A stretch of 64,000 nucleotides of DNA from positions 235,187 to 299,186 of the forward strand of contig CAWJKF010000008.1 in NCBI GenBank assembly GCA_963843335.1. Direction: 5' to 3'. The translations under genes were made by a program, and so were the position numbers. Shown piece after piece: positions 1-64,000 of the stretch; position 1 is the first letter of the stretch, and the number at the start of each line of letters is the position of its first letter. The notes under the pieces are model-generated. The model worked only from the letters and a program-made list of their open reading frames with translations. It did no database searches and was not told where the DNA came from. Origin of the DNA: an uncultured Chloroflexia bacterium. Lineage in GTDB: Bacteria > Chloroflexota > Limnocylindria > Limnocylindrales > CSP1-4.

Positions 1-1
1 G

Positions 2-619
2 TCACGGCCGGCACCTGAGACGCCGCTCTTGGCGTCCACCACGAGGTCCGCGATGAGACCGACCCGTGCAAGCGGTGCGAGCGCCAGGATGGTCGCGGTG
101 GGGTAGCAGCCAGGGGCGCCGACGATGGCCACGTCCGACCCACCGAGCGCGGCGAGCTCCGCCCGATGCAGCTCCGGCAGACCGTAGACGGCACAGGCCA
201 GCAGAGCCGGCGCCGGATGCTCGAAGCCATACCAGCGGGGATAGTCGGCCGGGTCGCGGAGCCGGAAGTCGGGACCCTGGTCGATGATCGCGGCCCCGGA
301 CGCGAGGAGGTCGCCCGCCTGTGCCGCCGCCAGCCCGTGCGGCAGGGCCAGGAAGACGGCGTCCGCCTCTGGCAGCACCGACATCGACCGTGTAGCCGGT
401 TCGGGCCAGATGGGGATGCATGCTGCCCACCGGCTCCTGCTCGCGCCCGCGACCCTGGAGCCCGACGACACGCACGTTCGGGTGCTGGTCGAGCAGCCGC
501 ACCATCTCGCCGCCGGCGTATCCGGTGGCGCCGATGATGCCGACGCGGATGCGCGCGCGACCCCCGAGCGTGGGTGCAGCAGCGGGAGCATCGACGGTTG
601 GGGCCATGGTCTCGGTCAT
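2..619 (-). CDS. argC: N-acetyl-gamma-glutamyl-phosphate reductase, N-terminal part (runs off window start; frameshift near 380)
   Basis: RVGIIGATGYAGGEMVRLLDQHP Rossmann start; after a frame change DAVFLALPHG, DQGPDFRL, YGLPELHR and APGCYPTATILAL can be read. Confidence 0.9.
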   Translation of the reverse strand: MTETMAPTVDAPAAAPTLGGRARIRVGIIGATGYAGGEMVRLLDQHPNVRVVGLQGRGREQEPVGSMHPHLARTGYTVDVGAARGGRRLPGPAARAGGGTGGRPPRVRGRDHRPGSRLPAPRPGRLSPLVWLRASGAGSAGLCRLRSAGAASGGARRARWVGRGHRRRPWLLPHRDHPGARTACTGRSHRGPRGGRQERRLRCRP

Positions 620-647
620 CGTCGCCGGATGATACCGGCCACCGGCG

Positions 648-1130
648 TCAGGCGGACGGACGGATGTCGGCGCTCCCGACGTGGTCCGCGAGCAGGCAGA
701 CCGCCATCCCCGGCGCCAGGTCGGATGCCGCGGCGGCCAGTCGACGGTCGTTGGTCACCAGGTAGGTCGCACCGGCCAGGATCCCGGTGGCCAGCATGAT
801 GGCGTCCGGCAGGCGCAGCGATGACACGGCGCACATCCGGGCGGCCTCGGCGGCGACCAGGAAGTCCACCGACCGGATCGTCAGCCCGGGCATGTCCACG
901 ATCTCGAAGGCGACGCTACGTGCGGTTCCGTCCCGATGTGGTCGAACCAGGATCTCGCCGGCGGCAAGAGCGGACAGCACCGCGTCGTTGCGTTCGCCGC
1001 CGAGGTAGTCCTCGATGATCACGCGTGCGACCGGAGATACGGTCTCAGCAGCAGCCAGGTATGCGATAAGGACCGAGCTATCCAGGACCAGGCGCGCACC
1101 CGCGGCGATGGAGGCATCAAGACTGGTCAT
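648..1130 (-). CDS. vapC: PIN-domain (VapC-type) toxin
   Basis: LVLDSSVLIAYL, LSALAAGEIL, LRLPDAIMLATG and LVTNDRRL carry the acidic PIN residues; ATG at 1130 overlaps the antitoxin end. Confidence 0.85.
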   Translation of the reverse strand: MTSLDASIAAGARLVLDSSVLIAYLAAAETVSPVARVIIEDYLGGERNDAVLSALAAGEILVRPHRDGTARSVAFEIVDMPGLTIRSVDFLVAAEAARMCAVSSLRLPDAIMLATGILAGATYLVTNDRRLAAAASDLAPGMAVCLLADHVGSADIRPSA

Positions 1131-1389
1131 CGCGTTCCCACTCGTCCCGGAGCTCGTTGATGTGCGCGGCGATCTCCTCGGAGTCGCGCCCCCACATGCC
1201 GGGGAACTTGCCGTACGCGCTCGCGCCGATCTTCTGGAGCTGGATGGACCCGTCGGCCTCGACCCAGATGCGAAGGCGATCCCCCGGGTGGGCATCGATC
1301 GCTCGTGCGATCGCCTCTGGCAGCGTGACCTGGTTCTTGGCCCGCAAGCGTACGGTCTCGATCACGGCGGGGATGGTGGGTGCGGTCAT
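1117..1389 (-). CDS. AbrB/MazE/SpoVT-family antitoxin
   Basis: VRLRAKNQVTLPEAIARAIDAHPGDRLRIWVEADGSIQL swapped-hairpin signature; directly upstream of and overlapping the PIN gene. Confidence 0.85.
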   Translation of the reverse strand: MTAPTIPAVIETVRLRAKNQVTLPEAIARAIDAHPGDRLRIWVEADGSIQLQKIGASAYGKFPGMWGRDSEEIAAHINELRDEWERDDQS

Positions 1390-1730
1390 GCTCCGACTGT
1401 ACCACAGCGAGTACGACGACTCACGCGGCAGTGCGACGTCATGCGCACACTCCCACCACCACACGCTGCCCGTCCACGCCCTGCTGCGGCCTCGGCGTCA
1501 CCGCATTTGCGCCATCAGCGAACGGGCCGGTCGCCGTTGCGTCGATGCCGGGCCCTTGGGCGGTCCGTGACGCACGCTTCTTCCTGCCTGCGCGCAAGAC
1601 GGTGAGCCTGGAGGGCGTTCCCGGTCCAGGAAGCCGTCGCTCACGTCACCGGCGTTCGCGGATGGTGAAGATCTGTCCTCCACCGGCTGGCCCAGCGGCC
1701 GTGCCCGTGCCTCGGGGGCCGGCTGTCGAT

Positions 1731-1744
1731 CGCATATCCATGCG
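1731..1744. promoter_or_regulatory. Palindrome CGCAT-N4-ATGCG, possible ArgR (ARG) box
   Basis: cgcatatccatgcg, 17 bp upstream of the ATG at 1762; spacing matches the TGCAT-N4-ATGCA type ARG box. Confidence 0.3.
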
Positions 1745-1761
1745 CTAGTCTTGTCGCTCCC

Positions 1762-2537
1762 ATGGATGATGCCGAGGACCTTGACGCGCTCCTGCCTGCC
1801 GAGGGTGAGCTCACGTCCGCCGAGCACGTCCCCGCCGAGCCGGCACACCCCGACCTCCAGATCCCGCTGCCTGGCAGCGTCCTCTCCGCGGTCAGCCTTC
1901 GGGTGGGCCCGGACGCCGACTTCGTGGAGCTGCTGCTGCGGCTCCGGACGGCGGGCGCGGACGTCGTGTCCGTCAACTCGTTCCCGGCCACGCGCGGCGA
2001 ACCGGGTGTCGATCGGGTCATGGACGTGGAGTTCCGCGACCTTGACGGCGAGTCGGCGGCGGCTGCGGTCCGGGGCGCCCCGGGTGTCGTCGTCCGCCGA
2101 GCCCCGGCCGACCCTGGGCCAGATCTTCGGCAAGCGGGTGATCATCATCGGCGGCGGGGCGCAGGTCGCCCAGGTGAGCCTGGGTGCGGTCACCGAGTCC
2201 GACCGCCACAACCTCCGGGGCGAGCGCATCTCCGTGGACACCATCGCGCTCGTGGGCGAGAAGAACATCGCCTCCACCGTCCGCGCCGTCGCGGACCTGC
2301 CACGCGCCCACATCCTCGTGCTCGCCGGGTCGATCATGGGCGGCGACATCACCCAGGCGGTGCGCGAGCTCCAGGAGACCGGCATCCCGGTCGATCACGC
2401 TCAACATGGTCGGGTCGGTGACCTCGGTCGCCGACCTCGTGGTCAGCGATCCGGTGCAGGCGGGCACGATGGCGGTCATGGCCATCGCGGATACCGCCCG
2501 CTTCTCGCTCGAGCGCGCCCGGGGCCGCCGTCTCTAG
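1762..2537 (+). CDS. ACT-like + DUF5612 domain protein (two apparent frameshifts, near 2110 and 2395)
   Basis: Joined frames give [46 protein letters not shown]...[10 protein letters not shown]...[35 protein letters not shown], which I recognise as DUF5612-type. Confidence 0.8.
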
Positions 2538-2636
2538 CCTGCGTCGCGAGCGCGGCGCGGGCACACAGGCTGGTACCCGGTCGGGTGCCATGCCGCTACC
2601 CTTGCGCATAGATATCCACCACAGCGGAACGGAGCC

Positions 2637-3974
2637 ATGACCCACAGCACCCTCATCCCTGGCGAGTCGACCAGCGCCCCGGACGTGCCGGATGGCAACG
2701 CCGCCCTCGCCGAGCGTTCCGCCGCGCACCTGTCGCCGGTCCTGGCGCGCTACTACCAGCGCGGCTGGGTCCGCGGGGCGGGTCATCGCCTCTGGGACGC
2801 GGATGGCAAGGAATACCTCGATTTCGCCTGCGGTCTGGCGGTGACCATCCTTGGCCACGCCCATCCCCGGGTGAGCGCCGCCATCCATGCCCAGACCGAC
2901 TCGTTGCTGCACATGTGCAACGGCCTCGGCTACCTGCAGCCAGTGACCGACCTCGCGGACGCCCTCGTGGCGACGTTGCCCGCATCGCTCGACTCGGTCT
3001 TCTTCGCCAACTCCGGGGCGGAGGCCATCGAGGCCGCCGTCAAGCTCGCTCGACGGGTGACCGGCCGGCCGGCCATCATCGGCTTCTCGGGGGCATTCCA
3101 CGGCCGGACATACGCGCCCCTGAGCCTGACCACGAGCAATCTCAACTACCGCGTCGGGCACGGTCCCTTCCTGCCCGAGACGTACATCAGCCCGTTCCCG
3201 AGCGTCTATCGCGGCTACGGCGGCGATGAGGCGGCCGCGGTCGAGGGCGCTCTTGGTGCGCTGCGCAAGATGCTTTCCGAGCAGGTTCCCCCGTCGTCCG
3301 TGGCCGCGTTCATCATCGAGCCGGTCCAGGGCGAGGGCGGCTACGATCCGGCACCCGCCGCGTTCATGCAGGGGTTGCGGGAGATCGCCGACCAGCACGG
3401 GATCCTGTTCATCAGCGACGAGATCCAGGCGGGTCTCGGTCGCACCGGCACCATGTGGGGCTTCCAGCAGTCGGGCATCGTGCCCGACGTGGTGACGCTG
3501 GCCAAGGGCATCGCCAATGGGCTGCCGCTCGCGGCGATGGTGGCCAGCAGCGACCTCATGCGTCGCTGGGGTGCGGGGTCGCACGGCTCGACGTTCGGCG
3601 GCAACCCGGTCTCCTGTGCCGCCGGTGTCGCCGTGCTCGAGACCATCCGCGATGAGCGGCTGGTGGAGAACGCTGCCGCGCGCGGCGCGGAACTGACCGC
3701 GGGCCTGCGCGAGATCGCGGCCGAGGACCCACGTATCGGGGACATCCGGGGCCCCGGCCTCATGATCGGGGTCGAGTTCGTCAAGGACCGCGAGACCCGC
3801 GAGCCGGATGGCGCCATCGGCGATGCGCTCATCGCCCGCTGTGCCGACGAAGGGCTGTTGCTGCTCACCTGCGGCAAGTTCCACAATGTCATCCGCTGGA
3901 TCCCGCCGCTCGACGTCACCTCGGCGGAGATCCAGGAAGCGCTGGGCATCTTCCGGAGCGTCCTCACCAGCTGA
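2637..3974 (+). CDS. Class III PLP-dependent aminotransferase (GabT/ArgD-like)
   Basis: YLDFACGLAV, FANSGAEAIE, FHGRT, EPVQGEGG, DEIQAGLGRTG and TLAKGIANG with the PLP lysine; intact 445 aa ORF. Confidence 0.9.
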   Translation: MTHSTLIPGESTSAPDVPDGNAALAERSAAHLSPVLARYYQRGWVRGAGHRLWDADGKEYLDFACGLAVTILGHAHPRVSAAIHAQTDSLLHMCNGLGYLQPVTDLADALVATLPASLDSVFFANSGAEAIEAAVKLARRVTGRPAIIGFSGAFHGRTYAPLSLTTSNLNYRVGHGPFLPETYISPFPSVYRGYGGDEAAAVEGALGALRKMLSEQVPPSSVAAFIIEPVQGEGGYDPAPAAFMQGLREIADQHGILFISDEIQAGLGRTGTMWGFQQSGIVPDVVTLAKGIANGLPLAAMVASSDLMRRWGAGSHGSTFGGNPVSCAAGVAVLETIRDERLVENAAARGAELTAGLREIAAEDPRIGDIRGPGLMIGVEFVKDRETREPDGAIGDALIARCADEGLLLLTCGKFHNVIRWIPPLDVTSAEIQEALGIFRSVLTS

Positions 3975-4090
3975 CGCCGGCCGGGCGGGCGGGGCTGGGG
4001 CGAGGTCGGCGCGCCCCTCTCTGCCGCCAGGCTCGCCCTCCTGAGGCCGGGCGCTCCTGACCCCGGGGTTCCTGCGCCTGGGGCCTGCTC

Positions 4091-4286
4091 GGTTCACACG
4101 TGGCGTGCACCCGCGACCGATGAGCGTACCGGCGCGGGCCGTTTGGTCGCGTCCGCACACCAGGCGTGCACGGACGACGGCTGTGCGGGTCGTTCGGGGC
4201 ACATCCAGGCCGGTGAACCCCCCGCGCAGCAGCTCGCCGCCATCCGAAGGGGTCAGGTCGTCGTGGGTGCACACCGCACGTGAACC
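4091..4286. repeat. Inverted-repeat-bounded element, family A copy 1 (196 bp)
   Basis: Left arm ggttcacacgtggcgtgcacccgcgac (4091-4117) pairs with right arm gtcgtgggtgcacaccgcacgtgaacc (4260-4286); the same arms recur at 40064-40278. Confidence 0.75.
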
Positions 4287-4726
4287 GCCGGCACGGCCCC
4301 TTCGGCCCCGCACCTCATGTGGTCCCGGACATCAGGCCGCGCCCTGCCGGGGGAAGGCCGTCCCCGTCTCGTGCCGGCTCTTGAGACCCGCGACGATGGC
4401 AAGATTGGTCGCGGAACCAGTGCGATGAGGAACGGTTGGTGATCCCGTGACCTTCGTGCCATGGAAGGCGGCGCCCGCCGCCATCAGGATCCGGTCATGG
4501 CGCCGATGCTGACCGCAGCCATGTCCCGTCCCGGGGTTCGCGGTCGCGCATCGTGGTCGCCAACGGGCCGACCCGTTCCTCGCTGCACGGCCAGCGACGG
4601 TGCGTGCACCTTCGCGTGCGGTGGTAGCCCGGGAGCCCCGGCGCTGCCCACCACGGCGGACCGCCCGACCTGCGCCATCACGCCCGGCGCACCCGAGGTT
4701 CGGGTGTCCCCGGTCCTGATCACGCT

Positions 4727-5140
4727 GTGATGATCGCGAGGCGCCGCGTGTCAGCGGCCGGCGTGGCGCTGCTCGCCGTCTGCGTCCTCGCCGCATGGAG
4801 CGTGTTCTTTCGCCCAACGCCGGCGACCCTCTCCAACGGTCCCGGTCCGGGCTTCTACGCCGTGCCACTGGAGCCGCTGGCGACCCTGTCGCTGCGGGGC
4901 GGCCATCAGATCCTGCCGCCGACCGGGCATCCGATCCCGACGACCACGTACAGGGTCGACTGGGTCGCCACCTGCGAAGCCCGCGCGCGGCTCCAGGGGA
5001 TCGACCTGTTCGATACCGTCTCGGACGGACTGACCGGCGAACGTCTCGTCACCATCACCGCCTCCAACCCGGACACCCGGTTCGAGACGACGCACTGCGG
5101 CGACGACGACACGGTCGACGTCTGGCTCTCCAGGCCCTGA
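4727..5140 (+). CDS. Hypothetical exported/membrane-anchored protein
   Basis: N-terminal hydrophobic helix (AAGVALLAVCVLAAWSVFF); 137 aa; no recognised domain. Confidence 0.5.
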   Translation: MMIARRRVSAAGVALLAVCVLAAWSVFFRPTPATLSNGPGPGFYAVPLEPLATLSLRGGHQILPPTGHPIPTTTYRVDWVATCEARARLQGIDLFDTVSDGLTGERLVTITASNPDTRFETTHCGDDDTVDVWLSRP

Positions 5141-5409
5141 CCCGTCCTCCGGAAAGCTCGTCGTCCGGGCGTCCGTCCGGGTTGCGTTTCGGGACGACAG
5201 GTTGGAGCACAGAGGCAGCCCCGACGGCTATGAGGCGGCTCTCCATTGGCAGTGCTGACCGCCGATGGCACGAAGGTCAGGCGATCACGGTTGGTAATCG
5301 GTGGCTTGGAGCAGGTGCTCGGGCGGTGCCAAGCATCGGGCGGACAGAACCGTGTGGGGTGACCCGGTCGCGGTGCTCGTCGCGCTCGAGAGGGATGGGA
5401 GGGTATCCG

Positions 5410-6130
5410 ATGCGGATGCGGCCGTCCTGCCGTCGAGGCCCTGTCTTGCTGTCCGCGTTGGTCCTGGCGGCGTTCGCGGGAGCGGCTCCGACCGTCGCCC
5501 AGTCCCCGTCGCCCGGCAAGGATGAGGGGCTCATCGTGTTCGGGACCGAGGGCTCGACGCATTGCCAGACCTTCCACACGATCCGGCCCGACGGGTCGCA
5601 GCCGACCCAGCTGGCAGGTGACTGCGGGCCCCAGAACCACGTCCGCTGGCTGCCGGGCAGCGCGGGCGTCATCTATGACCGCGGCCCGGATCCCGCGCGC
5701 AACCTGTTCGTGTCCGCGCCCGATGGCACGGAACCCCGTGCCATCACCGCCGTCACCGACGGCACCCTCTGGTCACCGAGCGTCTCGGCAGACGGGACGA
5801 CCATGATCTACGAGCGGGATACCCTGAACACGGCCCGGGGCATCTTCCTCGCTGACCCCGATGGCACCCACGAGCGCCAGCTGACCGTCGTGTCCGACCC
5901 GGTCCGAGGATACGACGGCAGCCCTGACCTCTCACCGGACGGCAGCACGATCGTGTTCACGCGCGTCACCGGCCCAAACACGGCGGACCTCTGGCTGATC
6001 GACGCGGACGGCAAGGGCCTGAGGCGGCTGACCCATGGACTCCCGTTCCCCGACTACCCGCGATGGTCACCGGACGGACGACGTGTCCTCTTCGCGACCG
6101 ACCTGGGCGTCGGTTCGATCTCGACGGTCT
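5410..6130 (+). CDS. Secreted TolB-like/PD40-repeat beta-propeller protein (3' end uncertain; the ORF reads on to 6483)
   Basis: Signal peptide followed by AQSPSP; repeats PSVSADG, PDLSPDG and PRWSPDG. Confidence 0.75.
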
Positions 6131-6150
6131 CTCCGGTTGGACGCGTCCCG

Positions 6151-6366
6151 TCAGGCGGGCGGGTCGGCGGCCCACCGGAGGATGTCGCCCGGCTGGCAAT
6201 CGAGCACCCGGCACATCGCGTCCAGGGTGGTGAAGCGGATGGCTCGGGCCCGTCCGTTTTTGAGCACCGCGACGTTCGCCGGGGTGATGCCGACGGCCCT
6301 GGCGAAGTCGCCCACGGACATCTTGCGTCGGGCGAGCATGACGTCGAGCTCGACGACGAGGGCCAT
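6151..6366 (-). CDS. Cro/C1-type HTH transcriptional regulator (YozG-like)
   Basis: LDVMLARRKMSVGDFARAVGITPANVAVLKNGRARAIRFTTLDAMCRVLDCQPGDIL; TGATG overlap with the upstream gene. Confidence 0.9.
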   Translation of the reverse strand: MALVVELDVMLARRKMSVGDFARAVGITPANVAVLKNGRARAIRFTTLDAMCRVLDCQPGDILRWAADPPA

Positions 6367-6842
6367 CAGATGACCCAGTCGAGCTCGGCACGGTCGGCCG
6401 TTGCCGCCTCGAGCAGTCCCCGCATGACGATCATGAGCAGCACGAACGCAAGCGTGAGGGCGATGCAGACGACCAGGAGGTAGACCGTCGGGCCGCCACC
6501 ACTCGGGACGAAGCCGAGCATGTGGACCAGGACGATGGCGGTCAGCGTCGCGGCCACCGCTGCGCAGGCGATGATGACGTCGACCCAGCGCACGGCACGA
6601 CGGGTGAAGATGATTCGCTCGCCGACGAATGACAGCAGCCGCCAGACGGCGACCAACGCCACCTGGCCACAGGCGATGAACAGGATCGCAGCCATCGAGT
6701 AGGGGATGACGAGATACGCGACCTCGGGCACCCTGGTCCCTTCCCCGGAGGCCCACACGGGTACGAGGACCTGCACCAGCACGGAGACGAGCAGGAAGAC
6801 GACGAGCGCGACGCGCAGAGTTTGCATGGCGAGCCGGTTCAT
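6366..6842 (-). CDS. DUF2975-family membrane protein
   Basis: Four TM helices and a C-terminal LLEAATADRAELDWVI; the usual partner of YozG-type HTH genes. Confidence 0.8.
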   Translation of the reverse strand: MNRLAMQTLRVALVVFLLVSVLVQVLVPVWASGEGTRVPEVAYLVIPYSMAAILFIACGQVALVAVWRLLSFVGERIIFTRRAVRWVDVIIACAAVAATLTAIVLVHMLGFVPSGGGPTVYLLVVCIALTLAFVLLMIVMRGLLEAATADRAELDWVI

Positions 6843-6957
6843 CTAGCGAGTATCGATTGGTTCCCATCGAGTGTCAATCGGTCCGGACCAAGCGCCGTCC
6901 GATGGCCGTCCGATGGCCGTCCGGCCAGGACGCCAACTCCGTGCGAGAATCCGCCCG

Positions 6958-8100
6958 GTGGAGCGGCACGAGCTGACCCCGGCGCTCGTGCGGTGCCTCA
7001 TCGCCCGCACGTACCCGGCGTGGGCGGATCTCCCTGTCCGGCGGGTCGACCTCGACGGCTGGGACAACGCGACGTTCCGCCTCGGCGACATGCTTTCCGT
7101 CCGACTGCCGAGCGCCGACGGCTACGTGCCCCAGATCGCCAAGGAGCACCGCTGGCTGCCGCACCTGGCCGCGGCGCTCCCGCTGCCGATCCCCGAACCG
7201 GTCGCGATGGCCGGGCCGACGTGCGGGTTCCCACGGCCGTGGTCGGTCTACCGATGGCTGGATGGCGACGTCGCGGCGTCCACGACCATCGCCAACCCCG
7301 TCACGTTCGCCGGCGACCTCGCGCGGTTCCTCGTGGCCCTGCGGGCGGCGGACGCGACCGGCGGCCCGTCTGCCGGCGCGCACAGCTTCGGTCGGGGCGG
7401 CCCGCTCGAGATCTACGACGCCGAGACGCGTGCGGCCATCGTATCGCTGGGGCCTCGGATCGACGGGACGGCGGCGATCCGGACCTGGGAGGACGCGCTC
7501 CATCGGCCATGGCGGGGAGCGCCGGTCTGGGTCCATGGCGACGTCAGCCCATCGAACCTGCTGGTGCGGGATGGTCGGCTGGCCGCCGTCATCGACTTCG
7601 GCTGCAGCGCCATCGGTGACCCCGCCTGCGACACGGTCATGGCCTGGACCTTCTTCGATGGCGTGGCCGCAACGACGTTCCGGCGCACGCTCGAGCTTGA
7701 TGCCGACACCTGGGCGCGCGGTCGTGGCTGGGCCCTGTGGAAGGCGCTCATCACCCTGCGCGACCACCAGGACGACGATGCCACGATAGCCGCGACCATC
7801 CGGCGCTTCGGCTGGCGGCTCGGGCCGGCGGAGGTCATCGCCCGCGTCACCTCCGAGCACGTCGGAGGCGGGCCATTGACGATGCTCAGACCGGGCAGGC
7901 CCAGCTCGACAGCGGATGGCGGTGCGTGCGATCCGATCAAGACAGAACATCACCTGCGGACTGATCGCCGGCAGACCGGCCGAGGCCGACGCACACCGCC
8001 ACGCTCAGCTCGGGCGCCAGTCCGGCCAGAACCCGTGACGATCAGATCGTTGGACAACGATGTGTCATGGCGCGACTGGCCATCAGTCCGTGGCGGATGA
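6958..8100 (+). CDS. Aminoglycoside phosphotransferase (APH)-family kinase; homologous region ends near 7870
   Basis: GWDNATFRLG, KEHRWLP, WVHGDVSPSNLLV, VIDFG, GDPACD and WARGRGWAL. Confidence 0.85.
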   Translation: MERHELTPALVRCLIARTYPAWADLPVRRVDLDGWDNATFRLGDMLSVRLPSADGYVPQIAKEHRWLPHLAAALPLPIPEPVAMAGPTCGFPRPWSVYRWLDGDVAASTTIANPVTFAGDLARFLVALRAADATGGPSAGAHSFGRGGPLEIYDAETRAAIVSLGPRIDGTAAIRTWEDALHRPWRGAPVWVHGDVSPSNLLVRDGRLAAVIDFGCSAIGDPACDTVMAWTFFDGVAATTFRRTLELDADTWARGRGWALWKALITLRDHQDDDATIAATIRRFGWRLGPAEVIARVTSEHVGGGPLTMLRPGRPSSTADGGACDPIKTEHHLRTDRRQTGRGRRTPPRSARAPVRPEPVTIRSLDNDVSWRDWPSVRGG

Positions 8101-8125
8101 TCGGTCTCACGGGGTCGCGATCGGA

Positions 8126-9007
8126 TCAGGCCGAGACCGAGAGTTCCCGGCAGGTGTTCGTGAGCGCGCCGATGCCCTCGATATCGATGGTCACGACATC
8201 CCCGTCACGGAGACGGTTGGGGGGCTGCTGGTAGACCAGCACACCTGATGGCGTGCCGGTCGCGATGACATCACCCGGCTCGAGGGTGAAGGCGCGCGAG
8301 CAGAAGGCCACGATGCGCGCGACGCTGAACACCATCTGCGACGTGTTCGAGTCCTGGACGGCGACGCCATTGAGGATGCCCTTGATGGCCAGCCGCTGCG
8401 GGTCCGGGATCTCGTCCGCGGTGGTGATGACCGGACCCATCGGCCCGAAGGTGTCGAGCGACTTCGCCCGCACGAACTGCTTGTCCGCTCGCTGCAGGTC
8501 ACGGGCGCTCACATCATTGACGCAGGTGTAACCGAACACGTACGACAGTGCGTCCGCCTCGGACACCCGCCGGGCGGTACGGCCGATGACGACGCCCAGC
8601 TCCGCCTCCAGATCGACCGACTTCGTGAGCTCGGGATCCCAATCGATGGTCGCGCCGGGTCCCACGATCGAGGTCGTGAACTTGGTGAACAGCATCGGCT
8701 CGACCGGCGGCTCGACGCCGCCTTCCTTGGCGTGATCGAAGTAGTTCAGGCCGACCGCGACCAGCTTTCCCGGACGGGTGAGCGGCGCGAGGATCCGGAC
8801 CGATGTTGCGTCGACCGTCGACGCGGCAGTGGCGCCGACGACCGCGGCACGCAGGGCGTCGAGGGCCGCTTCCCCGCCGGCGATGAGCGCCGGCATCGTC
8901 GACGCCACGCCCGCACCCAGGGCCGCCGTCGGCAGCAGCCGTCCATCCGGCCGCTCGACCGCGAGCCGTTCGGTGCCGTCGCCCTGCTGGAATGTGACGA
9001 GTCGCAT
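8126..9007 (-). CDS. Fumarylacetoacetate hydrolase family protein
   Basis: PGKLVAVGLNYFDHA, PMLFTK, DLEAELGVVIG, NDVSARDLQ, KSLDTFGPMGP and PGDVIATGTPSG. Confidence 0.92.
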   Translation of the reverse strand: MRLVTFQQGDGTERLAVERPDGRLLPTAALGAGVASTMPALIAGGEAALDALRAAVVGATAASTVDATSVRILAPLTRPGKLVAVGLNYFDHAKEGGVEPPVEPMLFTKFTTSIVGPGATIDWDPELTKSVDLEAELGVVIGRTARRVSEADALSYVFGYTCVNDVSARDLQRADKQFVRAKSLDTFGPMGPVITTADEIPDPQRLAIKGILNGVAVQDSNTSQMVFSVARIVAFCSRAFTLEPGDVIATGTPSGVLVYQQPPNRLRDGDVVTIDIEGIGALTNTCRELSVSA

Positions 9008-9046
9008 GATCCTCCCGAGCCTCTGTACGCCCGATGCGTGAACGGG

Positions 9047-10126
9047 CTACCGCGTGAGCGTGCCGCCACGGTAGCTGGATGTGTCGGCGTCCGGGACGCC
9101 AGCGGCCGCCCAGGTGTCGTCGGCCTCCCGGCCGCCGCGATCCCCCGTCTCCGCCAGCAGCACCCCCATGATGACGAGCGCGCCGCCGACGAGCTGGATG
9201 CCCGTGAGCGTCTCGCCCAGCAGGATGCTCGCCAGGATGATGGTGTAGACCGGTTCGACCGTGCTCAGTAGCGCCGCGCGTGCCGCCCCGATCCGCCGGG
9301 TGCCACCCAGGAATGTCTGGAACGCCACGGCCGAGAAGGCACCGAATCCGAACAGGGCCAGCCAGGCCTCGCTGGGCACGGCCGTGGGTGCCACATCGTT
9401 GCCGGCCAGGAGTGCCAGGACGGCCGCGGCCAGCGCGGTCGCGCTGGTCATCACGGCGGCGGACGGCAGGATGTCCGGGCCCGCCGTCACCACCTCCGCG
9501 TCCATGGGCACGATCTCGACGCCCTCAGCAGCCTCGTTGGCAGGACCGGTGGGCCGCTCCCCACCAAGCCGTGCGGCGAGCACGATCCAGATGGCATAGA
9601 CGATGGGGCACGTGAACGCGAGCAGCAGGCCCACGAGCGGGACGTCCTCCCCGGCGGGGATGCCGCCGACCGCGAGGGCGATGCCGAAGGTCGAGATGGC
9701 GAGCGCGATCCAGGCACGTCGCCCCTCCAGCCGGCGCGCGAAGCGGACCGAGAGCACGGCCACGAGCGCCGGATAGAGGTACGCGATGATCGAGACGAGC
9801 GGCACCGGCACCGTGCGCAGGGCGGCGGTATACGACCCCGAGTTGCCCACGTAGAGCACGCCGAGCGCCACCAGGATGAGCAGGCGACGGCGGCTGATGG
9901 ACCGCAGCGACCGGCGGCCGCTCGCACGAGCCACGAGCAGGACCCAGGCGACCAGCGCCGCGAACACGAAGCGCCACGTCAGCAGGGGCAGCGCCGTCAT
10001 ACCCGCGTCGTAGGCCACCCGCGCGAAGAACGGTCCGGAGCCGAAGAGCGCCGCCGAGAGGACCACCAGCCCGATGCCGGCGAGCTGGGCCGTCCGGACC
10101 GGGGGTCGGGGAGTCTCCGCGCGCAC
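9047..10126 (-). CDS. EamA/DMT-family transporter
   Basis: About 10 TM helices; IAYLYPALVAVL, RIGAARAALLSTVEPV and LLGETLTGIQLVGG. Confidence 0.88.
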   Translation of the reverse strand: MRAETPRPPVRTAQLAGIGLVVLSAALFGSGPFFARVAYDAGMTALPLLTWRFVFAALVAWVLLVARASGRRSLRSISRRRLLILVALGVLYVGNSGSYTAALRTVPVPLVSIIAYLYPALVAVLSVRFARRLEGRRAWIALAISTFGIALAVGGIPAGEDVPLVGLLLAFTCPIVYAIWIVLAARLGGERPTGPANEAAEGVEIVPMDAEVVTAGPDILPSAAVMTSATALAAAVLALLAGNDVAPTAVPSEAWLALFGFGAFSAVAFQTFLGGTRRIGAARAALLSTVEPVYTIILASILLGETLTGIQLVGGALVIMGVLLAETGDRGGREADDTWAAAGVPDADTSSYRGGTLTR

Positions 10127-10158
10127 CGCGCCGATGCTACAGGGGATATCGTGCCCCG

Positions 10159-11652
10159 ATGTCCGACCAGCCGACCGCATCCCGCGCCGTGCCTGCCCTC
10201 CTGGGCATCGACCTGGGTACCACGAGCGTCAAGGCGGCCTGCGTCGGTCCGGACGGGCGGCTCCTGGGACTCGGGCGAGCCGCTGTCCCGACCTTGACGC
10301 CGGGTCCGGGCACCGCGGAGCAGGATCCGGCCGATTGGTGGCGGGCCACGGTCAGCGCGGCCCGCGCCGCGCTCAGAGCAAGTGGTGGCGCTGGCGCGCT
10401 CGAGCTCCTGGGCATCTGTGTCGTTGGGCAGGGTCCGACGACCGTCGCGATCGATGGGGCGGGCCGGGCCCTGGGCATGGCACTGACCTGGCTGGACACC
10501 CGACCCGCGGCTGAGGCCGCCCATCTGAGCGCTGCCATCGGGCTACCGGCATGGCAGCTGGGCTCGCTGCCCCACGAGCGCTGGATGGCGCGCGAGGATG
10601 CCGACCGGCATGCCTCCGCCGCCGCGTTCCTGTCGCCCTGGGACTGGCTCACCCTGCGTCTCTCGGGCGAGACCGTGCGTGCGGTGCCCCCCGTGTCAGG
10701 GCACCCGACCGATGCCACATTGCATGCTGGTGGCGCGGACCCGGCGCGGTTCGGGCGTGCCGTGGAGTGGACGACCCTGGTGGGCACGACGTTGCCGACG
10801 CCTTCGGCAGAGCTGGGCGTCCCCACCGGCACGCCGGTCGTCGCCGGTGGCAATGATGCGCTCGCCAGCTTCCATGGCGCAGGACTCGTCGACCCCGGTG
10901 ACGCGGTCGACACGGGCGGCACGTCGGGTGGCCTGGGGGTCTACTGGGACCGGGAGCTGGACATCCCGGGCACGTATCGGGCGCCGGCCGGTCTGCCGGG
11001 GCTGTGGCTGTACGGCGGCGCCATGAATGCCATCGGCAAGTCCGTGGACTGGATCGGCGAGCTCCTCGCGCCGGCGGGCGGGGATGACCTCGACGCGCTG
11101 TTCTCCGATGCGGCGTCGACCCCGGCGGGCGCGGCGGGTCTCGTGTTCCTGCCATATCTCGCCGGGGAGCGGGCGCCCATGAACGATGACCGGGCGCGGG
11201 GCGTCTTCGCCGGGCTGTCGCTCATCCACGGTCGGGGGCACCTCACCCGGGCCGTGCTGGAGTCGGGTGGCTTCGCACTGCGCCAGGTGGCCGCACCCAT
11301 CCGCGAGCAGGGCATCCACCTCGAGCGATTGGTGATGTCCGGCGCGAACGATCGACTGCTGCCCCTGGCCCAGATGCGCGCCGACATCCTGGGCGTCCCG
11401 GTGGACGTGCCCGAGGTCCCGGACACGGCCGTCCTTGGCGCCTGCATCCTGGCCGCGGTGGGCACGCACGCCCATGCCGATGCCCGTGCCGCCATCCGGG
11501 CCATGGTCCGCATCACCGCACGCCTGGAGCCGCGGGCCGAGCTCACCGCGCGCTACGACGAGCTGTTCGGCGTCTATCGGGAGCTGTACCCGGTGACCGC
11601 GGGTCTGCTCCATCGGCTCGCCGACGTCGCCGACGCCTCGACCGGGGGCTGA
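10159..11652 (+). CDS. FGGY-family carbohydrate kinase (xylulokinase-like)
   Basis: LLGIDLGTTSVKA, AEQDPADWW, VVAGGNDA, DTGGTSG and FLPYLAGERAP. Confidence 0.9.
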   Translation: MSDQPTASRAVPALLGIDLGTTSVKAACVGPDGRLLGLGRAAVPTLTPGPGTAEQDPADWWRATVSAARAALRASGGAGALELLGICVVGQGPTTVAIDGAGRALGMALTWLDTRPAAEAAHLSAAIGLPAWQLGSLPHERWMAREDADRHASAAAFLSPWDWLTLRLSGETVRAVPPVSGHPTDATLHAGGADPARFGRAVEWTTLVGTTLPTPSAELGVPTGTPVVAGGNDALASFHGAGLVDPGDAVDTGGTSGGLGVYWDRELDIPGTYRAPAGLPGLWLYGGAMNAIGKSVDWIGELLAPAGGDDLDALFSDAASTPAGAAGLVFLPYLAGERAPMNDDRARGVFAGLSLIHGRGHLTRAVLESGGFALRQVAAPIREQGIHLERLVMSGANDRLLPLAQMRADILGVPVDVPEVPDTAVLGACILAAVGTHAHADARAAIRAMVRITARLEPRAELTARYDELFGVYRELYPVTAGLLHRLADVADASTGG

Positions 11653-11715
11653 TCGCCGATCCGGCCGTCCCAAGGCTCCCGCCTTACGGCGTATGCTGGC
11701 GGCCGGAGCGCCTCT

Positions 11716-11724
11716 GGTATCATG
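11716..11724 (+). promoter_or_regulatory. Extended -10 promoter element (TGgTATCAT) upstream of the FMN riboswitch
   Basis: tggtatcat lies about 20 nt before the 5' end of the aptamer. Confidence 0.45.
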
Positions 11725-11742
11725 TGCCGGACATCTTCACAG

Positions 11743-11899
11743 ATGCCTCCTTCGGGGTTGGGTGCGATTCCCGACCGGTGGTCGGTCCGAGCGGACGGGG
11801 TCCGTGATGGCCAGCCCACGACCCGGCGCCAGTCATGGCGACGGTGGATCCCCTGGCAGGGAGCCGACGGTGACAGTCCGGATGGGAGAAGGGTGGCAT
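11743..11899 (+). ncRNA. FMN (RFN) riboswitch
   Basis: ccttcggggttgggtgcgattcccgaccggtggt ... agcccacgacc ... ggagccgacggtgacagtccggatgggagaagg. P1 (atgcctccttc / gaagggtggcat) covers the SD-like sequence and an ATG at 11898. Confidence 0.92.
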
Positions 11900-12044
11900 G
11901 ACATGTCCGTCGACCGGCGCGTTCGCGTCCGTCGCCGACCTGCCGTAGCGCTCGTCCCCCTGACCGCCCCGTCGAAGGCCCGGTCATGGGTGGGACACGA
12001 CGCTGGACGACATCACGCTCCGGGGCATCGGACGCTCGTTCGCA

Positions 12045-12815
12045 TTGGCCGAGCGGCGACTCGTCGCGCTCGAGGCCATCGACCTGCACGTGCCCGCCGG
12101 TGATGTCGTCGCCATCGTGGGCCCGTCAGGCTCCGGCAAGAGCACCCTGCTGCGGCTCGTGGCCGGATTGCTGTCACCGGACGCCGGCAGCGTCGAGGTC
12201 GGTGGCGCCCTCGTCAGCGGTCCCGATCCGCGTATCGGGCTCGTCTTCCAGGAGCCACGCCTCATGCCCTGGCGGACCGCGCTGGACAACGTCTGCTACC
12301 CCCTGGAGCTCGCCGGTCGGCCACGTCCGGAGCGGGAGGCACGCGCCCGGGAGCTGATGACGCTCATGGGTCTCGATGGCTTCGAGACGGCATCACCGGC
12401 GCAGCTGTCCGGCGGCATGGCGCAGCGGGTGGCGCTCGCGCGCGCCCTCACCCTCGAGCCGCGGGTGCTGCTCCTTGATGAGCCTTTCGGCGCCCTCGAT
12501 GCCCTGACCCGCGACCGGCTGGATGCCGAGCTGCTGGGCATCTGGGAGCGACTGGGCGCCACCATCATCGTCGTCACCCACAGCATCCCGGAGGCGGTCT
12601 TCCTCGCGGACCGGGTCGTGGTGCTCTCCGAGCGGCCGGGCCGGATCATCGCCGACGTGCCCGTGGACCTGCCACGGCCGCGTGCCTGGGCTGCCATCGA
12701 CGAGGCGGCCTCGAGCCGCGCCGCGCACGCTGTCCGGGCAGCGCTGGAGGGCAGCGCACCCACCCCGGTGGATGTCCCGCACGCTTTTGCGGCTGTCGCA
12801 GGATCGGCCGTCTGA
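12045..12815 (+). CDS. ABC transporter ATP-binding protein, NitT/TauT type (true start probably upstream, near 11898-12009, hidden by an indel)
   Basis: [27 protein letters not shown] and [11 protein letters not shown]; in-frame [11 protein letters not shown] precedes the called TTG. Confidence 0.9.
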
Positions 12816-13561
12816 TGCGCGACGTGCTCGCCGTCATCGCCCTGGGCATCCTGCTGCTCCTGGGCTGGCAGGTCATCGTCTGGGTCGGCGACTACCCCCA
12901 GTTCGTGCTGCCGGGGCCGCTCGCGGTCGCCGGACGCTGGTGGAAGGCCGTCAGCGACGGGACGCTCCAGCCACATGTCGTGACCACGCTCTCGGAGGTG
13001 CTGCTGGGTCTGCTCGTGGGCGTCAGCGCCGGCTTCGTCACCGGCTTCCTGCTCGCTCGCTCGGCCTTCGCCGAGCGTCTCCTGTCGCCCTATATCGTCG
13101 CCGCACAGGCCACGCCCATCCTCGCCCTCGCGCCGCTCATCGCGATGTGGTTCGGCAGCGGCATCCTGAGCAAGGTGCTCATCTGCGCGCTCATCTGCTT
13201 CTTCCCGATGGCCATCGCCACGACCGTCGGGCTGCGCTCGGTCGACCCGAGGTTGATGGAGCTGGGTCGCAGCCTGCGGGCGACGCGGCGCCAGCTCATC
13301 ACCACCATCGAGGTCCCGGCCGCCACGCCCCAGATCATGGGCGGGGTCAAGGTGGCCGTCACGCTCGCCACCGTGGGCGCCATCGTGGCCGAGTGGGTCG
13401 GTGGCGACAAGGGCCTGGGGGTGCTCATCAACCTCGCCCGGGGTGGCCTGTTCGATACCCCGTTGCTGTTCGCCACCCTGCTGACCATCGCTCTCATGGG
13501 CGTCACGCTCTACCTCATCGTCGTCCTCGTCGAGCGGCGACTCATCGGCACCCGCGCATGA
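12815..13561 (+). CDS. ABC transporter permease, probable riboflavin transporter (RibX-like)
   Basis: SsuC/TauC-type permease (QATPILALAPL, GAIVAEWVG) downstream of the FMN riboswitch. Confidence 0.85.
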   Translation: MRDVLAVIALGILLLLGWQVIVWVGDYPQFVLPGPLAVAGRWWKAVSDGTLQPHVVTTLSEVLLGLLVGVSAGFVTGFLLARSAFAERLLSPYIVAAQATPILALAPLIAMWFGSGILSKVLICALICFFPMAIATTVGLRSVDPRLMELGRSLRATRRQLITTIEVPAATPQIMGGVKVAVTLATVGAIVAEWVGGDKGLGVLINLARGGLFDTPLLFATLLTIALMGVTLYLIVVLVERRLIGTRA

Positions 13562-13614
13562 GCCCGGTGCCGTTCCTCGTCCGTCCCACCGGTCCACACC
13601 TACGGAGGTCCGTC

Positions 13615-14691
13615 GTGTCCGCGTCCCTGACCCATCATCGTGGTATCGCTCGACCACTCGCCGCACTCGCGCTCCTGGCCGCGGTGGCCCTGCCGGGTGC
13701 GGCACTGGCCGCCGGTCCGTCGCCGGCTGCCTCGGGAGCACCCGCGAGCCCGGCCCCGGCAGCCACCGGCCCGCTCACGCACCTGAGCGTCGGGCTGGGC
13801 TACATCCCCAGCGTCCAGTTCGCGCCCTTCTACCTCGCACAGCAGTCGGGCGCATACGCGGCGGCCGGCCTCGATGTCACGCTCCAGAACCAGATCGACC
13901 CGGAGCTCATCACGCTCGTCGGCCAGGGGGCCGTGGACATCGGCGTGGGCGACGGCACGAGCATCATCACCGCTCGCAGCCAGGAGATCCCGGTCCGCTA
14001 TGCCGCGCGCATCTACGCCCACTCCCCGAACGTCGTGGTCGCGAAGACGTCGAGCGGCATCACCAGCGCCGCGGACCTCAAGGGCACCAGCGTCGGCACT
14101 CCCGGCCGGTTCGGCAGCGGCTGGATCATGCTCCAGGCCCTCCTGACGTCGGCCGGCCTGACCACGGATGACCTGACCATCACCCTCTACCCCGACTTCG
14201 GGCAGCGCGTCGGCCTCGCCCAGGACCAGGTCCAGGCGGTGACCGGGTTCGTCAACAACGAGCCCGTCGTGCTGCGACTCCAGGGCACGCCCGTGAACGT
14301 CCTCACGGTGGACGACGTGGTGCCGCTGCCGGGTCCCGGGCTCATCGTGGGTGAGTCGACGCTGGCCGCGAAGCACGATGCCCTCGCCGCGTTCGTGGCC
14401 GTGACGCTCGACGCGATGCGCCAGATCCAGGCCGATCCCCAGGCCGGCCTCGACGCGACGTTCGCGGTCGTGCCCGATCTCGCCGCGGATCCCGTCACGC
14501 AGCGCGCCATCCTCGACGCGACCGTCGCGGCATGGTCGGACGCGTACACGGATGCGCACGGCCTGGGTGCCATCGACCCCACTGCCTGGGAGCGGTCGAT
14601 CGCCTTCATGACCACCATGCCCGGCAGTCCGATCGCAGGACCCGTGGTCGCCGCGGATGCCATCACGACGGAGCTGCTGCCGGCGAACTGA
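13615..14691 (+). CDS. NMT1/THI5-like substrate-binding protein, probable riboflavin-binding (RibY-like)
   Basis: GGAGG RBS, then GTG; LSVGLGYIPSVQFAPFYLAQQSGAYAAAGLDVTL; in the FMN-regulated operon. Confidence 0.85.
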   Translation: MSASLTHHRGIARPLAALALLAAVALPGAALAAGPSPAASGAPASPAPAATGPLTHLSVGLGYIPSVQFAPFYLAQQSGAYAAAGLDVTLQNQIDPELITLVGQGAVDIGVGDGTSIITARSQEIPVRYAARIYAHSPNVVVAKTSSGITSAADLKGTSVGTPGRFGSGWIMLQALLTSAGLTTDDLTITLYPDFGQRVGLAQDQVQAVTGFVNNEPVVLRLQGTPVNVLTVDDVVPLPGPGLIVGESTLAAKHDALAAFVAVTLDAMRQIQADPQAGLDATFAVVPDLAADPVTQRAILDATVAAWSDAYTDAHGLGAIDPTAWERSIAFMTTMPGSPIAGPVVAADAITTELLPAN

Positions 14692-14916
14692 CGCTGTCGC
14701 GCGCTTCGGGACCGGGTGTCCTACCCTTGACCGCCTGCACCGGGGGGAGCAGCCACCGCGCATCCCGACCGCTCCCCGGGGGCACCATCGGCGGCTGCGC
14801 CGGTACGCCCCTCCCATGGTTGCCGGATGGTTGCGCGCAACAACGTAGAATCACCCGGACCGCAACGGTCCATGCGTATCCCACAGGATCCCACAGGGAG
14901 GCCAGGTAGAGGGCCC

Positions 14917-16794
14917 GTGACCACTGACATCGTCACCCGCGACCAGACCCAGGACGTCCAGGACCTGGATCGCGTCACGATCCGGTTCTGCGGCGATTCC
15001 GGTGATGGCATGCAGCTGACGGGGACGCAGTTCACCCGGACCGCGGCCGTCTATGGCAACGACATCGCGACGCTGCCGGACTATCCCGCGGAGATCCGGG
15101 CGCCCGCCGGCTCGCTGCCGGGCGTCTCGGGCTTCCAGATCAGCTTCTCCTCCAACGACATCCACACGCCCGGTGACGCGCCCGACGTGCTCGTGGCCAT
15201 GAACCCCGCCGCGCTGCGCACGAACATCGGGGATCTGCCGCCCGGCGGGGCGCTCATCGTCAACAAGGATGCCTTCACGACGGCCAACCTGACCAAGGCC
15301 GGCTACCCCACCGACCCCCTGGCGGACGGGACCCTCAGCTCCTGGAGCGTGTTCGAGATCCCCATCAGCACCCTCAACGAGCGGGCGCTCGAGGGGCTGG
15401 ACATGACCAGCAAGCAGAAGGACCTGACCAAGAACTTCTTCGCCCTGGGCATCATGTTCTGGCTGTACGAGCGAAGCATGGAACCGACCCTGCGCTGGGT
15501 CGAGGCGAAGTTCGCGGCCAAGCCCATCTCGGCGGAGGCGAACAAGCGGGCGCTCAAGGCCGGCTACGCCTTCGGTGAGACGACCGAGATCTTCCATCAC
15601 CAGCACTACCGGGTGAAGCCGGCCCACCTGCCGCCGGGCACCTACCGGAACATCACGGGCAACGAGGCGGCCGCGCTCGGCTTCGTCACGGCATCCAAGC
15701 TCGCCGGTCGTGACCTGTTCTATGGCTCGTATCCCATCACGCCCGCCAGCGAGATCCTCCACCAGCTCTCGACGTACAAGAACTTCGGCGTGCGCACGTT
15801 CCAGGCGGAGGACGAGATCGCGGCCATCGGCTCGGCCATCGGCGCCTCGTACGGCGGTGCGATGGGCCTGACGGCCAGCTCCGGCCCGGGCATCGCGCTC
15901 AAGGCAGAGGCGATGGGCCTCGCGGTCATGGTGGAGCTGCCGCTCGTCGTGGTCGACGTCATGCGCGCCGGGCCGAGCACCGGGATGCCCACCAAGAACG
16001 AGCAATCGGACCTGCTCCAGGTCATGTTCGGGCGAAACGGCGACGCGCCCGTGCCCGTGGTGGCCCCGGCGACGCCGGGCGAGTGCTTCGACTACGCCGT
16101 CGAGGCGTGGCGTATCGCGCTCCGGCATATGACGCCCGTCGTCTTCCTCTCGGACGCCTTCCTCGCGTCGGGCTCCGAGCCCTGGCGAGTGCCCGAGCCC
16201 GCGGACCTGCCCAACATCTCGGTCCAGGGCTGGACGGACCGGGAGACGTTCCACCCCTACGACCGCGACCCGGTGACGCTGGCCCGGCCGTGGGCCGTGC
16301 CCGGCACACCCGGCCTGGAGCACCGGATCGGTGGCCTGGAGAAGGCCGACATCACGGGCAACATCAGCTATGACCCCGAGAACCACCACCGGATGACCCA
16401 GTTGCGGGCCCAGAAGGTGGCGCTCATCGCGGACGAGATCCCGGACCTCCAGGTCTTCGGTCCGACGCGGGGCGATCTGCTCATCCTCGGCTGGGGCTCC
16501 ACCTACGGCGCCATCCGGTCCGCCGTGGAGCGGCTCCAGACCGAGGGCCTGTCGGTGGCACACGCGCATCTCCGCCACCTCAACCCGTTCCCACGGAACA
16601 CGGGCGAGGTGCTGGCGAGCTACCGCCGGGTGCTCATCCCGGAGATCAACATGGGTCAGCTCCGACTCCTCATCCGGGGCCGCTACCTGGTCGACGCCGT
16701 GGGCCTCAACCGGGTCCGGGGCAAGCCCTACCGGATCGCGGAGATCGAGGACGCGGCACGCCTGATGCTGGAGCCCGAGGGGACCGCCCGATGA
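14917..16794 (+). CDS. korA: 2-oxoacid:acceptor oxidoreductase subunit alpha
   Basis: RFCGDSGDGMQLTG, YPAEIRAPAG, YGSYPITPAS, QAEDEIAA, SSGPGIALK, MRAGPSTGMPTK and WGSTYG. Confidence 0.93.
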   Translation: MTTDIVTRDQTQDVQDLDRVTIRFCGDSGDGMQLTGTQFTRTAAVYGNDIATLPDYPAEIRAPAGSLPGVSGFQISFSSNDIHTPGDAPDVLVAMNPAALRTNIGDLPPGGALIVNKDAFTTANLTKAGYPTDPLADGTLSSWSVFEIPISTLNERALEGLDMTSKQKDLTKNFFALGIMFWLYERSMEPTLRWVEAKFAAKPISAEANKRALKAGYAFGETTEIFHHQHYRVKPAHLPPGTYRNITGNEAAALGFVTASKLAGRDLFYGSYPITPASEILHQLSTYKNFGVRTFQAEDEIAAIGSAIGASYGGAMGLTASSGPGIALKAEAMGLAVMVELPLVVVDVMRAGPSTGMPTKNEQSDLLQVMFGRNGDAPVPVVAPATPGECFDYAVEAWRIALRHMTPVVFLSDAFLASGSEPWRVPEPADLPNISVQGWTDRETFHPYDRDPVTLARPWAVPGTPGLEHRIGGLEKADITGNISYDPENHHRMTQLRAQKVALIADEIPDLQVFGPTRGDLLILGWGSTYGAIRSAVERLQTEGLSVAHAHLRHLNPFPRNTGEVLASYRRVLIPEINMGQLRLLIRGRYLVDAVGLNRVRGKPYRIAEIEDAARLMLEPEGTAR

Positions 16795-17834
16795 CCGACA
16801 CCGCCGTCCCCGCCGGAGCCGCCGCGCTGCCGGTGCTCAATCGCAAGGACTTCGTGTCCGACCAGGAGGTCCGCTGGTGCCCCGGCTGCGGGGACTACTC
16901 CATCCTGGCCCAGACCCAGAAGGTGATGCCCGACTTCGGCTACCCGAAGGAGAACATCGTGTTCATCTCGGGCATCGGCTGCTCCGGCCGGCTGCCCTAC
17001 TACATGAACACGTACGGCTTCCACTCCATCCATGGCCGTGCGCCGACCTTGGCCACCGGCCTCAAGGCGTCGCGGCCGGACCTGATGGTGTGGGTCATCA
17101 CGGGTGACGGCGACGCGCTGTCCATCGGCGGCAACCACGTCCTCCATTCGATGCGCCGCAACGTTGACATCAAGCTCGTGATGTTCAACAACCGCATCTA
17201 CGGGCTGACCAAGGGCCAGGCGTCCCCGACAAGCGAGTTCGGCAAGAAGACCAAGTCGACGCCCGCGGGCACCATCGACCAGCCCATCGTGCCGCTGTCG
17301 GTGGCCATCACCGCGGAAGCGACGTTCGTGGCCCGCTCCGTGGACACCCAGACCGAGCATCTCCAGGAGACGCTCACCGCCGCCGGCTTCCACAAGGGCT
17401 CGGCGTTCGTGGAGGTCCTCCAGAACTGCAACATCTTCAACGATGGCGCCTGGCGCTCGTTCACGGACAAGGACGTCCGGGACGACGCGATGCTCGTGCT
17501 CCGGCACGGCGAGCCGATGGTCTTCGGCAAGGAGCGCGACAAGGGCATCCGCCTGCGCGGCTTCACGCCCGAGGTCGTCCAGCTGGGCGTCGACGGCGTG
17601 ACGGAGGCGGACCTGTGGGTCCACGACGAGACGGCCGAGGACCCCACGGCGGCCTACATCCTGTCACGCATGTGGGCGCCGCGGTTCCCGGTGCCGGTGG
17701 GTGTCTTCCGGCGTGTCCTGCGCCCGACGCACGACCAGCTGGTCCAGGGCCAGATCGATGACGCCATCGCACGCCAGGGCGAGGGCGACCTGCGCAAGCT
17801 GCTGTTCGGCGGGGAGACCTGGCAAGCATCCTGA
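16791..17834 (+). CDS. korB: 2-oxoacid:ferredoxin oxidoreductase subunit beta
   Basis: WCPGCGDYS, SGIGCSGR, SIHGRA, GDGDALSIGGNH, NNRIYGLTKGQ and QNCNIFN. Confidence 0.93.
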   Translation: MTDTAVPAGAAALPVLNRKDFVSDQEVRWCPGCGDYSILAQTQKVMPDFGYPKENIVFISGIGCSGRLPYYMNTYGFHSIHGRAPTLATGLKASRPDLMVWVITGDGDALSIGGNHVLHSMRRNVDIKLVMFNNRIYGLTKGQASPTSEFGKKTKSTPAGTIDQPIVPLSVAITAEATFVARSVDTQTEHLQETLTAAGFHKGSAFVEVLQNCNIFNDGAWRSFTDKDVRDDAMLVLRHGEPMVFGKERDKGIRLRGFTPEVVQLGVDGVTEADLWVHDETAEDPTAAYILSRMWAPRFPVPVGVFRRVLRPTHDQLVQGQIDDAIARQGEGDLRKLLFGGETWQAS

Positions 17835-18149
17835 GGCAGATGGCGGCGGATCGGCCGTGACCGCAGGCCGCCGGGCGGTCGTGGATCGACCGGAGGACCC
17901 AAACGACGGAGGCAGGCGGGGCGTGGACCCGGTCGGCCCCCTCTATGCCGGTTCGTCCGTCGGATCGCGGCTGCCCAGAGTCATCGTGTCGGAGCACGGC
18001 GAGCTGGATGGCCCCACGAGCGGCCAGGCTGCGGTACCTCCGTCGCAATGACTCCCCGGTGATCCAACGCGGGGCCAGCTCCGTGCCAGACGGCTGGTGT
18101 CCCGGGGGCACGTGATGCATCATCGGCGGATGCTAGGGAGGGTGACCAC

Positions 18150-18611
18150 GTGACCAGCATGCCGGACACCCCGGCCGGACCGCGGGTCGCGGTCGTCGCG
18201 GACGACCTCATCTGGGCCTCGCGACTCGTCGCGGCCGTCCAGCAGGCGGGCGCGACGCCGGTCCGGATGGGCACCGACCACGACGTCCTGATCGCGGTCG
18301 AGGACGGCCGAGCTGCCGGACTGCCGCCGACCCGGAACCCGACGCGTTGCCGGCCATCGCCGCGCGCCATCGTCGACCTCTTCGGTCATCGGTACGACGG
18401 TGTCGAGGCCGTCCGGCAGCTTCGGGGCATCGGCTGGCAGGTCCTCGCCGTGGCCCAGCACGATGACCAGGAGACGCGCACGCTGGCGCTCGACGCGGGT
18501 GCGCTGCGGGTCTTCTCGTACAACAAGTTCTTCCAGGATGGCCCGGCGCTCGTCACCCGGTTCCTGCTGCAGCCGCCCCCCGAGCAGTCGTCCCTGGAGG
18601 AGGGGTCCTGA
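18150..18611 (+). CDS. Stand-alone receiver (CheY-like) domain protein, possibly with an internal indel pair
   Basis: VAVVADDL, AIVDL, VLAVAQHDD and ALDAGA receiver-fold pattern. Confidence 0.55.
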   Translation: MTSMPDTPAGPRVAVVADDLIWASRLVAAVQQAGATPVRMGTDHDVLIAVEDGRAAGLPPTRNPTRCRPSPRAIVDLFGHRYDGVEAVRQLRGIGWQVLAVAQHDDQETRTLALDAGALRVFSYNKFFQDGPALVTRFLLQPPPEQSSLEEGS

Positions 18612-19753
18612 GCGGGGTCGGGAGCGCCGGCTATACGGCCCGCATCGCCGCCGCGCAGGCCGCCGCGCGGAGCCAGGGCGTCCGGGCGCTGCTCATCGGG
18701 GTCGGGCCGGAGCTGGAATGGCTGACCGGCTACGAAGCGAAGCCGCTCGAGCGCCTGACGTTGCTGGTGGTGCCCGCGGAGGGTGACCCGGCGATCATCA
18801 CGCCACGCCTGGAGGTCGGTGCCGCGGAGCAGGCACCGGGCATCGGCTCTGGCGGCGTCCGCATCCGTCCCTGGCTCGAGACCGACGACCCGGTGGACCT
18901 GGTCTGGGAGTCGGTGCCTGCTGGCCCCGGCGCACGGCTGGCGGTCTCGGACACCCTGCGGGCCGCCTTCCTGCTGCGACTCCAGGCCGCCTTCGCCGGA
19001 CGCGGCGTTCGAGGTCGCGGGCCCGGTCGTGGGGCCGCTCCGACGCGCCAAGGACGCTGCGGAGGTCGCGCTGCTCCGGCAGGCCGCCCATGCCGCCGAC
19101 CGGGTCGTGACGGCGCTCGCCGCCGGCAGGCTCGTGGGTCGGACCGAGGCGGACGTGGCCGCCGAGGTGCGCAGCCGGCTCGTCGACGAGGGCCACGACA
19201 GCGCCAGCTTCTGGATCGTGGCCAGCGGCCCCCGCAGCGCATCGCCCGCATCACGAGCCGGACGACCGGGTCATCGCGCGCGGTGAGCCGCTGCTGCTGG
19301 ACATCGGCGGCCGGCTGGGTGGCTATTCCTCGGACATCACGCGGACCCTCTGGCTCACCGGTGGCGACGGACCCGGCCCCGACGACGAGTTCCGGACCAT
19401 CCACCGCCTGGTCGGCGAGGCCAACGCAGGCGGGACGGGATGCGGTCCAGCCAGGGGTGCCCGCCCAGGACCTCGACCGGGCCGCGCGCGCCGTCATCGA
19501 GCGAGCCGGGTATGGCGCGGCATTCTTCCATCGCCTGGGCCACGGCATCGGCGTCGAGGGCCACGAGGACCCCTATCTCGTGGAGGGCAACACCTCGCCG
19601 CTCGTCCTTGGTGATGCGTTCAGCATCGAGCCGGGCATCTACCTCGAGGGTCGCTACGGCGTCCGCATCGAGGACATCGTGGTCTGCTCCAGCGCGGGCG
19701 CGGATGTGCTCAACGAGGCGACCCGCGAGCTGCTTGTCGTCAGCGGGCTCTGA
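18608..19753 (+). CDS. Xaa-Pro aminopeptidase family (M24) peptidase (several frameshifts)
   Basis: WLTGYEAKPLERL, RRAKDAAEV, LDIGG..GYSSDITRT, FFHRLGHGIGVEGHEDP, FSIEPGIY and GVRIED. Confidence 0.85.
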   Translation: MSGVGSAGYTARIAAAQAAARSQGVRALLIGVGPELEWLTGYEAKPLERLTLLVVPAEGDPAIITPRLEVGAAEQAPGIGSGGVRIRPWLETDDPVDLVWESVPAGPGARLAVSDTLRAAFLLRLQAAFAGRGVRGRGPGRGAAPTRQGRCGGRAAPAGRPCRRPGRDGARRRQARGSDRGGRGRRGAQPARRRGPRQRQLLDRGQRPPQRIARITSRTTGSSRAVSRCCWTSAAGWVAIPRTSRGPSGSPVATDPAPTTSSGPSTAWSARPTQAGRDAVQPGVPAQDLDRAARAVIERAGYGAAFFHRLGHGIGVEGHEDPYLVEGNTSPLVLGDAFSIEPGIYLEGRYGVRIEDIVVCSSAGADVLNEATRELLVVSGL

Positions 19754-20286
19754 GGCGGTCGAGGGTTCGTCGAGCCTGGGCCATATGGACCCGGTCGTGC
19801 CCTGCGGACAGGAGCGTCGTCAGCTCGTAGCTCTCCGGGCCGCGCTCGCGGTGGAGGCCGACCCGGATCCGGGCGCTGACCGGGATGCGCGACCAGAGGT
19901 CGAGGTTGGCCGCCCGCAGCCCGTCGAAGAGGGCGAGCAGGATCGCCGGGTCATCCTCGTCGTGCCGGAGCGCGTCGACCCACAGGTCCTGGTCGTAGCC
20001 CACGATGTCCGGCCGCTCCTCCGCCACGATCCAGCGGACGCGAGTGGAGATGACCAGCTCCGCGTCCACGATATGGCCGATGCATTCCAGCACCGACCAC
20101 TCGGCCGGGCTCGGGACGCATCCGCAACAGGTCGCCAGCCTCCGCGATGAGCTGTCGGAGCGCGGCCGGGCTACTCGCGAGCGCCACCGCCGGGTCATCA
20201 TCGCCAAGCGCGGCGAGCAGCGTCGCACGATACGCATCGGGCTCGTTGACCGGATCGGGCGCCTCCACCATCGGGTCCACCTCCAT
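19740..20286 (-). CDS. DinB-family protein (frameshift near 20110)
   Basis: EWSVLECIGHIVDAE, GYDQDLW, LRAANL and AGHDRVHM. Confidence 0.8.
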
Positions 20287-20524
20287 GCCGGGTCGTGACG
20301 ACCCGCTCGCGGGGGAGGGTATCGGACGCTCGGCGCAGCCGCTCACCGGCGCGGATGGGCACATCGAGCCAGTCCTCGGGTGGCGCCAGCGGGCACGCCC
20401 AGCGCGGGTCGAAGGCGCATGAGGGCTGGCTGGCGTCGTCGCACTCATGCGTCGCCACCAGCGGTGGAGTCGGATGGGGGTCTATCATCGGCGGCCCGGC
20501 GTCGTGCCCAGCGACGCATCGGAT

Positions 20525-20942
20525 GTACCAGGATGACGGCCCTGTGACCCAGGAAGCAACCATCGGGCCCGGCCCATCGACGACGGCGGAGGCCGACAGA
20601 CCGGCCCCGGTCCCGCAGCACGAGGACCTGCCGCCCGGCGACGGCCACGGCCAGACGCAGTCGGAGGGCGGCTGCACCCAGGCGCAGCTGCGCCGCTTCA
20701 TCAAGTCGCGCCCATACGTGCCGATGCACGAGCTGCGGCGCCGCTTCGAGCTCAACGGCCAGCCCGATGACGTCACGCCCATCCCGAGCCCCGACGGCGT
20801 CATCTATGTCGGCCTGCCGGGCCGGGAGTCGGTGTTCATCGCGGAGCTGCTGCGCCAGGGCGACATCGGTGTCGAGCTGTGCCGTGATCCGGCGGTGCCC
20901 ATCGTCGTGGGCGTGTTCGCGATCCGTCCGGTGACCCGCTGA
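20525..20942 (+). CDS. Conserved-looking hypothetical protein (possible winged-helix-like core)
   Basis: Acidic disordered N-terminus, then QAQLRRFIKSRPYVPMHELRRRFEL...IYVGLP...GDIGVEL; GC-typical codon usage. Confidence 0.55.
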
Positions 20943-20966
20943 GAGAGACGGGCGACAGCGCCTGAT

Positions 20967-20983
20967 ATACTCCATGGGAGTAT
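20967..20983. promoter_or_regulatory. CsoR-type operator palindrome ATACTCC-atg-GGAGTAT
   Basis: Perfect 7-bp-arm palindrome 7 bp upstream of the copA ATG; resembles the TAC-C/G-tract-GTA sites of CsoR/RcnR regulators. Confidence 0.7.
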
Positions 20984-20990
20984 CCGGCGC

Positions 20991-23335
20991 ATGCCGGACC
21001 GCAACACGAGCCCATCGTGTCCGCGCACCACTCTGCATGCCCGCCCGCCACCCATCGAGATCGTCCTCGACGTGGAGGGGATGACCTGCGCCTCCTGCGT
21101 CAACCGCATCGAGCGGTATCCTCAAGCGCACCGATGGCGTGCTGGACGCGACCGTCAACCTCGCCACGGAGCGTGCGACGGTGCACGTGGATGCGGCCGT
21201 CGGCCGCGACACGCTCGTGCGTGCGGTGGAGGCGGCAGGCTACGAGGTCCGTCCGGAGGTCGCGCCGGCGATGAGCCGTCGCTGGCTCGGTCCGGCCGGT
21301 GGCCGACCGGGACGCGGAGCGCGCGGCCGAGCAGCGCCAGCTGGGCATCCAGGCGGCGCGTCTCCATCGCGGTCGCGCTGGGCATCATGGCGCTCATGAC
21401 CCTGGGCACGGGCGCCGGCCTGTCGATGGAGTCGCTCAACAAGCTGGCGCTCATCCCGGCGACCTTCATCCAGATCTGGGCCGGTGGCCGGTTCGTGCGT
21501 GCCGCGGTGCGGGCCGGTCGACACGGCAGCGTGACCATGGACACGCTCGTGGCCATCGGCACGACCGCCGCCTGGGGCTACAGCGTCGTGGTGACGCTGT
21601 GGCCGGAGGTCATGATGGAGGCGGGCCTCGCACCAGCCGCCTACTTCGACTCCTCGACCATCATCATCGGGCTCATCCTCATGGGTCGCTGGCTGGAGGC
21701 GCGCGCCCGCTCGAGCACGGTGGGTGCGGTGCGGGCGCTGATGGCGCTCCAGGCGCCCGTCGCGCATCGCGTCGATGGCGACGCCGGTCACCGGTGCGAC
21801 CTCCGAGGTGGACGTCGCGGTGGCCGAGGTGCGACCCGCGGACCTGCTGCGGGTACGCGCCGGCGAGACCATCCCCGTCGATGGGGTCCTGATCGAGGGT
21901 GCCTCGAGCGTCGACGAATCGATGCTCACCGGCGAGTCGATGCCGGTCCGGCGCGGCGCCGGCGATCCGGTCATCGGCGCCACCTTCAATGGCAGCGGCA
22001 GCTTCGTGATGCGTGCCACCCGCGTGGGCGACGACACGGTGCTCGCCCAGATCGTGCGCATGGTCGAGACGGCCCAGGGATCGAAGGCGCCCATCGCCCG
22101 CCTCGCGGACACCATCAGCGCCCGCTTCGTGCCGCTCGTGCTCATCCTGGCTGCCATCACCTTCGGCGTCTGGTTCGCGTTCGGGCCCGAACCGGCGCTG
22201 ACATACGCGCTCGTGGCGGCGATCTCGGTGCTCATCATCGCCTGCCCCTGCGCCATGGGGCTCGCCACGCCGACGGCCATCATGGTCGGTACCGGGCGGG
22301 CCGCCGAGTCGGGCATCCTCATCCGGGGTGGCGCCGTGCTCGAGGCTGCGGGCAAGGTCGATACGGTCATGTTCGACAAGACCGGCACCCTGACCGAGGG
22401 TCGCCCGTCGGTCGTGCGCGTCAGCGCCGTCGAAGGCATCGCCGAGGACGAGCTGCTGGCCATCGCGGCGGCCGTGGAGCAGGGCTCGGACCATCCCCTG
22501 GCGGCCGCCATCGCGGCGGCGCGCCACCGCGCGGGCTGTGGATGTGCCAGTCGCCACCGGCTTCGAGTCCGTGGCCGGGTCGGGTGCCTCGGCGACGCTG
22601 GGGAGCGCCCGGGTCCTGGTCGGCAGCGCCCGCTTCCTGGTCGCGAGGGGGCGCGGATCCGTCGGCCCTGGAGAGTCACGGCGAGCTGCTCGGCGGCAGA
22701 TGCCCAGACAGCCGTGTACGTGGCCCGCGACGGCCGTGTCCTGGGCGTCCTGGGCATCGCCGACCCGGTCCGGCCGGGTGCCGCAGGCGCCGTCGCGGCG
22801 CTCCGGTCCCGGGGCATCGAGGTCTGGCTGATGAGTGGCGACAGGCCGCGCGTCGCCGCGGCCGTCGCCCGTGCGGTGGGCATCGAGCACGTGCTGGCGG
22901 AGGTGCTGCCCGCGGACAAGCAGGCGCGCGTCGCGGAGCTGCAGGACGGCCGGACGCTCGGTCGCGATGGTGGGCGACGGCATCAACGACGCGCCGGCCC
23001 TGGCCCAGGCGGATGTCGGCGTCGCCATCGGCACCGGCGCGGACGTCGCCATCGAGGCATCCGACGTGACGCTCGTGGGCGGTGACCCGCGGCTGGTGGT
23101 GAGCGCCATCGACGTCGTCACGCGCCACGCTGCGGGTCATCCGCGAGAACCTGTTCTGGGCGTTCGCCTACAACGTGCTGCTCATCCCGGTCGCGATGGG
23201 CGTCCTCTACCCCTTCACGGGCATGACCCTGGACCCGGTGCTGGCGGCTGGCGCGATGGCCCTCAGCTCCGTGACCGTGGTCGCGAACTCGCTCCGACTG
23301 CGTCGTCTCAGGACAGTCTCATGGACTTCGGGTAG
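20991..23335 (+). CDS. copA: Cu(I)-translocating P1B-type ATPase (multiple frameshifts)
   Basis: GMTCASC HMA motif, [62 protein letters not shown] and MALSS. Confidence 0.92.
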
Positions 23336-23372
23336 CGTCTAGGCAGTGCTCCAGCCTCGAGACGTCTCGCGC

Positions 23373-25250
23373 ATGGCGGCGCAGAGCCACCGTCCCGGAC
23401 CGATCACCGCACGCTTGACGCGCCTGATGCGCGTCGCGCTCGTTGCCACCACGGCGTTCGCCCTGGCTGGCGGTCGGTCGCTGGCCAGTCGCCGTCCTCG
23501 AGCATCCCGCCGCCGGTCGGGGTCGATCCGCGCCCTGCGCCGCCGGCATCCCCGACCAGGCGCCGCGCGTCCGCGCCCTGGCCGACGCGCGAGGTCTTCG
23601 GCTTCCTGCCCTACTGGGAGCTCGCGGATGCCGCCCAGAGCGTCGACCTGGACCGGCTCACGACGCTCGCCTGGTTCGGGGTCGAGGCGGGACCCGGCGG
23701 TCGCCTCGTCCGCAAGTCGAGCGACCGGTGTCGTCCCGCTCGGCTACCGCGGCTGGACACGATCCAGCCTGGAAGGCGCTCATGGCCGATGCCCAGGCGA
23801 AGGGCGTGCGCGTCGTGCTCACCGTGGAGCGGATGTCGTGGGACAGCAAGAGCCCGAGCCCGGACCATCAAGCTGCTGGGCAAGCCGGCCGCCCGCACCC
23901 GGCTCGTCAACGAGATCGCTGACCGAGGTCATGGCCACCGGCGCTGATGGTGTGAACCTGGACTTCGAGCCGATGCCCGCGGAGGTGCGCGACGACTTCA
24001 CGCTGCTTCGTCCGCGAGCTGCGGAGCGCCCTCGACGTGGCCCGGCCGGGCCTCCAGCTGACGTTCGATATCACGGCCAGCGTCGACACCTACGACATCG
24101 CGGCGCTGACCGCCGATGACGCCGCCGATGCGGTGTTCCTCATGGCCTACGACTTCCGGGGCAACAGCGCAGCCCTATGCGGCGTCACACAGCCCGCTCG
24201 ATGACCCGACCGGCTTCGACATCCGCACTACCGTCACGGAGCTGGTCACGGTCGCCGACCCGGCACACGTCATCCTGGGTCTGCCCTGGTACGGCCGCGC
24301 CTGGACGACGAAGGGTCCCGAGATGGGTTCGCCAACGCGCAGCGGAAGCGCTCTGAGCGCCCCGGCGCTGCCGTTCTACGAGGCGGCGGTTGCCATCGCG
24401 CGCGAGCGAACGGCCGCAACTATGACCCGGTGTCAGCGACGCGCCTGGACCGTCTATGTCACCAAGGCCTGCGACACCTGCCCGGAGGCGTGGCGGCAGC
24501 TCTGGTACGACGACGTCGATGGGTTCGGCACCAAGATCCGCTTCGCGCTCGAGCAGGGGCTGCGCGGCGTCGGCATGTGGGCCCTGGGCTACACCGGCAG
24601 CCTGCCGGGCATGTGGAACGTCATCGGCGCTCACCATCGGTGACCTGGTCGACGCGACCGCCCCGGACGGCCAGGCGAGCGTCGCGCCCGGCCCGCTCGG
24701 CCGCGACGACGGTTGCCGGTCGCTGACGGCCCGGTGACCGTGGAGCTGCAGGCGGCGGATGAGCAAGGGCGGCAGCGGCCTGGCGTTCGTGCGGCTGTCC
24801 AACGACCCGGCGGTCGGATGCCGAGGGTGCGCTCGTGAGCGGCACCACGTGGCCGTCGACCCGAGCGTCAGTGGTCGGTCGAGGCGGGCCAGGTGGTCGT
24901 GGGCCCCAAGCCGCACACAGACGCCGAAGCCCACGAAGAAGCCCGGCGAAGACGACCCGCGCCGAGCCCAAGCGCCGCCCGTGGTCATGGGCATCCGGAC
25001 CATCTCGGTCCAGTGGCGCGACGTCGCGGGCAACTGGTCGACACCCATCGCGGTCGATGTCTGGTACGCGCCGGAGGGGTCCGTCGAGGCGCCGCCGTCG
25101 CGTCCGCGCCATCGCCGCGCCGTCCGCCGCCCCGCATCCGACGGTTCCGGCGGCGCGGAGGCGCCCGCCTCCGAGACACCCGCGCCGACACCCGACCAGC
25201 TCGACCCGACCGGCACGCACCTCCGCCCGGCCGGACCCCGTCGCCGCCCT
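23373..25250 (+). CDS. Secreted glycoside hydrolase family 18 protein with C-terminal Ig-like region (multiple frameshifts, ends approximate)
   Basis: EVFGFLPYW, GADGVNLDFE (DxxNxDxE), LMAYDFRG, ILGLPWYGR, LWYDD and GVGMWALG. Confidence 0.75.
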
Positions 25251-25289
25251 GATCGAGCGACCGGCCGCGTGGCGCTACCCTCTGCTGCG

Positions 25290-27152
25290 CATGAGGGAGC
25301 TGCGGGGCACGTCGTCGTGTGCGGGCTGGAGGAGCTCGGCCTGCGCGTGCTCGAGGAGCTCGACCGGCTGGGGGAGCGGGTCGTCGTCCTGGTCGCAGGC
25401 GCCGGAGCCGCGCTACGCGGCCATCGGCGACCCGGCTGGGCGTGCCCATCGTGGAGGGCGACCCGGCTGACGCCGGGTGCGCTGCGGGCGTGTGGCATCC
25501 CGGGCGCCCGGGCGGTCGTGTTCACGGCGGACGGTGACATCGCCAACATCCACGGCGCGCTCGCGGCGGTCGCCCTCGATCCGGCGCATCCATGTCGTGA
25601 TCCGGGCGTTCGACGAGGACTTCGGACGCAGCGTCGAGACGCTCATCCCGGGTGCCGTGGCGCTCTCGGCGTCGTCGCTCGCGGCGCCCGGGTTCGTGTC
25701 GCGCTCGTCGACGACGGGACCGACCGGCGGCTGGACATGCTCGGCCGGGACCTGGCGCTCCGGGACGCGGACCCGGACGACCCGGATGTGCTCGCGGTGC
25801 TCGCCGACGAGGGCAAGCGGCCCGTGGAGCTGTTCCCGGGGCCGCCGGCCGCAGCGGAGTCCGCGGATGGCGGCACGGGTCCGGGTGCGACGGATGCGAG
25901 CCCCGACACGGCCACCGCCCGAGCCGCGCGACGACGGCTGTGCATCGTGGATGCCTCGGGTGACCCGGCGCGCGCGGTCGCGCCCCGGCGGTCAGGCCGG
26001 GTGCCACGCCATCATCGCGCCCGGTCCGTCGGCGATCCGCCGGGTCGACCGGCGCTTCTGGGTGCTGGCCACGGTCATCGTCGTGCTCATCCTGGCGGCG
26101 GCGGCGTTCTTCCAGCTGCGTCGCGATGACATCGGCATCGTCGACGCCATCTACGAGGCGTTCGCGAGCATCCTCGGCAACGCCGACCCATCGAGCCTCA
26201 CCACGCAGGACCTGAAGTTCTTCGCCATCGGCCTCGCCATCGTGGGCGCCATCGTCCTGGCCGCCTTCTACGGGCTGGTCGTGGATGTGCTCATGAAGAC
26301 CCGGGTCTCGAGCATCCTGGGGCCGCATGTCGGGGACGCGCACGACCACGTCATCGTGGTCGGCTTCGGCTCCCTGGGCTACCGCGTCGCGACGGCCCTC
26401 CGGGAGCGGGGCATCCGGGTCGTGGCAGCCGACTCGGCGCCCGGACGTCCGGTTCGCCGCCGGGCGCACGCGAGCGGGGCATCGCGCTCGTGGCCACCGA
26501 TGCCCACAGCACGGACATGCTCCGGACGCTGCGCATCGGGCAGGCCCGGGCACTGCTGGCCGCGACCGACGACGACGCCGCGAACCTGGCCACCGCGCTC
26601 CGGGCACGCGCCATGCGGCCCGGACCTGCGCATCACGGTCCGGCTGTTCGACCCCGACCTCGCGGCGCGCCTGGAGACGGCGTTCGGTGGCTTCGAGTCG
26701 CGCAGCATCCATGCGCTCGCGGCCCCCGCCTTCGCGGCGGCGGCGGTCGGCCGCCAGGTGCTCGCGACCATCCCGGTGGGCACGTCGCGGGTGCTCGTCG
26801 CGGCGCGCGTGCCCATCGAGGAGGAGCCCCGGCCGATGGCTCGACGGTGGCCGTGGAGGAGAGCGCGGCATCCTCGGTGGAGCTCGGCGGCTGTCGGGTC
26901 CTGGCCATCGTCGACGGTGATGTGGTGCGCTGGAAGCCCCTCGCCGGGGAGCGGCTGACCGGGGGGCAGGAGCTGCTCATCGTGGCCACCCGACGGGGGC
27001 TGGCCATGAGCGTCAGGCGCGGTCGCGTGGCGCGCCCCGACCCCGACCCGGCGCGGGCGTCACGCCGGCAGCGACTGCGGCAGTCGACGGGTTCCCTGCT
27101 GTCGGGTCTGCGACAGCGGGTCGGGGGCCTCATCCAGCGCTTCCGCCGCTGA
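25290..27152 (+). CDS. Potassium channel-like protein with two TrkA-N/RCK domains (multiple frameshifts, start approximate)
   Basis: HVVVCGLEELGLRV, VIRAFDEDF, TM pair with IVDAIYEAF, HVIVVGFGSLGYRV, LAATDDDAANL and VRLFDPDLA. Confidence 0.75.
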
Positions 27153-27197
27153 CTCGTCTCCCGTCTGCGTCCGGTCGTACGGCGGGCGGGTGGGGGC

Positions 27198-27968
27198 TCA
27201 GGCGTCCTTGCGCACGACCAGGAAATGGGACAGGCCGAAGGCCTGCAGCCGGGTGTGCTCGGCGGTGTACAGCGCCCTGCGCAGCAGCGGTCCCAGGGTC
27301 GCGTGGCGGGCCGTGATGTTGTCGAAGCCCGGGTAGATGACCCCGTGGTGGACGAGGCGCACCGGCTGGCCCGCGGAAGAGGGACCGGATGCCGTGGCCG
27401 GTATACGCCCGGACGTGGGGCACGAACCGGTCCCGGAGCGGGTCCGGCAGCCAGTTGACGAGCGGGATGTTGCCGAAGCGATAGCGACCGCCGAGGTAGG
27501 CGCCGTGGGTCTCGAAGGGGTACAGCCGGTTGGGCGCGAAGGTGACGATCGACCCGCCCGGCCTGGTCACCCGGACCGCCTCCGCGATGGTCTGCCGGTC
27601 GTCGTCGACGTGCTCGATGACCTCGTTGGAGAACACCAGGTCGAAGGTGTCGGCCTCGAAGGGGAGGGCCTCGCCGTAGGCCAGCTGGATGTTGGGCAGC
27701 TCCAGGCTGGCCTCCGCGACGCGGTCGGCCTCCACCTCGACGCCGTAGACCTCGTCGCTGTACTGCCGGAAGCGGCGGACATAGGTGCCGATGCCACAGC
27801 CGATATCGAGGATCGCGGGCAGCGTCGAGGTCCACGTACTGCGCGGACCATCTCCAGCCGCCGGTCCTGCCCGAAACGCCAGGAGTAGCTGGGCCGGCCG
27901 CGGCTGATGGCGACGGGGGATGCCGTGTCCTCGGCGGGCTGGTCGGGGGTCGTCGCGATCTGCTCCAT
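27198..27968 (-). CDS. Class I SAM-dependent methyltransferase (frameshifts)
   Basis: ILDIGCGIG, VYGVEVE, GEALPFEADTFDLVFSNEVIEHV and RVTRPGG. Confidence 0.85.
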
Positions 27969-28118
27969 CGCGGGGGATGGTACCCGCTGGGCTCGTGCCT
28001 CCCGAGGATCGGGCCCGGACGGGTGTGACATCGCCCCCCGCGCGTGAGAGACTGCGCAGCGTCATCGCCGCGTGTGCCTCACCCAGCTGGAGGCCCACCC
28101 TGGATCCGAGGAGGAACC

Positions 28119-30241
28119 GTGGACGACCCGACGACGGGTGGCGTGCCAACGCCTGACGCCGTCCCGACGCCCCCAGCCGAGCCAGCGCCCCCAGCCGAGT
28201 CGACTGCCGTGGCGGCCACCGACCCGGCCGCCACCGCGACGCCGTCCACCATCCGCTGCGACCAGTGTGGCAAGGACGTCCCGGACCTGACCTGGTGCGT
28301 CCGCTGCGGCGACCCCCTGGGTCCCGAGCAGCGGCAGGGCCGCGAGGGACGGGTGCGCGACGCATATGCGGCCGCTCCGGGCGAGCGCGCGACCGCGGTG
28401 CGCCTGGTGTCGACGCTGTATCCGTCCCTGCCCCGGGAGGAGATCCGGACCTTCCAGATGGCGCTCATCGGGGGCGCCATCCTCATCGTCGCGCTGGGGC
28501 TGCTGGGCTTCTTCCCGGTCGCCATCGTGGCCGCGGCCATCCTCGTGCCGCTCGTCACGGTCATCTACGTCTACGACGTGGACGTCTACGAGAACGAGCC
28601 CATCCGGGTCGATCGCGCTGACGTTCCTGTGGGGCGCGCTCGTCGGGGCGCTGTTCAGCTATGCGCTCGATGCGTTCCTGCCGGCCCAGGCGACGAGCGT
28701 CGTGGGCGGATCGGTCACCGGCGCGGGCACCTCCGACTTCCCCTGGGTCCGGGGCGTCATCGCGCCCATCCTGATGGTGCTGCTGATGGCCGCCGGGCCG
28801 CTGGCACTGCTGCCCTACAAGCGCTTCAACGATGTCCTCGACGGGGCCACCTTCGGCGTGGCGTCGGGCGTCGCGTTCATCGGCGCCCAGACCTTGGTCA
28901 CGGCCCTCAACCTGTTCGACAGCGGCCTGCGGCCGGTCGGCGACGTGCTGCCCTGGATCGTGCGGCTGCTGGTGCTGGGCGTCGGCCTGCCGGTCATCGC
29001 GGCGGGTGCCATCGGCGGCCTGTGCGGCGTCTTCTGGCTCCGCTACCGGGCCCCGGTCGAGGACCGGGGCGCGCTCGGCGCCCTGGGCCATCCGGTCGGT
29101 CGCGGCCGTGGTCGCGGCGGCGCTCATGCTCGTCGCGTCGCTCTCCGTGCTGCTGCTGGGCGACCTGCTGCACCTCGTCGTCATCGTGCTGCTGGCCGTC
29201 ATCGCCCTGCTCTGGCTGCGCCGGATCATCCACGTGGGACTGCTCGAGGAGGCGAACGAGATCGCCATCGGGGCGCCCATCGTCTGCCCCGAGTGCGGCA
29301 AGGAGACGCCCCTCCACACCTACTGCGGCAACTGCGGCACCTCGCTGAAGGCGCTGCCCAGGACCCGTGGCGTGGCTGCCGCAGCGGCCTTCGGGAGCGG
29401 CAAGGTCGCGCCGCACGAGGAGCTGACGACGCTGCCCGAGTCCACGGGTACCGGTCCGGCAGCCGGAGCGGCGGTGAGCGTCGCGACGGGTCGGGCCACG
29501 GACGTTGCGGCCACTGCCGCCGCGCCGGCCCGCCATGCGTGGCTGGGCTCGCGAGCGCTGCTGACGCTGTTCGCGGTCATCATGCTCGGCGCCGTCGCCA
29601 TCGCCGCCGCGTCCGCCTACGTCACGACGCAGGGTCGGGACAAGCCCGACTGCCCGGACAAGACGCTGCCCTGCTCTGGCGCCGCGGTCGGTGGCCGTTC
29701 ACTGGCCAGCGGACTCGCGGTCGCGCGACCAGGTCCAGTCCGAGCCCGCCGTTCGCGGACCGCACCAACTACCACGACGACGCGCTCGGCTTCGGCCTGG
29801 AGTACGACCCGACCATCTGGACGCGTGAGCCAGCAGGACGCCGGCTTCCTCATCCTGTCCGCGGGCAACGGCGCCGTGGCGCTCATCGTCGAGGGAGGGC
29901 CGGCAGACCAGTTCGACCCCCAGAAGCTCTTCGATGCCCGCCAGGGTCTGCTCAAGGACCGACTGCTCGCCTACACCACGGACGATGACGCGGCGCGGGT
30001 GCTGCTGGGTAACCCCATCCTGGGCTATCGCGAGGGCGTCGGCGGGTTGTTCGGTGGGACCCTGGACACATCCCAGGGCCCGTCGACCGACTTCAGCGTG
30101 GCGTCGGTGGCGGCCACGGACGGCACCATCACCATGGTCGCCACGGTGATCACGCCGGTGGAGGTCCGCGAGGCCGGCCTCTCGATCGCCGACTCGGTCG
30201 TCAACAGCTTCACCTGGCCCGCTGACGAGGTCGTCCAGTGA
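28119..30241 (+). CDS. PrsW-like multi-TM protein lacking catalytic residues, with two C4 zinc ribbons and a C-terminal extracytoplasmic domain (frameshifts near 28612, 29098 and 29700-29825)
   Basis: CDQC..CVRC; DVYENEP..LTFLWGA; RFNDVLDGATFGVASGVAF; CPEC..CGNC; a TM helix; then the PDCPDKTLPCS domain. Confidence 0.7.
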
Positions 30242-31984
30242 ACACGCCGCTCCTCCATGACACGACAGGACGGCGCGGTCGCCTGGCCCTCATCCTCTGC
30301 CTCGCGCTCGCGGCCACGACGGTCGCTCCGGGGGCCCTGGTCGCCGCCCAGGGTGGCGGCACGGATGTGCCCGAGTCGTCGAGCGCGCCCATCGACCTGG
30401 GCACGGCCGATCCGGCCGACCGGGTGGAGGTCAACCTCGTCCTCGCGGAACGCGACCCGGACGCCTCGAAGGCATACCTCGCGGCGATGAGCGACCCGAC
30501 GTCGCCGGACTATCGGCACTTCCTGACCGCGGCCGAGAGCGGTGCTCGCTTCGGGCCCACCGACCAGACGCTCGCGCGCATCAGGGCCGCGGTCGGCGCG
30601 GCCGGCCTGGACGTGGTCTCGATGCCGGCGCAGCGTACGCGGCTGGTCGTCGGCGGCAGCGTCGCCGCCATGGACGCCTTCCTGGGCACGAGCATCGGCA
30701 CCTACCAGGACTCGCGAACGGGCGTCGTCTACCACGCGTCGGAGGCCGATCCGGTGGTGCCCGCCGCCCTCCGGGACGTGGTCGTCGGCGTGACAGGCCT
30801 CTCGCGGTTCCTGCCCGTCTCCGCCATCGACCCCGCCGACGCTCCGCCGCCCCCGGCACGTGGCCTCAAGCCCATCGACCTCGCGAAGGCGTATGACTTC
30901 CAGTCGCTGTGGGACCAGGGCATCGACGGCACCGGCACGACGGTGGCCATCCTCCAGTTCGGCGTCGACACGGACGAGGACCTCGCGGTCTTCGACGCCA
31001 CCTTCGGTATCCACGGCCCGCTGCCCACGCGCATCCCCGTGAACGGCGGTCTCGTCGGTGCCCCGGCCGACTTCGGTACCGAAGCGACCCTCGACACCCA
31101 GGTGGTGCGCGCCGTCGCGCCGGGCGCCCAGATCCTGGTCTACGGCTTCCCGGCGGCCACGACCTTCGGCGCCGCGATGGACGCCATCGTCGAGGACGGC
31201 AAGGCACAGATCGTGTCCGTCTCGTACGGCAAGTGCTACTCCGGCGGCTACATCGGACTTGACGAGGTGACCGAGGCGCAGGCCGCTCTGCAGCGGGCAG
31301 CCATCGCCGGGGTCAGCCTGTTCGCGGCGTCCGGCGACTGGGGCGCCTTCTCATGCCACGCCTTCGACAAGACCGATGGCCACGTCTCGAGCTTCTTCCC
31401 CGCCTGTACCGACAACGTGGTGAGCGTCGGGGGCACGTTCCTCGAGGTCCGTGACGACGGCAGCTACCTGCGGGAGACCGGTTGGGAGGACTACCTCACG
31501 ACCAGCGGCACGGGCGGCGGCGAGAGCCGCCAACGGCCCGGACGGCCCGCTCGATCCGCTGCCCGCGTACCAGCAGGGCGTGGCTGGGATCGACCAGGCG
31601 AGCGGGCGACGGCAATGCCCGGATGTGGCCGCCGCCGCCGACTCGGACACCGGCTACCTGCTGTTCTTCACCGACCCGGAGACGGGCGTGGGCGAATGGA
31701 AGATGGTCGGCGGCACCAGCGCATCCGCGCCGTTCTGGGCTGGCGCCATGGCGCTCGTGCAGCAGCAGGCGGGCACGGCCGGCATCGACAAGCTGGGCTT
31801 CCTCACGCCGCTGCTGTACCAGGTCGCGCAGACCCACCCAGAGGCGTTCCACGACGTCACGCGGGGTGGCAACCTCGTGGATCAGGCGGTCGCGGGCTGG
31901 GACAAGGCCACCGGGCTTGGCTCGCCGGATGTGGCGGTCCTGTCGAAGGCCCTCATCGAGGCCCTGGGCGGCACCCCCAACTGA
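30238..31984 (+). CDS. Secreted S53 (sedolisin/kumamolisin) serine-carboxyl peptidase with prodomain (frameshift near 31530)
   Basis: Signal peptide; YRHFLT..GARFGPT prodomain; TEATLDTQ (Glu/Asp), ASGD, GGTSASAP (Ser) and WDKATGLGSP Ca-site. Confidence 0.88.
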
Positions 31985-32005
31985 GCGGCTCGGCCGGGCG
32001 GTGAC

Positions 32006-32485
32006 ATGAGCGTGCGTGGTCGGCCCATCGAGGGCGGCTTCCGGTACCGCCACCCCGTCGAGGTGCGCTACGGCGACACGGACGCCCTGGGGCACGTGAA
32101 CAACGCCACGTACCTGTCCTACTTCGAGGCCGCCCGGGCCGGCTACTACGCGGCCGTCGCGGGTCGTCCCTTCGGGACCGGTCCGGATGCGCTGCGGCAC
32201 ACGTTCGTCATCGCCGAGGCGCGGGTGGTCTATCGGCAGCCCGCCTACTTCGGCGAGCCGCTCGTGGTGGAGGCGCGCGTCGCGTGGGCGTCGCGGTCCT
32301 CGTTCGGGCTGGAATACCGGGTGCTGTCCGAGGGCGGACCCATCGCGCCGGCGCGCCTGGTGGCGGACGGCGACACGACCCAGGTGATGTTCGATATCAG
32401 CTACGCGCGCCCGACACGCATCCCCGTAGACCTGCTCACGGCCATCGAGGCGTTCGAGGGTCATCCGATCCCGCCTCGGCCCTGA
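32006..32485 (+). CDS. Acyl-CoA thioesterase (4HBT/YbgC hot-dog fold)
   Basis: VEVRYGDTDALGHVNNATYLSYFEAAR. Confidence 0.9.
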   Translation: MSVRGRPIEGGFRYRHPVEVRYGDTDALGHVNNATYLSYFEAARAGYYAAVAGRPFGTGPDALRHTFVIAEARVVYRQPAYFGEPLVVEARVAWASRSSFGLEYRVLSEGGPIAPARLVADGDTTQVMFDISYARPTRIPVDLLTAIEAFEGHPIPPRP

Positions 32486-32531
32486 TCTCTCGGCCGGGGC
32501 CGTCGCCCGGACCTCGGGCGTAGCGAGCCGT

Positions 32532-32763
32532 GGCTCGTGGGGCGAGTCAAGGGACCGGCGGCCGGCCTCCAGCGTCCCGCTGGCCGATGTGATGGACACC
32601 ATGGCTCCCCGGGCGAGGCAGGGGGCCGGTGGCAGCCCTGGCGACCGCGGTTCATCCGTCGAATGGTGCACCGGCGGAGCGGGATGGCGGTCCAAGCCGC
32701 TCCAGCTCCGCTCCCGGCCTGAAGTCCCGATGCCCGACCGCCCGTTGACTCGCCCGGTGAGCC
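32532..32763. repeat. Inverted-repeat-bounded element, family B copy 1 (232 bp)
   Basis: Left arm ggctcgtggggcgagtcaagggaccg; right arm reverse complement ggctcaccgggcgagtcaacgggcgg; lies between convergent genes; arms recur at 58292-58504. Confidence 0.7.
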
Positions 32764-32766
32764 CCA

Positions 32767-33879
32767 TCACGCGGCCGGCAGCCGGACCGTGATGGTGGTA
32801 CCGACGCCCGGCTCGCTGAGGGCCTCGATGGCGCCGCCGTGCGCCTCCACGATCGCCTTCGCGATGGCCAGTCCCAGGCCGCTGCCGGTGGAGTCGGCAG
32901 ACCGCGTGAAGCGCTCGAAGATCGTCGGCAGGATGGCGGGGTCGACGCCCTGGCCAGTGTCCCGAACGTTCACCACTGCCCCGGTCGCCCCCGCCCCGGC
33001 CGCGACCGTCACCTCGATGGTGCCGCCAGCGGGCGTGTGGCGCAACGAGTTGGCGACCAGGTTGCGGATGACGCTCGCGATGCGCCCCGGATCGATGGGC
33101 GTGGGCGCCAGGCCGGCGGTGACCACGACCGACAGACGCACCCCGGCGTGGTCGGCGCTCGGCCGGAATGACTCGACGACCTCGGTCACCAGCGCACCGA
33201 GGTCGGTCGGCTGCCGGACGAGCCGGAGGCTGCCGGAGTCGCTCAGGGCGAGCGTGCGCAGGTCATCCACGAGCGACTCGAGCGTCCGGACCTGGCCCAG
33301 GGCAGGCGCGATGTGGGCCGCGTCCGCTGGATAGACCCCATCGCGGATCGCCTCCAGCTGGCCCTGGATGACCGTCAGCGGTGTGCGCAGCTCGTGGCTG
33401 ACGTCGGCCATGAACGATCGACGCTGCGCATCGCTCTCACCGAGCCGTTGGCTCATCTGGTTGAACGCGCGGGCCAGCAGACGTTGCTCCGCGGAGCCGG
33501 TCTCGGGCACCCTCGCCGAGTAGTCCCCGTCCTGGACCCGTGCGGCTGCGTCCACGAACGGCGCGACGGCCGTCGTTCGTCGCCAGAGCCAGAGCCTCGC
33601 CACCAGCGCGGCCAGCAGGAGCATCACCACCAGCCCCAGGGCGACCGCGACCAGCGCACCGAGGAGCGATCCGCCGTTGCCGGACCAGAGCGCCAGGACG
33701 ACGATGACCACCGGGATGGCGACGACGGACAGGCAGCCCACGGAACAGCCACGGCGGTGGGTGCGCCGCCAGGAACCCGCAGCGTATGCCCACGGCGCCG
33801 AGCTCTGCGGTGGCCACGGCTCGTCCTCGGGCCACCAGGGTGGTCGACGTCGGGGACGCGGTCCGTGTCCCGGGCTCAC
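32767..33879 (-). CDS. HAMP-domain sensor histidine kinase (BaeS-like)
   Basis: Two TM helices, HAMP, DVSHELRTPL, NLVANSLRH, DTGQGV and GSGLGLAI. Confidence 0.92.
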   Translation of the reverse strand: MSPGHGPRPRRRPPWWPEDEPWPPQSSAPWAYAAGSWRRTHRRGCSVGCLSVVAIPVVIVVLALWSGNGGSLLGALVAVALGLVVMLLLAALVARLWLWRRTTAVAPFVDAAARVQDGDYSARVPETGSAEQRLLARAFNQMSQRLGESDAQRRSFMADVSHELRTPLTVIQGQLEAIRDGVYPADAAHIAPALGQVRTLESLVDDLRTLALSDSGSLRLVRQPTDLGALVTEVVESFRPSADHAGVRLSVVVTAGLAPTPIDPGRIASVIRNLVANSLRHTPAGGTIEVTVAAGAGATGAVVNVRDTGQGVDPAILPTIFERFTRSADSTGSGLGLAIAKAIVEAHGGAIEALSEPGVGTTITVRLPAA

Positions 33880-34559
33880 CGGTCGTCGGCCAGTCGGTAG
33901 CCCACCCCGAACACGGTCAAGAGATAGTGGGGCGCCCGCGGGTCCGGCTCCAGCTTCCGGCGGATGTTCTTGATGTGGGCATCGATGGCCCGCTCATACG
34001 ACTCGAACGCCACGCCATGGACCGCATCGAGCAGCTGTGCCCGGGTGAAGACGCGCCCCGGCTGGCGCGCCATCACGGCGAGCAGCTGGAACTCGGTCGG
34101 CGTCAGCTCCACCGGCCGCCCGGCGACCGTCACGAGCATCCGGTCCAGGTCGAGCACCAGGTCGCCATCCTGGAGCAGGGTGGCAGGTGCGTGGGCGGTC
34201 TCGGCCCGCCGGAGCACGGCTCGCACCCGCGCGACGAGCTCGCGCGGACTGAAGGGCTTGGTGATGTAGTCGTCCGCGCCAAGCTCCAGGCCGATGAGCG
34301 TGTCGGTCTCCTCGGTCCGGGCAGTGAGCATGATGATGGGCAGGTCGCTCGTGCGCCGGATGGCACGAGCGACGTCAAGGCCGTCTCCATCGGGCAGCCC
34401 CAGGTCAAGGATGAGCAGGTCCGGCCGCTCCGTCCGCGAGAGTCGCAGGGCGCCCTCGGCGGTACCGGCCGTGACGACCCGGAACCCCGCGTGGACGAGG
34501 TAGTCAGTCGTGAGGCGCAGGATGTCGGTCGCGTCGTCGACGACGAGGATGGTGGGCAT
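33876..34559 (-). CDS. OmpR-family response regulator
   Basis: ILVVDD, LILDLGLPDGDG, IIMLTA, DYITKPF and winged helix LTPTEF..VFTRAQLL. Confidence 0.93.
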   Translation of the reverse strand: MPTILVVDDATDILRLTTDYLVHAGFRVVTAGTAEGALRLSRTERPDLLILDLGLPDGDGLDVARAIRRTSDLPIIMLTARTEETDTLIGLELGADDYITKPFSPRELVARVRAVLRRAETAHAPATLLQDGDLVLDLDRMLVTVAGRPVELTPTEFQLLAVMARQPGRVFTRAQLLDAVHGVAFESYERAIDAHIKNIRRKLEPDPRAPHYLLTVFGVGYRLADDR

Positions 34560-34630
34560 CGCGGAAGATGCTATGCGACGGACGTGACGGGGGAGGGCAT
34601 CGGCCGTCCCCCGTCGTCCTGCTCGCTCGG

Positions 34631-35032
34631 TCAGGATGCCGAGCCGGGTCCGCCCTCGGGAGCGTCAGCCTGCGGCGTGGCGCAACCTTCCGGTCGGGGT
34701 CCCCAACCGCCGGCTGCCCATGGACCGCGCGGTGCCCAGGGACCCGGTCCACTCGCCGCGTGCATCTGTGCCCAGCCGCCCCGGCCGCCCCACGCCGCAC
34801 GTCGGATGATGCCGACGATGAGCGCGAACAGCAGGATACCGACGAGCAGCCCCACGAAGGGGAAGCCGAAGCCCCAACCCCATCCGGACTGGACCACATA
34901 CGTGACCTGCGCGCCGCTGGCCGCGACCGCGTTCGCGGTCGCGTTGGCAGCACCCAGGGTGTAGCCGATCCCCCCGGCTACCAGGGACAAGAGCAGGACC
35001 AGGACCACCCCGATCCATCCGAACCGCCGCAT
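34631..35032 (-). CDS. Small membrane protein with Gly/Trp/Pro-rich tail
   Basis: Two hydrophobic helices; co-oriented immediately upstream of the response regulator. Confidence 0.6.
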   Translation of the reverse strand: MRRFGWIGVVLVLLLSLVAGGIGYTLGAANATANAVAASGAQVTYVVQSGWGWGFGFPFVGLLVGILLFALIVGIIRRAAWGGRGGWAQMHAASGPGPWAPRGPWAAGGWGPRPEGCATPQADAPEGGPGSAS

Positions 35033-35166
35033 GAGGACCTCCTTGCGTTGCATCGGTGATGTGACTACGGTGGCGGCGAGTTGTGCGCAGGATGTGCACG
35101 AGGCACGCAGATGGCGTGGACGTGGGAGACGGGCGCAGGCGCGTGCCAGCCCGAGGGGATGACATC

Positions 35167-35257
35167 AATCATCGGATGACCATCGTGCCCCTGGACGTGT
35201 CGCTGTCGTGCTGCTGTCGCGACGCTGGTCCGCTACCCTATGAATCATCGGATGACC
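35167..35257. promoter_or_regulatory. Two identical 15-bp sites AATCATCGGATGACC (palindromic core TCATC-g-GATGA), candidate operators
   Basis: Exact copies at 35167-35181 and 35243-35257, upstream of eda. Confidence 0.65.
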
Positions 35258-35317
35258 CGCGCGGACGCACCCCGCTGGTCGTCCAGCCAGACCGCACAAC
35301 ACTGGGTGAGTCGTTCG

Positions 35318-35965
35318 ATGGACATCCGAGAGCGCATCGCGCGCTGTGGCGTCATCCCGGTCGTGGCCATCGGGCGCGCCGAGGACGCGCCTGACCTGGG
35401 CGGCGCGCTCGCCGACGCGGGCCTGGCCTGTGCCGAGGTCACCCTTCGGACAGCGGCCGGCCTTGCGGCCATCCGGTCGATGCGCACGGCGCACCCGGAC
35501 ATGCTCGTCGGAGCGGGGACCGTGCTGAACCCGGACCAGGCGGCGCGCGCCATCGACGCGGGCGCGCAGTTCATCGTGATGCCCGGCTTCCGCGATGACG
35601 TGGTGGCGATGTGCCGCGACGCGGGCATCCCGGTGTACCCGGGGGTCATCACGCCGACGGAGATCATGCGCGCGCTCGATGCCGGGGTCACGGACGTCAA
35701 GTTCTTCCCCGCCGAATCGGCCGGCGGCCTGGCGCACCTGCGAGCGCTGGCGGGTCCATTCCCGATGGTCCGATTCATCCCCACCGGCGGCATCGGGCTC
35801 GGCAACCTGGCGGCGTACCTCGGCGACCGGTCGGTGCTCGCGGTCGGTGGCAGCTGGATGGTCAAGTCGGACCTGCTCGATGCGCGTGACTGGACGACCG
35901 TGCGATCGCTGACCGCGGATGCGGTGGCCGCGGTCGCCGCCATCCGCGCTGGATCGGGCGCATGA
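35318..35965 (+). CDS. eda: KDPG/KHG aldolase
   Basis: AEVTLRT, VGAGTVL, PGVITPTEI, VKFFPAE and FIPTGGI. Confidence 0.92.
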   Translation: MDIRERIARCGVIPVVAIGRAEDAPDLGGALADAGLACAEVTLRTAAGLAAIRSMRTAHPDMLVGAGTVLNPDQAARAIDAGAQFIVMPGFRDDVVAMCRDAGIPVYPGVITPTEIMRALDAGVTDVKFFPAESAGGLAHLRALAGPFPMVRFIPTGGIGLGNLAAYLGDRSVLAVGGSWMVKSDLLDARDWTTVRSLTADAVAAVAAIRAGSGA

Positions 35966-35978
35966 CGCCCGCGATCGC

Positions 35979-37076
35979 ATGACGCTGACCATCAAGCCGG
36001 CCGCATCGACCCGCTGGGACCTCGTCGCGCTGGGCGAGGTGATGCTCCGGCTCGACCCGGGCGAGGAGCGTATCCACACGGCCCGCATGTTCCGGGCCTG
36101 GGAGGGTGGTGGCGAGTACAACGTCGCGCGCGGGCTGCGACGCTGCTTCGGGATGCGCACGACCGTCGCGACGGCGTTCGCGGACAACCCCATCGGTCGT
36201 CTCCTGGAGGACCTCATCCTCCAGGGGGGTGTCGACACCAGCCATGTCGCGTGGGTGCCCTACGACGGCATCGGTGCCTCCGTGCGCAACGGCCTGAACT
36301 TCACCGAGCGGGGCTTCGGGGTCCGGGGCGCCGTCGGCGCGTCCGACCGCGCCAACTCCGCGGCATCCCAGCTGCGGCCGGGGGATGTGGACTGGGCCGC
36401 CATCTTCGAGACGGAAGGCAGCCGCTGGCTGCACACCGGTGGCATCTTCGCGGGCCTGAGCGCGACCACCCCGGCTCTCGTGGCAGAAGCCATCGAGGCG
36501 GCGCATCGGTCCGGCGCCATCGTCTCCTTCGACCTCAACTTCCGGGAGTCGCTCTGGAAGTCGCGCGGCGGCGCCGCGGCGGCACGCGCAGCGATGCAGG
36601 AGCTGGTCCGGTCGGTGGATGTCGTCATCGGCAACGAGGAGGACTTCTCGGCGGCCCTGGGCATCTCCCTGCAGGGCGTCGATGCCGACTACCAGCACCT
36701 CGATGCGGCGGCGTACCGGTCGGTGCTATCGGAGGTGGCATCGGCATATCCCAACCTGGCCGTCATCGCAGCCACGCTCCGGGTCGCCCGGACGGCAAGC
36801 CGCAACGACTGGGGTGCCGTGGCGCTCGCGGATGGCGCGTTCCACGAGGCGACCACGCGGCCCGACCTGGACATCCTCGACCGCATCGGCGGCGGCGATT
36901 CGTTCGCCTCCGGTCTCATCTACGGGCTGCTCACGGGCAAGCCCGCGGCCGAGGCGCTGGAGTACGGCGCAGCGCACGGCGCGCTCGCCATGACCACGCC
37001 CGGCGACACGTCCATGGCGTCCCTGGAGGAGGTCGAGCGGCTCATCCGGGGCGGCGGCGCGCGCGTGCGTCGATGA
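35979..37076 (+). CDS. kdgK: 2-dehydro-3-deoxygluconokinase (PfkB family)
   Basis: LGEVMLRL, GGGEYNVA, FDLNFRESLW, IGNEED and DRIGGGDSF. Confidence 0.88.
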   Translation: MTLTIKPAASTRWDLVALGEVMLRLDPGEERIHTARMFRAWEGGGEYNVARGLRRCFGMRTTVATAFADNPIGRLLEDLILQGGVDTSHVAWVPYDGIGASVRNGLNFTERGFGVRGAVGASDRANSAASQLRPGDVDWAAIFETEGSRWLHTGGIFAGLSATTPALVAEAIEAAHRSGAIVSFDLNFRESLWKSRGGAAAARAAMQELVRSVDVVIGNEEDFSAALGISLQGVDADYQHLDAAAYRSVLSEVASAYPNLAVIAATLRVARTASRNDWGAVALADGAFHEATTRPDLDILDRIGGGDSFASGLIYGLLTGKPAAEALEYGAAHGALAMTTPGDTSMASLEEVERLIRGGGARVRR

Positions 37077-38067
37077 CGAGGGCGATGCTGCTCCTTGCGG
37101 CCCACGAGTTCGATTGGCGCGACGTACCGGAGCCGACCCCGGGTCCCGGGGAGGTGACGGTCCAGGCGCGATTCACGGGGTTGTGCGGCACGGACCTGCA
37201 TATCGTCGAGGGCAGCCATCCACGTGCCCGGTTCCCGCTCGCGCTCGGGCATGAGATCGTGGGTGAGTCGCGCTCCGGGCCGTACACGGGCCAGACGGTG
37301 CTCGTCGACCCGCTGCTGCCATGCGGCCGATGCGTGGCCTGCGGGATGGGCGCGTCCAACGCCTGCGCCAACCTGCGGCTGATCGGCATCGACCGCGATG
37401 GCGCGATGGCGGGACAGGTGGTCGTGGCGGAGGACCGGCTGCACCCGATCCCGGCCGCCATCCCGGACGAGGTGGCCCCGCTCGCGGAGCCGCTCGCGGT
37501 GGCGGTCCATGCGGTCCGGCGCGTGCCGCCGCTGCTGGGGGAATGCGTCGTGGTGGTGGGCGGCGGGCCCGTCGGGCTGCTCATCGCGCACGTGGCGCGT
37601 CGGGCCGGGGCGATCGTCCACGTGGCCGAGACGGCACCCGCGCGACGCGCGGTGGCGGGATCGATGGGCCTCCGCCTGCTGGACGCGGACGCCCCGGTGG
37701 CCGATGTCGAGCGCCTCACCGGGGGCCGGATGGCGTCCGTGGTGTTCGACGCGGCCGCGGCGCCGCCAGTCGCCGCGATGCTCACCCAGCTGGTGCGGCC
37801 CGGCGGCACCATCGCCATCGTGGGCACCTACGGACGATCGACGCCCCTCGATCTCCAGGCGGTGATGTTCAAGGAGCTGGCGATCGATCGGCCACCGGAC
37901 GTATCAGCCGCCGGATATCGACGCCGCGATCGGCATCCTCGCCACGGACCTCGACGTGCTCCGACCGCTCCTGAGCGGCACGGTCCGACCCGACGGAGGT
38001 GCCGGCCACCATCGCGGCGCTGCGGGCCGGCGAGGGCATGAAGGTCATGGTGGATTGCCGCCCATGA
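37073..38067 (+). CDS. Zn-dependent alcohol/sugar-acid dehydrogenase (frameshifts near the 3' end)
   Basis: GLCGTDLH, LGHE, CGRCVAC..C, LAEPLAVAVH and GGGPVG. Confidence 0.85.
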
Positions 38068-39101
38068 TCGGCCTCGTCAAGGTCGCGCCCGGGGACACCC
38101 AGCTGCAGCTGCGGGAGGTCGACCAGCGCGAGCCTGCCTCGGGCGAGGTCGTCATCCGGGTCCGCTACGCGGGCATCTGTGGCACCGACATCCATATCCG
38201 GGACGACCACTTCCAGTCCTACCCGCCGGTGGTCCTGGGCCACGAGTTCACGGGCACCGTCGAGCGCCTCGGCGAGGGCGTCGACCCGGCGTGGCTGGGC
38301 ACCCGAGTGGTGTGCGAGCCGCACGCCCGTGCCTGCCACACCTGCCACCTCTGCCGACGGGGCAACCCTGAGATCTGCGCCGCCAAACGATCGCCCGGCT
38401 GGGGCATCCATGGGGCCTTCGCCTCCCACGTCGTCGTTCCCGCGTGGCTGCTGCATCGCGTGCCCGACGCGGTCCCGGACGAGGTCGCCGTGCTCGCGGA
38501 GCCGATGGCGGTGACGATGACCGCGCTCCGTCGTGGCAGCCTCGCGGCCGGCGACGCGGTGCTCATCGTCGGTCCGGGTCCGGTGGGCCTGCTGGCGGCC
38601 CTTGCCGCGCGTGCCGCCGCGGCGAGCGTGGTCGTGGTCGCGGGCCGGAGCGACGGTGCCCGCCTGGAGACGGCCCGTCGACTGGGCTTCGCGACGACGA
38701 CCGCCGAGGCGGCGGGCGAGGACCTGCGCGCCCGGACCGGGGGTCGTGGCGCGGACCTCGTGCTCGAGGCGACCGGCACGGAGGCGGGCGTGGATGCGGC
38801 ATTCGAGGCGGTACGTCGACGTGGCCGGATCACGGCCGTCGGCCTTTCCGGGCGGCCGTCGATCAGCATCCGCTGGGACTTCGCGACGACCCGCGATGCG
38901 GACCTGTCGTTTGCGATGAGCTCCAGCTACGAGGCGTGGGATCCGGCGCTCACCATCCTCGAGCGGGTGGCCGCGGACGTGGCGACGTTGCCCACCATCT
39001 TCGCCCTGGAGGATTGGCGCGCGGCATTCAGCGCGGTCGAGGCACGCAGCGTGGTCAAGGCGGTCATCGATCCGACGAGCCAGCAGGGGAGACAGGCATG
39101 A
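38064..39101 (+). CDS. Zn-dependent dehydrogenase (second paralogue)
   Basis: GICGTDIH, LGHE, CHTCHLCRRGNPEIC, LAEPMAV and GPGPVG. Confidence 0.88.
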   Translation: MIGLVKVAPGDTQLQLREVDQREPASGEVVIRVRYAGICGTDIHIRDDHFQSYPPVVLGHEFTGTVERLGEGVDPAWLGTRVVCEPHARACHTCHLCRRGNPEICAAKRSPGWGIHGAFASHVVVPAWLLHRVPDAVPDEVAVLAEPMAVTMTALRRGSLAAGDAVLIVGPGPVGLLAALAARAAAASVVVVAGRSDGARLETARRLGFATTTAEAAGEDLRARTGGRGADLVLEATGTEAGVDAAFEAVRRRGRITAVGLSGRPSISIRWDFATTRDADLSFAMSSSYEAWDPALTILERVAADVATLPTIFALEDWRAAFSAVEARSVVKAVIDPTSQQGRQA

Positions 39102-40022
39102 GCCGCATCGTCATCACCGACTGCGATCAGGGCAGCATCGAGATCGAGCGGACCGTGTTCAGCACGGCCGGTCACGAGGTCACGCTGGCCCAGTGCCGGA
39201 CGGCCGACGAGGTCATCGCTGTCGGGTCCAGGCGTCGATCGCGCTCCTGGCCCAGTACGCGCCCATCACGGCAGCGGTCATGGATGCGCTGCCGACGGTC
39301 CGGGTCGTCGGTCGATATGGCGTGAGCCTCGACAACATCGAGCTGCCCGCTGCCGCGGCGCGGGGCATCCGGGTCGTGAACGTGCCCGACTACTGCATCG
39401 ATGAGGTGGCCGACCACGCCATCGGGCTGCTGCTGGCACTCACCCGGGGCATCGTCGCGCAGGATCGGGCCATCCATGCTGGCACCTGGGACTTCCACAC
39501 GGGCGGCGAGCTGCGGCGCGCCCGCGGAAGGCGGCTGGGCATCATCGGCCTTGGGCGCATCGGGTCGGCGACCGCGCGACGCGCGCAGGCGCTGGGCTTC
39601 CAGGTGGTCGCCACCGACCCCGCGCGCCGGTGGTCGACGGCGTGCCGCTGCTGGCCCTCGACGAGCTCCTGGCGACGAGCGACATCGTGAGCCTCCACGC
39701 CCCGCTCGACCCGTCGACGCGACACATGCTCGATGCTGCGGCCCTGGCCCGGATGCGACCCGGGGCGCTCCTCGTGAACACTTCGCGTGGCGGCCTCGTC
39801 GACCAGGCCGCGCTCGTGGAGGCGCTTCGGTCGGGTCATCTCGGCGGTGCTGCGCTCGATGTCCTGGAGCGGGAACCGATCCTGCCCACTGACCCGCTGC
39901 TGACCCTGCGGAACGTCATCCTCACGCCCCACGCCGCCTTCTACAGCCGCGAGTCCTTGGTGGAGATGAAGCGACGCGTGGCGGAGGGCATCGTCGCCGC
40001 GCTCGCGGAGCTGCCCGCCTGA
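39098..40022 (+). CDS. D-isomer-specific 2-hydroxyacid dehydrogenase (CtBP-like; frameshifts)
   Basis: [46 protein letters not shown] and LTPHAAF. Confidence 0.88.
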
Positions 40023-40063
40023 GCCGAGGTGCCGTGGCCGATGCTCGTGGGCACGCTCCGGCG

Positions 40064-40278
40064 CTGCACACGAGGTGTGCACCCGCGACAGAGTTGACGG
40101 CCTTCGCGCCGCCAGGCGTGCCCTGGCGTTTCGGTGCGCGCTGTTGCTGGGCCCCGATCCGTCGTTCCTGCACGGTGGACGTGAATCCCGACCCTACGGG
40201 GTCGATCGCGTGTCGATCGCCGGTCATCCGCGGGCGATCCGCTCGTCATCTCGTCGCGGGTGCACACCTGATGTGAAC
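40064..40278. repeat. Inverted-repeat-bounded element, family A copy 2 (215 bp)
   Basis: Left arm ctgcacacgaggtgtgcacccgcgac pairs with right arm gtcgcgggtgcacacctgatgtgaac; lies between convergent genes. Confidence 0.78.
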
Positions 40279-40304
40279 GGGCCGGGCACCGGCGTCCCGC
40301 ACCG

Positions 40305-40324
40305 GGCACGGGCGTTCCCGTGCC
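40305..40324. terminator. GC-rich hairpin between convergent genes (possible terminator; no U-tract)
   Basis: ggcacggg-cgtt-cccgtgcc perfect 8-bp stem. Confidence 0.4.
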
Positions 40325-40330
40325 GCACCG

Positions 40331-40429
40331 GGCCGGAGGACCGAGCCGGGCCGGAGGACCGAGCAGGCCGGAAGGAGCGAGGCAGGCCGCAGGAGCGAGG
40401 CAGGCCGCAGGAGCGAGGCAGGCCTCAGG
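40331..40429. repeat. Degenerate ~18-bp tandem repeat (5 copies plus a partial)
   Basis: ggccggaggaccgagc.. grading into ggccgcaggagcgaggca; the last partial unit contains the fabF stop codon. Confidence 0.8.
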
Positions 40430-41695
40430 CCTGGAAGCGCCGGAAGACCGCCACGGCGTTCTGGCCGCCGAAGCCGAAGCCGTTGATGATCGCGGTGTCC
40501 ACTCGCCGCTGGCGCGCCACGTTGGGCGTGTAGTCCAGGTCGCACTCCGGCAGGTCGGGGTTGCGCCAGGTTGATGGTCGGCGGCACGACGTTGTCGCGG
40601 ATGGCTCCGATGGCCGTCAACGCGCTCATCACGCCCGCAGCGCCGAGCAGGTGGCCGACCATCGACTTGGGTGACGAGATCGCCACCTTCCGCGCGTGGT
40701 CGCCAAAGGCCGCCTTGATGGCGCGCGTCTCGGTCACATCGTTGAGCGGCGTCGAGGTCCCATGGGCCACGATGTAGTCGACCTCATCGGGCGCGATGCC
40801 AGCGTCGCGGAGCGCCAGCGTCATGGCCCGGGTCGCGCCGCGGCCGGTCGGCTCGGGCGCCGAGATGTGGAAGGCGTCGGCGGTCAGGGCCGCGCCAAGG
40901 ACCTCGGCGTGGATGGTCGCGCCGCGGGCGAGCGCATGCTCGGCACTCTCGAGCACGACCACACCCGCGCCCTCACCGAACAGGAACCCGTCGCGGTCGC
41001 GATCGAACGGCCGTGAGGCGCGGCTGGGGTCGTCGTTGCGCTTGGACAGCGCGCCCATGTTGGACAGCGCGGCGAATGCGATGGGCAGCAGTGGCGCCTC
41101 CGAGCCACCCGCCAGGACGACGTCCACCTCGCCCCGCTGGATGAGGCGCAGGCCATCGAGGAAGGCGATGACCGAGCTGGCACACGCGGCGACCTGGGTG
41201 GTCACCGGTCCGGTCAGCCCATACTCCATCGAGAGCATGCAGGCGGCCATCGAGCCGGACAGTGCCGGGATCGCGAACGGGCTGACCTGCCCGGGGCCCT
41301 TGCGCTGGAGGGTCGCGGTACCATCGATGACCTGCTCCTGGCCGCCCCCGCTGGTATTCACCGTGACCGCCACGCGATCCCGCTGGTCGGCGTCCCAGGT
41401 CGAGAAGTCGAGGCCGGCGTCCGCGACCGCCTCCTTGCCTGCTGCCATGCCCAGGTGGATGAAGCGGCTCATGCGGCGAGCCATCTTGCGATCCATCGCC
41501 ACGGTCGGGTCGAAGTCCTTGACCTCGGCCGCGATGCGCACGTCATACGGGGTCGCGTCGAAATGGGTGATGGGACCGCCTCCGCTGACGCCGGCGACCA
41601 GGTTCCGCCAGAACGTGGCGTGGTCGTTGCCGATGGGCGTCACGGCACCCAGGCCGGTGACGACGGCGCGGCGGGACAGGTCGGTACTCGGGCAC
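40425..41695 (-). CDS. fabF: Beta-ketoacyl-ACP synthase II, paralogue 1 (indels at the start and near 40560)
   Basis: [15 protein letters not shown] (Cys), [10 protein letters not shown] (His), GHLLGAAG (His) and NGFGFGGQN. Confidence 0.9.
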
Positions 41696-41715
41696 GATGG
41701 GGCTCCTCGGGGTGG

Positions 41716-42571
41716 TCAGCGTATGGTAGCGGTCAGGGCGCGTCGCTCTGCCGCCCGCGCCTGCGGCATCGCCCGCCAGCCGCGCGGCACCAGATGGGTC
41801 CAGAGGCGGACGCCCCGGCCGAGGAGTCGGGCTCGTCGCGCCCGGGGATATCCCCACGCGATGCCGTAGCCGCACGGATCGGTCCGGCAGCAATCCCAGG
41901 CCCGGCAGCGCCAGCACGTCGACCGCCCAGCCCGGCGCCCGTGGGAGCGGTGGCCGGATGAGCATCGGCGCCATCGACCGCGCCGTGTCGGTGACCTGGA
42001 TCGGCCCGTCCGGTGCCAGCATCCGGTCCCACCAGGCCACCAGGTGCGGCCAGTCGACGGGGCTGACCGCGCAGCGGGATGCCCATTCGTACGCCGACCC
42101 CCCGTGCCTGCTGCCACAGGTCGTCCGCCTCGTGTCGGTGACCGGCCCGACCCACGAGCGGTATGCGTCGACGCTCGTCATCACCAGCGTGGCCTGGACC
42201 CACAGCAGCAGCTCCGGGTCGAGCGCCCGGTACCGAGCGGCACCGCTGATGCGCGCCGCATCCGGATGGGTCACGTCCCCACGGACCGTGGCATGGACGC
42301 CGTTGAGCCTCCGGAGCGCACGCTCGGCGGTCGGGCCATCCCCGAACACGAGGGCCATCGTGGTGTCGAGCGTCCGCCGGAGACGCCCGAACGGGTCCGC
42401 CCGGAAATCGCTGTGCTGGGCGACTCCCTCCGCCACGAGTGGATGCGCGACCTGGAGCAGCAACGCCGCGGGTCCGGCGCCGAGCAGCACCGCCTCGCGA
42501 TTGATGCGCCACATGGCGGACCCGGGACCGTAGAAGCCGAGCACCGGGTCCGGCCGGCGGGCTGGGGTCAC
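41716..42571 (-). CDS. Oxygenase MpaB/DUF2236-family protein (frameshifts in the 3' half)
   Basis: GPGSAMWRINRE, ALLLQVAHPLVAEGVAQHSDF, GRLRRT, VHATVRG and YRALDPELLLWVQATL. Confidence 0.82.
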
Positions 42572-42951
42572 TCGGCGGGAAGCTCGAGGTCCGCGAGCGG
42601 CACATCCCAGTGCGCCTCGAGCAGCTCGAAGCGACGCGCCTCCTCCGCCAGGAAGCGCTCCTGGTCGGGGTACAGCCGGAGCTTGATGGCGGCTTCGCTG
42701 TGGGCCTCCAGGGCGGCCCAGTCGCGATACGTGATGGTCACCATCACATCCCAGTCCGCACGGCCATCACCGTGGTAGCGCGGCTCGTACAGCCGCACAT
42801 CGGTGAAGCGGCCGGACGTGAGCTGCTCGCGGAGGATCGGCCAGTGGTTGCGCCGGAAGAGGTCGAGCCACTCCTCGTGGTGGCCCCACCGGACGCGGTA
42901 GAAGTAGGCAGCGGTGATGGGTCGGGCAGCTGACGGGGTGTTCATGCTCAT
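42568..42951 (-). CDS. Hypothetical protein, probable dimeric alpha-beta barrel (NIPSNAP/EthD-like)
   Basis: YFYRVRWGHHEEWLDLF...WDVMVTITYRDWAAL...HWD; coupled to the MpaB-like gene by a GTGA overlap. Confidence 0.55.
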   Translation of the reverse strand: MSMNTPSAARPITAAYFYRVRWGHHEEWLDLFRRNHWPILREQLTSGRFTDVRLYEPRYHGDGRADWDVMVTITYRDWAALEAHSEAAIKLRLYPDQERFLAEEARRFELLEAHWDVPLADLELPAE

Positions 42952-43089
42952 GGCTCATCTTCGCACCGGAAGCCCTTGGGCCGGGTCCGCCGCTGCGGCG
43001 GGAGCCCGATGTGCCTGGAGCCGTCGCGCCTTGACGCCGGATGTGACACTGCCCGGGACACCCTGCCCGGACGAGAGAAGGAGACCCAG

Positions 43090-44232
43090 ATGTCGCGCAC
43101 CCGACACCTGCGCCGTGCGCTGCCCGCTGGCGTGCTCGCGCTCGCCCTCGTGGCTGCTCCGGCGCTCGCGGACTTCCATCCGTCGATCGTCATCCAGACG
43201 AGCGACGCCAACGAGGACCTGACGGCCAGCGACATGGGGTTCCAGGGAGCCGTACAGGTGGTCGGTATCGACCGGTCGACGGGCGCCGGTCGGTCGATCA
43301 CGATGGCATACAGCACCGATCGTGGCGCCAGCTGGAGCTCGGCCGGGCAGGCTGACGCGCGAGAGTCGCAGGTGACGGTCTGTGGTGGCGACCCGATGGT
43401 CATCTACGCCCAGGCGAATGGCCCCGGCAGCTGGACCATCGGGAGCATGGCCTTCGATGTGTCGGGCAGCATCTTCGGCTTCCGTGACTGGACGAGCTCG
43501 GGTGTGGCGCGCAAGCCCGATGTGGCGTGCGTCGCGGGCGCCAGGGTGGTCGCGGCCTGGTTCCAGAAGTCGGGCAGCGACTACCGGGTCAAGGTCAGGG
43601 CCCAGAAGGTCGTCGGCGAGGACCTCACGCCCCAGGCGTTCGACCTGGGTGTCGGGACGATGGGCCGTGGGCTCGCGGTCGCCACGAGCAAGACCCGCGC
43701 GTACGTGGCCTGGTTCCAGGGCAACGACCTCAAGCTCCGCCGGTTCTCCATCGGCACCGACGCGGGTCACACGCTCACCAGCCTGGGCACGAGCACCATC
43801 GCGAGCCTCCGGTATGGCCTCTACCCCGAGCTCGGCGCGCAGGGCAGCACGGTGGTGCTGGCGCTTATGGACCGGGCATCGCTCAAGGTCCGTCGGAGCA
43901 CCAACAGCGGCGGCTCGTTCGGGGCGAGCGTGACGCTCCGCACCGAGCCCTTTCCCTCGGAGATCGGGATCTCCCCCACGACGGTCGCGGTCCGTGGCTC
44001 GCGGGTGGCTATCGGCGCCATCGAGATCGGGGGTGACATCACGGTCCAGGGCAAGGGGTTCGGGTACCTGAGCACGAACCGGGGGTCGAGCTTCACCAAG
44101 CAGGCGAGCCACGCCGGCGGACGGACGGTGGCCAGCCTGGTCCTGGTCGGTGACACCTATCGCTATTCGGAGGCGTGGGACCAGTCCATCAGCGACCCCA
44201 CGACCCAGGTCATCCGCTACCGACGCCAGTAG
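43090..44232 (+). CDS. Secreted protein with BNR/Asp-box (sialidase-like) repeats
   Basis: Signal peptide; YSTDRGASWS, RSTNSGGSFG and LSTNRGSSFT. Confidence 0.7.
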   Translation: MSRTRHLRRALPAGVLALALVAAPALADFHPSIVIQTSDANEDLTASDMGFQGAVQVVGIDRSTGAGRSITMAYSTDRGASWSSAGQADARESQVTVCGGDPMVIYAQANGPGSWTIGSMAFDVSGSIFGFRDWTSSGVARKPDVACVAGARVVAAWFQKSGSDYRVKVRAQKVVGEDLTPQAFDLGVGTMGRGLAVATSKTRAYVAWFQGNDLKLRRFSIGTDAGHTLTSLGTSTIASLRYGLYPELGAQGSTVVLALMDRASLKVRRSTNSGGSFGASVTLRTEPFPSEIGISPTTVAVRGSRVAIGAIEIGGDITVQGKGFGYLSTNRGSSFTKQASHAGGRTVASLVLVGDTYRYSEAWDQSISDPTTQVIRYRRQ

Positions 44233-44261
44233 CGGGGACTCGGGCGCCGCGACCCGGCTCC

Positions 44262-45524
44262 TCAGTCGCCGTCGTAGCGCTTGAAGATGACGGCGCCGTT
44301 GTGGCCACCCAGCCCGATGTTGTCGGACATGGCATAGCGGATCTCCATCGGCCGCGACTTGCCGTGGACCACGTCGAGCACGATCTCCGGGTCCGGCTCC
44401 GTGTAGTTGAGCGTCGCGGGCGCCAGCTGATGGTGGACCGAGAGGACCGTGAAGACGCCCTCGACGGCTCCCGCGGCGCCCATCAGGTGGCCGGTCATCG
44501 ACTTGGTGCCCGTGATGGCGATCTCCGTGGCCCGGTCGCCGAAGACGGAGTGGATCGCCTGGGCCTCGCGCAGGTCGCCCAGCGGCGTCGACGTGCCATG
44601 GGGGTTGATGAGGTCGATCTGGTCGCGTGGCACGTCGTGGCGATACAGCGCGAACTCCATCGCCCGCCGCGTGCCATCGCCCTTCTCGACCGGCTGGATG
44701 AGGTCCCAGGCGTCGCCCGCGGAACCAAAGCCGACGACCTCGGCGTAGATCCGGGCGCCGCGTGCCTTCGCCAGGTCGAGGTCCTCGAGCACCATGGCGC
44801 CGGCGCCCTCACCGAGCACGAAGCCGTTGCGGCTCTTGTCGAACGGGCGAGAGATCGATGACAGCCCCTCGTCACCGCGGGGCGTGCCCATGCCCCGCAT
44901 GTTGCTGAAGCCGACGTAGCCGACCTCGAACAGGGGGGTCTCGGTCGAGCCGCAGATGACGGTGGTGAAGTCACCCCGGCGGATGCCCTCGGCCGCCTCG
45001 CCGATGTTGTGGGTGCCCGTCGAGCAGGCAGTGACGATGCACATGTTCGGGCCGCGGGCGCCGAGCTCGATGGCGATCTGGCCCGACGCGGTGTCGGGCA
45101 GCATGTTGGCGATGAAGAATGGGCTGACCGAACGGGGCCGCGACTTCATGGTCTCGATGGCATCCGCCATCAATCCCGGGCCGCCGACGCCGGAGCCGAA
45201 GACGACGCCGACCTCGTCGGCGTTCGAGTCGTCGATGACGAGGCCCGCGTCGGCCGCCGCCTGCTTTGCCGCAGCGACCCCGAAGACGACGTTCTTGTCG
45301 GTGCGTCGCACCGCCTTGAAGTCCATCCACGCGTTGGGGTCGAAGTCATGGACCTCGCCCGCGGCCTGGCAATCCATCGCGGACGCGTCCCAGTAGGTGA
45401 TCTGGCGCAGTCCGGACGTGCCGGCGGTCAGGTTCGCCCACGCGGTCGGGATGTCGGACCCCACCGGGCTCACGATGCCCAGGCCGGTGACGGCGACACG
45501 ACGGCTGAAATCGGGCTTGCGCAT
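44262..45524 (-). CDS. fabF: Beta-ketoacyl-ACP synthase II, paralogue 2
   Basis: RVAVTGLG, VTACSTG (Cys), PHGTSTPLGD, GHLMGAAG and GLGGHNG; intact ORF. Confidence 0.92.
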   Translation of the reverse strand: MRKPDFSRRVAVTGLGIVSPVGSDIPTAWANLTAGTSGLRQITYWDASAMDCQAAGEVHDFDPNAWMDFKAVRRTDKNVVFGVAAAKQAAADAGLVIDDSNADEVGVVFGSGVGGPGLMADAIETMKSRPRSVSPFFIANMLPDTASGQIAIELGARGPNMCIVTACSTGTHNIGEAAEGIRRGDFTTVICGSTETPLFEVGYVGFSNMRGMGTPRGDEGLSSISRPFDKSRNGFVLGEGAGAMVLEDLDLAKARGARIYAEVVGFGSAGDAWDLIQPVEKGDGTRRAMEFALYRHDVPRDQIDLINPHGTSTPLGDLREAQAIHSVFGDRATEIAITGTKSMTGHLMGAAGAVEGVFTVLSVHHQLAPATLNYTEPDPEIVLDVVHGKSRPMEIRYAMSDNIGLGGHNGAVIFKRYDGD

Positions 45525-45530
45525 TCGGGA

Positions 45531-46490
45531 CTACTCCGTGGCGGGGGGCTGGTGCAGGAGGGTGGCGGGATCGGCCACGCCACCTGGCGCGGCCGGGTCG
45601 TCGGTGGCGAGCGTCGTCGCATCCGGGGTGATGCGTCGGATGAGGTTCGTGAGCACCTTGCCCGGGCCCACCTCCAGGAACGTGTCGACGCCGTCGTCGC
45701 GCATCGTCTGGACGGCCCGGACCCAGTCCACGCCCCGCGTCAGGTGCTCGATGAGCTCCGCACGGCAGTCCTCGCCGGTGGTCAGGAGGTGCGCGTCGGC
45801 ATTGGCCAGGAGGGGCGCGACCGGGTCACGGAAGGTGATCCGCGCCAGCTCCGTGCGCATCCCCTCGGCGGCCGTGGCCATGAGCGGCGAATGGGCCGCG
45901 ACGCTCACCGGCAGCACCAGTGCACGCTTGGCGCCAAGTGCTCGGGCGGCATCCGCGGCAGCCTGGACGGCCGCGGTCGAGCCGCTGACCACGATCTGGC
46001 CGGGTGAGTTGCGGTTGGCGACCGTGAACACTCCCACGGCGCTGCCGACCGTCTCGAGCTCCGGGATGCGCGCATCGTCGAGACCGATGAAGGCGGCCAT
46101 CGCGCCGTCCGGCGACGAGCCCTGCATCAGCTGGCCCCGCACGCGCACCAGCCGCAGCGCATCGGCGAGGTCCAGCACCCCGGCGGCGACCATGGCGCTG
46201 TACTGGCCCATCGAATGACCCGCGAAGAAGGCAGGTGCCGGGAGGCCGACTTCGGCCGCGAGCGGGGTCCAGGCGCGGTAGAGAGCGATGGACATCGCGA
46301 GGATCGCCGGCTGGGAGTTCTCCGTCAGGTCCAGCCGCTCGGCCGGGCCGTCGAGGATGAGCGTGCTGAGGGCGCCGCCCAGCGCGGCGTCTGCCTCCAG
46401 GAACGTGCCACCCGCAGCCGTCCCGGCGAGGGTGCGACCCATGCCCACCGATTGCGAACCCTGACCGGGAAAGACGAGCGCCAGTCGCAC
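45531..46490 (-). CDS. fabD: Malonyl-CoA:ACP transacylase
   Basis: VFPGQGSQ, QPAI, GHSMGQYSA, NRNSPGQIVVSG, VAAHS and EVGPGKVL. Confidence 0.93.
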   Translation of the reverse strand: MRLALVFPGQGSQSVGMGRTLAGTAAGGTFLEADAALGGALSTLILDGPAERLDLTENSQPAILAMSIALYRAWTPLAAEVGLPAPAFFAGHSMGQYSAMVAAGVLDLADALRLVRVRGQLMQGSSPDGAMAAFIGLDDARIPELETVGSAVGVFTVANRNSPGQIVVSGSTAAVQAAADAARALGAKRALVLPVSVAAHSPLMATAAEGMRTELARITFRDPVAPLLANADAHLLTTGEDCRAELIEHLTRGVDWVRAVQTMRDDGVDTFLEVGPGKVLTNLIRRITPDATTLATDDPAAPGGVADPATLLHQPPATE

Positions 46491-46609
46491 GCGATGGGCC
46501 TCCTCGGGGTGTCGGAGCGTGACCCAGAGGCAGGCGCGCTCAGGCCGCCAACGGCGTCCTCCGCGAACCCTACCAAACTGGTGACGACCGGTGGCTGGAA
46601 TATGTGCAA

Positions 46610-46623
46610 CGATGCACGCATCG
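46610..46623. promoter_or_regulatory. Palindrome CGATGC-ac-GCATCG between divergent fabD and the MarR gene
   Basis: 6-bp arms next to the AT-richer patch gaatatgtgcaac. Confidence 0.35.
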
Positions 46624-46676
46624 CTGATGTCGGGTCCGGCTCTCCCGGCCGCGCCAAGCTGTGAGGAAGCGCATTC

Positions 46677-47202
46677 GTGACCGCGGAGCAACGCACGGAA
46701 GGGCTGCTCGACCCCGTCGTGCAGGCGGCCCGCGAGGAGCTTGGCGCCGCCGGCCTGCCGGGCGACCGGATCCTCGTGCTGCGGGCGATCTGGCGCGACC
46801 TCATCATCGGTTGCGCCTCCCAGCTCGAGCGAGCAGGGGCTGGGATTCCTCCAGCTCATCGCCCTGTACGCGGTCGCCGGCACGGGCACGCTCACCGTCG
46901 CGGACCTGGGGGAGTCGCTCGCTCGCTCGCCGTCGGCCGCCAGCCGGGTCGCCAGCGGCCTCGAACGGCGGGGTCTGCTGCGCCGAACCGAGGAGGAGGC
47001 CGACAGGCGTCAGCGGCTGCTGACCCTGACCCCGCAGGGCGCCGCGCTCCTGGCGGTCTTCGACCGTGCCCGAGCCGACCAGTTCCTCGCGGTCGTCCGA
47101 CCCCTGCCGATGGCCGACCGGGCGATGCTCGGCATGGCGGTCGGCTCGCTCGCGACCCGCGCCATGACCCGCTCCGGCCGGCTCATCAAGGTCGCAGGCT
47201 GA
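46677..47202 (+). CDS. MarR-family transcriptional regulator (frameshift near 46830)
   Basis: LTVADLGESLARSPSAASRVASGLERRGLLRRTEEEADRRQRLLTLTPQG. Confidence 0.85.
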
Positions 47203-47259
47203 GCCCTCTAGAATCGATCCGCCGCACCCACTGGGCGCCGGCCGTTGCGGACCAGGGGG

Positions 47260-48221
47260 CTAGAAGACGCTGTTGGCGTTGTAGAAGCGCTCGACGTTGT
47301 CGATGGTGATGAGCGGCGAGGGCAAGACGGTGTCCTTGGGTGCCTGGGCACCGGCGAGGATGGCCATCAGGCGGTTGAAGCCGGCACGGCCGATCTGGTC
47401 GGCGCTGTTGAGGCCGGTCGCCTGGTAGATGCCGTCCTTCATGATCTCGACGAGAGCTTCCTTCTGGCCGTCGACGCCAGCCACGAAGACCTGGTCGGCG
47501 AGGCCCTGCTCCTCGATGACCTTCTGGGCGCCGAGGCACATGGAGTCGTTCTCGCAGAAGATGGCCGCGAGGTCAGGGTTCTGCGCCAGCAGTGTCTCGG
47601 CTGCGGTGACGCCGCCGTCGGTGCTCCAGCCCGCGAAGTCGGGGTAATCGACGACCTCGATGCCGGTCCCCGAGACTTGCTGAGCAGGCCATCGGTGCGG
47701 TCCGAGGCCGATGCTGTTGTCAGCCGGGCCGCCGCGGATGACGCCGAGCTTGCCGCTGCCGCCGAGCTGGTCGACGATGAACTGGCCATCCTGGACGCCG
47801 AGGGCGTAGTTGTCGGGGCCGACCCAGCTGGTGTAGTCGCTGCCCTTGAGCATGCGGTCGACCATGACCACCGGGATGCCGGCGGCTGCGATCGCGGCAA
47901 GCGCTGCGGGCGCGGCTTCGATGAAGGCGGCGCTGAGCACGATGCCGTCGACGTTCTGCGCGATGAGGTCCTCGATGTCCGAGGTGAGCTTCTCGACGTC
48001 ACCGTCGGCGTTGGTGACGACCACTTCGACGTTGGGATAGACGGCGGCCTCGGCCTGGACGGCCTCGGACATGCCGATGAAGTAGGGCGCAGCTCAGCGA
48101 CAGGTTGGCCATGCCGATCTTGAGTTGATGCCTTCGTCCTGGGCGCGACGCCACACCGACGGTGGCCAACGCCAGGGATGCGGCGAGCATCGCCGCCGCC
48201 AAACGCTTGATTCGCTTGCAT
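47260..48221 (-). CDS. Sugar ABC transporter substrate-binding protein (RbsB-like; frameshifts)
   Basis: DIEDLIAQNVDGIV, IPVVMVDR, VGPDNYALG, AIFCENDSM and VAGVDGQ. Confidence 0.85.
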
Positions 48222-48306
48222 GATCCTGACTCCTCGTTTCCAGGGCCTGCTTCGATGGGCGGGACCGTGATGCCGGATCGTGATCGCGGTCAGTTCAGGT
48301 CATAGC

Positions 48307-49262
48307 TCAGCGCTCCTTCCGTCGCGCAAGGACGGCGATGACGATGAGGGCGCCCTTGAAGATCTGCTGGTAGTAGGACTGCACGTTGAACAGGTTGAGC
48401 AGGTTGCTGATGAGGCCAAGGAGCACGACGCCCATGAAGGTGCCTCGGACGCTGCCGCCGCCACCGCCGAGGATGGCCCCGCCGATGACGCAGGCGGCGA
48501 TCGCGTCGAGCTCCACGCCTGAACCCACGCTGGGCTGGGCGATGCCGACGCGCGATGCTAGGACCACGCCGGCCACCCCGGCGAAGAAGGCGCAGATGGC
48601 ATAGGCGAGGACGATGTGGGAGCGGACGTTGATGCCCGCCAGGCGGACGGCTTCCTCATTGCCGCCGATGGCCGATGATGGCGCGCCCGGGGGTCGTGCG
48701 ATTCAGGAAGAAGCTCACCGCGAGGTAGGCCACGCGCATGAACACGGTGATCGGCCGGCAGGGGCCCGAGGCATCGCCGAGCCGATGCCGAGGAAGCTGG
48801 GATCGGACGTAGACGACCGGCGTCTCGGAGATGACGAAGACCAGCCCGCGGACGGCCGAGAGCGTGCCAAGGGTCACGATGAACGGCTGCGATGGCGAAG
48901 CGGGCGACGATGAAGCCGTTGACGAGGCCCGACGAGCGGCGCGACAGCGAGGGCGAGGACGACGGCGAGCGGCGATCGGGCATGGACTCGACTGAGGACG
49001 CCCATGGCAGGATGGCGCTGAGGGCGACGACTGCGCCAACAGAGAGGTCGATGCCACCGGAGAGGATCACCACGAGCATGCCCAGGCTGATGAGTCCATT
49101 GATGACCGATCTGGCGCAGCAGGTTGAGGATGTTGTTCTGGGTCAGGAACGTATCGGAAGAGACGGCGGCGACGGCGATGAGGAGCAGGAGCGCCGCGGG
49201 CACCATGACCACGGCTCCAGCGGAAGCCCTCCCGCGATCGCCAGCGCGGCGACACCGCTCAT
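48307..49262 (-). CDS. Sugar ABC transporter permease (RbsC-like; many frameshifts)
   Basis: [32 protein letters not shown] and [13 protein letters not shown]. Confidence 0.8.
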
Positions 49263-50770
49263 GCCACGGCCTCTGCGACGCCCGACGCGATGGCCAGCAG
49301 ACGTTCCTCGGTCGCATCGCACGCGGCGACCTCGCCGGCGATGCGCACCCTGGCGCATGACCACGATGCGGTCAGTCATGCCGATGATCTCGGGCAGGTC
49401 GGACGAGATGAGCAGCACCGCCCGCCCTTCGTCGGCGATGCCAGCGATGATCTGGTAGATCTGCACCTTGGTGGCGACATCGACGCCTCGCGTCGGCTCG
49501 TCGAGGATCTGGACGCGAGCACCGCGGATGCAGCCATTTGCCGAAGACGACCTTCTGCTGGTTGCCACCACTCATGCGCCGGACTGGGCCGTCGAGGCCG
49601 CGGCGGCCGGATGTCGAGTGACTCGACCTGGGAGCGCGCGGCCTGTCGCTGACGCCGACACGGACAGCAGTCCATGGCGGCTGAGGCGCTGGAACGAGGC
49701 CAGCGTGAGGTTGTCGGGGACCGCGCCCGGCATGACCAAGCCCTGGCGAGCCCGCTCCTCGGCCAGCATGGCCACGCCGGCCCGCAATGCGTCGGCCGGC
49801 GAGCGCGGCGCGTACGCTGCTCCATCGACCAGCATGCTGCCGCCACTGGTCCGCGCGGCCCCGAAGATGGCTCGAGCCAGCTCCGTACGTCCCGAGCCGA
49901 CCAGGCCGAAGACGCCCACGATCTCACCCTGGGCGAGCGACAGGCTCACGTCCCGGAAGCCCGGGCCCGACAACCGGTCGAGCTCCAGGGCGCGCGGCCC
50001 GGGTTCAGGGGTCCGCACCGGGTAGATCTCACTCAGGGGACGGCCGACCATCATCCGGATGAGCGCCGGCTGGTCGATGGCTCCGGGTGTGACGGTACCC
50101 ACCATCCGTCCGTCCTTGAGCACGGTGATGCGGTCCGCGATCTGGAGCACCTCGTCGAGACGATGCGAGACGTACAGCACGGTCGTGCCCGCCGCCCGGA
50201 CGGCATGCAGCACGGCGAACAGACGGTCAAGCTCGGCATTCGAGAGCACCGCGGAGGGTTCGTCGAGGATGAGCACGCGCGGCTCGCCCCGGAGCGCCTT
50301 GGCGATCTCTACCATCTGGCGCTGCGAGATCGCCCAGCCGGTCGACCCGGGTCCGTCCGTCGATGCCGCCGAAGTCCAGAGCCGCCAGCATCCGCTGCGC
50401 TTCCCGGTGCGCCTCGGGCCAGTCGATGATCGCCGGGCAAGCTGGTGGGCATCTCGCCCAGGAGCAGGTTCTCGGTCACCCCGAGATGCGGCACCAGGCT
50501 GAGCTCCTGGTGCACGGCTCGGATGCCCTGGCGCCGTGCATCCAGTGGGGTTCGCGGATCGACCCGCTCGCCATCGAGCGAGATCGTGCCGGCGTCGCGC
50601 GAGACGACGCCTGCCAGGATGCGCATCAGGGTGGACTTGCCAGCACCGTTCTCGCCCACCAGGGCATGGATCTCGCCACGCTGAGCGGAGAAGTCCACCC
50701 CGTGCAGCACCTGCGCCGCGTCGTATCGCTTGTCGATGCCGAGCATCTCGACGCGATCGGGCTCCGTCAT
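49259..50770 (-). CDS. Sugar ABC transporter ATP-binding protein (RbsA-like; frameshifts)
   Basis: [44 protein letters not shown] and [11 protein letters not shown]. Confidence 0.88.
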
Positions 50771-52235
50771 TTTCGATCGGCATCCGGGGCAACCGAGCCG
50801 CGCAGCGCCTCGTGCAGCAGGATCACCTTCTGGTGGGTCATGGCGAGGAGCGTGTCGTGGATGCCTTCTCGTCCATGGCCGCTCGCCTTCACGCCGCCGA
50901 AGGGAAGGTTCTCGGCACGCAGCGCGGATGACCAGTTGACCATCACGCCACCCGCCTCCAACCGGTAGCTGATGTCCATGGCATCCCCGATATCGCGGGT
51001 GAACACTGCCGCCTGGAGGCCGTACGGCGAATCGTTGGCCATGGCGACGGCATCGTCGATCGGTCCGGAATGGGAGCACCGGCACGACGGGGCCGAATGT
51101 CTCTTCCCGGACCACTGTCGCGTTCGCTGGCACATCGCCGAGCACGGTCGGCTGGATGAAGGCGCCACGCCGGGGTCCGCCCGCGAGCAGGCTGGCACCG
51201 CCGGCGACGGCCGCATCGACCACCCCCTGGACCTCGGCGGCGGCCGCCTCGGTGATGAGCGGCCCGACATCGCTCTGCTCGTCCAGGGCGTCGCCGACAC
51301 GCAGCTCCCGGGTCATCCGGACCAGGATCGTCACGAAGGCGTCGACGACGGTCGCGTCGACCAGGACGCGCTTCACGGCACAGCAGATCTGACCATTGCC
51401 GCGCGCCAGGCGGCCCAGGACGATAGCCGTGGCTGCCTTCTCCAGGTCCGCGTCGGCGCACACGATGACGGCGTCGTTGCCGCCCAACTCGGCGAGGAAC
51501 GGCTTGTGATGCTCGGCCGCGATCCGCCCGAGCTCTACGCCGGTCGCGACGCTCCCGGTGACGGTCACGAGGTCGACGCCCGGATCGGCGGCCAGCGCGG
51601 GGCCGATGCGCGACCCAGGCCCGGTGAGCACCTGGTGGGTCGCCCGTGGCAGACCGGCCTCCTCGAGGATGGCGGCGATCCGGAGCACGGCAAGGGGGCA
51701 GTCGCTGGGCGGCTTGCCGATGACCGCGTTGCCGGCCGCCAGCGCGGCCGCGGCCTTATGCGCGTAGAGCTCCACGGGGTAGTTGAAGGGCACGATGGCG
51801 GCGACCACCCCGATGGGCTGCCGGATGGTGAACGCCACGTGGCGTTCCATCCCCGGCACGGCGTCCATGGGCACCTGGCGCCCGAACAGGCGGGTCGCCT
51901 CCTGACCAAAACCGCGGAAGATCCGCGCAGCCGCGGCGACCTCTTCGCGCGTCTGGCGGATGGGCTTGCCATTCTCTCGGGCAAGCAGTCGGGCCAGCTC
52001 CTCCTGCTGCTCCACGATGCGATCGGCCGCCCGGATGAGGATCGGCGCTGCGCTCGTGGGCCGGCAGAGCAGCCATGCGCCGGCGACCAAGACGCGCGGC
52101 CGCGATCGCGGTCGCGACGTCGTCATCAGTCGCAGCGGGCACCCGGTCGATGAGCTCTCCGCTGCCCGGGTCGAGGACATCGAAGCGGCCCCCGTCCGAC
52201 GCATCCACCCACATGCTGTCGATGAGCATCTGCAT
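50767..52235 (-). CDS. Aldehyde dehydrogenase (lactaldehyde/succinate-semialdehyde-like; frameshifts)
   Basis: IVPFNYP, TGSVATG, AELGGNDA, GNGQICCA, EETFGPV and PFGGVKASG. Confidence 0.88.
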
Positions 52236-52260
52236 CAGGGTCGCCTCCGCAATGACACGT

Positions 52261-52279
52261 CGTTTCGTATCTTGAAACG
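52261..52279. promoter_or_regulatory. Palindrome CGTTTC-N7-GAAACG, candidate IclR operator
   Basis: Lies in the AT-rich divergent intergenic region between the aldehyde dehydrogenase and IclR genes. Confidence 0.45.
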
Positions 52280-52399
52280 TGACAGGAGATATTGATATCA
52301 TGACGCCACGACGTGCTACCCGTCAAGTCGTCGTCGCTGCCGAATGCTTTAACGACAGTCCGATAAACGAAAGGGTGAGACAGAGTGGTCGAGCCGCCG

Positions 52400-53188
52400 A
52401 TGGCGCACGAGCCCGCGGGCAATGTCGCGAAGAGCACGACGGCGCTGAAGGCGTTGCGCGTCCTGGAGGCCGTTGCCGCAAGCTCCGGCCCAGCCAGCCT
52501 GGGCGATATCGCGGTCCGCGCGACGCTCGACAAGAGCACCACCTACCGGATGCTGTCGACGCTCGTGTCGGCCGGGTACGTACGGCAGGACGGCGTGTCG
52601 AGGCGGTACGCCCTGACATACCGCGTGGTGTCGCTGAGTCGCAATCTGCTCGCGGACGACGAGGTCTTCCAGCTCACCCGAGGCGTCCTCGACCGCCTGT
52701 CGACGACGACGGGCGAGGCGATCCATCTGTGCGTGCTGGATGGCCTGGAGAGCGTGCTTGTCCAGCGGGTGCGTGGGACACAGCTGGTGGCCGTGGATTT
52801 CCAGGTGGGGGACCGCAGCCCGCTCCACTGCACCTCGATCGGTAAGGCGCTCCTGGCATACCAGGGTCCCGGGCTGATCGACGAGGTCATCGCGGCGGGC
52901 CTGCCCCGCATGGCCGTGAACACCATCGTGGAACCTGAGGCCCTGCGGCGGGAGCTGCGCCTGGTGCGGGAGCGCGGGTACGCCATCGACGACCACGAGC
53001 TGGCGGACACGATGCGCTGCATCGCCGTCCCCATCTTCGAGCTCGATGACCGGGTGCGCATGGGCATCAGCATCTCGGGTCCGGACAGTCGGTTCACGAT
53101 CGCGCACCTGGAGTGGCTGCGGGGGCCGCTGCTGGCGGCATCCCACACGTTGTCGGAGCAGCTGGGTGGGGTGGCCCTCCGTTCCTGA
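52400..53188 (+). CDS. IclR-family transcriptional regulator
   Basis: KALRVLEAV, LDKSTTYRMLSTL, TTGEAIHL, PLHCTSIGKALLA and RGYAIDDHE. Confidence 0.92.
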   Translation: MAHEPAGNVAKSTTALKALRVLEAVAASSGPASLGDIAVRATLDKSTTYRMLSTLVSAGYVRQDGVSRRYALTYRVVSLSRNLLADDEVFQLTRGVLDRLSTTTGEAIHLCVLDGLESVLVQRVRGTQLVAVDFQVGDRSPLHCTSIGKALLAYQGPGLIDEVIAAGLPRMAVNTIVEPEALRRELRLVRERGYAIDDHELADTMRCIAVPIFELDDRVRMGISISGPDSRFTIAHLEWLRGPLLAASHTLSEQLGGVALRS

Positions 53189-53201
53189 CCGGGCCTGCCG
53201 A

Positions 53202-53672
53202 CTATCCGGGGTGGCGGGTGGTTTCGGCGGCCAACCACGACCGGGCGCGAGGCCGGATGGCGATGACGGCGCAGGTCCAGGTCGTGCGTCGCGTACTGCG
53301 GGTAGCGGCCCGGAGCGCCGCGATCGCGCCAGCCCGTGCTCGTCCGGCGTCGGTCGGGCCAGACGACCCGGGCGACCCCTGGACCCGCAGCCAGGCCAGA
53401 GCTTGGCCCAGTCCTCGTCCCAGTGGTCGACGAGCAGCGTCACACGCGGGTCGCGCTCGACATCGCGGACACGCGCGAGTTGCGCGGGCATCCGATGCGC
53501 GCTTGGGCTTGGCGTCGATGGGGGTGACGATCATCTGGCCATCGGGCCGCTCGACGAGCGCGAAGCAGCAGGGCACCAGCCGCGCACGTCCGTCCGGGGC
53601 GAGGGTCGCCAGGGTCGCGCGCCGTGCGAGGTCCAGCAGCCGCAGCTGCCCAGGGTCGAGCCGGATGGTCAC
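53202..53672 (-). CDS. PPOX-class putative F420-dependent oxidoreductase (TIGR03668/Rv0121-like; frameshifts)
   Basis: RATLATL, LVPCCFA, TPIDAKPK, RVRDVERDPRVTLLVDHWDEDW and LAWLRVQG. Confidence 0.8.
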   Translation of the reverse strand: MTIRLDPGQLRLLDLARRATLATLAPDGRARLVPCCFALVERPDGQMIVTPIDAKPKRASDARATRACPRCRARPACDAARRPLGRGLGQALAWLRVQGSPGSSGPTDAGRARAGAIAALRAATRSTRRTTWTCAVIAIRPRARSWLAAETTRHPG

Positions 53673-53707
53673 CGGGGCTCCGCCGGACGCCGGGTGTGGG
53701 TCCGCCG

Positions 53708-55411
53708 CTACAGGTCGAGGTCGGTGACCGCGCCCTTGCTGGCGGACGAGACCGACGCTGCGTACTTGGCCATGACGCCCCGGGTGTAGCGCGGCGCGGG
53801 ACGGGTCCAGCCCACCTTGCGCCGCTCGAGCTCGGCCGCATCGACCTCCAGATCGAGCACCCGCTTGTCGACATCGATGGTGATCATGTCCCCCTCGCGC
53901 ACGAACGCGATGGGCCCGCCGTGGGCCGCCTCCGGCGCCACGTGCCCGATCATGAGCCCGTGGGTGCCGCCGCTGAATCGCCCGTCCGTGAGCAGGCCCA
54001 CCGAGTCCCCCAGCCCTTCGCCGACGAGCGCGCCGGTGACCGCGAGCATCTCCTGCATACCCGGGCCGCCGACCGGCCCCTCGTAGCGGATGACGACCAC
54101 GTCACCGGGGTGGATCTCCTGGCGCGACACGGCCTGGAAGCAGGCGGTCTCGGAGTCGTAGACCTTGGCGGGTCCCCGGTGATAGCGCCGCTCATGGCCC
54201 GCGAGCTTGATGACACAGCCGTCAGGTGCCAGTGAGCCCCGCAGGATGGCCAGGCCACCGGAGGCCTTGATGGGTGTCTCGATGGGCTTGACCACGACCT
54301 GGCCGGGCGTCTCGACCGTCGCCTCGGCGATCTGACGCAGGGTCTGACCGGTGACGGTCGGTGCGTCGCCGTCGATAAGGTCGCGCTTCAGCAGCTCACG
54401 TGTGACGAGGCCGACACCACCCGACTGGTACAGCTCGTACGCCCGATACCGTCCGCCCGGCTGGAGGTCCGCCACGATGGGTGTCCGGTCCGAGATGGTG
54501 TCGAACTCGTCGATCTCGATGGGGATGCCGAAGGCATGGGCGATGGCCAGCAGATGCAGGACGCCGTTGGTCGAGCCGCCGGTGGCCGCGACCGAGGCGA
54601 TGGCGTTGTCGATGGCTCGCCGGTCGACGATCGATGATGGCCGCACATCGCGCCGAACGAGGTCCATGGCCAGCGCGCCGGTGGCACGGGCGGCCTCCAG
54701 CTTCGCGGGGTCGATGGCCGGGATGGCGTTGAGGCCGGCAGGGGAGAGGCCCAGGAACTCGAGCACCATCGCCATCGTGTTCGCGGTGTACTGGCCACCG
54801 CAGGCGCCCGCGCCGGGGCAGGCGGTCGACTCGATCTCGTACAGCTCACGGGCGCCGATCTTGCCCGCCCGGTACGCCCCGATCGCCTCGTAGATGCTCA
54901 CGATGTCCGTGTCCCGGCCGTTGTGATGGCCGGGCATGATGGTGCCGCTGTAGAGGATCACGGTCGGGATATCCAGGCGACCGGCGGCGATCGCGGCACC
55001 CGGACCGGTCTTGTCGCAGCCGATGAGGCAGACGAGGCCATCGAACAGGTGGCCGCGGCTGACGAGCTCGATCGAGTCGGCCACGATCTCGCGGCTGATG
55101 AGCGAGGCCTTCATACCTTCGGTGCCCATGGTCACGCCATCGCTCACCGAGATGGTGTTGAACTCCATGGGCGTGCCGCCCGCGGCCCGGATGCCTTCCT
55201 TGACCGCCAGCGCGAGGTCCCGTTGGTTGAGGTTGCAGGGCATCGTCTCGATCCACTGCGTCGCCACGCCGATGATGGGCTTGGCGAGGTCCTCGTCTGT
55301 GAAGCCCACGGCCTTGAGCATGCCCCGCGCGCCGGCCCGGTCAGGTCCGTCGGTCAGGGCCGCCGAGTGGCGCTTGGCGGGATCGGATGGGCGGTCGTAG
55401 GGCAGCGACAT
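53708..55411 (-). CDS. ilvD: Dihydroxy-acid dehydratase
   Basis: [47 protein letters not shown] and GHVAPE. Confidence 0.95.
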
Positions 55412-55630
55412 GATGGGTGGGACTCCTCGGGAACTCGGGATGGCGCCAGTGTACGGCGCGGGTCCGGTAACCGGCCGGCACCAGCTCGAGTGCGCGGGTC
55501 GGTGCCCGGCCGCCGCCGGCTCGGGACCGCGAGTCGCCCAGTGGGTGATCAGGCCTATCGGGTTGCCGTGATGGCCCTGCACCGGCCGTTCGATGCGCCC
55601 AGCGACCAGGTCGACCGACGACGGGTCCGG

Positions 55631-56254
55631 TCAGCCCGGATCAGCTGGGGCGGTCTGGCCCAGCGTGATGCCCAGGGCGGCGCCGGCCTCCCCGCGCAGG
55701 AGCCCGAAGACCAGGTCGGTGTGGAGCGCGCCATCTGATGCCCGATAGCGGTCACGGAGGGTGCCCTCGAGCCGGAAGCCAAGGCGCCGGGCCACGGCAC
55801 CGCTCGCGGTGTTCTGCTCATCGCACCAGATCTCGAGCCGCTGCGCGGCGAGCTCCCGGAACGCGAGCGCGGCGAGGGCTCGGGCCGCCTCCGTCACGTA
55901 GCCCTGGCCGGCGAAGCGAGTTCGGACCCAGTAGCCGATCTCGAACCGGTCGGCGGCCCAGTCGATCCGGTGGAGGCCCGTGGAGCCGACCATGATCCGA
56001 GGGTCCGAGCGCAGGTAGATCGGGAAACGCAGGTCCCGTCGGAGCAGGAAGTCGGCGCGTGCCAGGCGGACGTTCTCCTCGGCCGACTCGGCGTCGGGTG
56101 CCTCCTGCGCCCAGGGCAGCCACGGCCGCAGCTCGTCGAGCGACTCGGTGACGGCGGCCCGGAACTCCTCGCCATCCCCGGGGCGCGGGGCACGCAGCAC
56201 CAGCCGCTCGGTCTGGAGCTCCTCGGGGACGTGGCGCAGGATCGGGCGGCTCAT
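55631..56254 (-). CDS. GNAT N-acetyltransferase (RimJ/RimL-like)
   Basis: QTERLVLR, EIGYW, GQGYVTEA, NTASGAVARRLGFRLEG. Confidence 0.88.
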   Translation of the reverse strand: MSRPILRHVPEELQTERLVLRAPRPGDGEEFRAAVTESLDELRPWLPWAQEAPDAESAEENVRLARADFLLRRDLRFPIYLRSDPRIMVGSTGLHRIDWAADRFEIGYWVRTRFAGQGYVTEAARALAALAFRELAAQRLEIWCDEQNTASGAVARRLGFRLEGTLRDRYRASDGALHTDLVFGLLRGEAGAALGITLGQTAPADPG

Positions 56255-56380
56255 CGTTCGACGATACCGCGAGCGTGCCTCCAGCGGCCACCGTCCAGGG
56301 AGCAGTTGAACGTTTCGGTCGCGGCGTCGCTCATAGTGGGTAGTCCGCGCCATGTGGCGCGGTACCGCGTGAGGTCCAGG

Positions 56381-56932
56381 GTGGATCCAGACCTCGTGGA
56401 ACGAGCCCGTACTGGCGATACCGACGCGTTCGCGGTCCTGGTGCATCAGGTCAGCGATCCGCTGTTCGCGGTCGCCTATCGGATCCTCAGGGATTCGGAC
56501 CTCGCGGAGGACGCGCTGCAGAACGCCCTCCTCACGGCATGGCGGCAGCTTCCGGAGCTGCGCGATGCCGAGCGGTTCGAAGCCTGGGCCCATCGGATCC
56601 TGGTCCACGCCTGCTACGCGGAGGCGGGTCGACGCCGGCGATGGTCGGCGAACATCCGCGTCATCCATCCGGATGTCTCATGGTCCCCCGACGCCAGCCA
56701 ATCGCTGGCCGACCGGGACGAGCTCGAACGCATCTTCCGGCGTCTGCCCATCGAGCAGCGCGCCGTATTCGTCCTGCATCACTACCTGGGCCTGGCCCTG
56801 ACCGAGATCGCCGGCACGCTCGGCATCCCCCAGGGCACGGCCCGTTCCCGCCTGCACTACGCCACCCGCGCGCTGCGGTCGGCCATCACGGCCGAACGTG
56901 GGGTCGCGATCACGGAGGACCGCCCGGCATGA
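56381..56932 (+). CDS. ECF RNA polymerase sigma factor
   Basis: DAFAVLV, AYRIL, AEDALQ, FEAWAHRI, LPIEQRAVFVL and GTARSRLHYA. Confidence 0.92.
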   Translation: MDPDLVERARTGDTDAFAVLVHQVSDPLFAVAYRILRDSDLAEDALQNALLTAWRQLPELRDAERFEAWAHRILVHACYAEAGRRRRWSANIRVIHPDVSWSPDASQSLADRDELERIFRRLPIEQRAVFVLHHYLGLALTEIAGTLGIPQGTARSRLHYATRALRSAITAERGVAITEDRPA

Positions 56933-58233
56933 CCGACGACGAGCGGTTCGAACGCATCGCGAGCGACTGGATGTCGGTCGGGCCCGCACAGGCTCCCGAC
57001 CATGTCATCCAGGCGGTCCTCCGCGCCCTTCCATCGACACACCAGGAACGGGGCCGTCGTGCCCCGCTGTGGAGGTTCCAGCGAATGTCCGGCTTCATCC
57101 GGGCGGCTGCGATCGCGGCCGCCGCCATGTCCGTCATCTCCGTGCCCATCATCGTGAACGGCGGGCGCCCGTCGGCGCCGCGCCCTGCGCTGCCCCCGAC
57201 GGCATGCCCGAGCGGCAGCCCACTGGCGAGCGGCACCATCGCCACGGTCGCCGGCACGTTCGGTGCCGGCAGCCCCCAACCCTTGACCGCGGGCACCGCG
57301 GCCATCGGTGCTCATGTTGGGGTCAACGCCGTTGCGGTCGCGCCAGGCGGGACGCTCGTCCTGTCGGACGGGATCACGCCCGCCGTGTGGCAGGTCGGCA
57401 GCGATGGATCGCTCCAGACCTTCGTGGACACGTCGACCGCTCCCCAGCTCCAGATGCCCAACGGCATCGCGTTCGATGCCGACGGGAACCTCTTCATCGC
57501 CGACACCATGGGCTCCAGGGTGTGGCGGCGCACGCCGTCGGGCGAGGTGACGCTCGTGGCGGGTACCGGCGTTGGCGGCACGGATGGCAACGAAGGCCCG
57601 GCGCTCTCGGCGACGCTCGAGAACCCGAGCACCATCGCGGTCGGGCCGGACGGTTCGGTCTACTTCGACGACCACAACAACTTCCGGCGGGTCGACCCAC
57701 AGGGGACGATCCACGCCTTCGCCGGCAGCCTGACGCCGGGCTACACGGGCGACGGCGGTCCGGCCACCGCAGCCACTCTTGGCGAGAGCGTCCTGGGTGC
57801 CGCGGCGGACGGACGGGGGAACATCTACCTGGGGGACGAGTCCAACCACGTGGTCCGGAAGGTCGACCCCAAGGGGGTGATCACCACCGTCGCCGGCACT
57901 GGCACGCTCGGCTACAGCGGTGATGGCGGCCAGGCGACCGAGACGGACCTGGAGGAACCGGTCGGGCTCGCGGTCGACTCGGACGGCTCGATCTACCTGG
58001 TCGACAACCAGTCTGGCACCGTCCAGCGCATCGATCCCTCAGGCGTCATCACGACCGTGGCCGGTACGGGAGCGATCAGGGCCCTGGGCGGCCCGGGCAG
58101 TGCGGAAGCGGCAGGCGATTGCGGTCCTGCCACGCTCGCGACGCTCGACCTGCCGAGCGCCCTCGCCGTCCGGGATGGCGTGCTGTACATCGTCGACGGC
58201 AGCAACACGCGGGTGCGCATGGTCGTGCCGTAG
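56929..58233 (+). CDS. Putative anti-sigma factor with a TM helix and extracytoplasmic NHL-repeat beta-propeller
   Basis: ATGA overlap with the sigma gene; repeats PNGIAFDADGNLFIAD, IATVAGT and GYSGDGG. Confidence 0.8.
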   Translation: MTDDERFERIASDWMSVGPAQAPDHVIQAVLRALPSTHQERGRRAPLWRFQRMSGFIRAAAIAAAAMSVISVPIIVNGGRPSAPRPALPPTACPSGSPLASGTIATVAGTFGAGSPQPLTAGTAAIGAHVGVNAVAVAPGGTLVLSDGITPAVWQVGSDGSLQTFVDTSTAPQLQMPNGIAFDADGNLFIADTMGSRVWRRTPSGEVTLVAGTGVGGTDGNEGPALSATLENPSTIAVGPDGSVYFDDHNNFRRVDPQGTIHAFAGSLTPGYTGDGGPATAATLGESVLGAAADGRGNIYLGDESNHVVRKVDPKGVITTVAGTGTLGYSGDGGQATETDLEEPVGLAVDSDGSIYLVDNQSGTVQRIDPSGVITTVAGTGAIRALGGPGSAEAAGDCGPATLATLDLPSALAVRDGVLYIVDGSNTRVRMVVP

Positions 58234-58291
58234 CCGGCGCCGTCCCTCCCGTGGGGCACCCGGTGGGCCACTGGACCCGTCAGCGCGCACC

Positions 58292-58504
58292 GGCTCACCC
58301 GGTGAGCCAAGGGACCGGTGAACCGCACGGTCGCGGCCCGTGCCGGGGTCCGCCGCCCCCTGGAGGCCGTCCTCGATGGTGCCGAGCGGTCGATCAGCGC
58401 ATCTCGTGAGCCATCCGACCGGCGACGCTCTTCAGGAAACGTGCTGAGGTCGGGTCTTGGCATGACGGCCACGCCCGGCGGTCCCTTGACGCAGGACGTG
58501 AGCC
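58292..58504. repeat. Inverted-repeat-bounded element, family B copy 2 (213 bp)
   Basis: Left arm ggctcacccggtgagccaagggaccg; right arm reverse complement ggctcacgtcctgcgtcaagggaccg; lies between convergent genes. Confidence 0.75.
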
Positions 58505-58551
58505 ATGACGCCGCGCTCCCGGGCGACCGACCCGTCGACCGGGCCCGGACC

Positions 58552-58938
58552 CTAGCCGCGCATGAACTCCGAGACCGCGTCGGGATCCTCGGCGGTGTAG
58601 AACCAGACCTCGGTGATCATGCCGTTGGCGACCTTGAACACGCCGATCTCGCGGCCGGACATCCAGCCGCCGTGGCGCTCCGCGGAGAAGTCCACGAGCG
58701 CCACGACGTGCTCGTCGCTCGCGAGCAGGTCCGTGAGCGTCAGCTTGAAGGTGCCCTCGGTCTCCACCATCGACTGGCGGATGGCATCCATGACAGCCTC
58801 CCGGCCGTTGAGGGTGCCGAGGTACTCGTAGGGCTCGTGCCAGATGACCTCGGGCGCGATGAGGTCCGCGGCGGCCTCCAGGTTGGTGCCCTGGCGCGCC
58901 TCGTACAGCTTCCGGACGACGTTCGGGTCGGCGGTCAT
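58552..58938 (-). CDS. SnoaL/NTF2-like protein
   Basis: LIAPEVIWHEP, GREAV, LASDEHVVAL and VFKVANGMITEVW; ATGA overlap with leuD. Confidence 0.8.
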   Translation of the reverse strand: MTADPNVVRKLYEARQGTNLEAAADLIAPEVIWHEPYEYLGTLNGREAVMDAIRQSMVETEGTFKLTLTDLLASDEHVVALVDFSAERHGGWMSGREIGVFKVANGMITEVWFYTAEDPDAVSEFMRG

Positions 58939-59581
58939 CGTCTCTCCCTCAGCCGGCCGCGGCAGGCACTGGTCGGGTATCCACCCGCGCCGGGTGGGAC
59001 GCCTCCCAGGCGTCGATGGCGGTCGAACGCTGGAGTACCCAGCCGACCTCGTCGGTCCCTGCGAGCATCATCTGACGCGCAAAGGGGTCGACCTGCGAAG
59101 TCGACCGTGGAGCCGTCCGGCAGCAGCAGGCCCAGCTCCGAGAGGTCCACCGTCACGCCCGCATCGGGGTCGGCGTCGAGCATCTCCGTGATGCGCTCGT
59201 GCGTGGCCGGGTCGACCACGATGGGCAGCAGCCCGTTCTTCATGCGAGTTGTTGCGGAAGATGTCCGCGAAGGAGGTGCTGATGATGGCCTTGATGCCCC
59301 ATGCGGTGAGCGCCCATGGGGCGTGCTCGCGGGACGACCCGGCGCCGAAGTTGTCGCCCACGAGGAGCACCTGGCGACCCTGCATCTCGGGCTCGGTTGA
59401 GGACGAAGTCCGGGTTCGGGCTGCCGTCGGGCAGGTAGCGCCAGTCGTTGAACAGGGCGCTCGCGAGGCCCGACTTCTCGGTCGTCTTGAGGAACCGCGC
59501 GGGGATGATCTGGTCCGTGTCGACGTTCTCTGCCGGCAGCGGGATGAGCTTGCTGCTGAAGGTGGGGTACGGCTCAGGCAT
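58935..59581 (-). CDS. leuD: 3-isopropylmalate dehydratase small subunit (frameshifts)
   Basis: [42 protein letters not shown] and NGLLP. Confidence 0.92.
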
Positions 59582-59602
59582 CTGGCGGCTCCTGTGCGGG
59601 GG

Positions 59603-61081
59603 TCAGCGGGCTCCGACGTCGTTGCGCTGCGGCCGACGAGCGGCCGCGGATCGCTGACCACGCCCGCCAGCGCGGTAGCAGCGGCGGTGAGCGGCGAGGC
59701 CAGGAACGTGCGCGATCCCTTGCCCTGGCGTCCCTCGAAGTTGCGGTTGCTGGTGGACACGATGTACTGGCCGGGTGCGCCCTGGTCGCCGTTCATGGCG
59801 ATGCACATGGAGCAGCCCGCCTCACGCCACTCGGCGCCGGCCGAGCCGGAAGACGTCGTCGAGGCCCTCGCGCTCGGCCTGCAGCCTTCACCTGGGCGCT
59901 GCCGGGCACGACCATGACCCGCACGCCGTCCGCGATGTGGTTGCCGCGGAAGATGTCCGCCGCCTCCCGCAGGTCGCTGATGCGGCTGTTGGTGCAGGAG
60001 CCGATGAACACGATGTCCACCTTCTGGCCCAGCAGCGGCTGGCCCGGCGGTCAGGCCCATGTACTCGAGGGCGTGTGTCGAGCGCCCGCTTGCCTGCCTC
60101 GTCCGGCTCCGCGTCGGGGCTGGGCACGTGCGCGGTGATGCCCATGCCCATGCCCGGGTTGGTGCCGTAGGTGATCATCGGCTCCAGCGCGGAGGCATCG
60201 ATGGTGATGGACTTCTCGTAGATCGCGCGCCGGGATCGGAGGGGAGGGTCCGCCAGCGCGCGACCGCGGCGTCCCAGTCGGCGCCCTTCGGGGCGTGCGG
60301 CTTGCCCGCGGACGTACTCGAAGGTGGTCTCGTCGGGCGCGATGAGGCCGGCCCGCGCGCCGCCCTCGATGGACATGTTGCAGATGGTCATCCGCTCTTC
60401 CATCGACAGGCCCCGGATGGCCTCGCCGGTGTACTCGAACACGTGGCCGGTGCCGCCGCCGACGCCGATGCGCGAGATGAGGTTGAGGATGATGTCCTTG
60501 GCCGTGACGCCCGGCTGGAGCTGGCCCTCGACGCGCACCTCGTAGGACCGCGGCGGCCGCTGGAGCAGGGTCTGGGTGGCGAGCACCATCTCCACCTCGG
60601 ACGTGCCGATGCCGAACGCGAGCGCCCCGAACGCGCCATGGGTGGCGGTGTGCGAGTCGCCACACACGATGGTCATGCCCGGCTGCGTCAGGCCCAGCTC
60701 GGGCCCGATGACGTGGACGATGCCCTGGTGGTCCGAGCCGCGGGAGTAGACCGGGATGCCGAACTCGGCGCAGTTGCGCTCGAGCTGCTGCGACCTGGAA
60801 GGCCGCCTGCTGGTCGAGGATGGGCAGGCTGAGGGGCGTCGTCGGGCGTGGAGTGGTCCGCGGTGGCGACGGTCCGTTCCGGATGGCGCACCCGCAGGCC
60901 GCGGTCGCGCAGCCCCTGGAACGCCTGGGGGCTGGTGACCTCATGCACGAGGTGGAGGTCGATGCCGATGACGCTCGGGGCGCCCTGCCTCCTCGAACAC
61001 GACGTGCTCGTCCCAGATCTTCTGGACGAGCGTGCGCGGGGCGCTGGAGGGGTCGCTGGTGGGGGTCGGGTGGTCGGGCAT
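59603..61081 (-). CDS. leuC: 3-isopropylmalate dehydratase large subunit (multiple frameshifts)
   Basis: [76 protein letters not shown] and SPLTAAA. Confidence 0.93.
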
Positions 61082-61223
61082 CGGGGTCTCGCTGGCGGTA
61101 GTCGGTGTGAGGCGCGTCCTGCGCGGCACGCAAGCCGATACCGGAGCCTAGCAGACACCACGGGAGCGGCGAGCATGCGACTCGGCGGCAGCCCGGATAC
61201 AGCGCGTGTGCCGGGCCGGAGCT

Positions 61224-61240
61224 TTGCAAGCATCCTGCAA
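61224..61240. promoter_or_regulatory. Imperfect palindrome TTGCAAG-cat-CCTGCAA, possible LacI-type operator
   Basis: Lies upstream of the sugar ABC operon; resembles TGCAAGCGCTTGCA-type sites but is one base longer. Confidence 0.3.
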
Positions 61241-61358
61241 GGCCCCACCGGATCGGATGCGCCTTGGTGGACCCACCCGCGCCCTACGGTCCCATGGTCG
61301 CAGGATCGGTATCGCGGCGCGTCCGCGCTTCGCCCCCGCTGCTCCAGGAGGATGGGTT

Positions 61359-62615
61359 ATGCAACGACATCGAGGCATCGGACTCACCACTGCGGCACTG
61401 GCAGTCGGGGTGCTGGCCGCTGGGTCGATCCCAGCGATGGCCCAGAGCCCCGCCGCGAGCACGGGGACGGACTGGGCATCGACCATCAGCGGGCCCGTGG
61501 TCCTGTCGGGGTGGCAGTCCTCGCCGGCCGAGGGCAACGCCCTGACGCAGACGTTGCTGGGTTTCCAGGCGAAGTACCCCAACATCAAGGTCGACTACCA
61601 GCCGGTCGCTGGTGACTACCCCACGGTCATGGCGGCGAAGATCGCCTCCGGTGACGTGCCGGACCTGTTCTACGTCAACGCCGACTATGCGCAGCAGTGG
61701 ATCACCGATGGGTACCTGTACCCCCTCGACGACGACATCGCGAAGTCCGGCTTCGACCCCAGCGCCTTCTACCCGGCCTACGCTGACATCTTCAAGCAGG
61801 ACGGCAAGACCTACGGCTTCCCGAAGGACGGGAACACCATCGCGATGGCGTACGACACGGACATCGTGAAGACGCCGCCGACCACGATGGCGGATCTCCA
61901 GACGGCTGCCGAGAGCCTCAAGGGATCACCCGGCATCACGGCTCCGCTGTGTCTCAACCCGGGACTCGACCGCGGCCTCGCGTTCCTGTACGCCAATGGT
62001 GGCGAGCTGCTGAACGCGGACGGTACCGCCAGTGACATCACCAGCGACGCCTCCAAGGCCGCCGTGCAGTGGTACCTGGACATGTTCAAGAACGGCCTGG
62101 CCATGACCGCCAGCGACCTTGGCGCGGGCTGGTGCGGCGAGGCACTGGGCAAGGGCTCTGCCGCCATCGCCTTCGAGGGCGGCTGGCTCGACCCGTACAT
62201 GACGAGCACCTTCCCGGACATCAAGTACGCCTGGGCAGAGATGCCCGTGGGTACGTCCGGCAAGCCGGTGACCATCGCGTTCACCGTCTCGTATTCCATC
62301 GGCGCCGACTCCCCCAACAAGGATGAGGCGTTCGCGCTGGCGACCTACCTGACCGGCCCCGAGGGGATGGCCAAGTGGACCGGCACCGGCGTGGCGCTCC
62401 CGTCGCGCTCGGACGTCCCGGCCCCCGCCAGCCTGGACGTGCTCGCCAAGGGCAGTGCCTATGCGCGACCTGGCTCCGGGTTCATGCCTGGTTGGACGGA
62501 CGTCCAGAAGGCCTTCCAGGACGCATTCACCTCCGAGATCCAGAACAAGACCTTCGATGCCGGCACCGTGGTCACCGCCACGGACGCTGCCATCACGAAG
62601 GCGCTTGCCAAGTAG
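61359..62615 (+). CDS. Carbohydrate ABC transporter substrate-binding protein (CUT1, MalE-like)
   Basis: GGAGG RBS; signal peptide followed by QSPAAS; YPNIKV, VPDLFY, KTYGFP and AFEGGW. Confidence 0.9.
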   Translation: MQRHRGIGLTTAALAVGVLAAGSIPAMAQSPAASTGTDWASTISGPVVLSGWQSSPAEGNALTQTLLGFQAKYPNIKVDYQPVAGDYPTVMAAKIASGDVPDLFYVNADYAQQWITDGYLYPLDDDIAKSGFDPSAFYPAYADIFKQDGKTYGFPKDGNTIAMAYDTDIVKTPPTTMADLQTAAESLKGSPGITAPLCLNPGLDRGLAFLYANGGELLNADGTASDITSDASKAAVQWYLDMFKNGLAMTASDLGAGWCGEALGKGSAAIAFEGGWLDPYMTSTFPDIKYAWAEMPVGTSGKPVTIAFTVSYSIGADSPNKDEAFALATYLTGPEGMAKWTGTGVALPSRSDVPAPASLDVLAKGSAYARPGSGFMPGWTDVQKAFQDAFTSEIQNKTFDAGTVVTATDAAITKALAK

Positions 62616-62634
62616 TCGATCCGTCGCCGTATCC

Positions 62635-62668
62635 GAAGCCGGGGCCGGCATCCGCTGGCCCCGGCTTC
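62635..62668 (+). terminator. Intercistronic stem-loop after the substrate-binding gene (attenuator or mRNA stabiliser)
   Basis: gaagccggggccggc-atcc-gctggccccggcttc near-perfect 15-bp stem. Confidence 0.6.
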
Positions 62669-62672
62669 GACC

Positions 62673-63623
62673 ATGCCTGCGATGAACATCCGCTCCGCGA
62701 CCTCCGGATCGCCGCGCTCATCGCGCCGACCCGAGGCCATCGCCGGGTACCTGTTCATCGCCGTCCCGGTCCTGCTGTTCCTGATCCTCAACATCGGGGC
62801 GCTGGTGTACGCGGTGTACATCAGTGTCTGGAAGTGGAACCTGCGAACCGGCCCGGTCGCGTTCATCGGTCTCCAGAACTACCAGGACGCGCTGGCCGAT
62901 CCCGTCTTCCAGACGGCCATCAAGAACACGCTCTACTACACGGCCGTGTGGGTGCCCTTGACGATGACCCTGGGGCTCTCCCTGGCCCTGATCGTCAACC
63001 AGAAGCTGCGTGGCCAGACCTTCTTCCGGGGCGCGTTCTACTTCCCGGCCATCGCCAGCTCGGCGGCCATCACGATGCTGTGGGTGTTCATCATGGCGCC
63101 CGACGGCCTGTTCAATGGTGTTCGCGGGCTGCTGGGCCTGGACCCACTGTTCGAGCTGTTCGGCTACGGGCCGCACCAGAACTGGATCGGTGACCAGCGC
63201 ACCGCGATGAACACGGTCATCCTGCTCAACGCGTGGACCACGTCGGGCACGTTCATGCTGTTCTACCTCGCGTCCCTGCAGTCCATCAGCAACCAGGTCT
63301 ACGAGGCGGCCGCCATCGACGGGGCCAGCTGGTGGCAGGCGTTCTGGAAGGTGACGATGCCGCTCCTGCGGCCGGGCCACTTCTTCGTGGCGACCGTCGC
63401 GGTCATCGGTGGGCTGCAGCTGTTCGACCAGGCGCTCATCGGCGGCGGCGTCAACGGTGACCCCAACAACGCCCTGATGACCATGGTCCTGTACCTGTAC
63501 AACGCCGCCTTCCGGCAGTTCAACTTCAGCTACGCCGCCGCGATCGGGCTCATCCTGTTCGTGCTCATCTTCAGCGCGACGCTGGTCCAGCGGAAGCTGT
63601 TCGGGACGGCGCCCCAGTGGTGA
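62673..63623 (+). CDS. Carbohydrate ABC transporter permease
   Basis: FIGLQNY, FRGAFYFP and EAA motif YEAAAIDGASWWQAFWKVTMPLL. Confidence 0.92.
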   Translation: MPAMNIRSATSGSPRSSRRPEAIAGYLFIAVPVLLFLILNIGALVYAVYISVWKWNLRTGPVAFIGLQNYQDALADPVFQTAIKNTLYYTAVWVPLTMTLGLSLALIVNQKLRGQTFFRGAFYFPAIASSAAITMLWVFIMAPDGLFNGVRGLLGLDPLFELFGYGPHQNWIGDQRTAMNTVILLNAWTTSGTFMLFYLASLQSISNQVYEAAAIDGASWWQAFWKVTMPLLRPGHFFVATVAVIGGLQLFDQALIGGGVNGDPNNALMTMVLYLYNAAFRQFNFSYAAAIGLILFVLIFSATLVQRKLFGTAPQW

Positions 63624-63630
63624 CCCGGTC

Positions 63631-64000
63631 GTGACCGCGTCCTCCACGCCGGCCCCCATCGTGGCGAGCACCGCCGTGCAGCCCACGGACGGTGGCTGGC
63701 GGTGGCGCCGCCGGGCCGCGTACACGCTGCTCATCGGCTATGCCGTGCTGATGTTCATCCCGTTCGGCTGGTCGGTGATCACGTCCTTCAAGACCCTGCC
63801 GGACTCCGTGACGCTGTCCATCATCCCGCATCCATTCACCCTCCAGGGGTGGCAGTACGCGTGGAACGAGATGCAGCCACCGCTGCCGGTCCTGTTCCTC
63901 AACAGCGCCGTGCTGGCGGCCATCATCACGGCCACCAACCTGGTCCTGGGCAGCATCGCGGGCTATGCCTTCGCTCGTCTCCGCTTCCCGGGGCGAGAGC
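63631..64000 (+). CDS. Second carbohydrate ABC permease (truncated by window end)
   Basis: FIPFGWSVITSFK, FLNS and AGYAFARLRFPGR. Confidence 0.85.
   Translation, partial: MTASSTPAPIVASTAVQPTDGGWRWRRRAAYTLLIGYAVLMFIPFGWSVITSFKTLPDSVTLSIIPHPFTLQGWQYAWNEMQPPLPVLFLNSAVLAAIITATNLVLGSIAGYAFARLRFPGRE

Follow-up and report, generated by a model that had tools for sequence, protein, structure and literature searches.

Palindromic doublets in the window

The window, the whole 64,000-nucleotide stretch of DNA analysed here, contains four short intergenic elements closed by inverted arms, which raises the question of what they are and what placed them between the genes. Their initially annotated coordinates were confirmed to within 2 nt. 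The first family A element (A1) has its left arm, TTCACACGTGGCGTGCACCCGCGAC, at 4093–4117 (plus strand) and its right arm, with the reverse complement TTCACGTGCGGTGTGCACCCACGAC, at 4260–4284 (minus strand). Between them lies an unstranded, symmetric palindrome, GTCGCGTC-CGCAC-N7-GTGCA-CGGACGAC (4146–4178, core 4154–4170), whose position about 36 nt past the left arm is conserved in 12 aligned A elements. In the second (A2), the arms occupy 40065–40089 (plus strand, TGCACACGAGGTGTGCACCCGCGAC) and 40253–40277 (minus strand, reverse complement TTCACATCAGGTGTGCACCCGCGAC), and the alignment of A elements places the unstranded internal palindrome TGCACGGTGGACGTGAA, flanked by GTCGTTCC and TCCCGAC, at 40169–40185. 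All four of these arms match the genome-wide A pattern given below. The arms of the two family B elements match the B pattern: B1 has GGCTCGTGGGGCGAGTCAAGGGACCG at 32532–32557 (plus strand) and a right arm at 32738–32763 (minus strand) that ends 3 nt from the stop codon of a histidine kinase gene, and B2 has GGCTCACCCGGTGAGCCAAGGGACCG at 58292–58317 (plus strand) and a right arm with the reverse complement GGCTCACGTCCTGCGTCAAGGGACCG at 58479–58504 (minus strand). B1 also contains a weak internal B-like unit (ATGGCTCCCCGGGCGAGGCAGGGGGCCGG; 32600–32632, plus strand; nhmmer E=10). As originally described, three elements have convergent neighbours: the genes on either side of B1, A2 and B2 point towards the element, and both are supported by Pfam matches. 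The right-hand neighbour gene of A1 is uncertain.

Two species-specific families

With at most 2 mismatches, the window held four A arms against 0.03 expected from 100 shuffles, and four B arms against 0.02. Both patterns were taken from the window sequences themselves, and the independent test is the genome-wide count. The A pattern, T[TG]CAC-N7-GTGCACCCGYGAC, found 28 arms in 14 convergent pairs, while the reversed-pattern control found none. The B pattern, GGCTC-N7-GAGYCAAGGGACCG, found about 14–20 arms, with 14 versus 1 in the comparison with the control. The N7 spacing was specific (37 sites, compared with 1–6 at other spacings). All of these arms (28 A and 14 B) were intergenic, and throughout the genome they were always paired convergently, 180–300 bp apart. 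No A arms were detected in 24 congeners, and B arms occurred in congeners at background level only. The arms exceed chance expectation by far in the window and genome-wide, and there are many more copies than those first noticed. The proposal of two lineage-specific, dispersed REP/REPIN-like families with a common architecture is upheld, and the four elements are genuine members of these families of palindromic doublets, each of which is specific to this species.

The density of one element per 16 kb suggested by the initial annotation holds within the window, but not genome-wide, where A and B together number about 23 elements in 4.4 Mb of a metagenome-assembled genome (MAG) that is 73% complete and has some strain redundancy. 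Because copy numbers are low (14 A and about 9 B elements), present-day mobility of either family is only putative. Identical arm variants recur at different, unrelated loci, doublets between tandem genes retain the same build, and the genome contains at least ten families of like build, each species-specific.

Arms, linkers and internal palindromes

Both families proved to be 5-7-5 palindromes of the form X5-AC-NNN-GY-X5', which explains the GG(T/C)TCAC start that they share. The 5-bp stem with a 3-nt loop noted earlier is present in some copies, but it is not a conserved feature: the two inner pairs were paired in 17 and 25 of 30 arms, where shuffling the columns predicted 18.0 and 25.2, and only CAC/GTG is constant. 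This absence of covariation makes the arms look like double-stranded protein-binding sites; the form recognised is most likely a 17-bp (5-7-5) palindrome in duplex DNA. At their inner end, A arms carry CGTC (15/30), GGTC (11/30) or TGTC (3/30), with CGGG between this tag and the 5-7-5 core. B arms have no CGTC-like tag, and no GTAG tag adjoins the palindromes of either family.

The interior had been described as poorly conserved, but an oriented alignment of 12 A elements revealed a conserved palindrome, cg-N4-TGCACACCAGGCGTGCA-N4-CGAC, about 36 nt past one arm; the internal units of B elements are weaker. In the same alignment the arms are kept and the linkers between them are not, the latter being unconserved in sequence and roughly fixed in length. 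Apart from the arms and one internal palindrome, interiors lack homology between copies. A unit-to-unit spacing of 61–62 bp recurs. The arms form a long closing helix in all four single-strand folds. As RNA, A2 and A1 gave z-scores of -5.6 and -2.6, and the B elements were no more stable than shuffled sequences (z -0.4 and -0.9). Neither an Rfam family nor U tracts were found at the four elements.

Filled and empty sites in relatives

Comparison between relatives revealed presence/absence differences at B1 and B2. At the B2 site, the corresponding convergent stop codons are only 10 nt apart in the closest relative (G015), and the whole inserted segment, about 300 nt at 58234–58551 (unstranded), comprises the arms together with unique flanking sequence of about 58 nt on one side and 37 nt on the other. 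At the B1 site the gap is 2 nt in G046 and about 80 nt in G019, and G020 and G018 carry different palindromic elements. Blocks of about 300 nt where relatives have 2–10 nt indicate that this DNA was inserted and did not evolve in place; the elements are insertions. No target-site duplication was visible in the 12 aligned A elements or in the filled/empty comparison at B2; the flanks are saturated by divergence.

A probable partner gene bracketed by family A doublets

The window contains no enzyme gene for mobilisation, as previously reported. The initial annotation had proposed a RAYT (Y1 HUH) transposase encoded elsewhere; PF01797 had no match in any of 49 genus genomes (this one and 48 congeners; nine of the 49 are at least 90% complete), whereas all 6 control genomes were positive. 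A scan of the metagenome returned no further A-bearing contigs, only chance matches. A search for a gene flanked by the arms did find one, on another contig (C1:254874–255629), sitting between two A doublets. The suggestion of an arm-flanked endonuclease gene comes close: the product combines an XRE-type HTH with a C-terminal domain that resembles PD-(D/E)XK nucleases, but it is not a DUF559 protein. In this incomplete genome, A or B arms enclose no other interval large enough for a gene, and no other pair of these arms is more than 304 bp apart.

The partner family (217–235 aa) has eight paralogues in this genome. Repeats bracket six of these, a different family in each case: five have A, G, Z0, E or C, and the sixth has another family. 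No flanking repeats were seen at the intact paralogues p2 and p4. No B arm lies near any of the eight, and a partner for family B was not found. Orthologues in three other species (73%, 69% and 61% identity) occupy a conserved site (GGDEF -> gene -> <- RskA) and are flanked on both sides by A-type units, the tails of which differ between species. The gene–repeat association is thus seen here and, as far as A-type units are concerned, also in these three species. Genome G112 differs in that the doublet next to the gene has no dispersed copies, and most gene copies there have indistinct flanking repeats. More widely, the partner family was present in 88 of 151 Limnocylindria genomes, with 1–14 copies each (520 clusters at E<=1e-30), and many members lie on 1–2 kb contigs.

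The protein has an N-terminal XRE helix-turn-helix domain (HTH_3/HTH_31, E 4e-10; 40.0 and 39.7 bits versus Pfam cut-offs of 23 and 27). Its C-terminal domain had no match in Pfam, NCBIfam, PADLOC or PHROGs. The AF2 model of this domain (pLDDT 89, pTM 0.83) has an alpha-beta-beta-beta-alpha-beta core (H10-26, E32-35, E50-54, E57-64, H70-83, E88-94), and the leading Foldseek matches in the PDB were all PD-(D/E)XK nucleases, the best being the archaeal Holliday junction resolvase Hjc (2wj0_A, probability 0.97; also 2wcw), with EcoT38I, AF1548, YaeQ, R2 RLE and Bax1 among the others. These matches are weak (best E 0.016, none <=0.001; TM-scores 0.38–0.43; sequence identity 18–22%). Residues E97, D110, E123 and K141 are invariant; in the model, D110 lies at the start of strand 2, E123 on strand 3 and K141 on the next helix. 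The predicted core, with acidic residues on strands 2 and 3, resembles that of Hjc and other PD-(D/E)XK nucleases. The partner domain differs in its fusion to an HTH and in its motif, since the canonical ExK position reads E-x-E, or E-x-V (V in p4), with the invariant Lys on the following helix. The modelled structure suggests a PD-(D/E)XK, Hjc-like fold and a putative nuclease.

Origin and maintenance of the doublets

On balance, we consider it probable that the elements belong to a repeat and partner-gene system similar to REPIN/RAYT, built around a different enzyme. The elements would be non-coding doublets of the REP/REPIN/BIME type, with two inverted arms of about 25 nt and an internal palindrome. 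They would have become inserted into intergenic gaps, in most cases where two stop codons converge, once the species had diverged from its relatives. Since then the arms would have retained their specific sequences, and the linkers would have drifted until saturated. Dimers of the lineage-specific XRE-HTH and PD-(D/E)XK, resolvase-like family would read the arms: the HTH may bind them, and the putative nuclease may cut the doublet or a cruciform formed by its extrusion, which by analogy with the role ascribed to RAYTs in REPINs might copy or maintain the repeats. Mobilisation by the partner protein is our inference. As part of the same explanation, the paralogue at C1:254874–255629 would be the cognate partner of family A in a REPtron-like layout, so that at least A probably has a partner gene; other paralogues are bracketed by other repeat families, and a counterpart for family B would be encoded in the 27% of the genome that is unassembled. 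More tentatively, and less likely than not, the system would be a second REPIN/RAYT-like lifestyle, independent of the known one. A vertically inherited family, fixed in the chromosome and uniting an HTH with a resolvase-like nuclease, would diversify into paralogues, each reading its own 5-7-5 palindrome and copying, maintaining or resolving its own cruciform-forming doublets, with A and B as two such populations. In Limnocylindria genomes at large, the doublets would then seed the gaps between genes and mark points where synteny breaks.

The gene–repeat association could also reflect plain DNA binding, with autoregulation and dispersed operators. The HTH protein would then be only a regulator or nucleoid protein, and the doublets would be immobile binding sites that arise and persist through host selection, with no copying mechanism. 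5-7-5 palindromes suit dimers of the XRE type, as in XRE and C-protein operators, position-specific conservation without covariation fits protein–DNA contacts, and the vertical inheritance of the partner gene at a fixed site and the recurring unit spacing count on the same side. We nevertheless regard this explanation as unlikely, given that the elements lie past stop codons between convergent genes, with no promoter to regulate, and were inserted where relatives have 2–10 nt. Identical arm variants at unrelated loci, the ten or more species-specific families of the same build in one genome, and the attached, conserved nuclease-like domain with its invariant acidic residues also argue for the repeat and partner-gene system.

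MITEs such as Correia/NEMIS are non-coding intergenic elements of 100–300 bp with terminal inverted repeats of about 26 bp. The elements here resemble them in size range (180–300 bp), in their 25–26-nt terminal inverted repeats, in intergenic location and in absence from relatives. They might be ordinary MITEs, derived by deletion from an insertion sequence of the DDE type whose ends they share, the full-length parents missing from the 73%-complete MAG (MAGs often lose IS contigs) and the repeats at the HTH gene being coincidental insertions; a composite element duplicated at two loci with 91% identity would also fit. This seems improbable to us. Copies retain the arms and one internal palindrome but have non-homologous interiors, no target-site duplication was visible next to flanks saturated by divergence, no DDE parent element was seen in the incomplete genome, no gene-sized interval bounded by A or B arms exists except the HTH-nuclease gene, and the metagenome scan yielded no further A-bearing contigs. 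Moreover, the genes that six different families bracket all encode paralogues of one protein, which is not of the DDE type, and chance insertion does not explain A bracketing at a syntenic site in four species.

Slightly less probable still is an RNA-level origin, in which the elements would be bidirectional terminators or stabilising 3'-UTR hairpins for convergent transcripts, as proposed for many REPs. They lie 40–70 nt past stop codons, each convergent transcript meets a sense-oriented arm first, and the A arms fold as RNA into a long helix. However, the arm hairpin lacks covariation, B folds no better than shuffles, there are no U tracts or Rfam families, the same doublet build occurs between tandem genes, and relatives manage with 2–10 nt between the same genes; such a role could be a secondary effect and not the origin. 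In doublet architecture, species specificity and several families per genome, the elements recall REPIN/RAYT systems (PMC3116915, PMC3733652), but the reading as RAYT-dependent REPINs, as first proposed, with the RAYT gene unassembled, is close to refuted by the absence of PF01797 from all 49 genomes of the genus and of a GTAG tag, and by a different gene in the REPtron position.

Comparison with known repeat systems

REPIN/RAYT systems and REPtrons are described from Pseudomonas and Enterobacteria (Bertels & Rainey 2011, PMC3116915; Ton-Hoang et al. 2012, as cited in PMC6006769). The doublets share with them short palindromic units in inverted pairs that can fold into one long hairpin, a position outside genes and frequently downstream of them, the coexistence in one genome of several families specific to the species, and a vertically inherited partner gene bracketed by cognate repeats, with one paralogue per repeat family. 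They differ in a partner with XRE-HTH and PD-(D/E)XK-like domains instead of a Y1 HUH transposase, in lacking both a GTAG (GT[AG]G) tetranucleotide at the hairpin foot and evidence that the hairpin is the recognised form, in long spacers (130–180 nt) with an internal palindrome, in copies numbering tens and not hundreds, and in their host, a soil Chloroflexota lineage.

CGTC-tagged REPs are mostly head-to-head dimers with 20–100-nt spacers, located between convergent or unidirectional ORFs and reported without a dedicated transposase; their families have 8–9-bp stems starting with A/T pairs, 4–5-nt loops and CCA tails, and an unpaired CGTC (TGTC/CCTC) tag immediately adjoining one end of the stem (Di Nocera, De Gregorio & Rocco 2013, PMC3733652). 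Similarly, the tagged ends face each other in 14/14 A doublets, and A arms start from the inner end with (C/G)GTC (about half CGTC, about a third GGTC). In contrast, A and B have a 5-7-5 core and no 8–9-bp stem, the A tag lies 4–5 nt from the palindrome, and B is without such a tag.

BIMEs of E. coli and RIMEs of Rhizobium are mosaic intergenic elements. The present elements resemble them as mosaics of several palindromic unit types and linkers (PMC6006769), although linker motifs are not conserved here, and the units switch orientation once mid-array whereas BIME units alternate. Some elements are composite, with G or E units nested within outer C arms.

Families A and B in the window and in the genome

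The four intergenic elements of the initial annotation were all recovered in the window, two of family A (A1, 4091–4286; A2, 40064–40278) and two of family B (B1, 32532–32763; B2, 58292–58504), each with two inverted arms. The arms follow the patterns T[TG]CAC-N7-GTGCACCCG[CT]GAC (A) and GGCTC[AG][CT]-N3-4-G[CT]GAG[TC]CAA[GC]GG[AG]C[CG]G (B), and exceed the number found in shuffled sequence, with four matches of each in the window against 0.03 (A) and 0.02 (B) expected. Genome-wide counts, an independent test of the two patterns that overlapping contigs at 87–99.6% identity may have inflated slightly, gave 28 A arms (14+/14−) compared with 0 for a reversed-pattern control and 0 in 24 genomes of the same genus, and 14 B arms compared with 1 for the control, congeners being at background; nhmmer gave ~20 B units at 9 loci. 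All A arms occur in convergent pairs, 180–304 bp apart, corresponding to ~14 elements. Scanning of a metagenome for the A arm returned four chance matches only, all in unrelated coding DNA.

The placement of three of the four elements between convergent genes held, with Pfam support for the neighbors: thioesterase and histidine kinase (B1), 2-hydroxyacid dehydrogenase and ketoacyl synthase (A2), and NHL-repeat protein and SnoaL (B2). Outside the window, elements lie 30–70 nt from gene ends, and the doublet form is kept even between tandem genes. A gathering-level Rfam scan of the window found no family at any of the four elements; its only match was an FMN riboswitch (RF00050, 11744–11897, plus strand, 67.4 bits).

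The metagenome-assembled genome (MAG) comprises 4.42 Mb in 21 contigs (C1–C21), with 70% G+C and 73% completeness, and the window corresponds to C8:235187–299186. Going by the sources of homologous proteins, the genome belongs to soil Chloroflexota of the class Limnocylindria. The bin includes strain or sister-species redundancy (C14/C15/C16, 87–94% identical; C9/C10, 99.6%; C20/C21 and C6/C21 overlap too), by which the window is untouched. When the strain-variant contigs were compared for insertion polymorphism, none of the indels found involved the repeats. Long self-repeats considered as IS candidates turned out to be strain redundancy or ordinary genes, with no transposases. In addition, runs of at least 16 G/C occur 41 times in the genome, possibly a sequencing artefact.

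A gene bracketed by family A

REP repeats and their inverted doublets, REPINs, are among the commonest bacterial non-coding repeats. To our knowledge, the RAYT tyrosine transposase is the only partner enzyme of these repeats, and we know of no partner for the CGTC REP superfamily. A RAYT (Y1_Tnp, PF01797), the enzyme suggested initially by the REPIN-like layout, gave no match in the studied genome or in 48 further members of the genus, of which nine are ≥90% complete, and was detected in all six control genomes.

The initial annotation had also looked to a gene flanked by the arms, and such a gene is present outside the window, at C1:254593–255764 (L003/L044), a locus that a GGDEF gene and an RskA anti-sigma gene flank. 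Two A doublets (C1:254593–254775 and 255583–255764), in the same orientation and with identical left arms, bracket an ORF, p1 (C1:254874–255629). Its product, called at 235 aa (family norm 217 aa), carries an N-terminal XRE-type HTH (HTH_3, 4e-10; HTH_31, 6e-10). The C-terminal domain (~140 aa) had no match in Pfam, NCBIfam, PADLOC or PHROGs. Residues D74, W94, E97, V98, R107, W109, D110, E123, E125, Q132, R136, R137, K141, R143 and D144 are invariant in 30 homologues. AlphaFold2 modeled the domain with an alpha-beta-beta-beta-alpha-beta core (pLDDT 89, pTM 0.83), and the best PDB matches of the model were all PD-(D/E)XK nucleases. Hjc, an archaeal Holliday junction resolvase, ranked first (2wj0_A; probability 0.97, E 0.016, TM 0.38–0.43), ahead of EcoT38I, AF1548, YaeQ, the R2 restriction-like endonuclease and Bax1. 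On this model a PD-(D/E)XK fold is probable, not proven, because the E-values of the fold matches are weak.

The genome encodes eight paralogues (p1–p8) of this protein, four of them intact (p1, p2, p4 and p5), with E97, D110, E123 and K141 conserved in these four. Besides p1, repeats bracket the intact p5 (C14:57575–58243; TACCCGC...GGCGAG family), the broken p6 (C11:266769–267417; GCGGGTGAG..GCCACCGA family), the partial p7 on C12 (AGCCCGTGTAGTGCTGATC family), the partial p8 on C4 (two plus two arms of the GAGTCGCGCCGGTGCATC family), and p3, which has one stop codon (a further family, CATTCCCGCTGGGCGGTCACTGCGACC). No flanking repeats were found at p2 and p4.

Orthologues of p1 in three other species (73%, 69% and 61% identity) occupy the same site in every case, downstream of the GGDEF gene and convergent with the RskA anti-sigma gene, and A-type units lie on both sides in 3/3. 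One species has two ~180-bp doublets forming direct repeats 92–94% identical; another has four to five tandem 51–52-bp units (TTCACGCCGGGTGTGCACTCCTGAC) upstream and three units downstream; in the third, two copies of GGCACACAGGCTGTGCACCAACGAC lie upstream and GGTCGCGGGTGCACATCGGGCGTG lies downstream. These units have a constant core palindrome and a tail that differs by species.

The position of a REPtron, a RAYT gene bracketed by its cognate repeats, is occupied here by an uncharacterised protein class with an HTH and a PD-(D/E)XK-like domain. As in a REPtron, a vertically inherited gene lies between copies of a repeat family whose other copies are scattered through the genome, with a single paralogue for each family, but the enzyme class is not RAYT. 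A full-text literature search found no HTH plus PD-(D/E)XK partner of palindromic repeats. REPINs and RAYTs have been described previously (PMC3116915, PMC3337134, PMC6006769), and Di Nocera et al. defined the GTAG- and CGTC-tagged REP superfamilies (PMC3733652). [quoted passage not shown] Read from the inner end, the A arms start with (C/G)GTC, and their doublets are head-to-head; however, the stems, loops and tails that define CGTC REPs are absent here, and family B has no CGTC-like tag.

Of 151 Limnocylindria genomes sampled, 88 carry the protein family, at 1–14 copies; they include nearly all members of two Limnocylindria families, and the streamlined 1.1-Mb family lacks it. The protein family comprises 520 clusters at 50% identity (E ≤ 1e-30). 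Many of its members lie on contigs of 1–2 kb, which is to be expected where repeats flank a gene.

No B arm was found near any of the eight assembled paralogues, and family B may be linked to the HTH-nuclease proteins by analogy only. In G112, a genome of another genus, a B-like doublet (ACGCTCACCCGGCGAGATTC) directly follows the stop codon of one paralogue, and this doublet is not dispersed in that genome. A single B-like arm (GGCTCACCCGGCGAGTCAAGAGAC) was seen in the closest relative, G015 (L070, G015:C7:104700–108700, at about 2017–2040); its surroundings include a tRNA-like stretch and a fragment of a recombinase-like ORF, and contain no paralogue of the HTH-nuclease gene.

Arm sequences and element architecture

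The arms had been read initially as hairpins with a 5-bp stem, and this reading was not upheld. The inner "stem pairs" are standard in 17 and 25 of 30 A arms, compared with 18.0 and 25.2 after column shuffling, and the commonest state of one of them is an A·C mismatch. Positions beside the inner pairs are nearly invariant (CAC, GTGCAC, CCG.GAC). Judged from the aligned arms, this conservation pattern is the signature of sequence-specific duplex DNA recognition, not of a selected hairpin. In single-strand folding, both arms of each element form a long closing helix; compared with shuffled sequence, an advantage in folding was seen for the A elements only (A, z −5.6 and −2.6; B, z −0.4 and −0.9). 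The same arm variants, e.g. TTCACATCAGGCGTGCACCCGTGAC, recur as left or right arms and at loci unrelated to one another, favoring copying over independent origin.

Families A and B have a common geometry of five bases, a central AC-NNN-G[CT] and five complementary bases, which accounts for the GG(T/C)TCAC start that the arms had been seen to share. The generic palindrome T[GT]CAC-N7-GTG[CA]A occurs at 37 sites with spacing 7 versus 1–6 at other spacings, and at background level only in relatives. The interior of the elements, described initially as poorly conserved, is so only in part: linkers and outer flanks are unalignable between copies, but most A elements keep an internal symmetric palindrome, (G)TCG-N4-TGCACACCAGGCGTGCA-N4-CGAC, ~36 nt past one arm (start-to-start distance 61–62 nt). 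This off-centre palindrome makes the A elements polar, in the order arm, ~36 nt, internal palindrome, 80–100 nt, arm. Some loci carry tandem extra arms with periods of 51, 62 or 72 nt. A CRISPR-like reading of the 61–62-bp periodicity was rejected because of the inverted last unit and the lack of an array, and PhoP, GlnR, CRP and parS-like readings of the motif were rejected by reasoning on spacing and half-site order.

Element sites in relatives

Syntenic loci showed presence/absence variation, the B1 and B2 sites being without those elements in relatives, and so mark the elements as insertions rather than as an old feature of these gaps. At the B1 site, the thioesterase and kinase stop codons are 2 nt apart in the relative G046, and ~80 nt without an element separate the genes in G019. 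In two congeners the gap holds other elements: it is ~320 nt in G020 (L016, G020:C6:25020–25620), with GTCCA-N7-TGGAC three times, ~90 nt apart, and ~390 nt in G018 (L017, G018:C61:10000–10680), with a TGTTC..GAACA type palindromic element; with these unrelated elements, one gap is filled by different families in different species. A 12-mer of the G020 element, a poorly chosen pattern, gave only background across the genus. At the B2 site, 10 nt separate the stop codons in G015 (~89% protein identity), compared with ~300 nt in the studied genome. No target-site duplication was visible, the flanks being too diverged for exclusion. Downstream synteny at the A1 site is not conserved in relatives, so an empty-site call was not possible there.

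Relative to G015, A1, B1 and A2 are exact synteny break points (window 3975–8144, 32473–35314 and 40020–40428). The studied genome is longer by 4.2 kb past the aminotransferase (3975–8144) and by 2.8 kb, with a two-component system, past the thioesterase (32473–35314); at A2, 410 bp including the element stand against 6.1 kb of other genes in G015.

Several observations concern the genes around A2. The ketoacyl-synthase ORF (window 40246–40435) extends ~60 codons beyond the stop of its G015 orthologue, across the A2 right arm and tandem 17- and 21-nt repeats (GGGCCGGAGGACCGAGC twice; GGCAGGCCGCAGGAGCGAGGC three times), likely a 3′-end frameshift or extension caused by inserted DNA. Just upstream of A2, the 2-hydroxyacid dehydrogenase lies in two frames (39193–40022, plus strand), 39193–39690 matching 2-Hacid_dh_C positions 1–70 and 39630–40022 positions 80–178, reflecting either a frameshift or an assembly error. 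A ketoacyl-synthase-containing gene block is duplicated in tandem (40894–41017 versus 44730–44853 and neighbors) with a 3830-nt period and ~70% identity.

Proposed action of the HTH-nuclease protein

The gene is associated with the repeats and its product has an HTH domain; we infer that the protein may bind, cleave and mobilise the arms. In the mechanism that we consider most economical, HTH dimers would recognise the 5-7-5 palindromes as duplex DNA, which fits the arm conservation pattern; the Hjc-like domain would cleave the bound site, or a cruciform extruded from the inverted doublet; and repair or strand exchange would then copy or homogenise the arms without the linkers. The main alternative is that the protein is a DNA binder only and the doublets are its dispersed operators, but this would leave unexplained the ~300-nt blocks where relatives have 2–10 nt, their position past stop codons, and the conserved nuclease-like domain attached to the HTH.

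The class in which this protein family is widespread is uncultured and abundant in soil. Should the protein act on the repeats, symbioses of a repeat with a partner gene would have evolved more than once, the spread of RAYT-less palindromic repeats would have a testable candidate, and sequence-programmable junction- or site-specific nucleases would be open to study. The repeats also account for the points at which contigs and synteny break in MAGs of Limnocylindria.

Further repeat families

Two families had been recognised initially; A and B do exist, but the genome has at least eight more of the same build, found by searching for inverted pairs and by comparing non-coding-like DNA with itself. 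Core units of seven are CGCGACTGGTAGTCGCG, CCCTGAGTCGCGCCGGTGCATCA, TACCCGCCCAGCGGGCGAGTGGAACGGCGAG, AGCCCGTGTAGTGCTGATC, ..GCGGGTGAG..GCCA[AC]CGA, CGTTCGCTGATGGCGCAGATC and GGTGAGCGATCCGGCCA[CT]CGAG, and at least one further family is present. Within every family, left-half units point one way and right-half units the other; nested mosaics are also present. De novo searching of 400 kb of G015 for repeats returned coding paralogues only and none of these families; the method also missed A and B in the window's own contig and, being too insensitive to recover them, gives no evidence of absence.

A VapB/VapC-like pair (ribbon-helix-helix antitoxin and PIN-domain toxin) adjoins C-family arms at C1:293900–294860. 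Two unrelated loci (C11:249285–249778 and C6:29166–29712) share a ~450-bp composite element at 91% identity, in which 17-nt tandem repeats are combined with tandem C-family arms and with an E-family doublet that hardly differs over 212 bp. Nothing else in the data points as clearly to a whole element having been copied recently.
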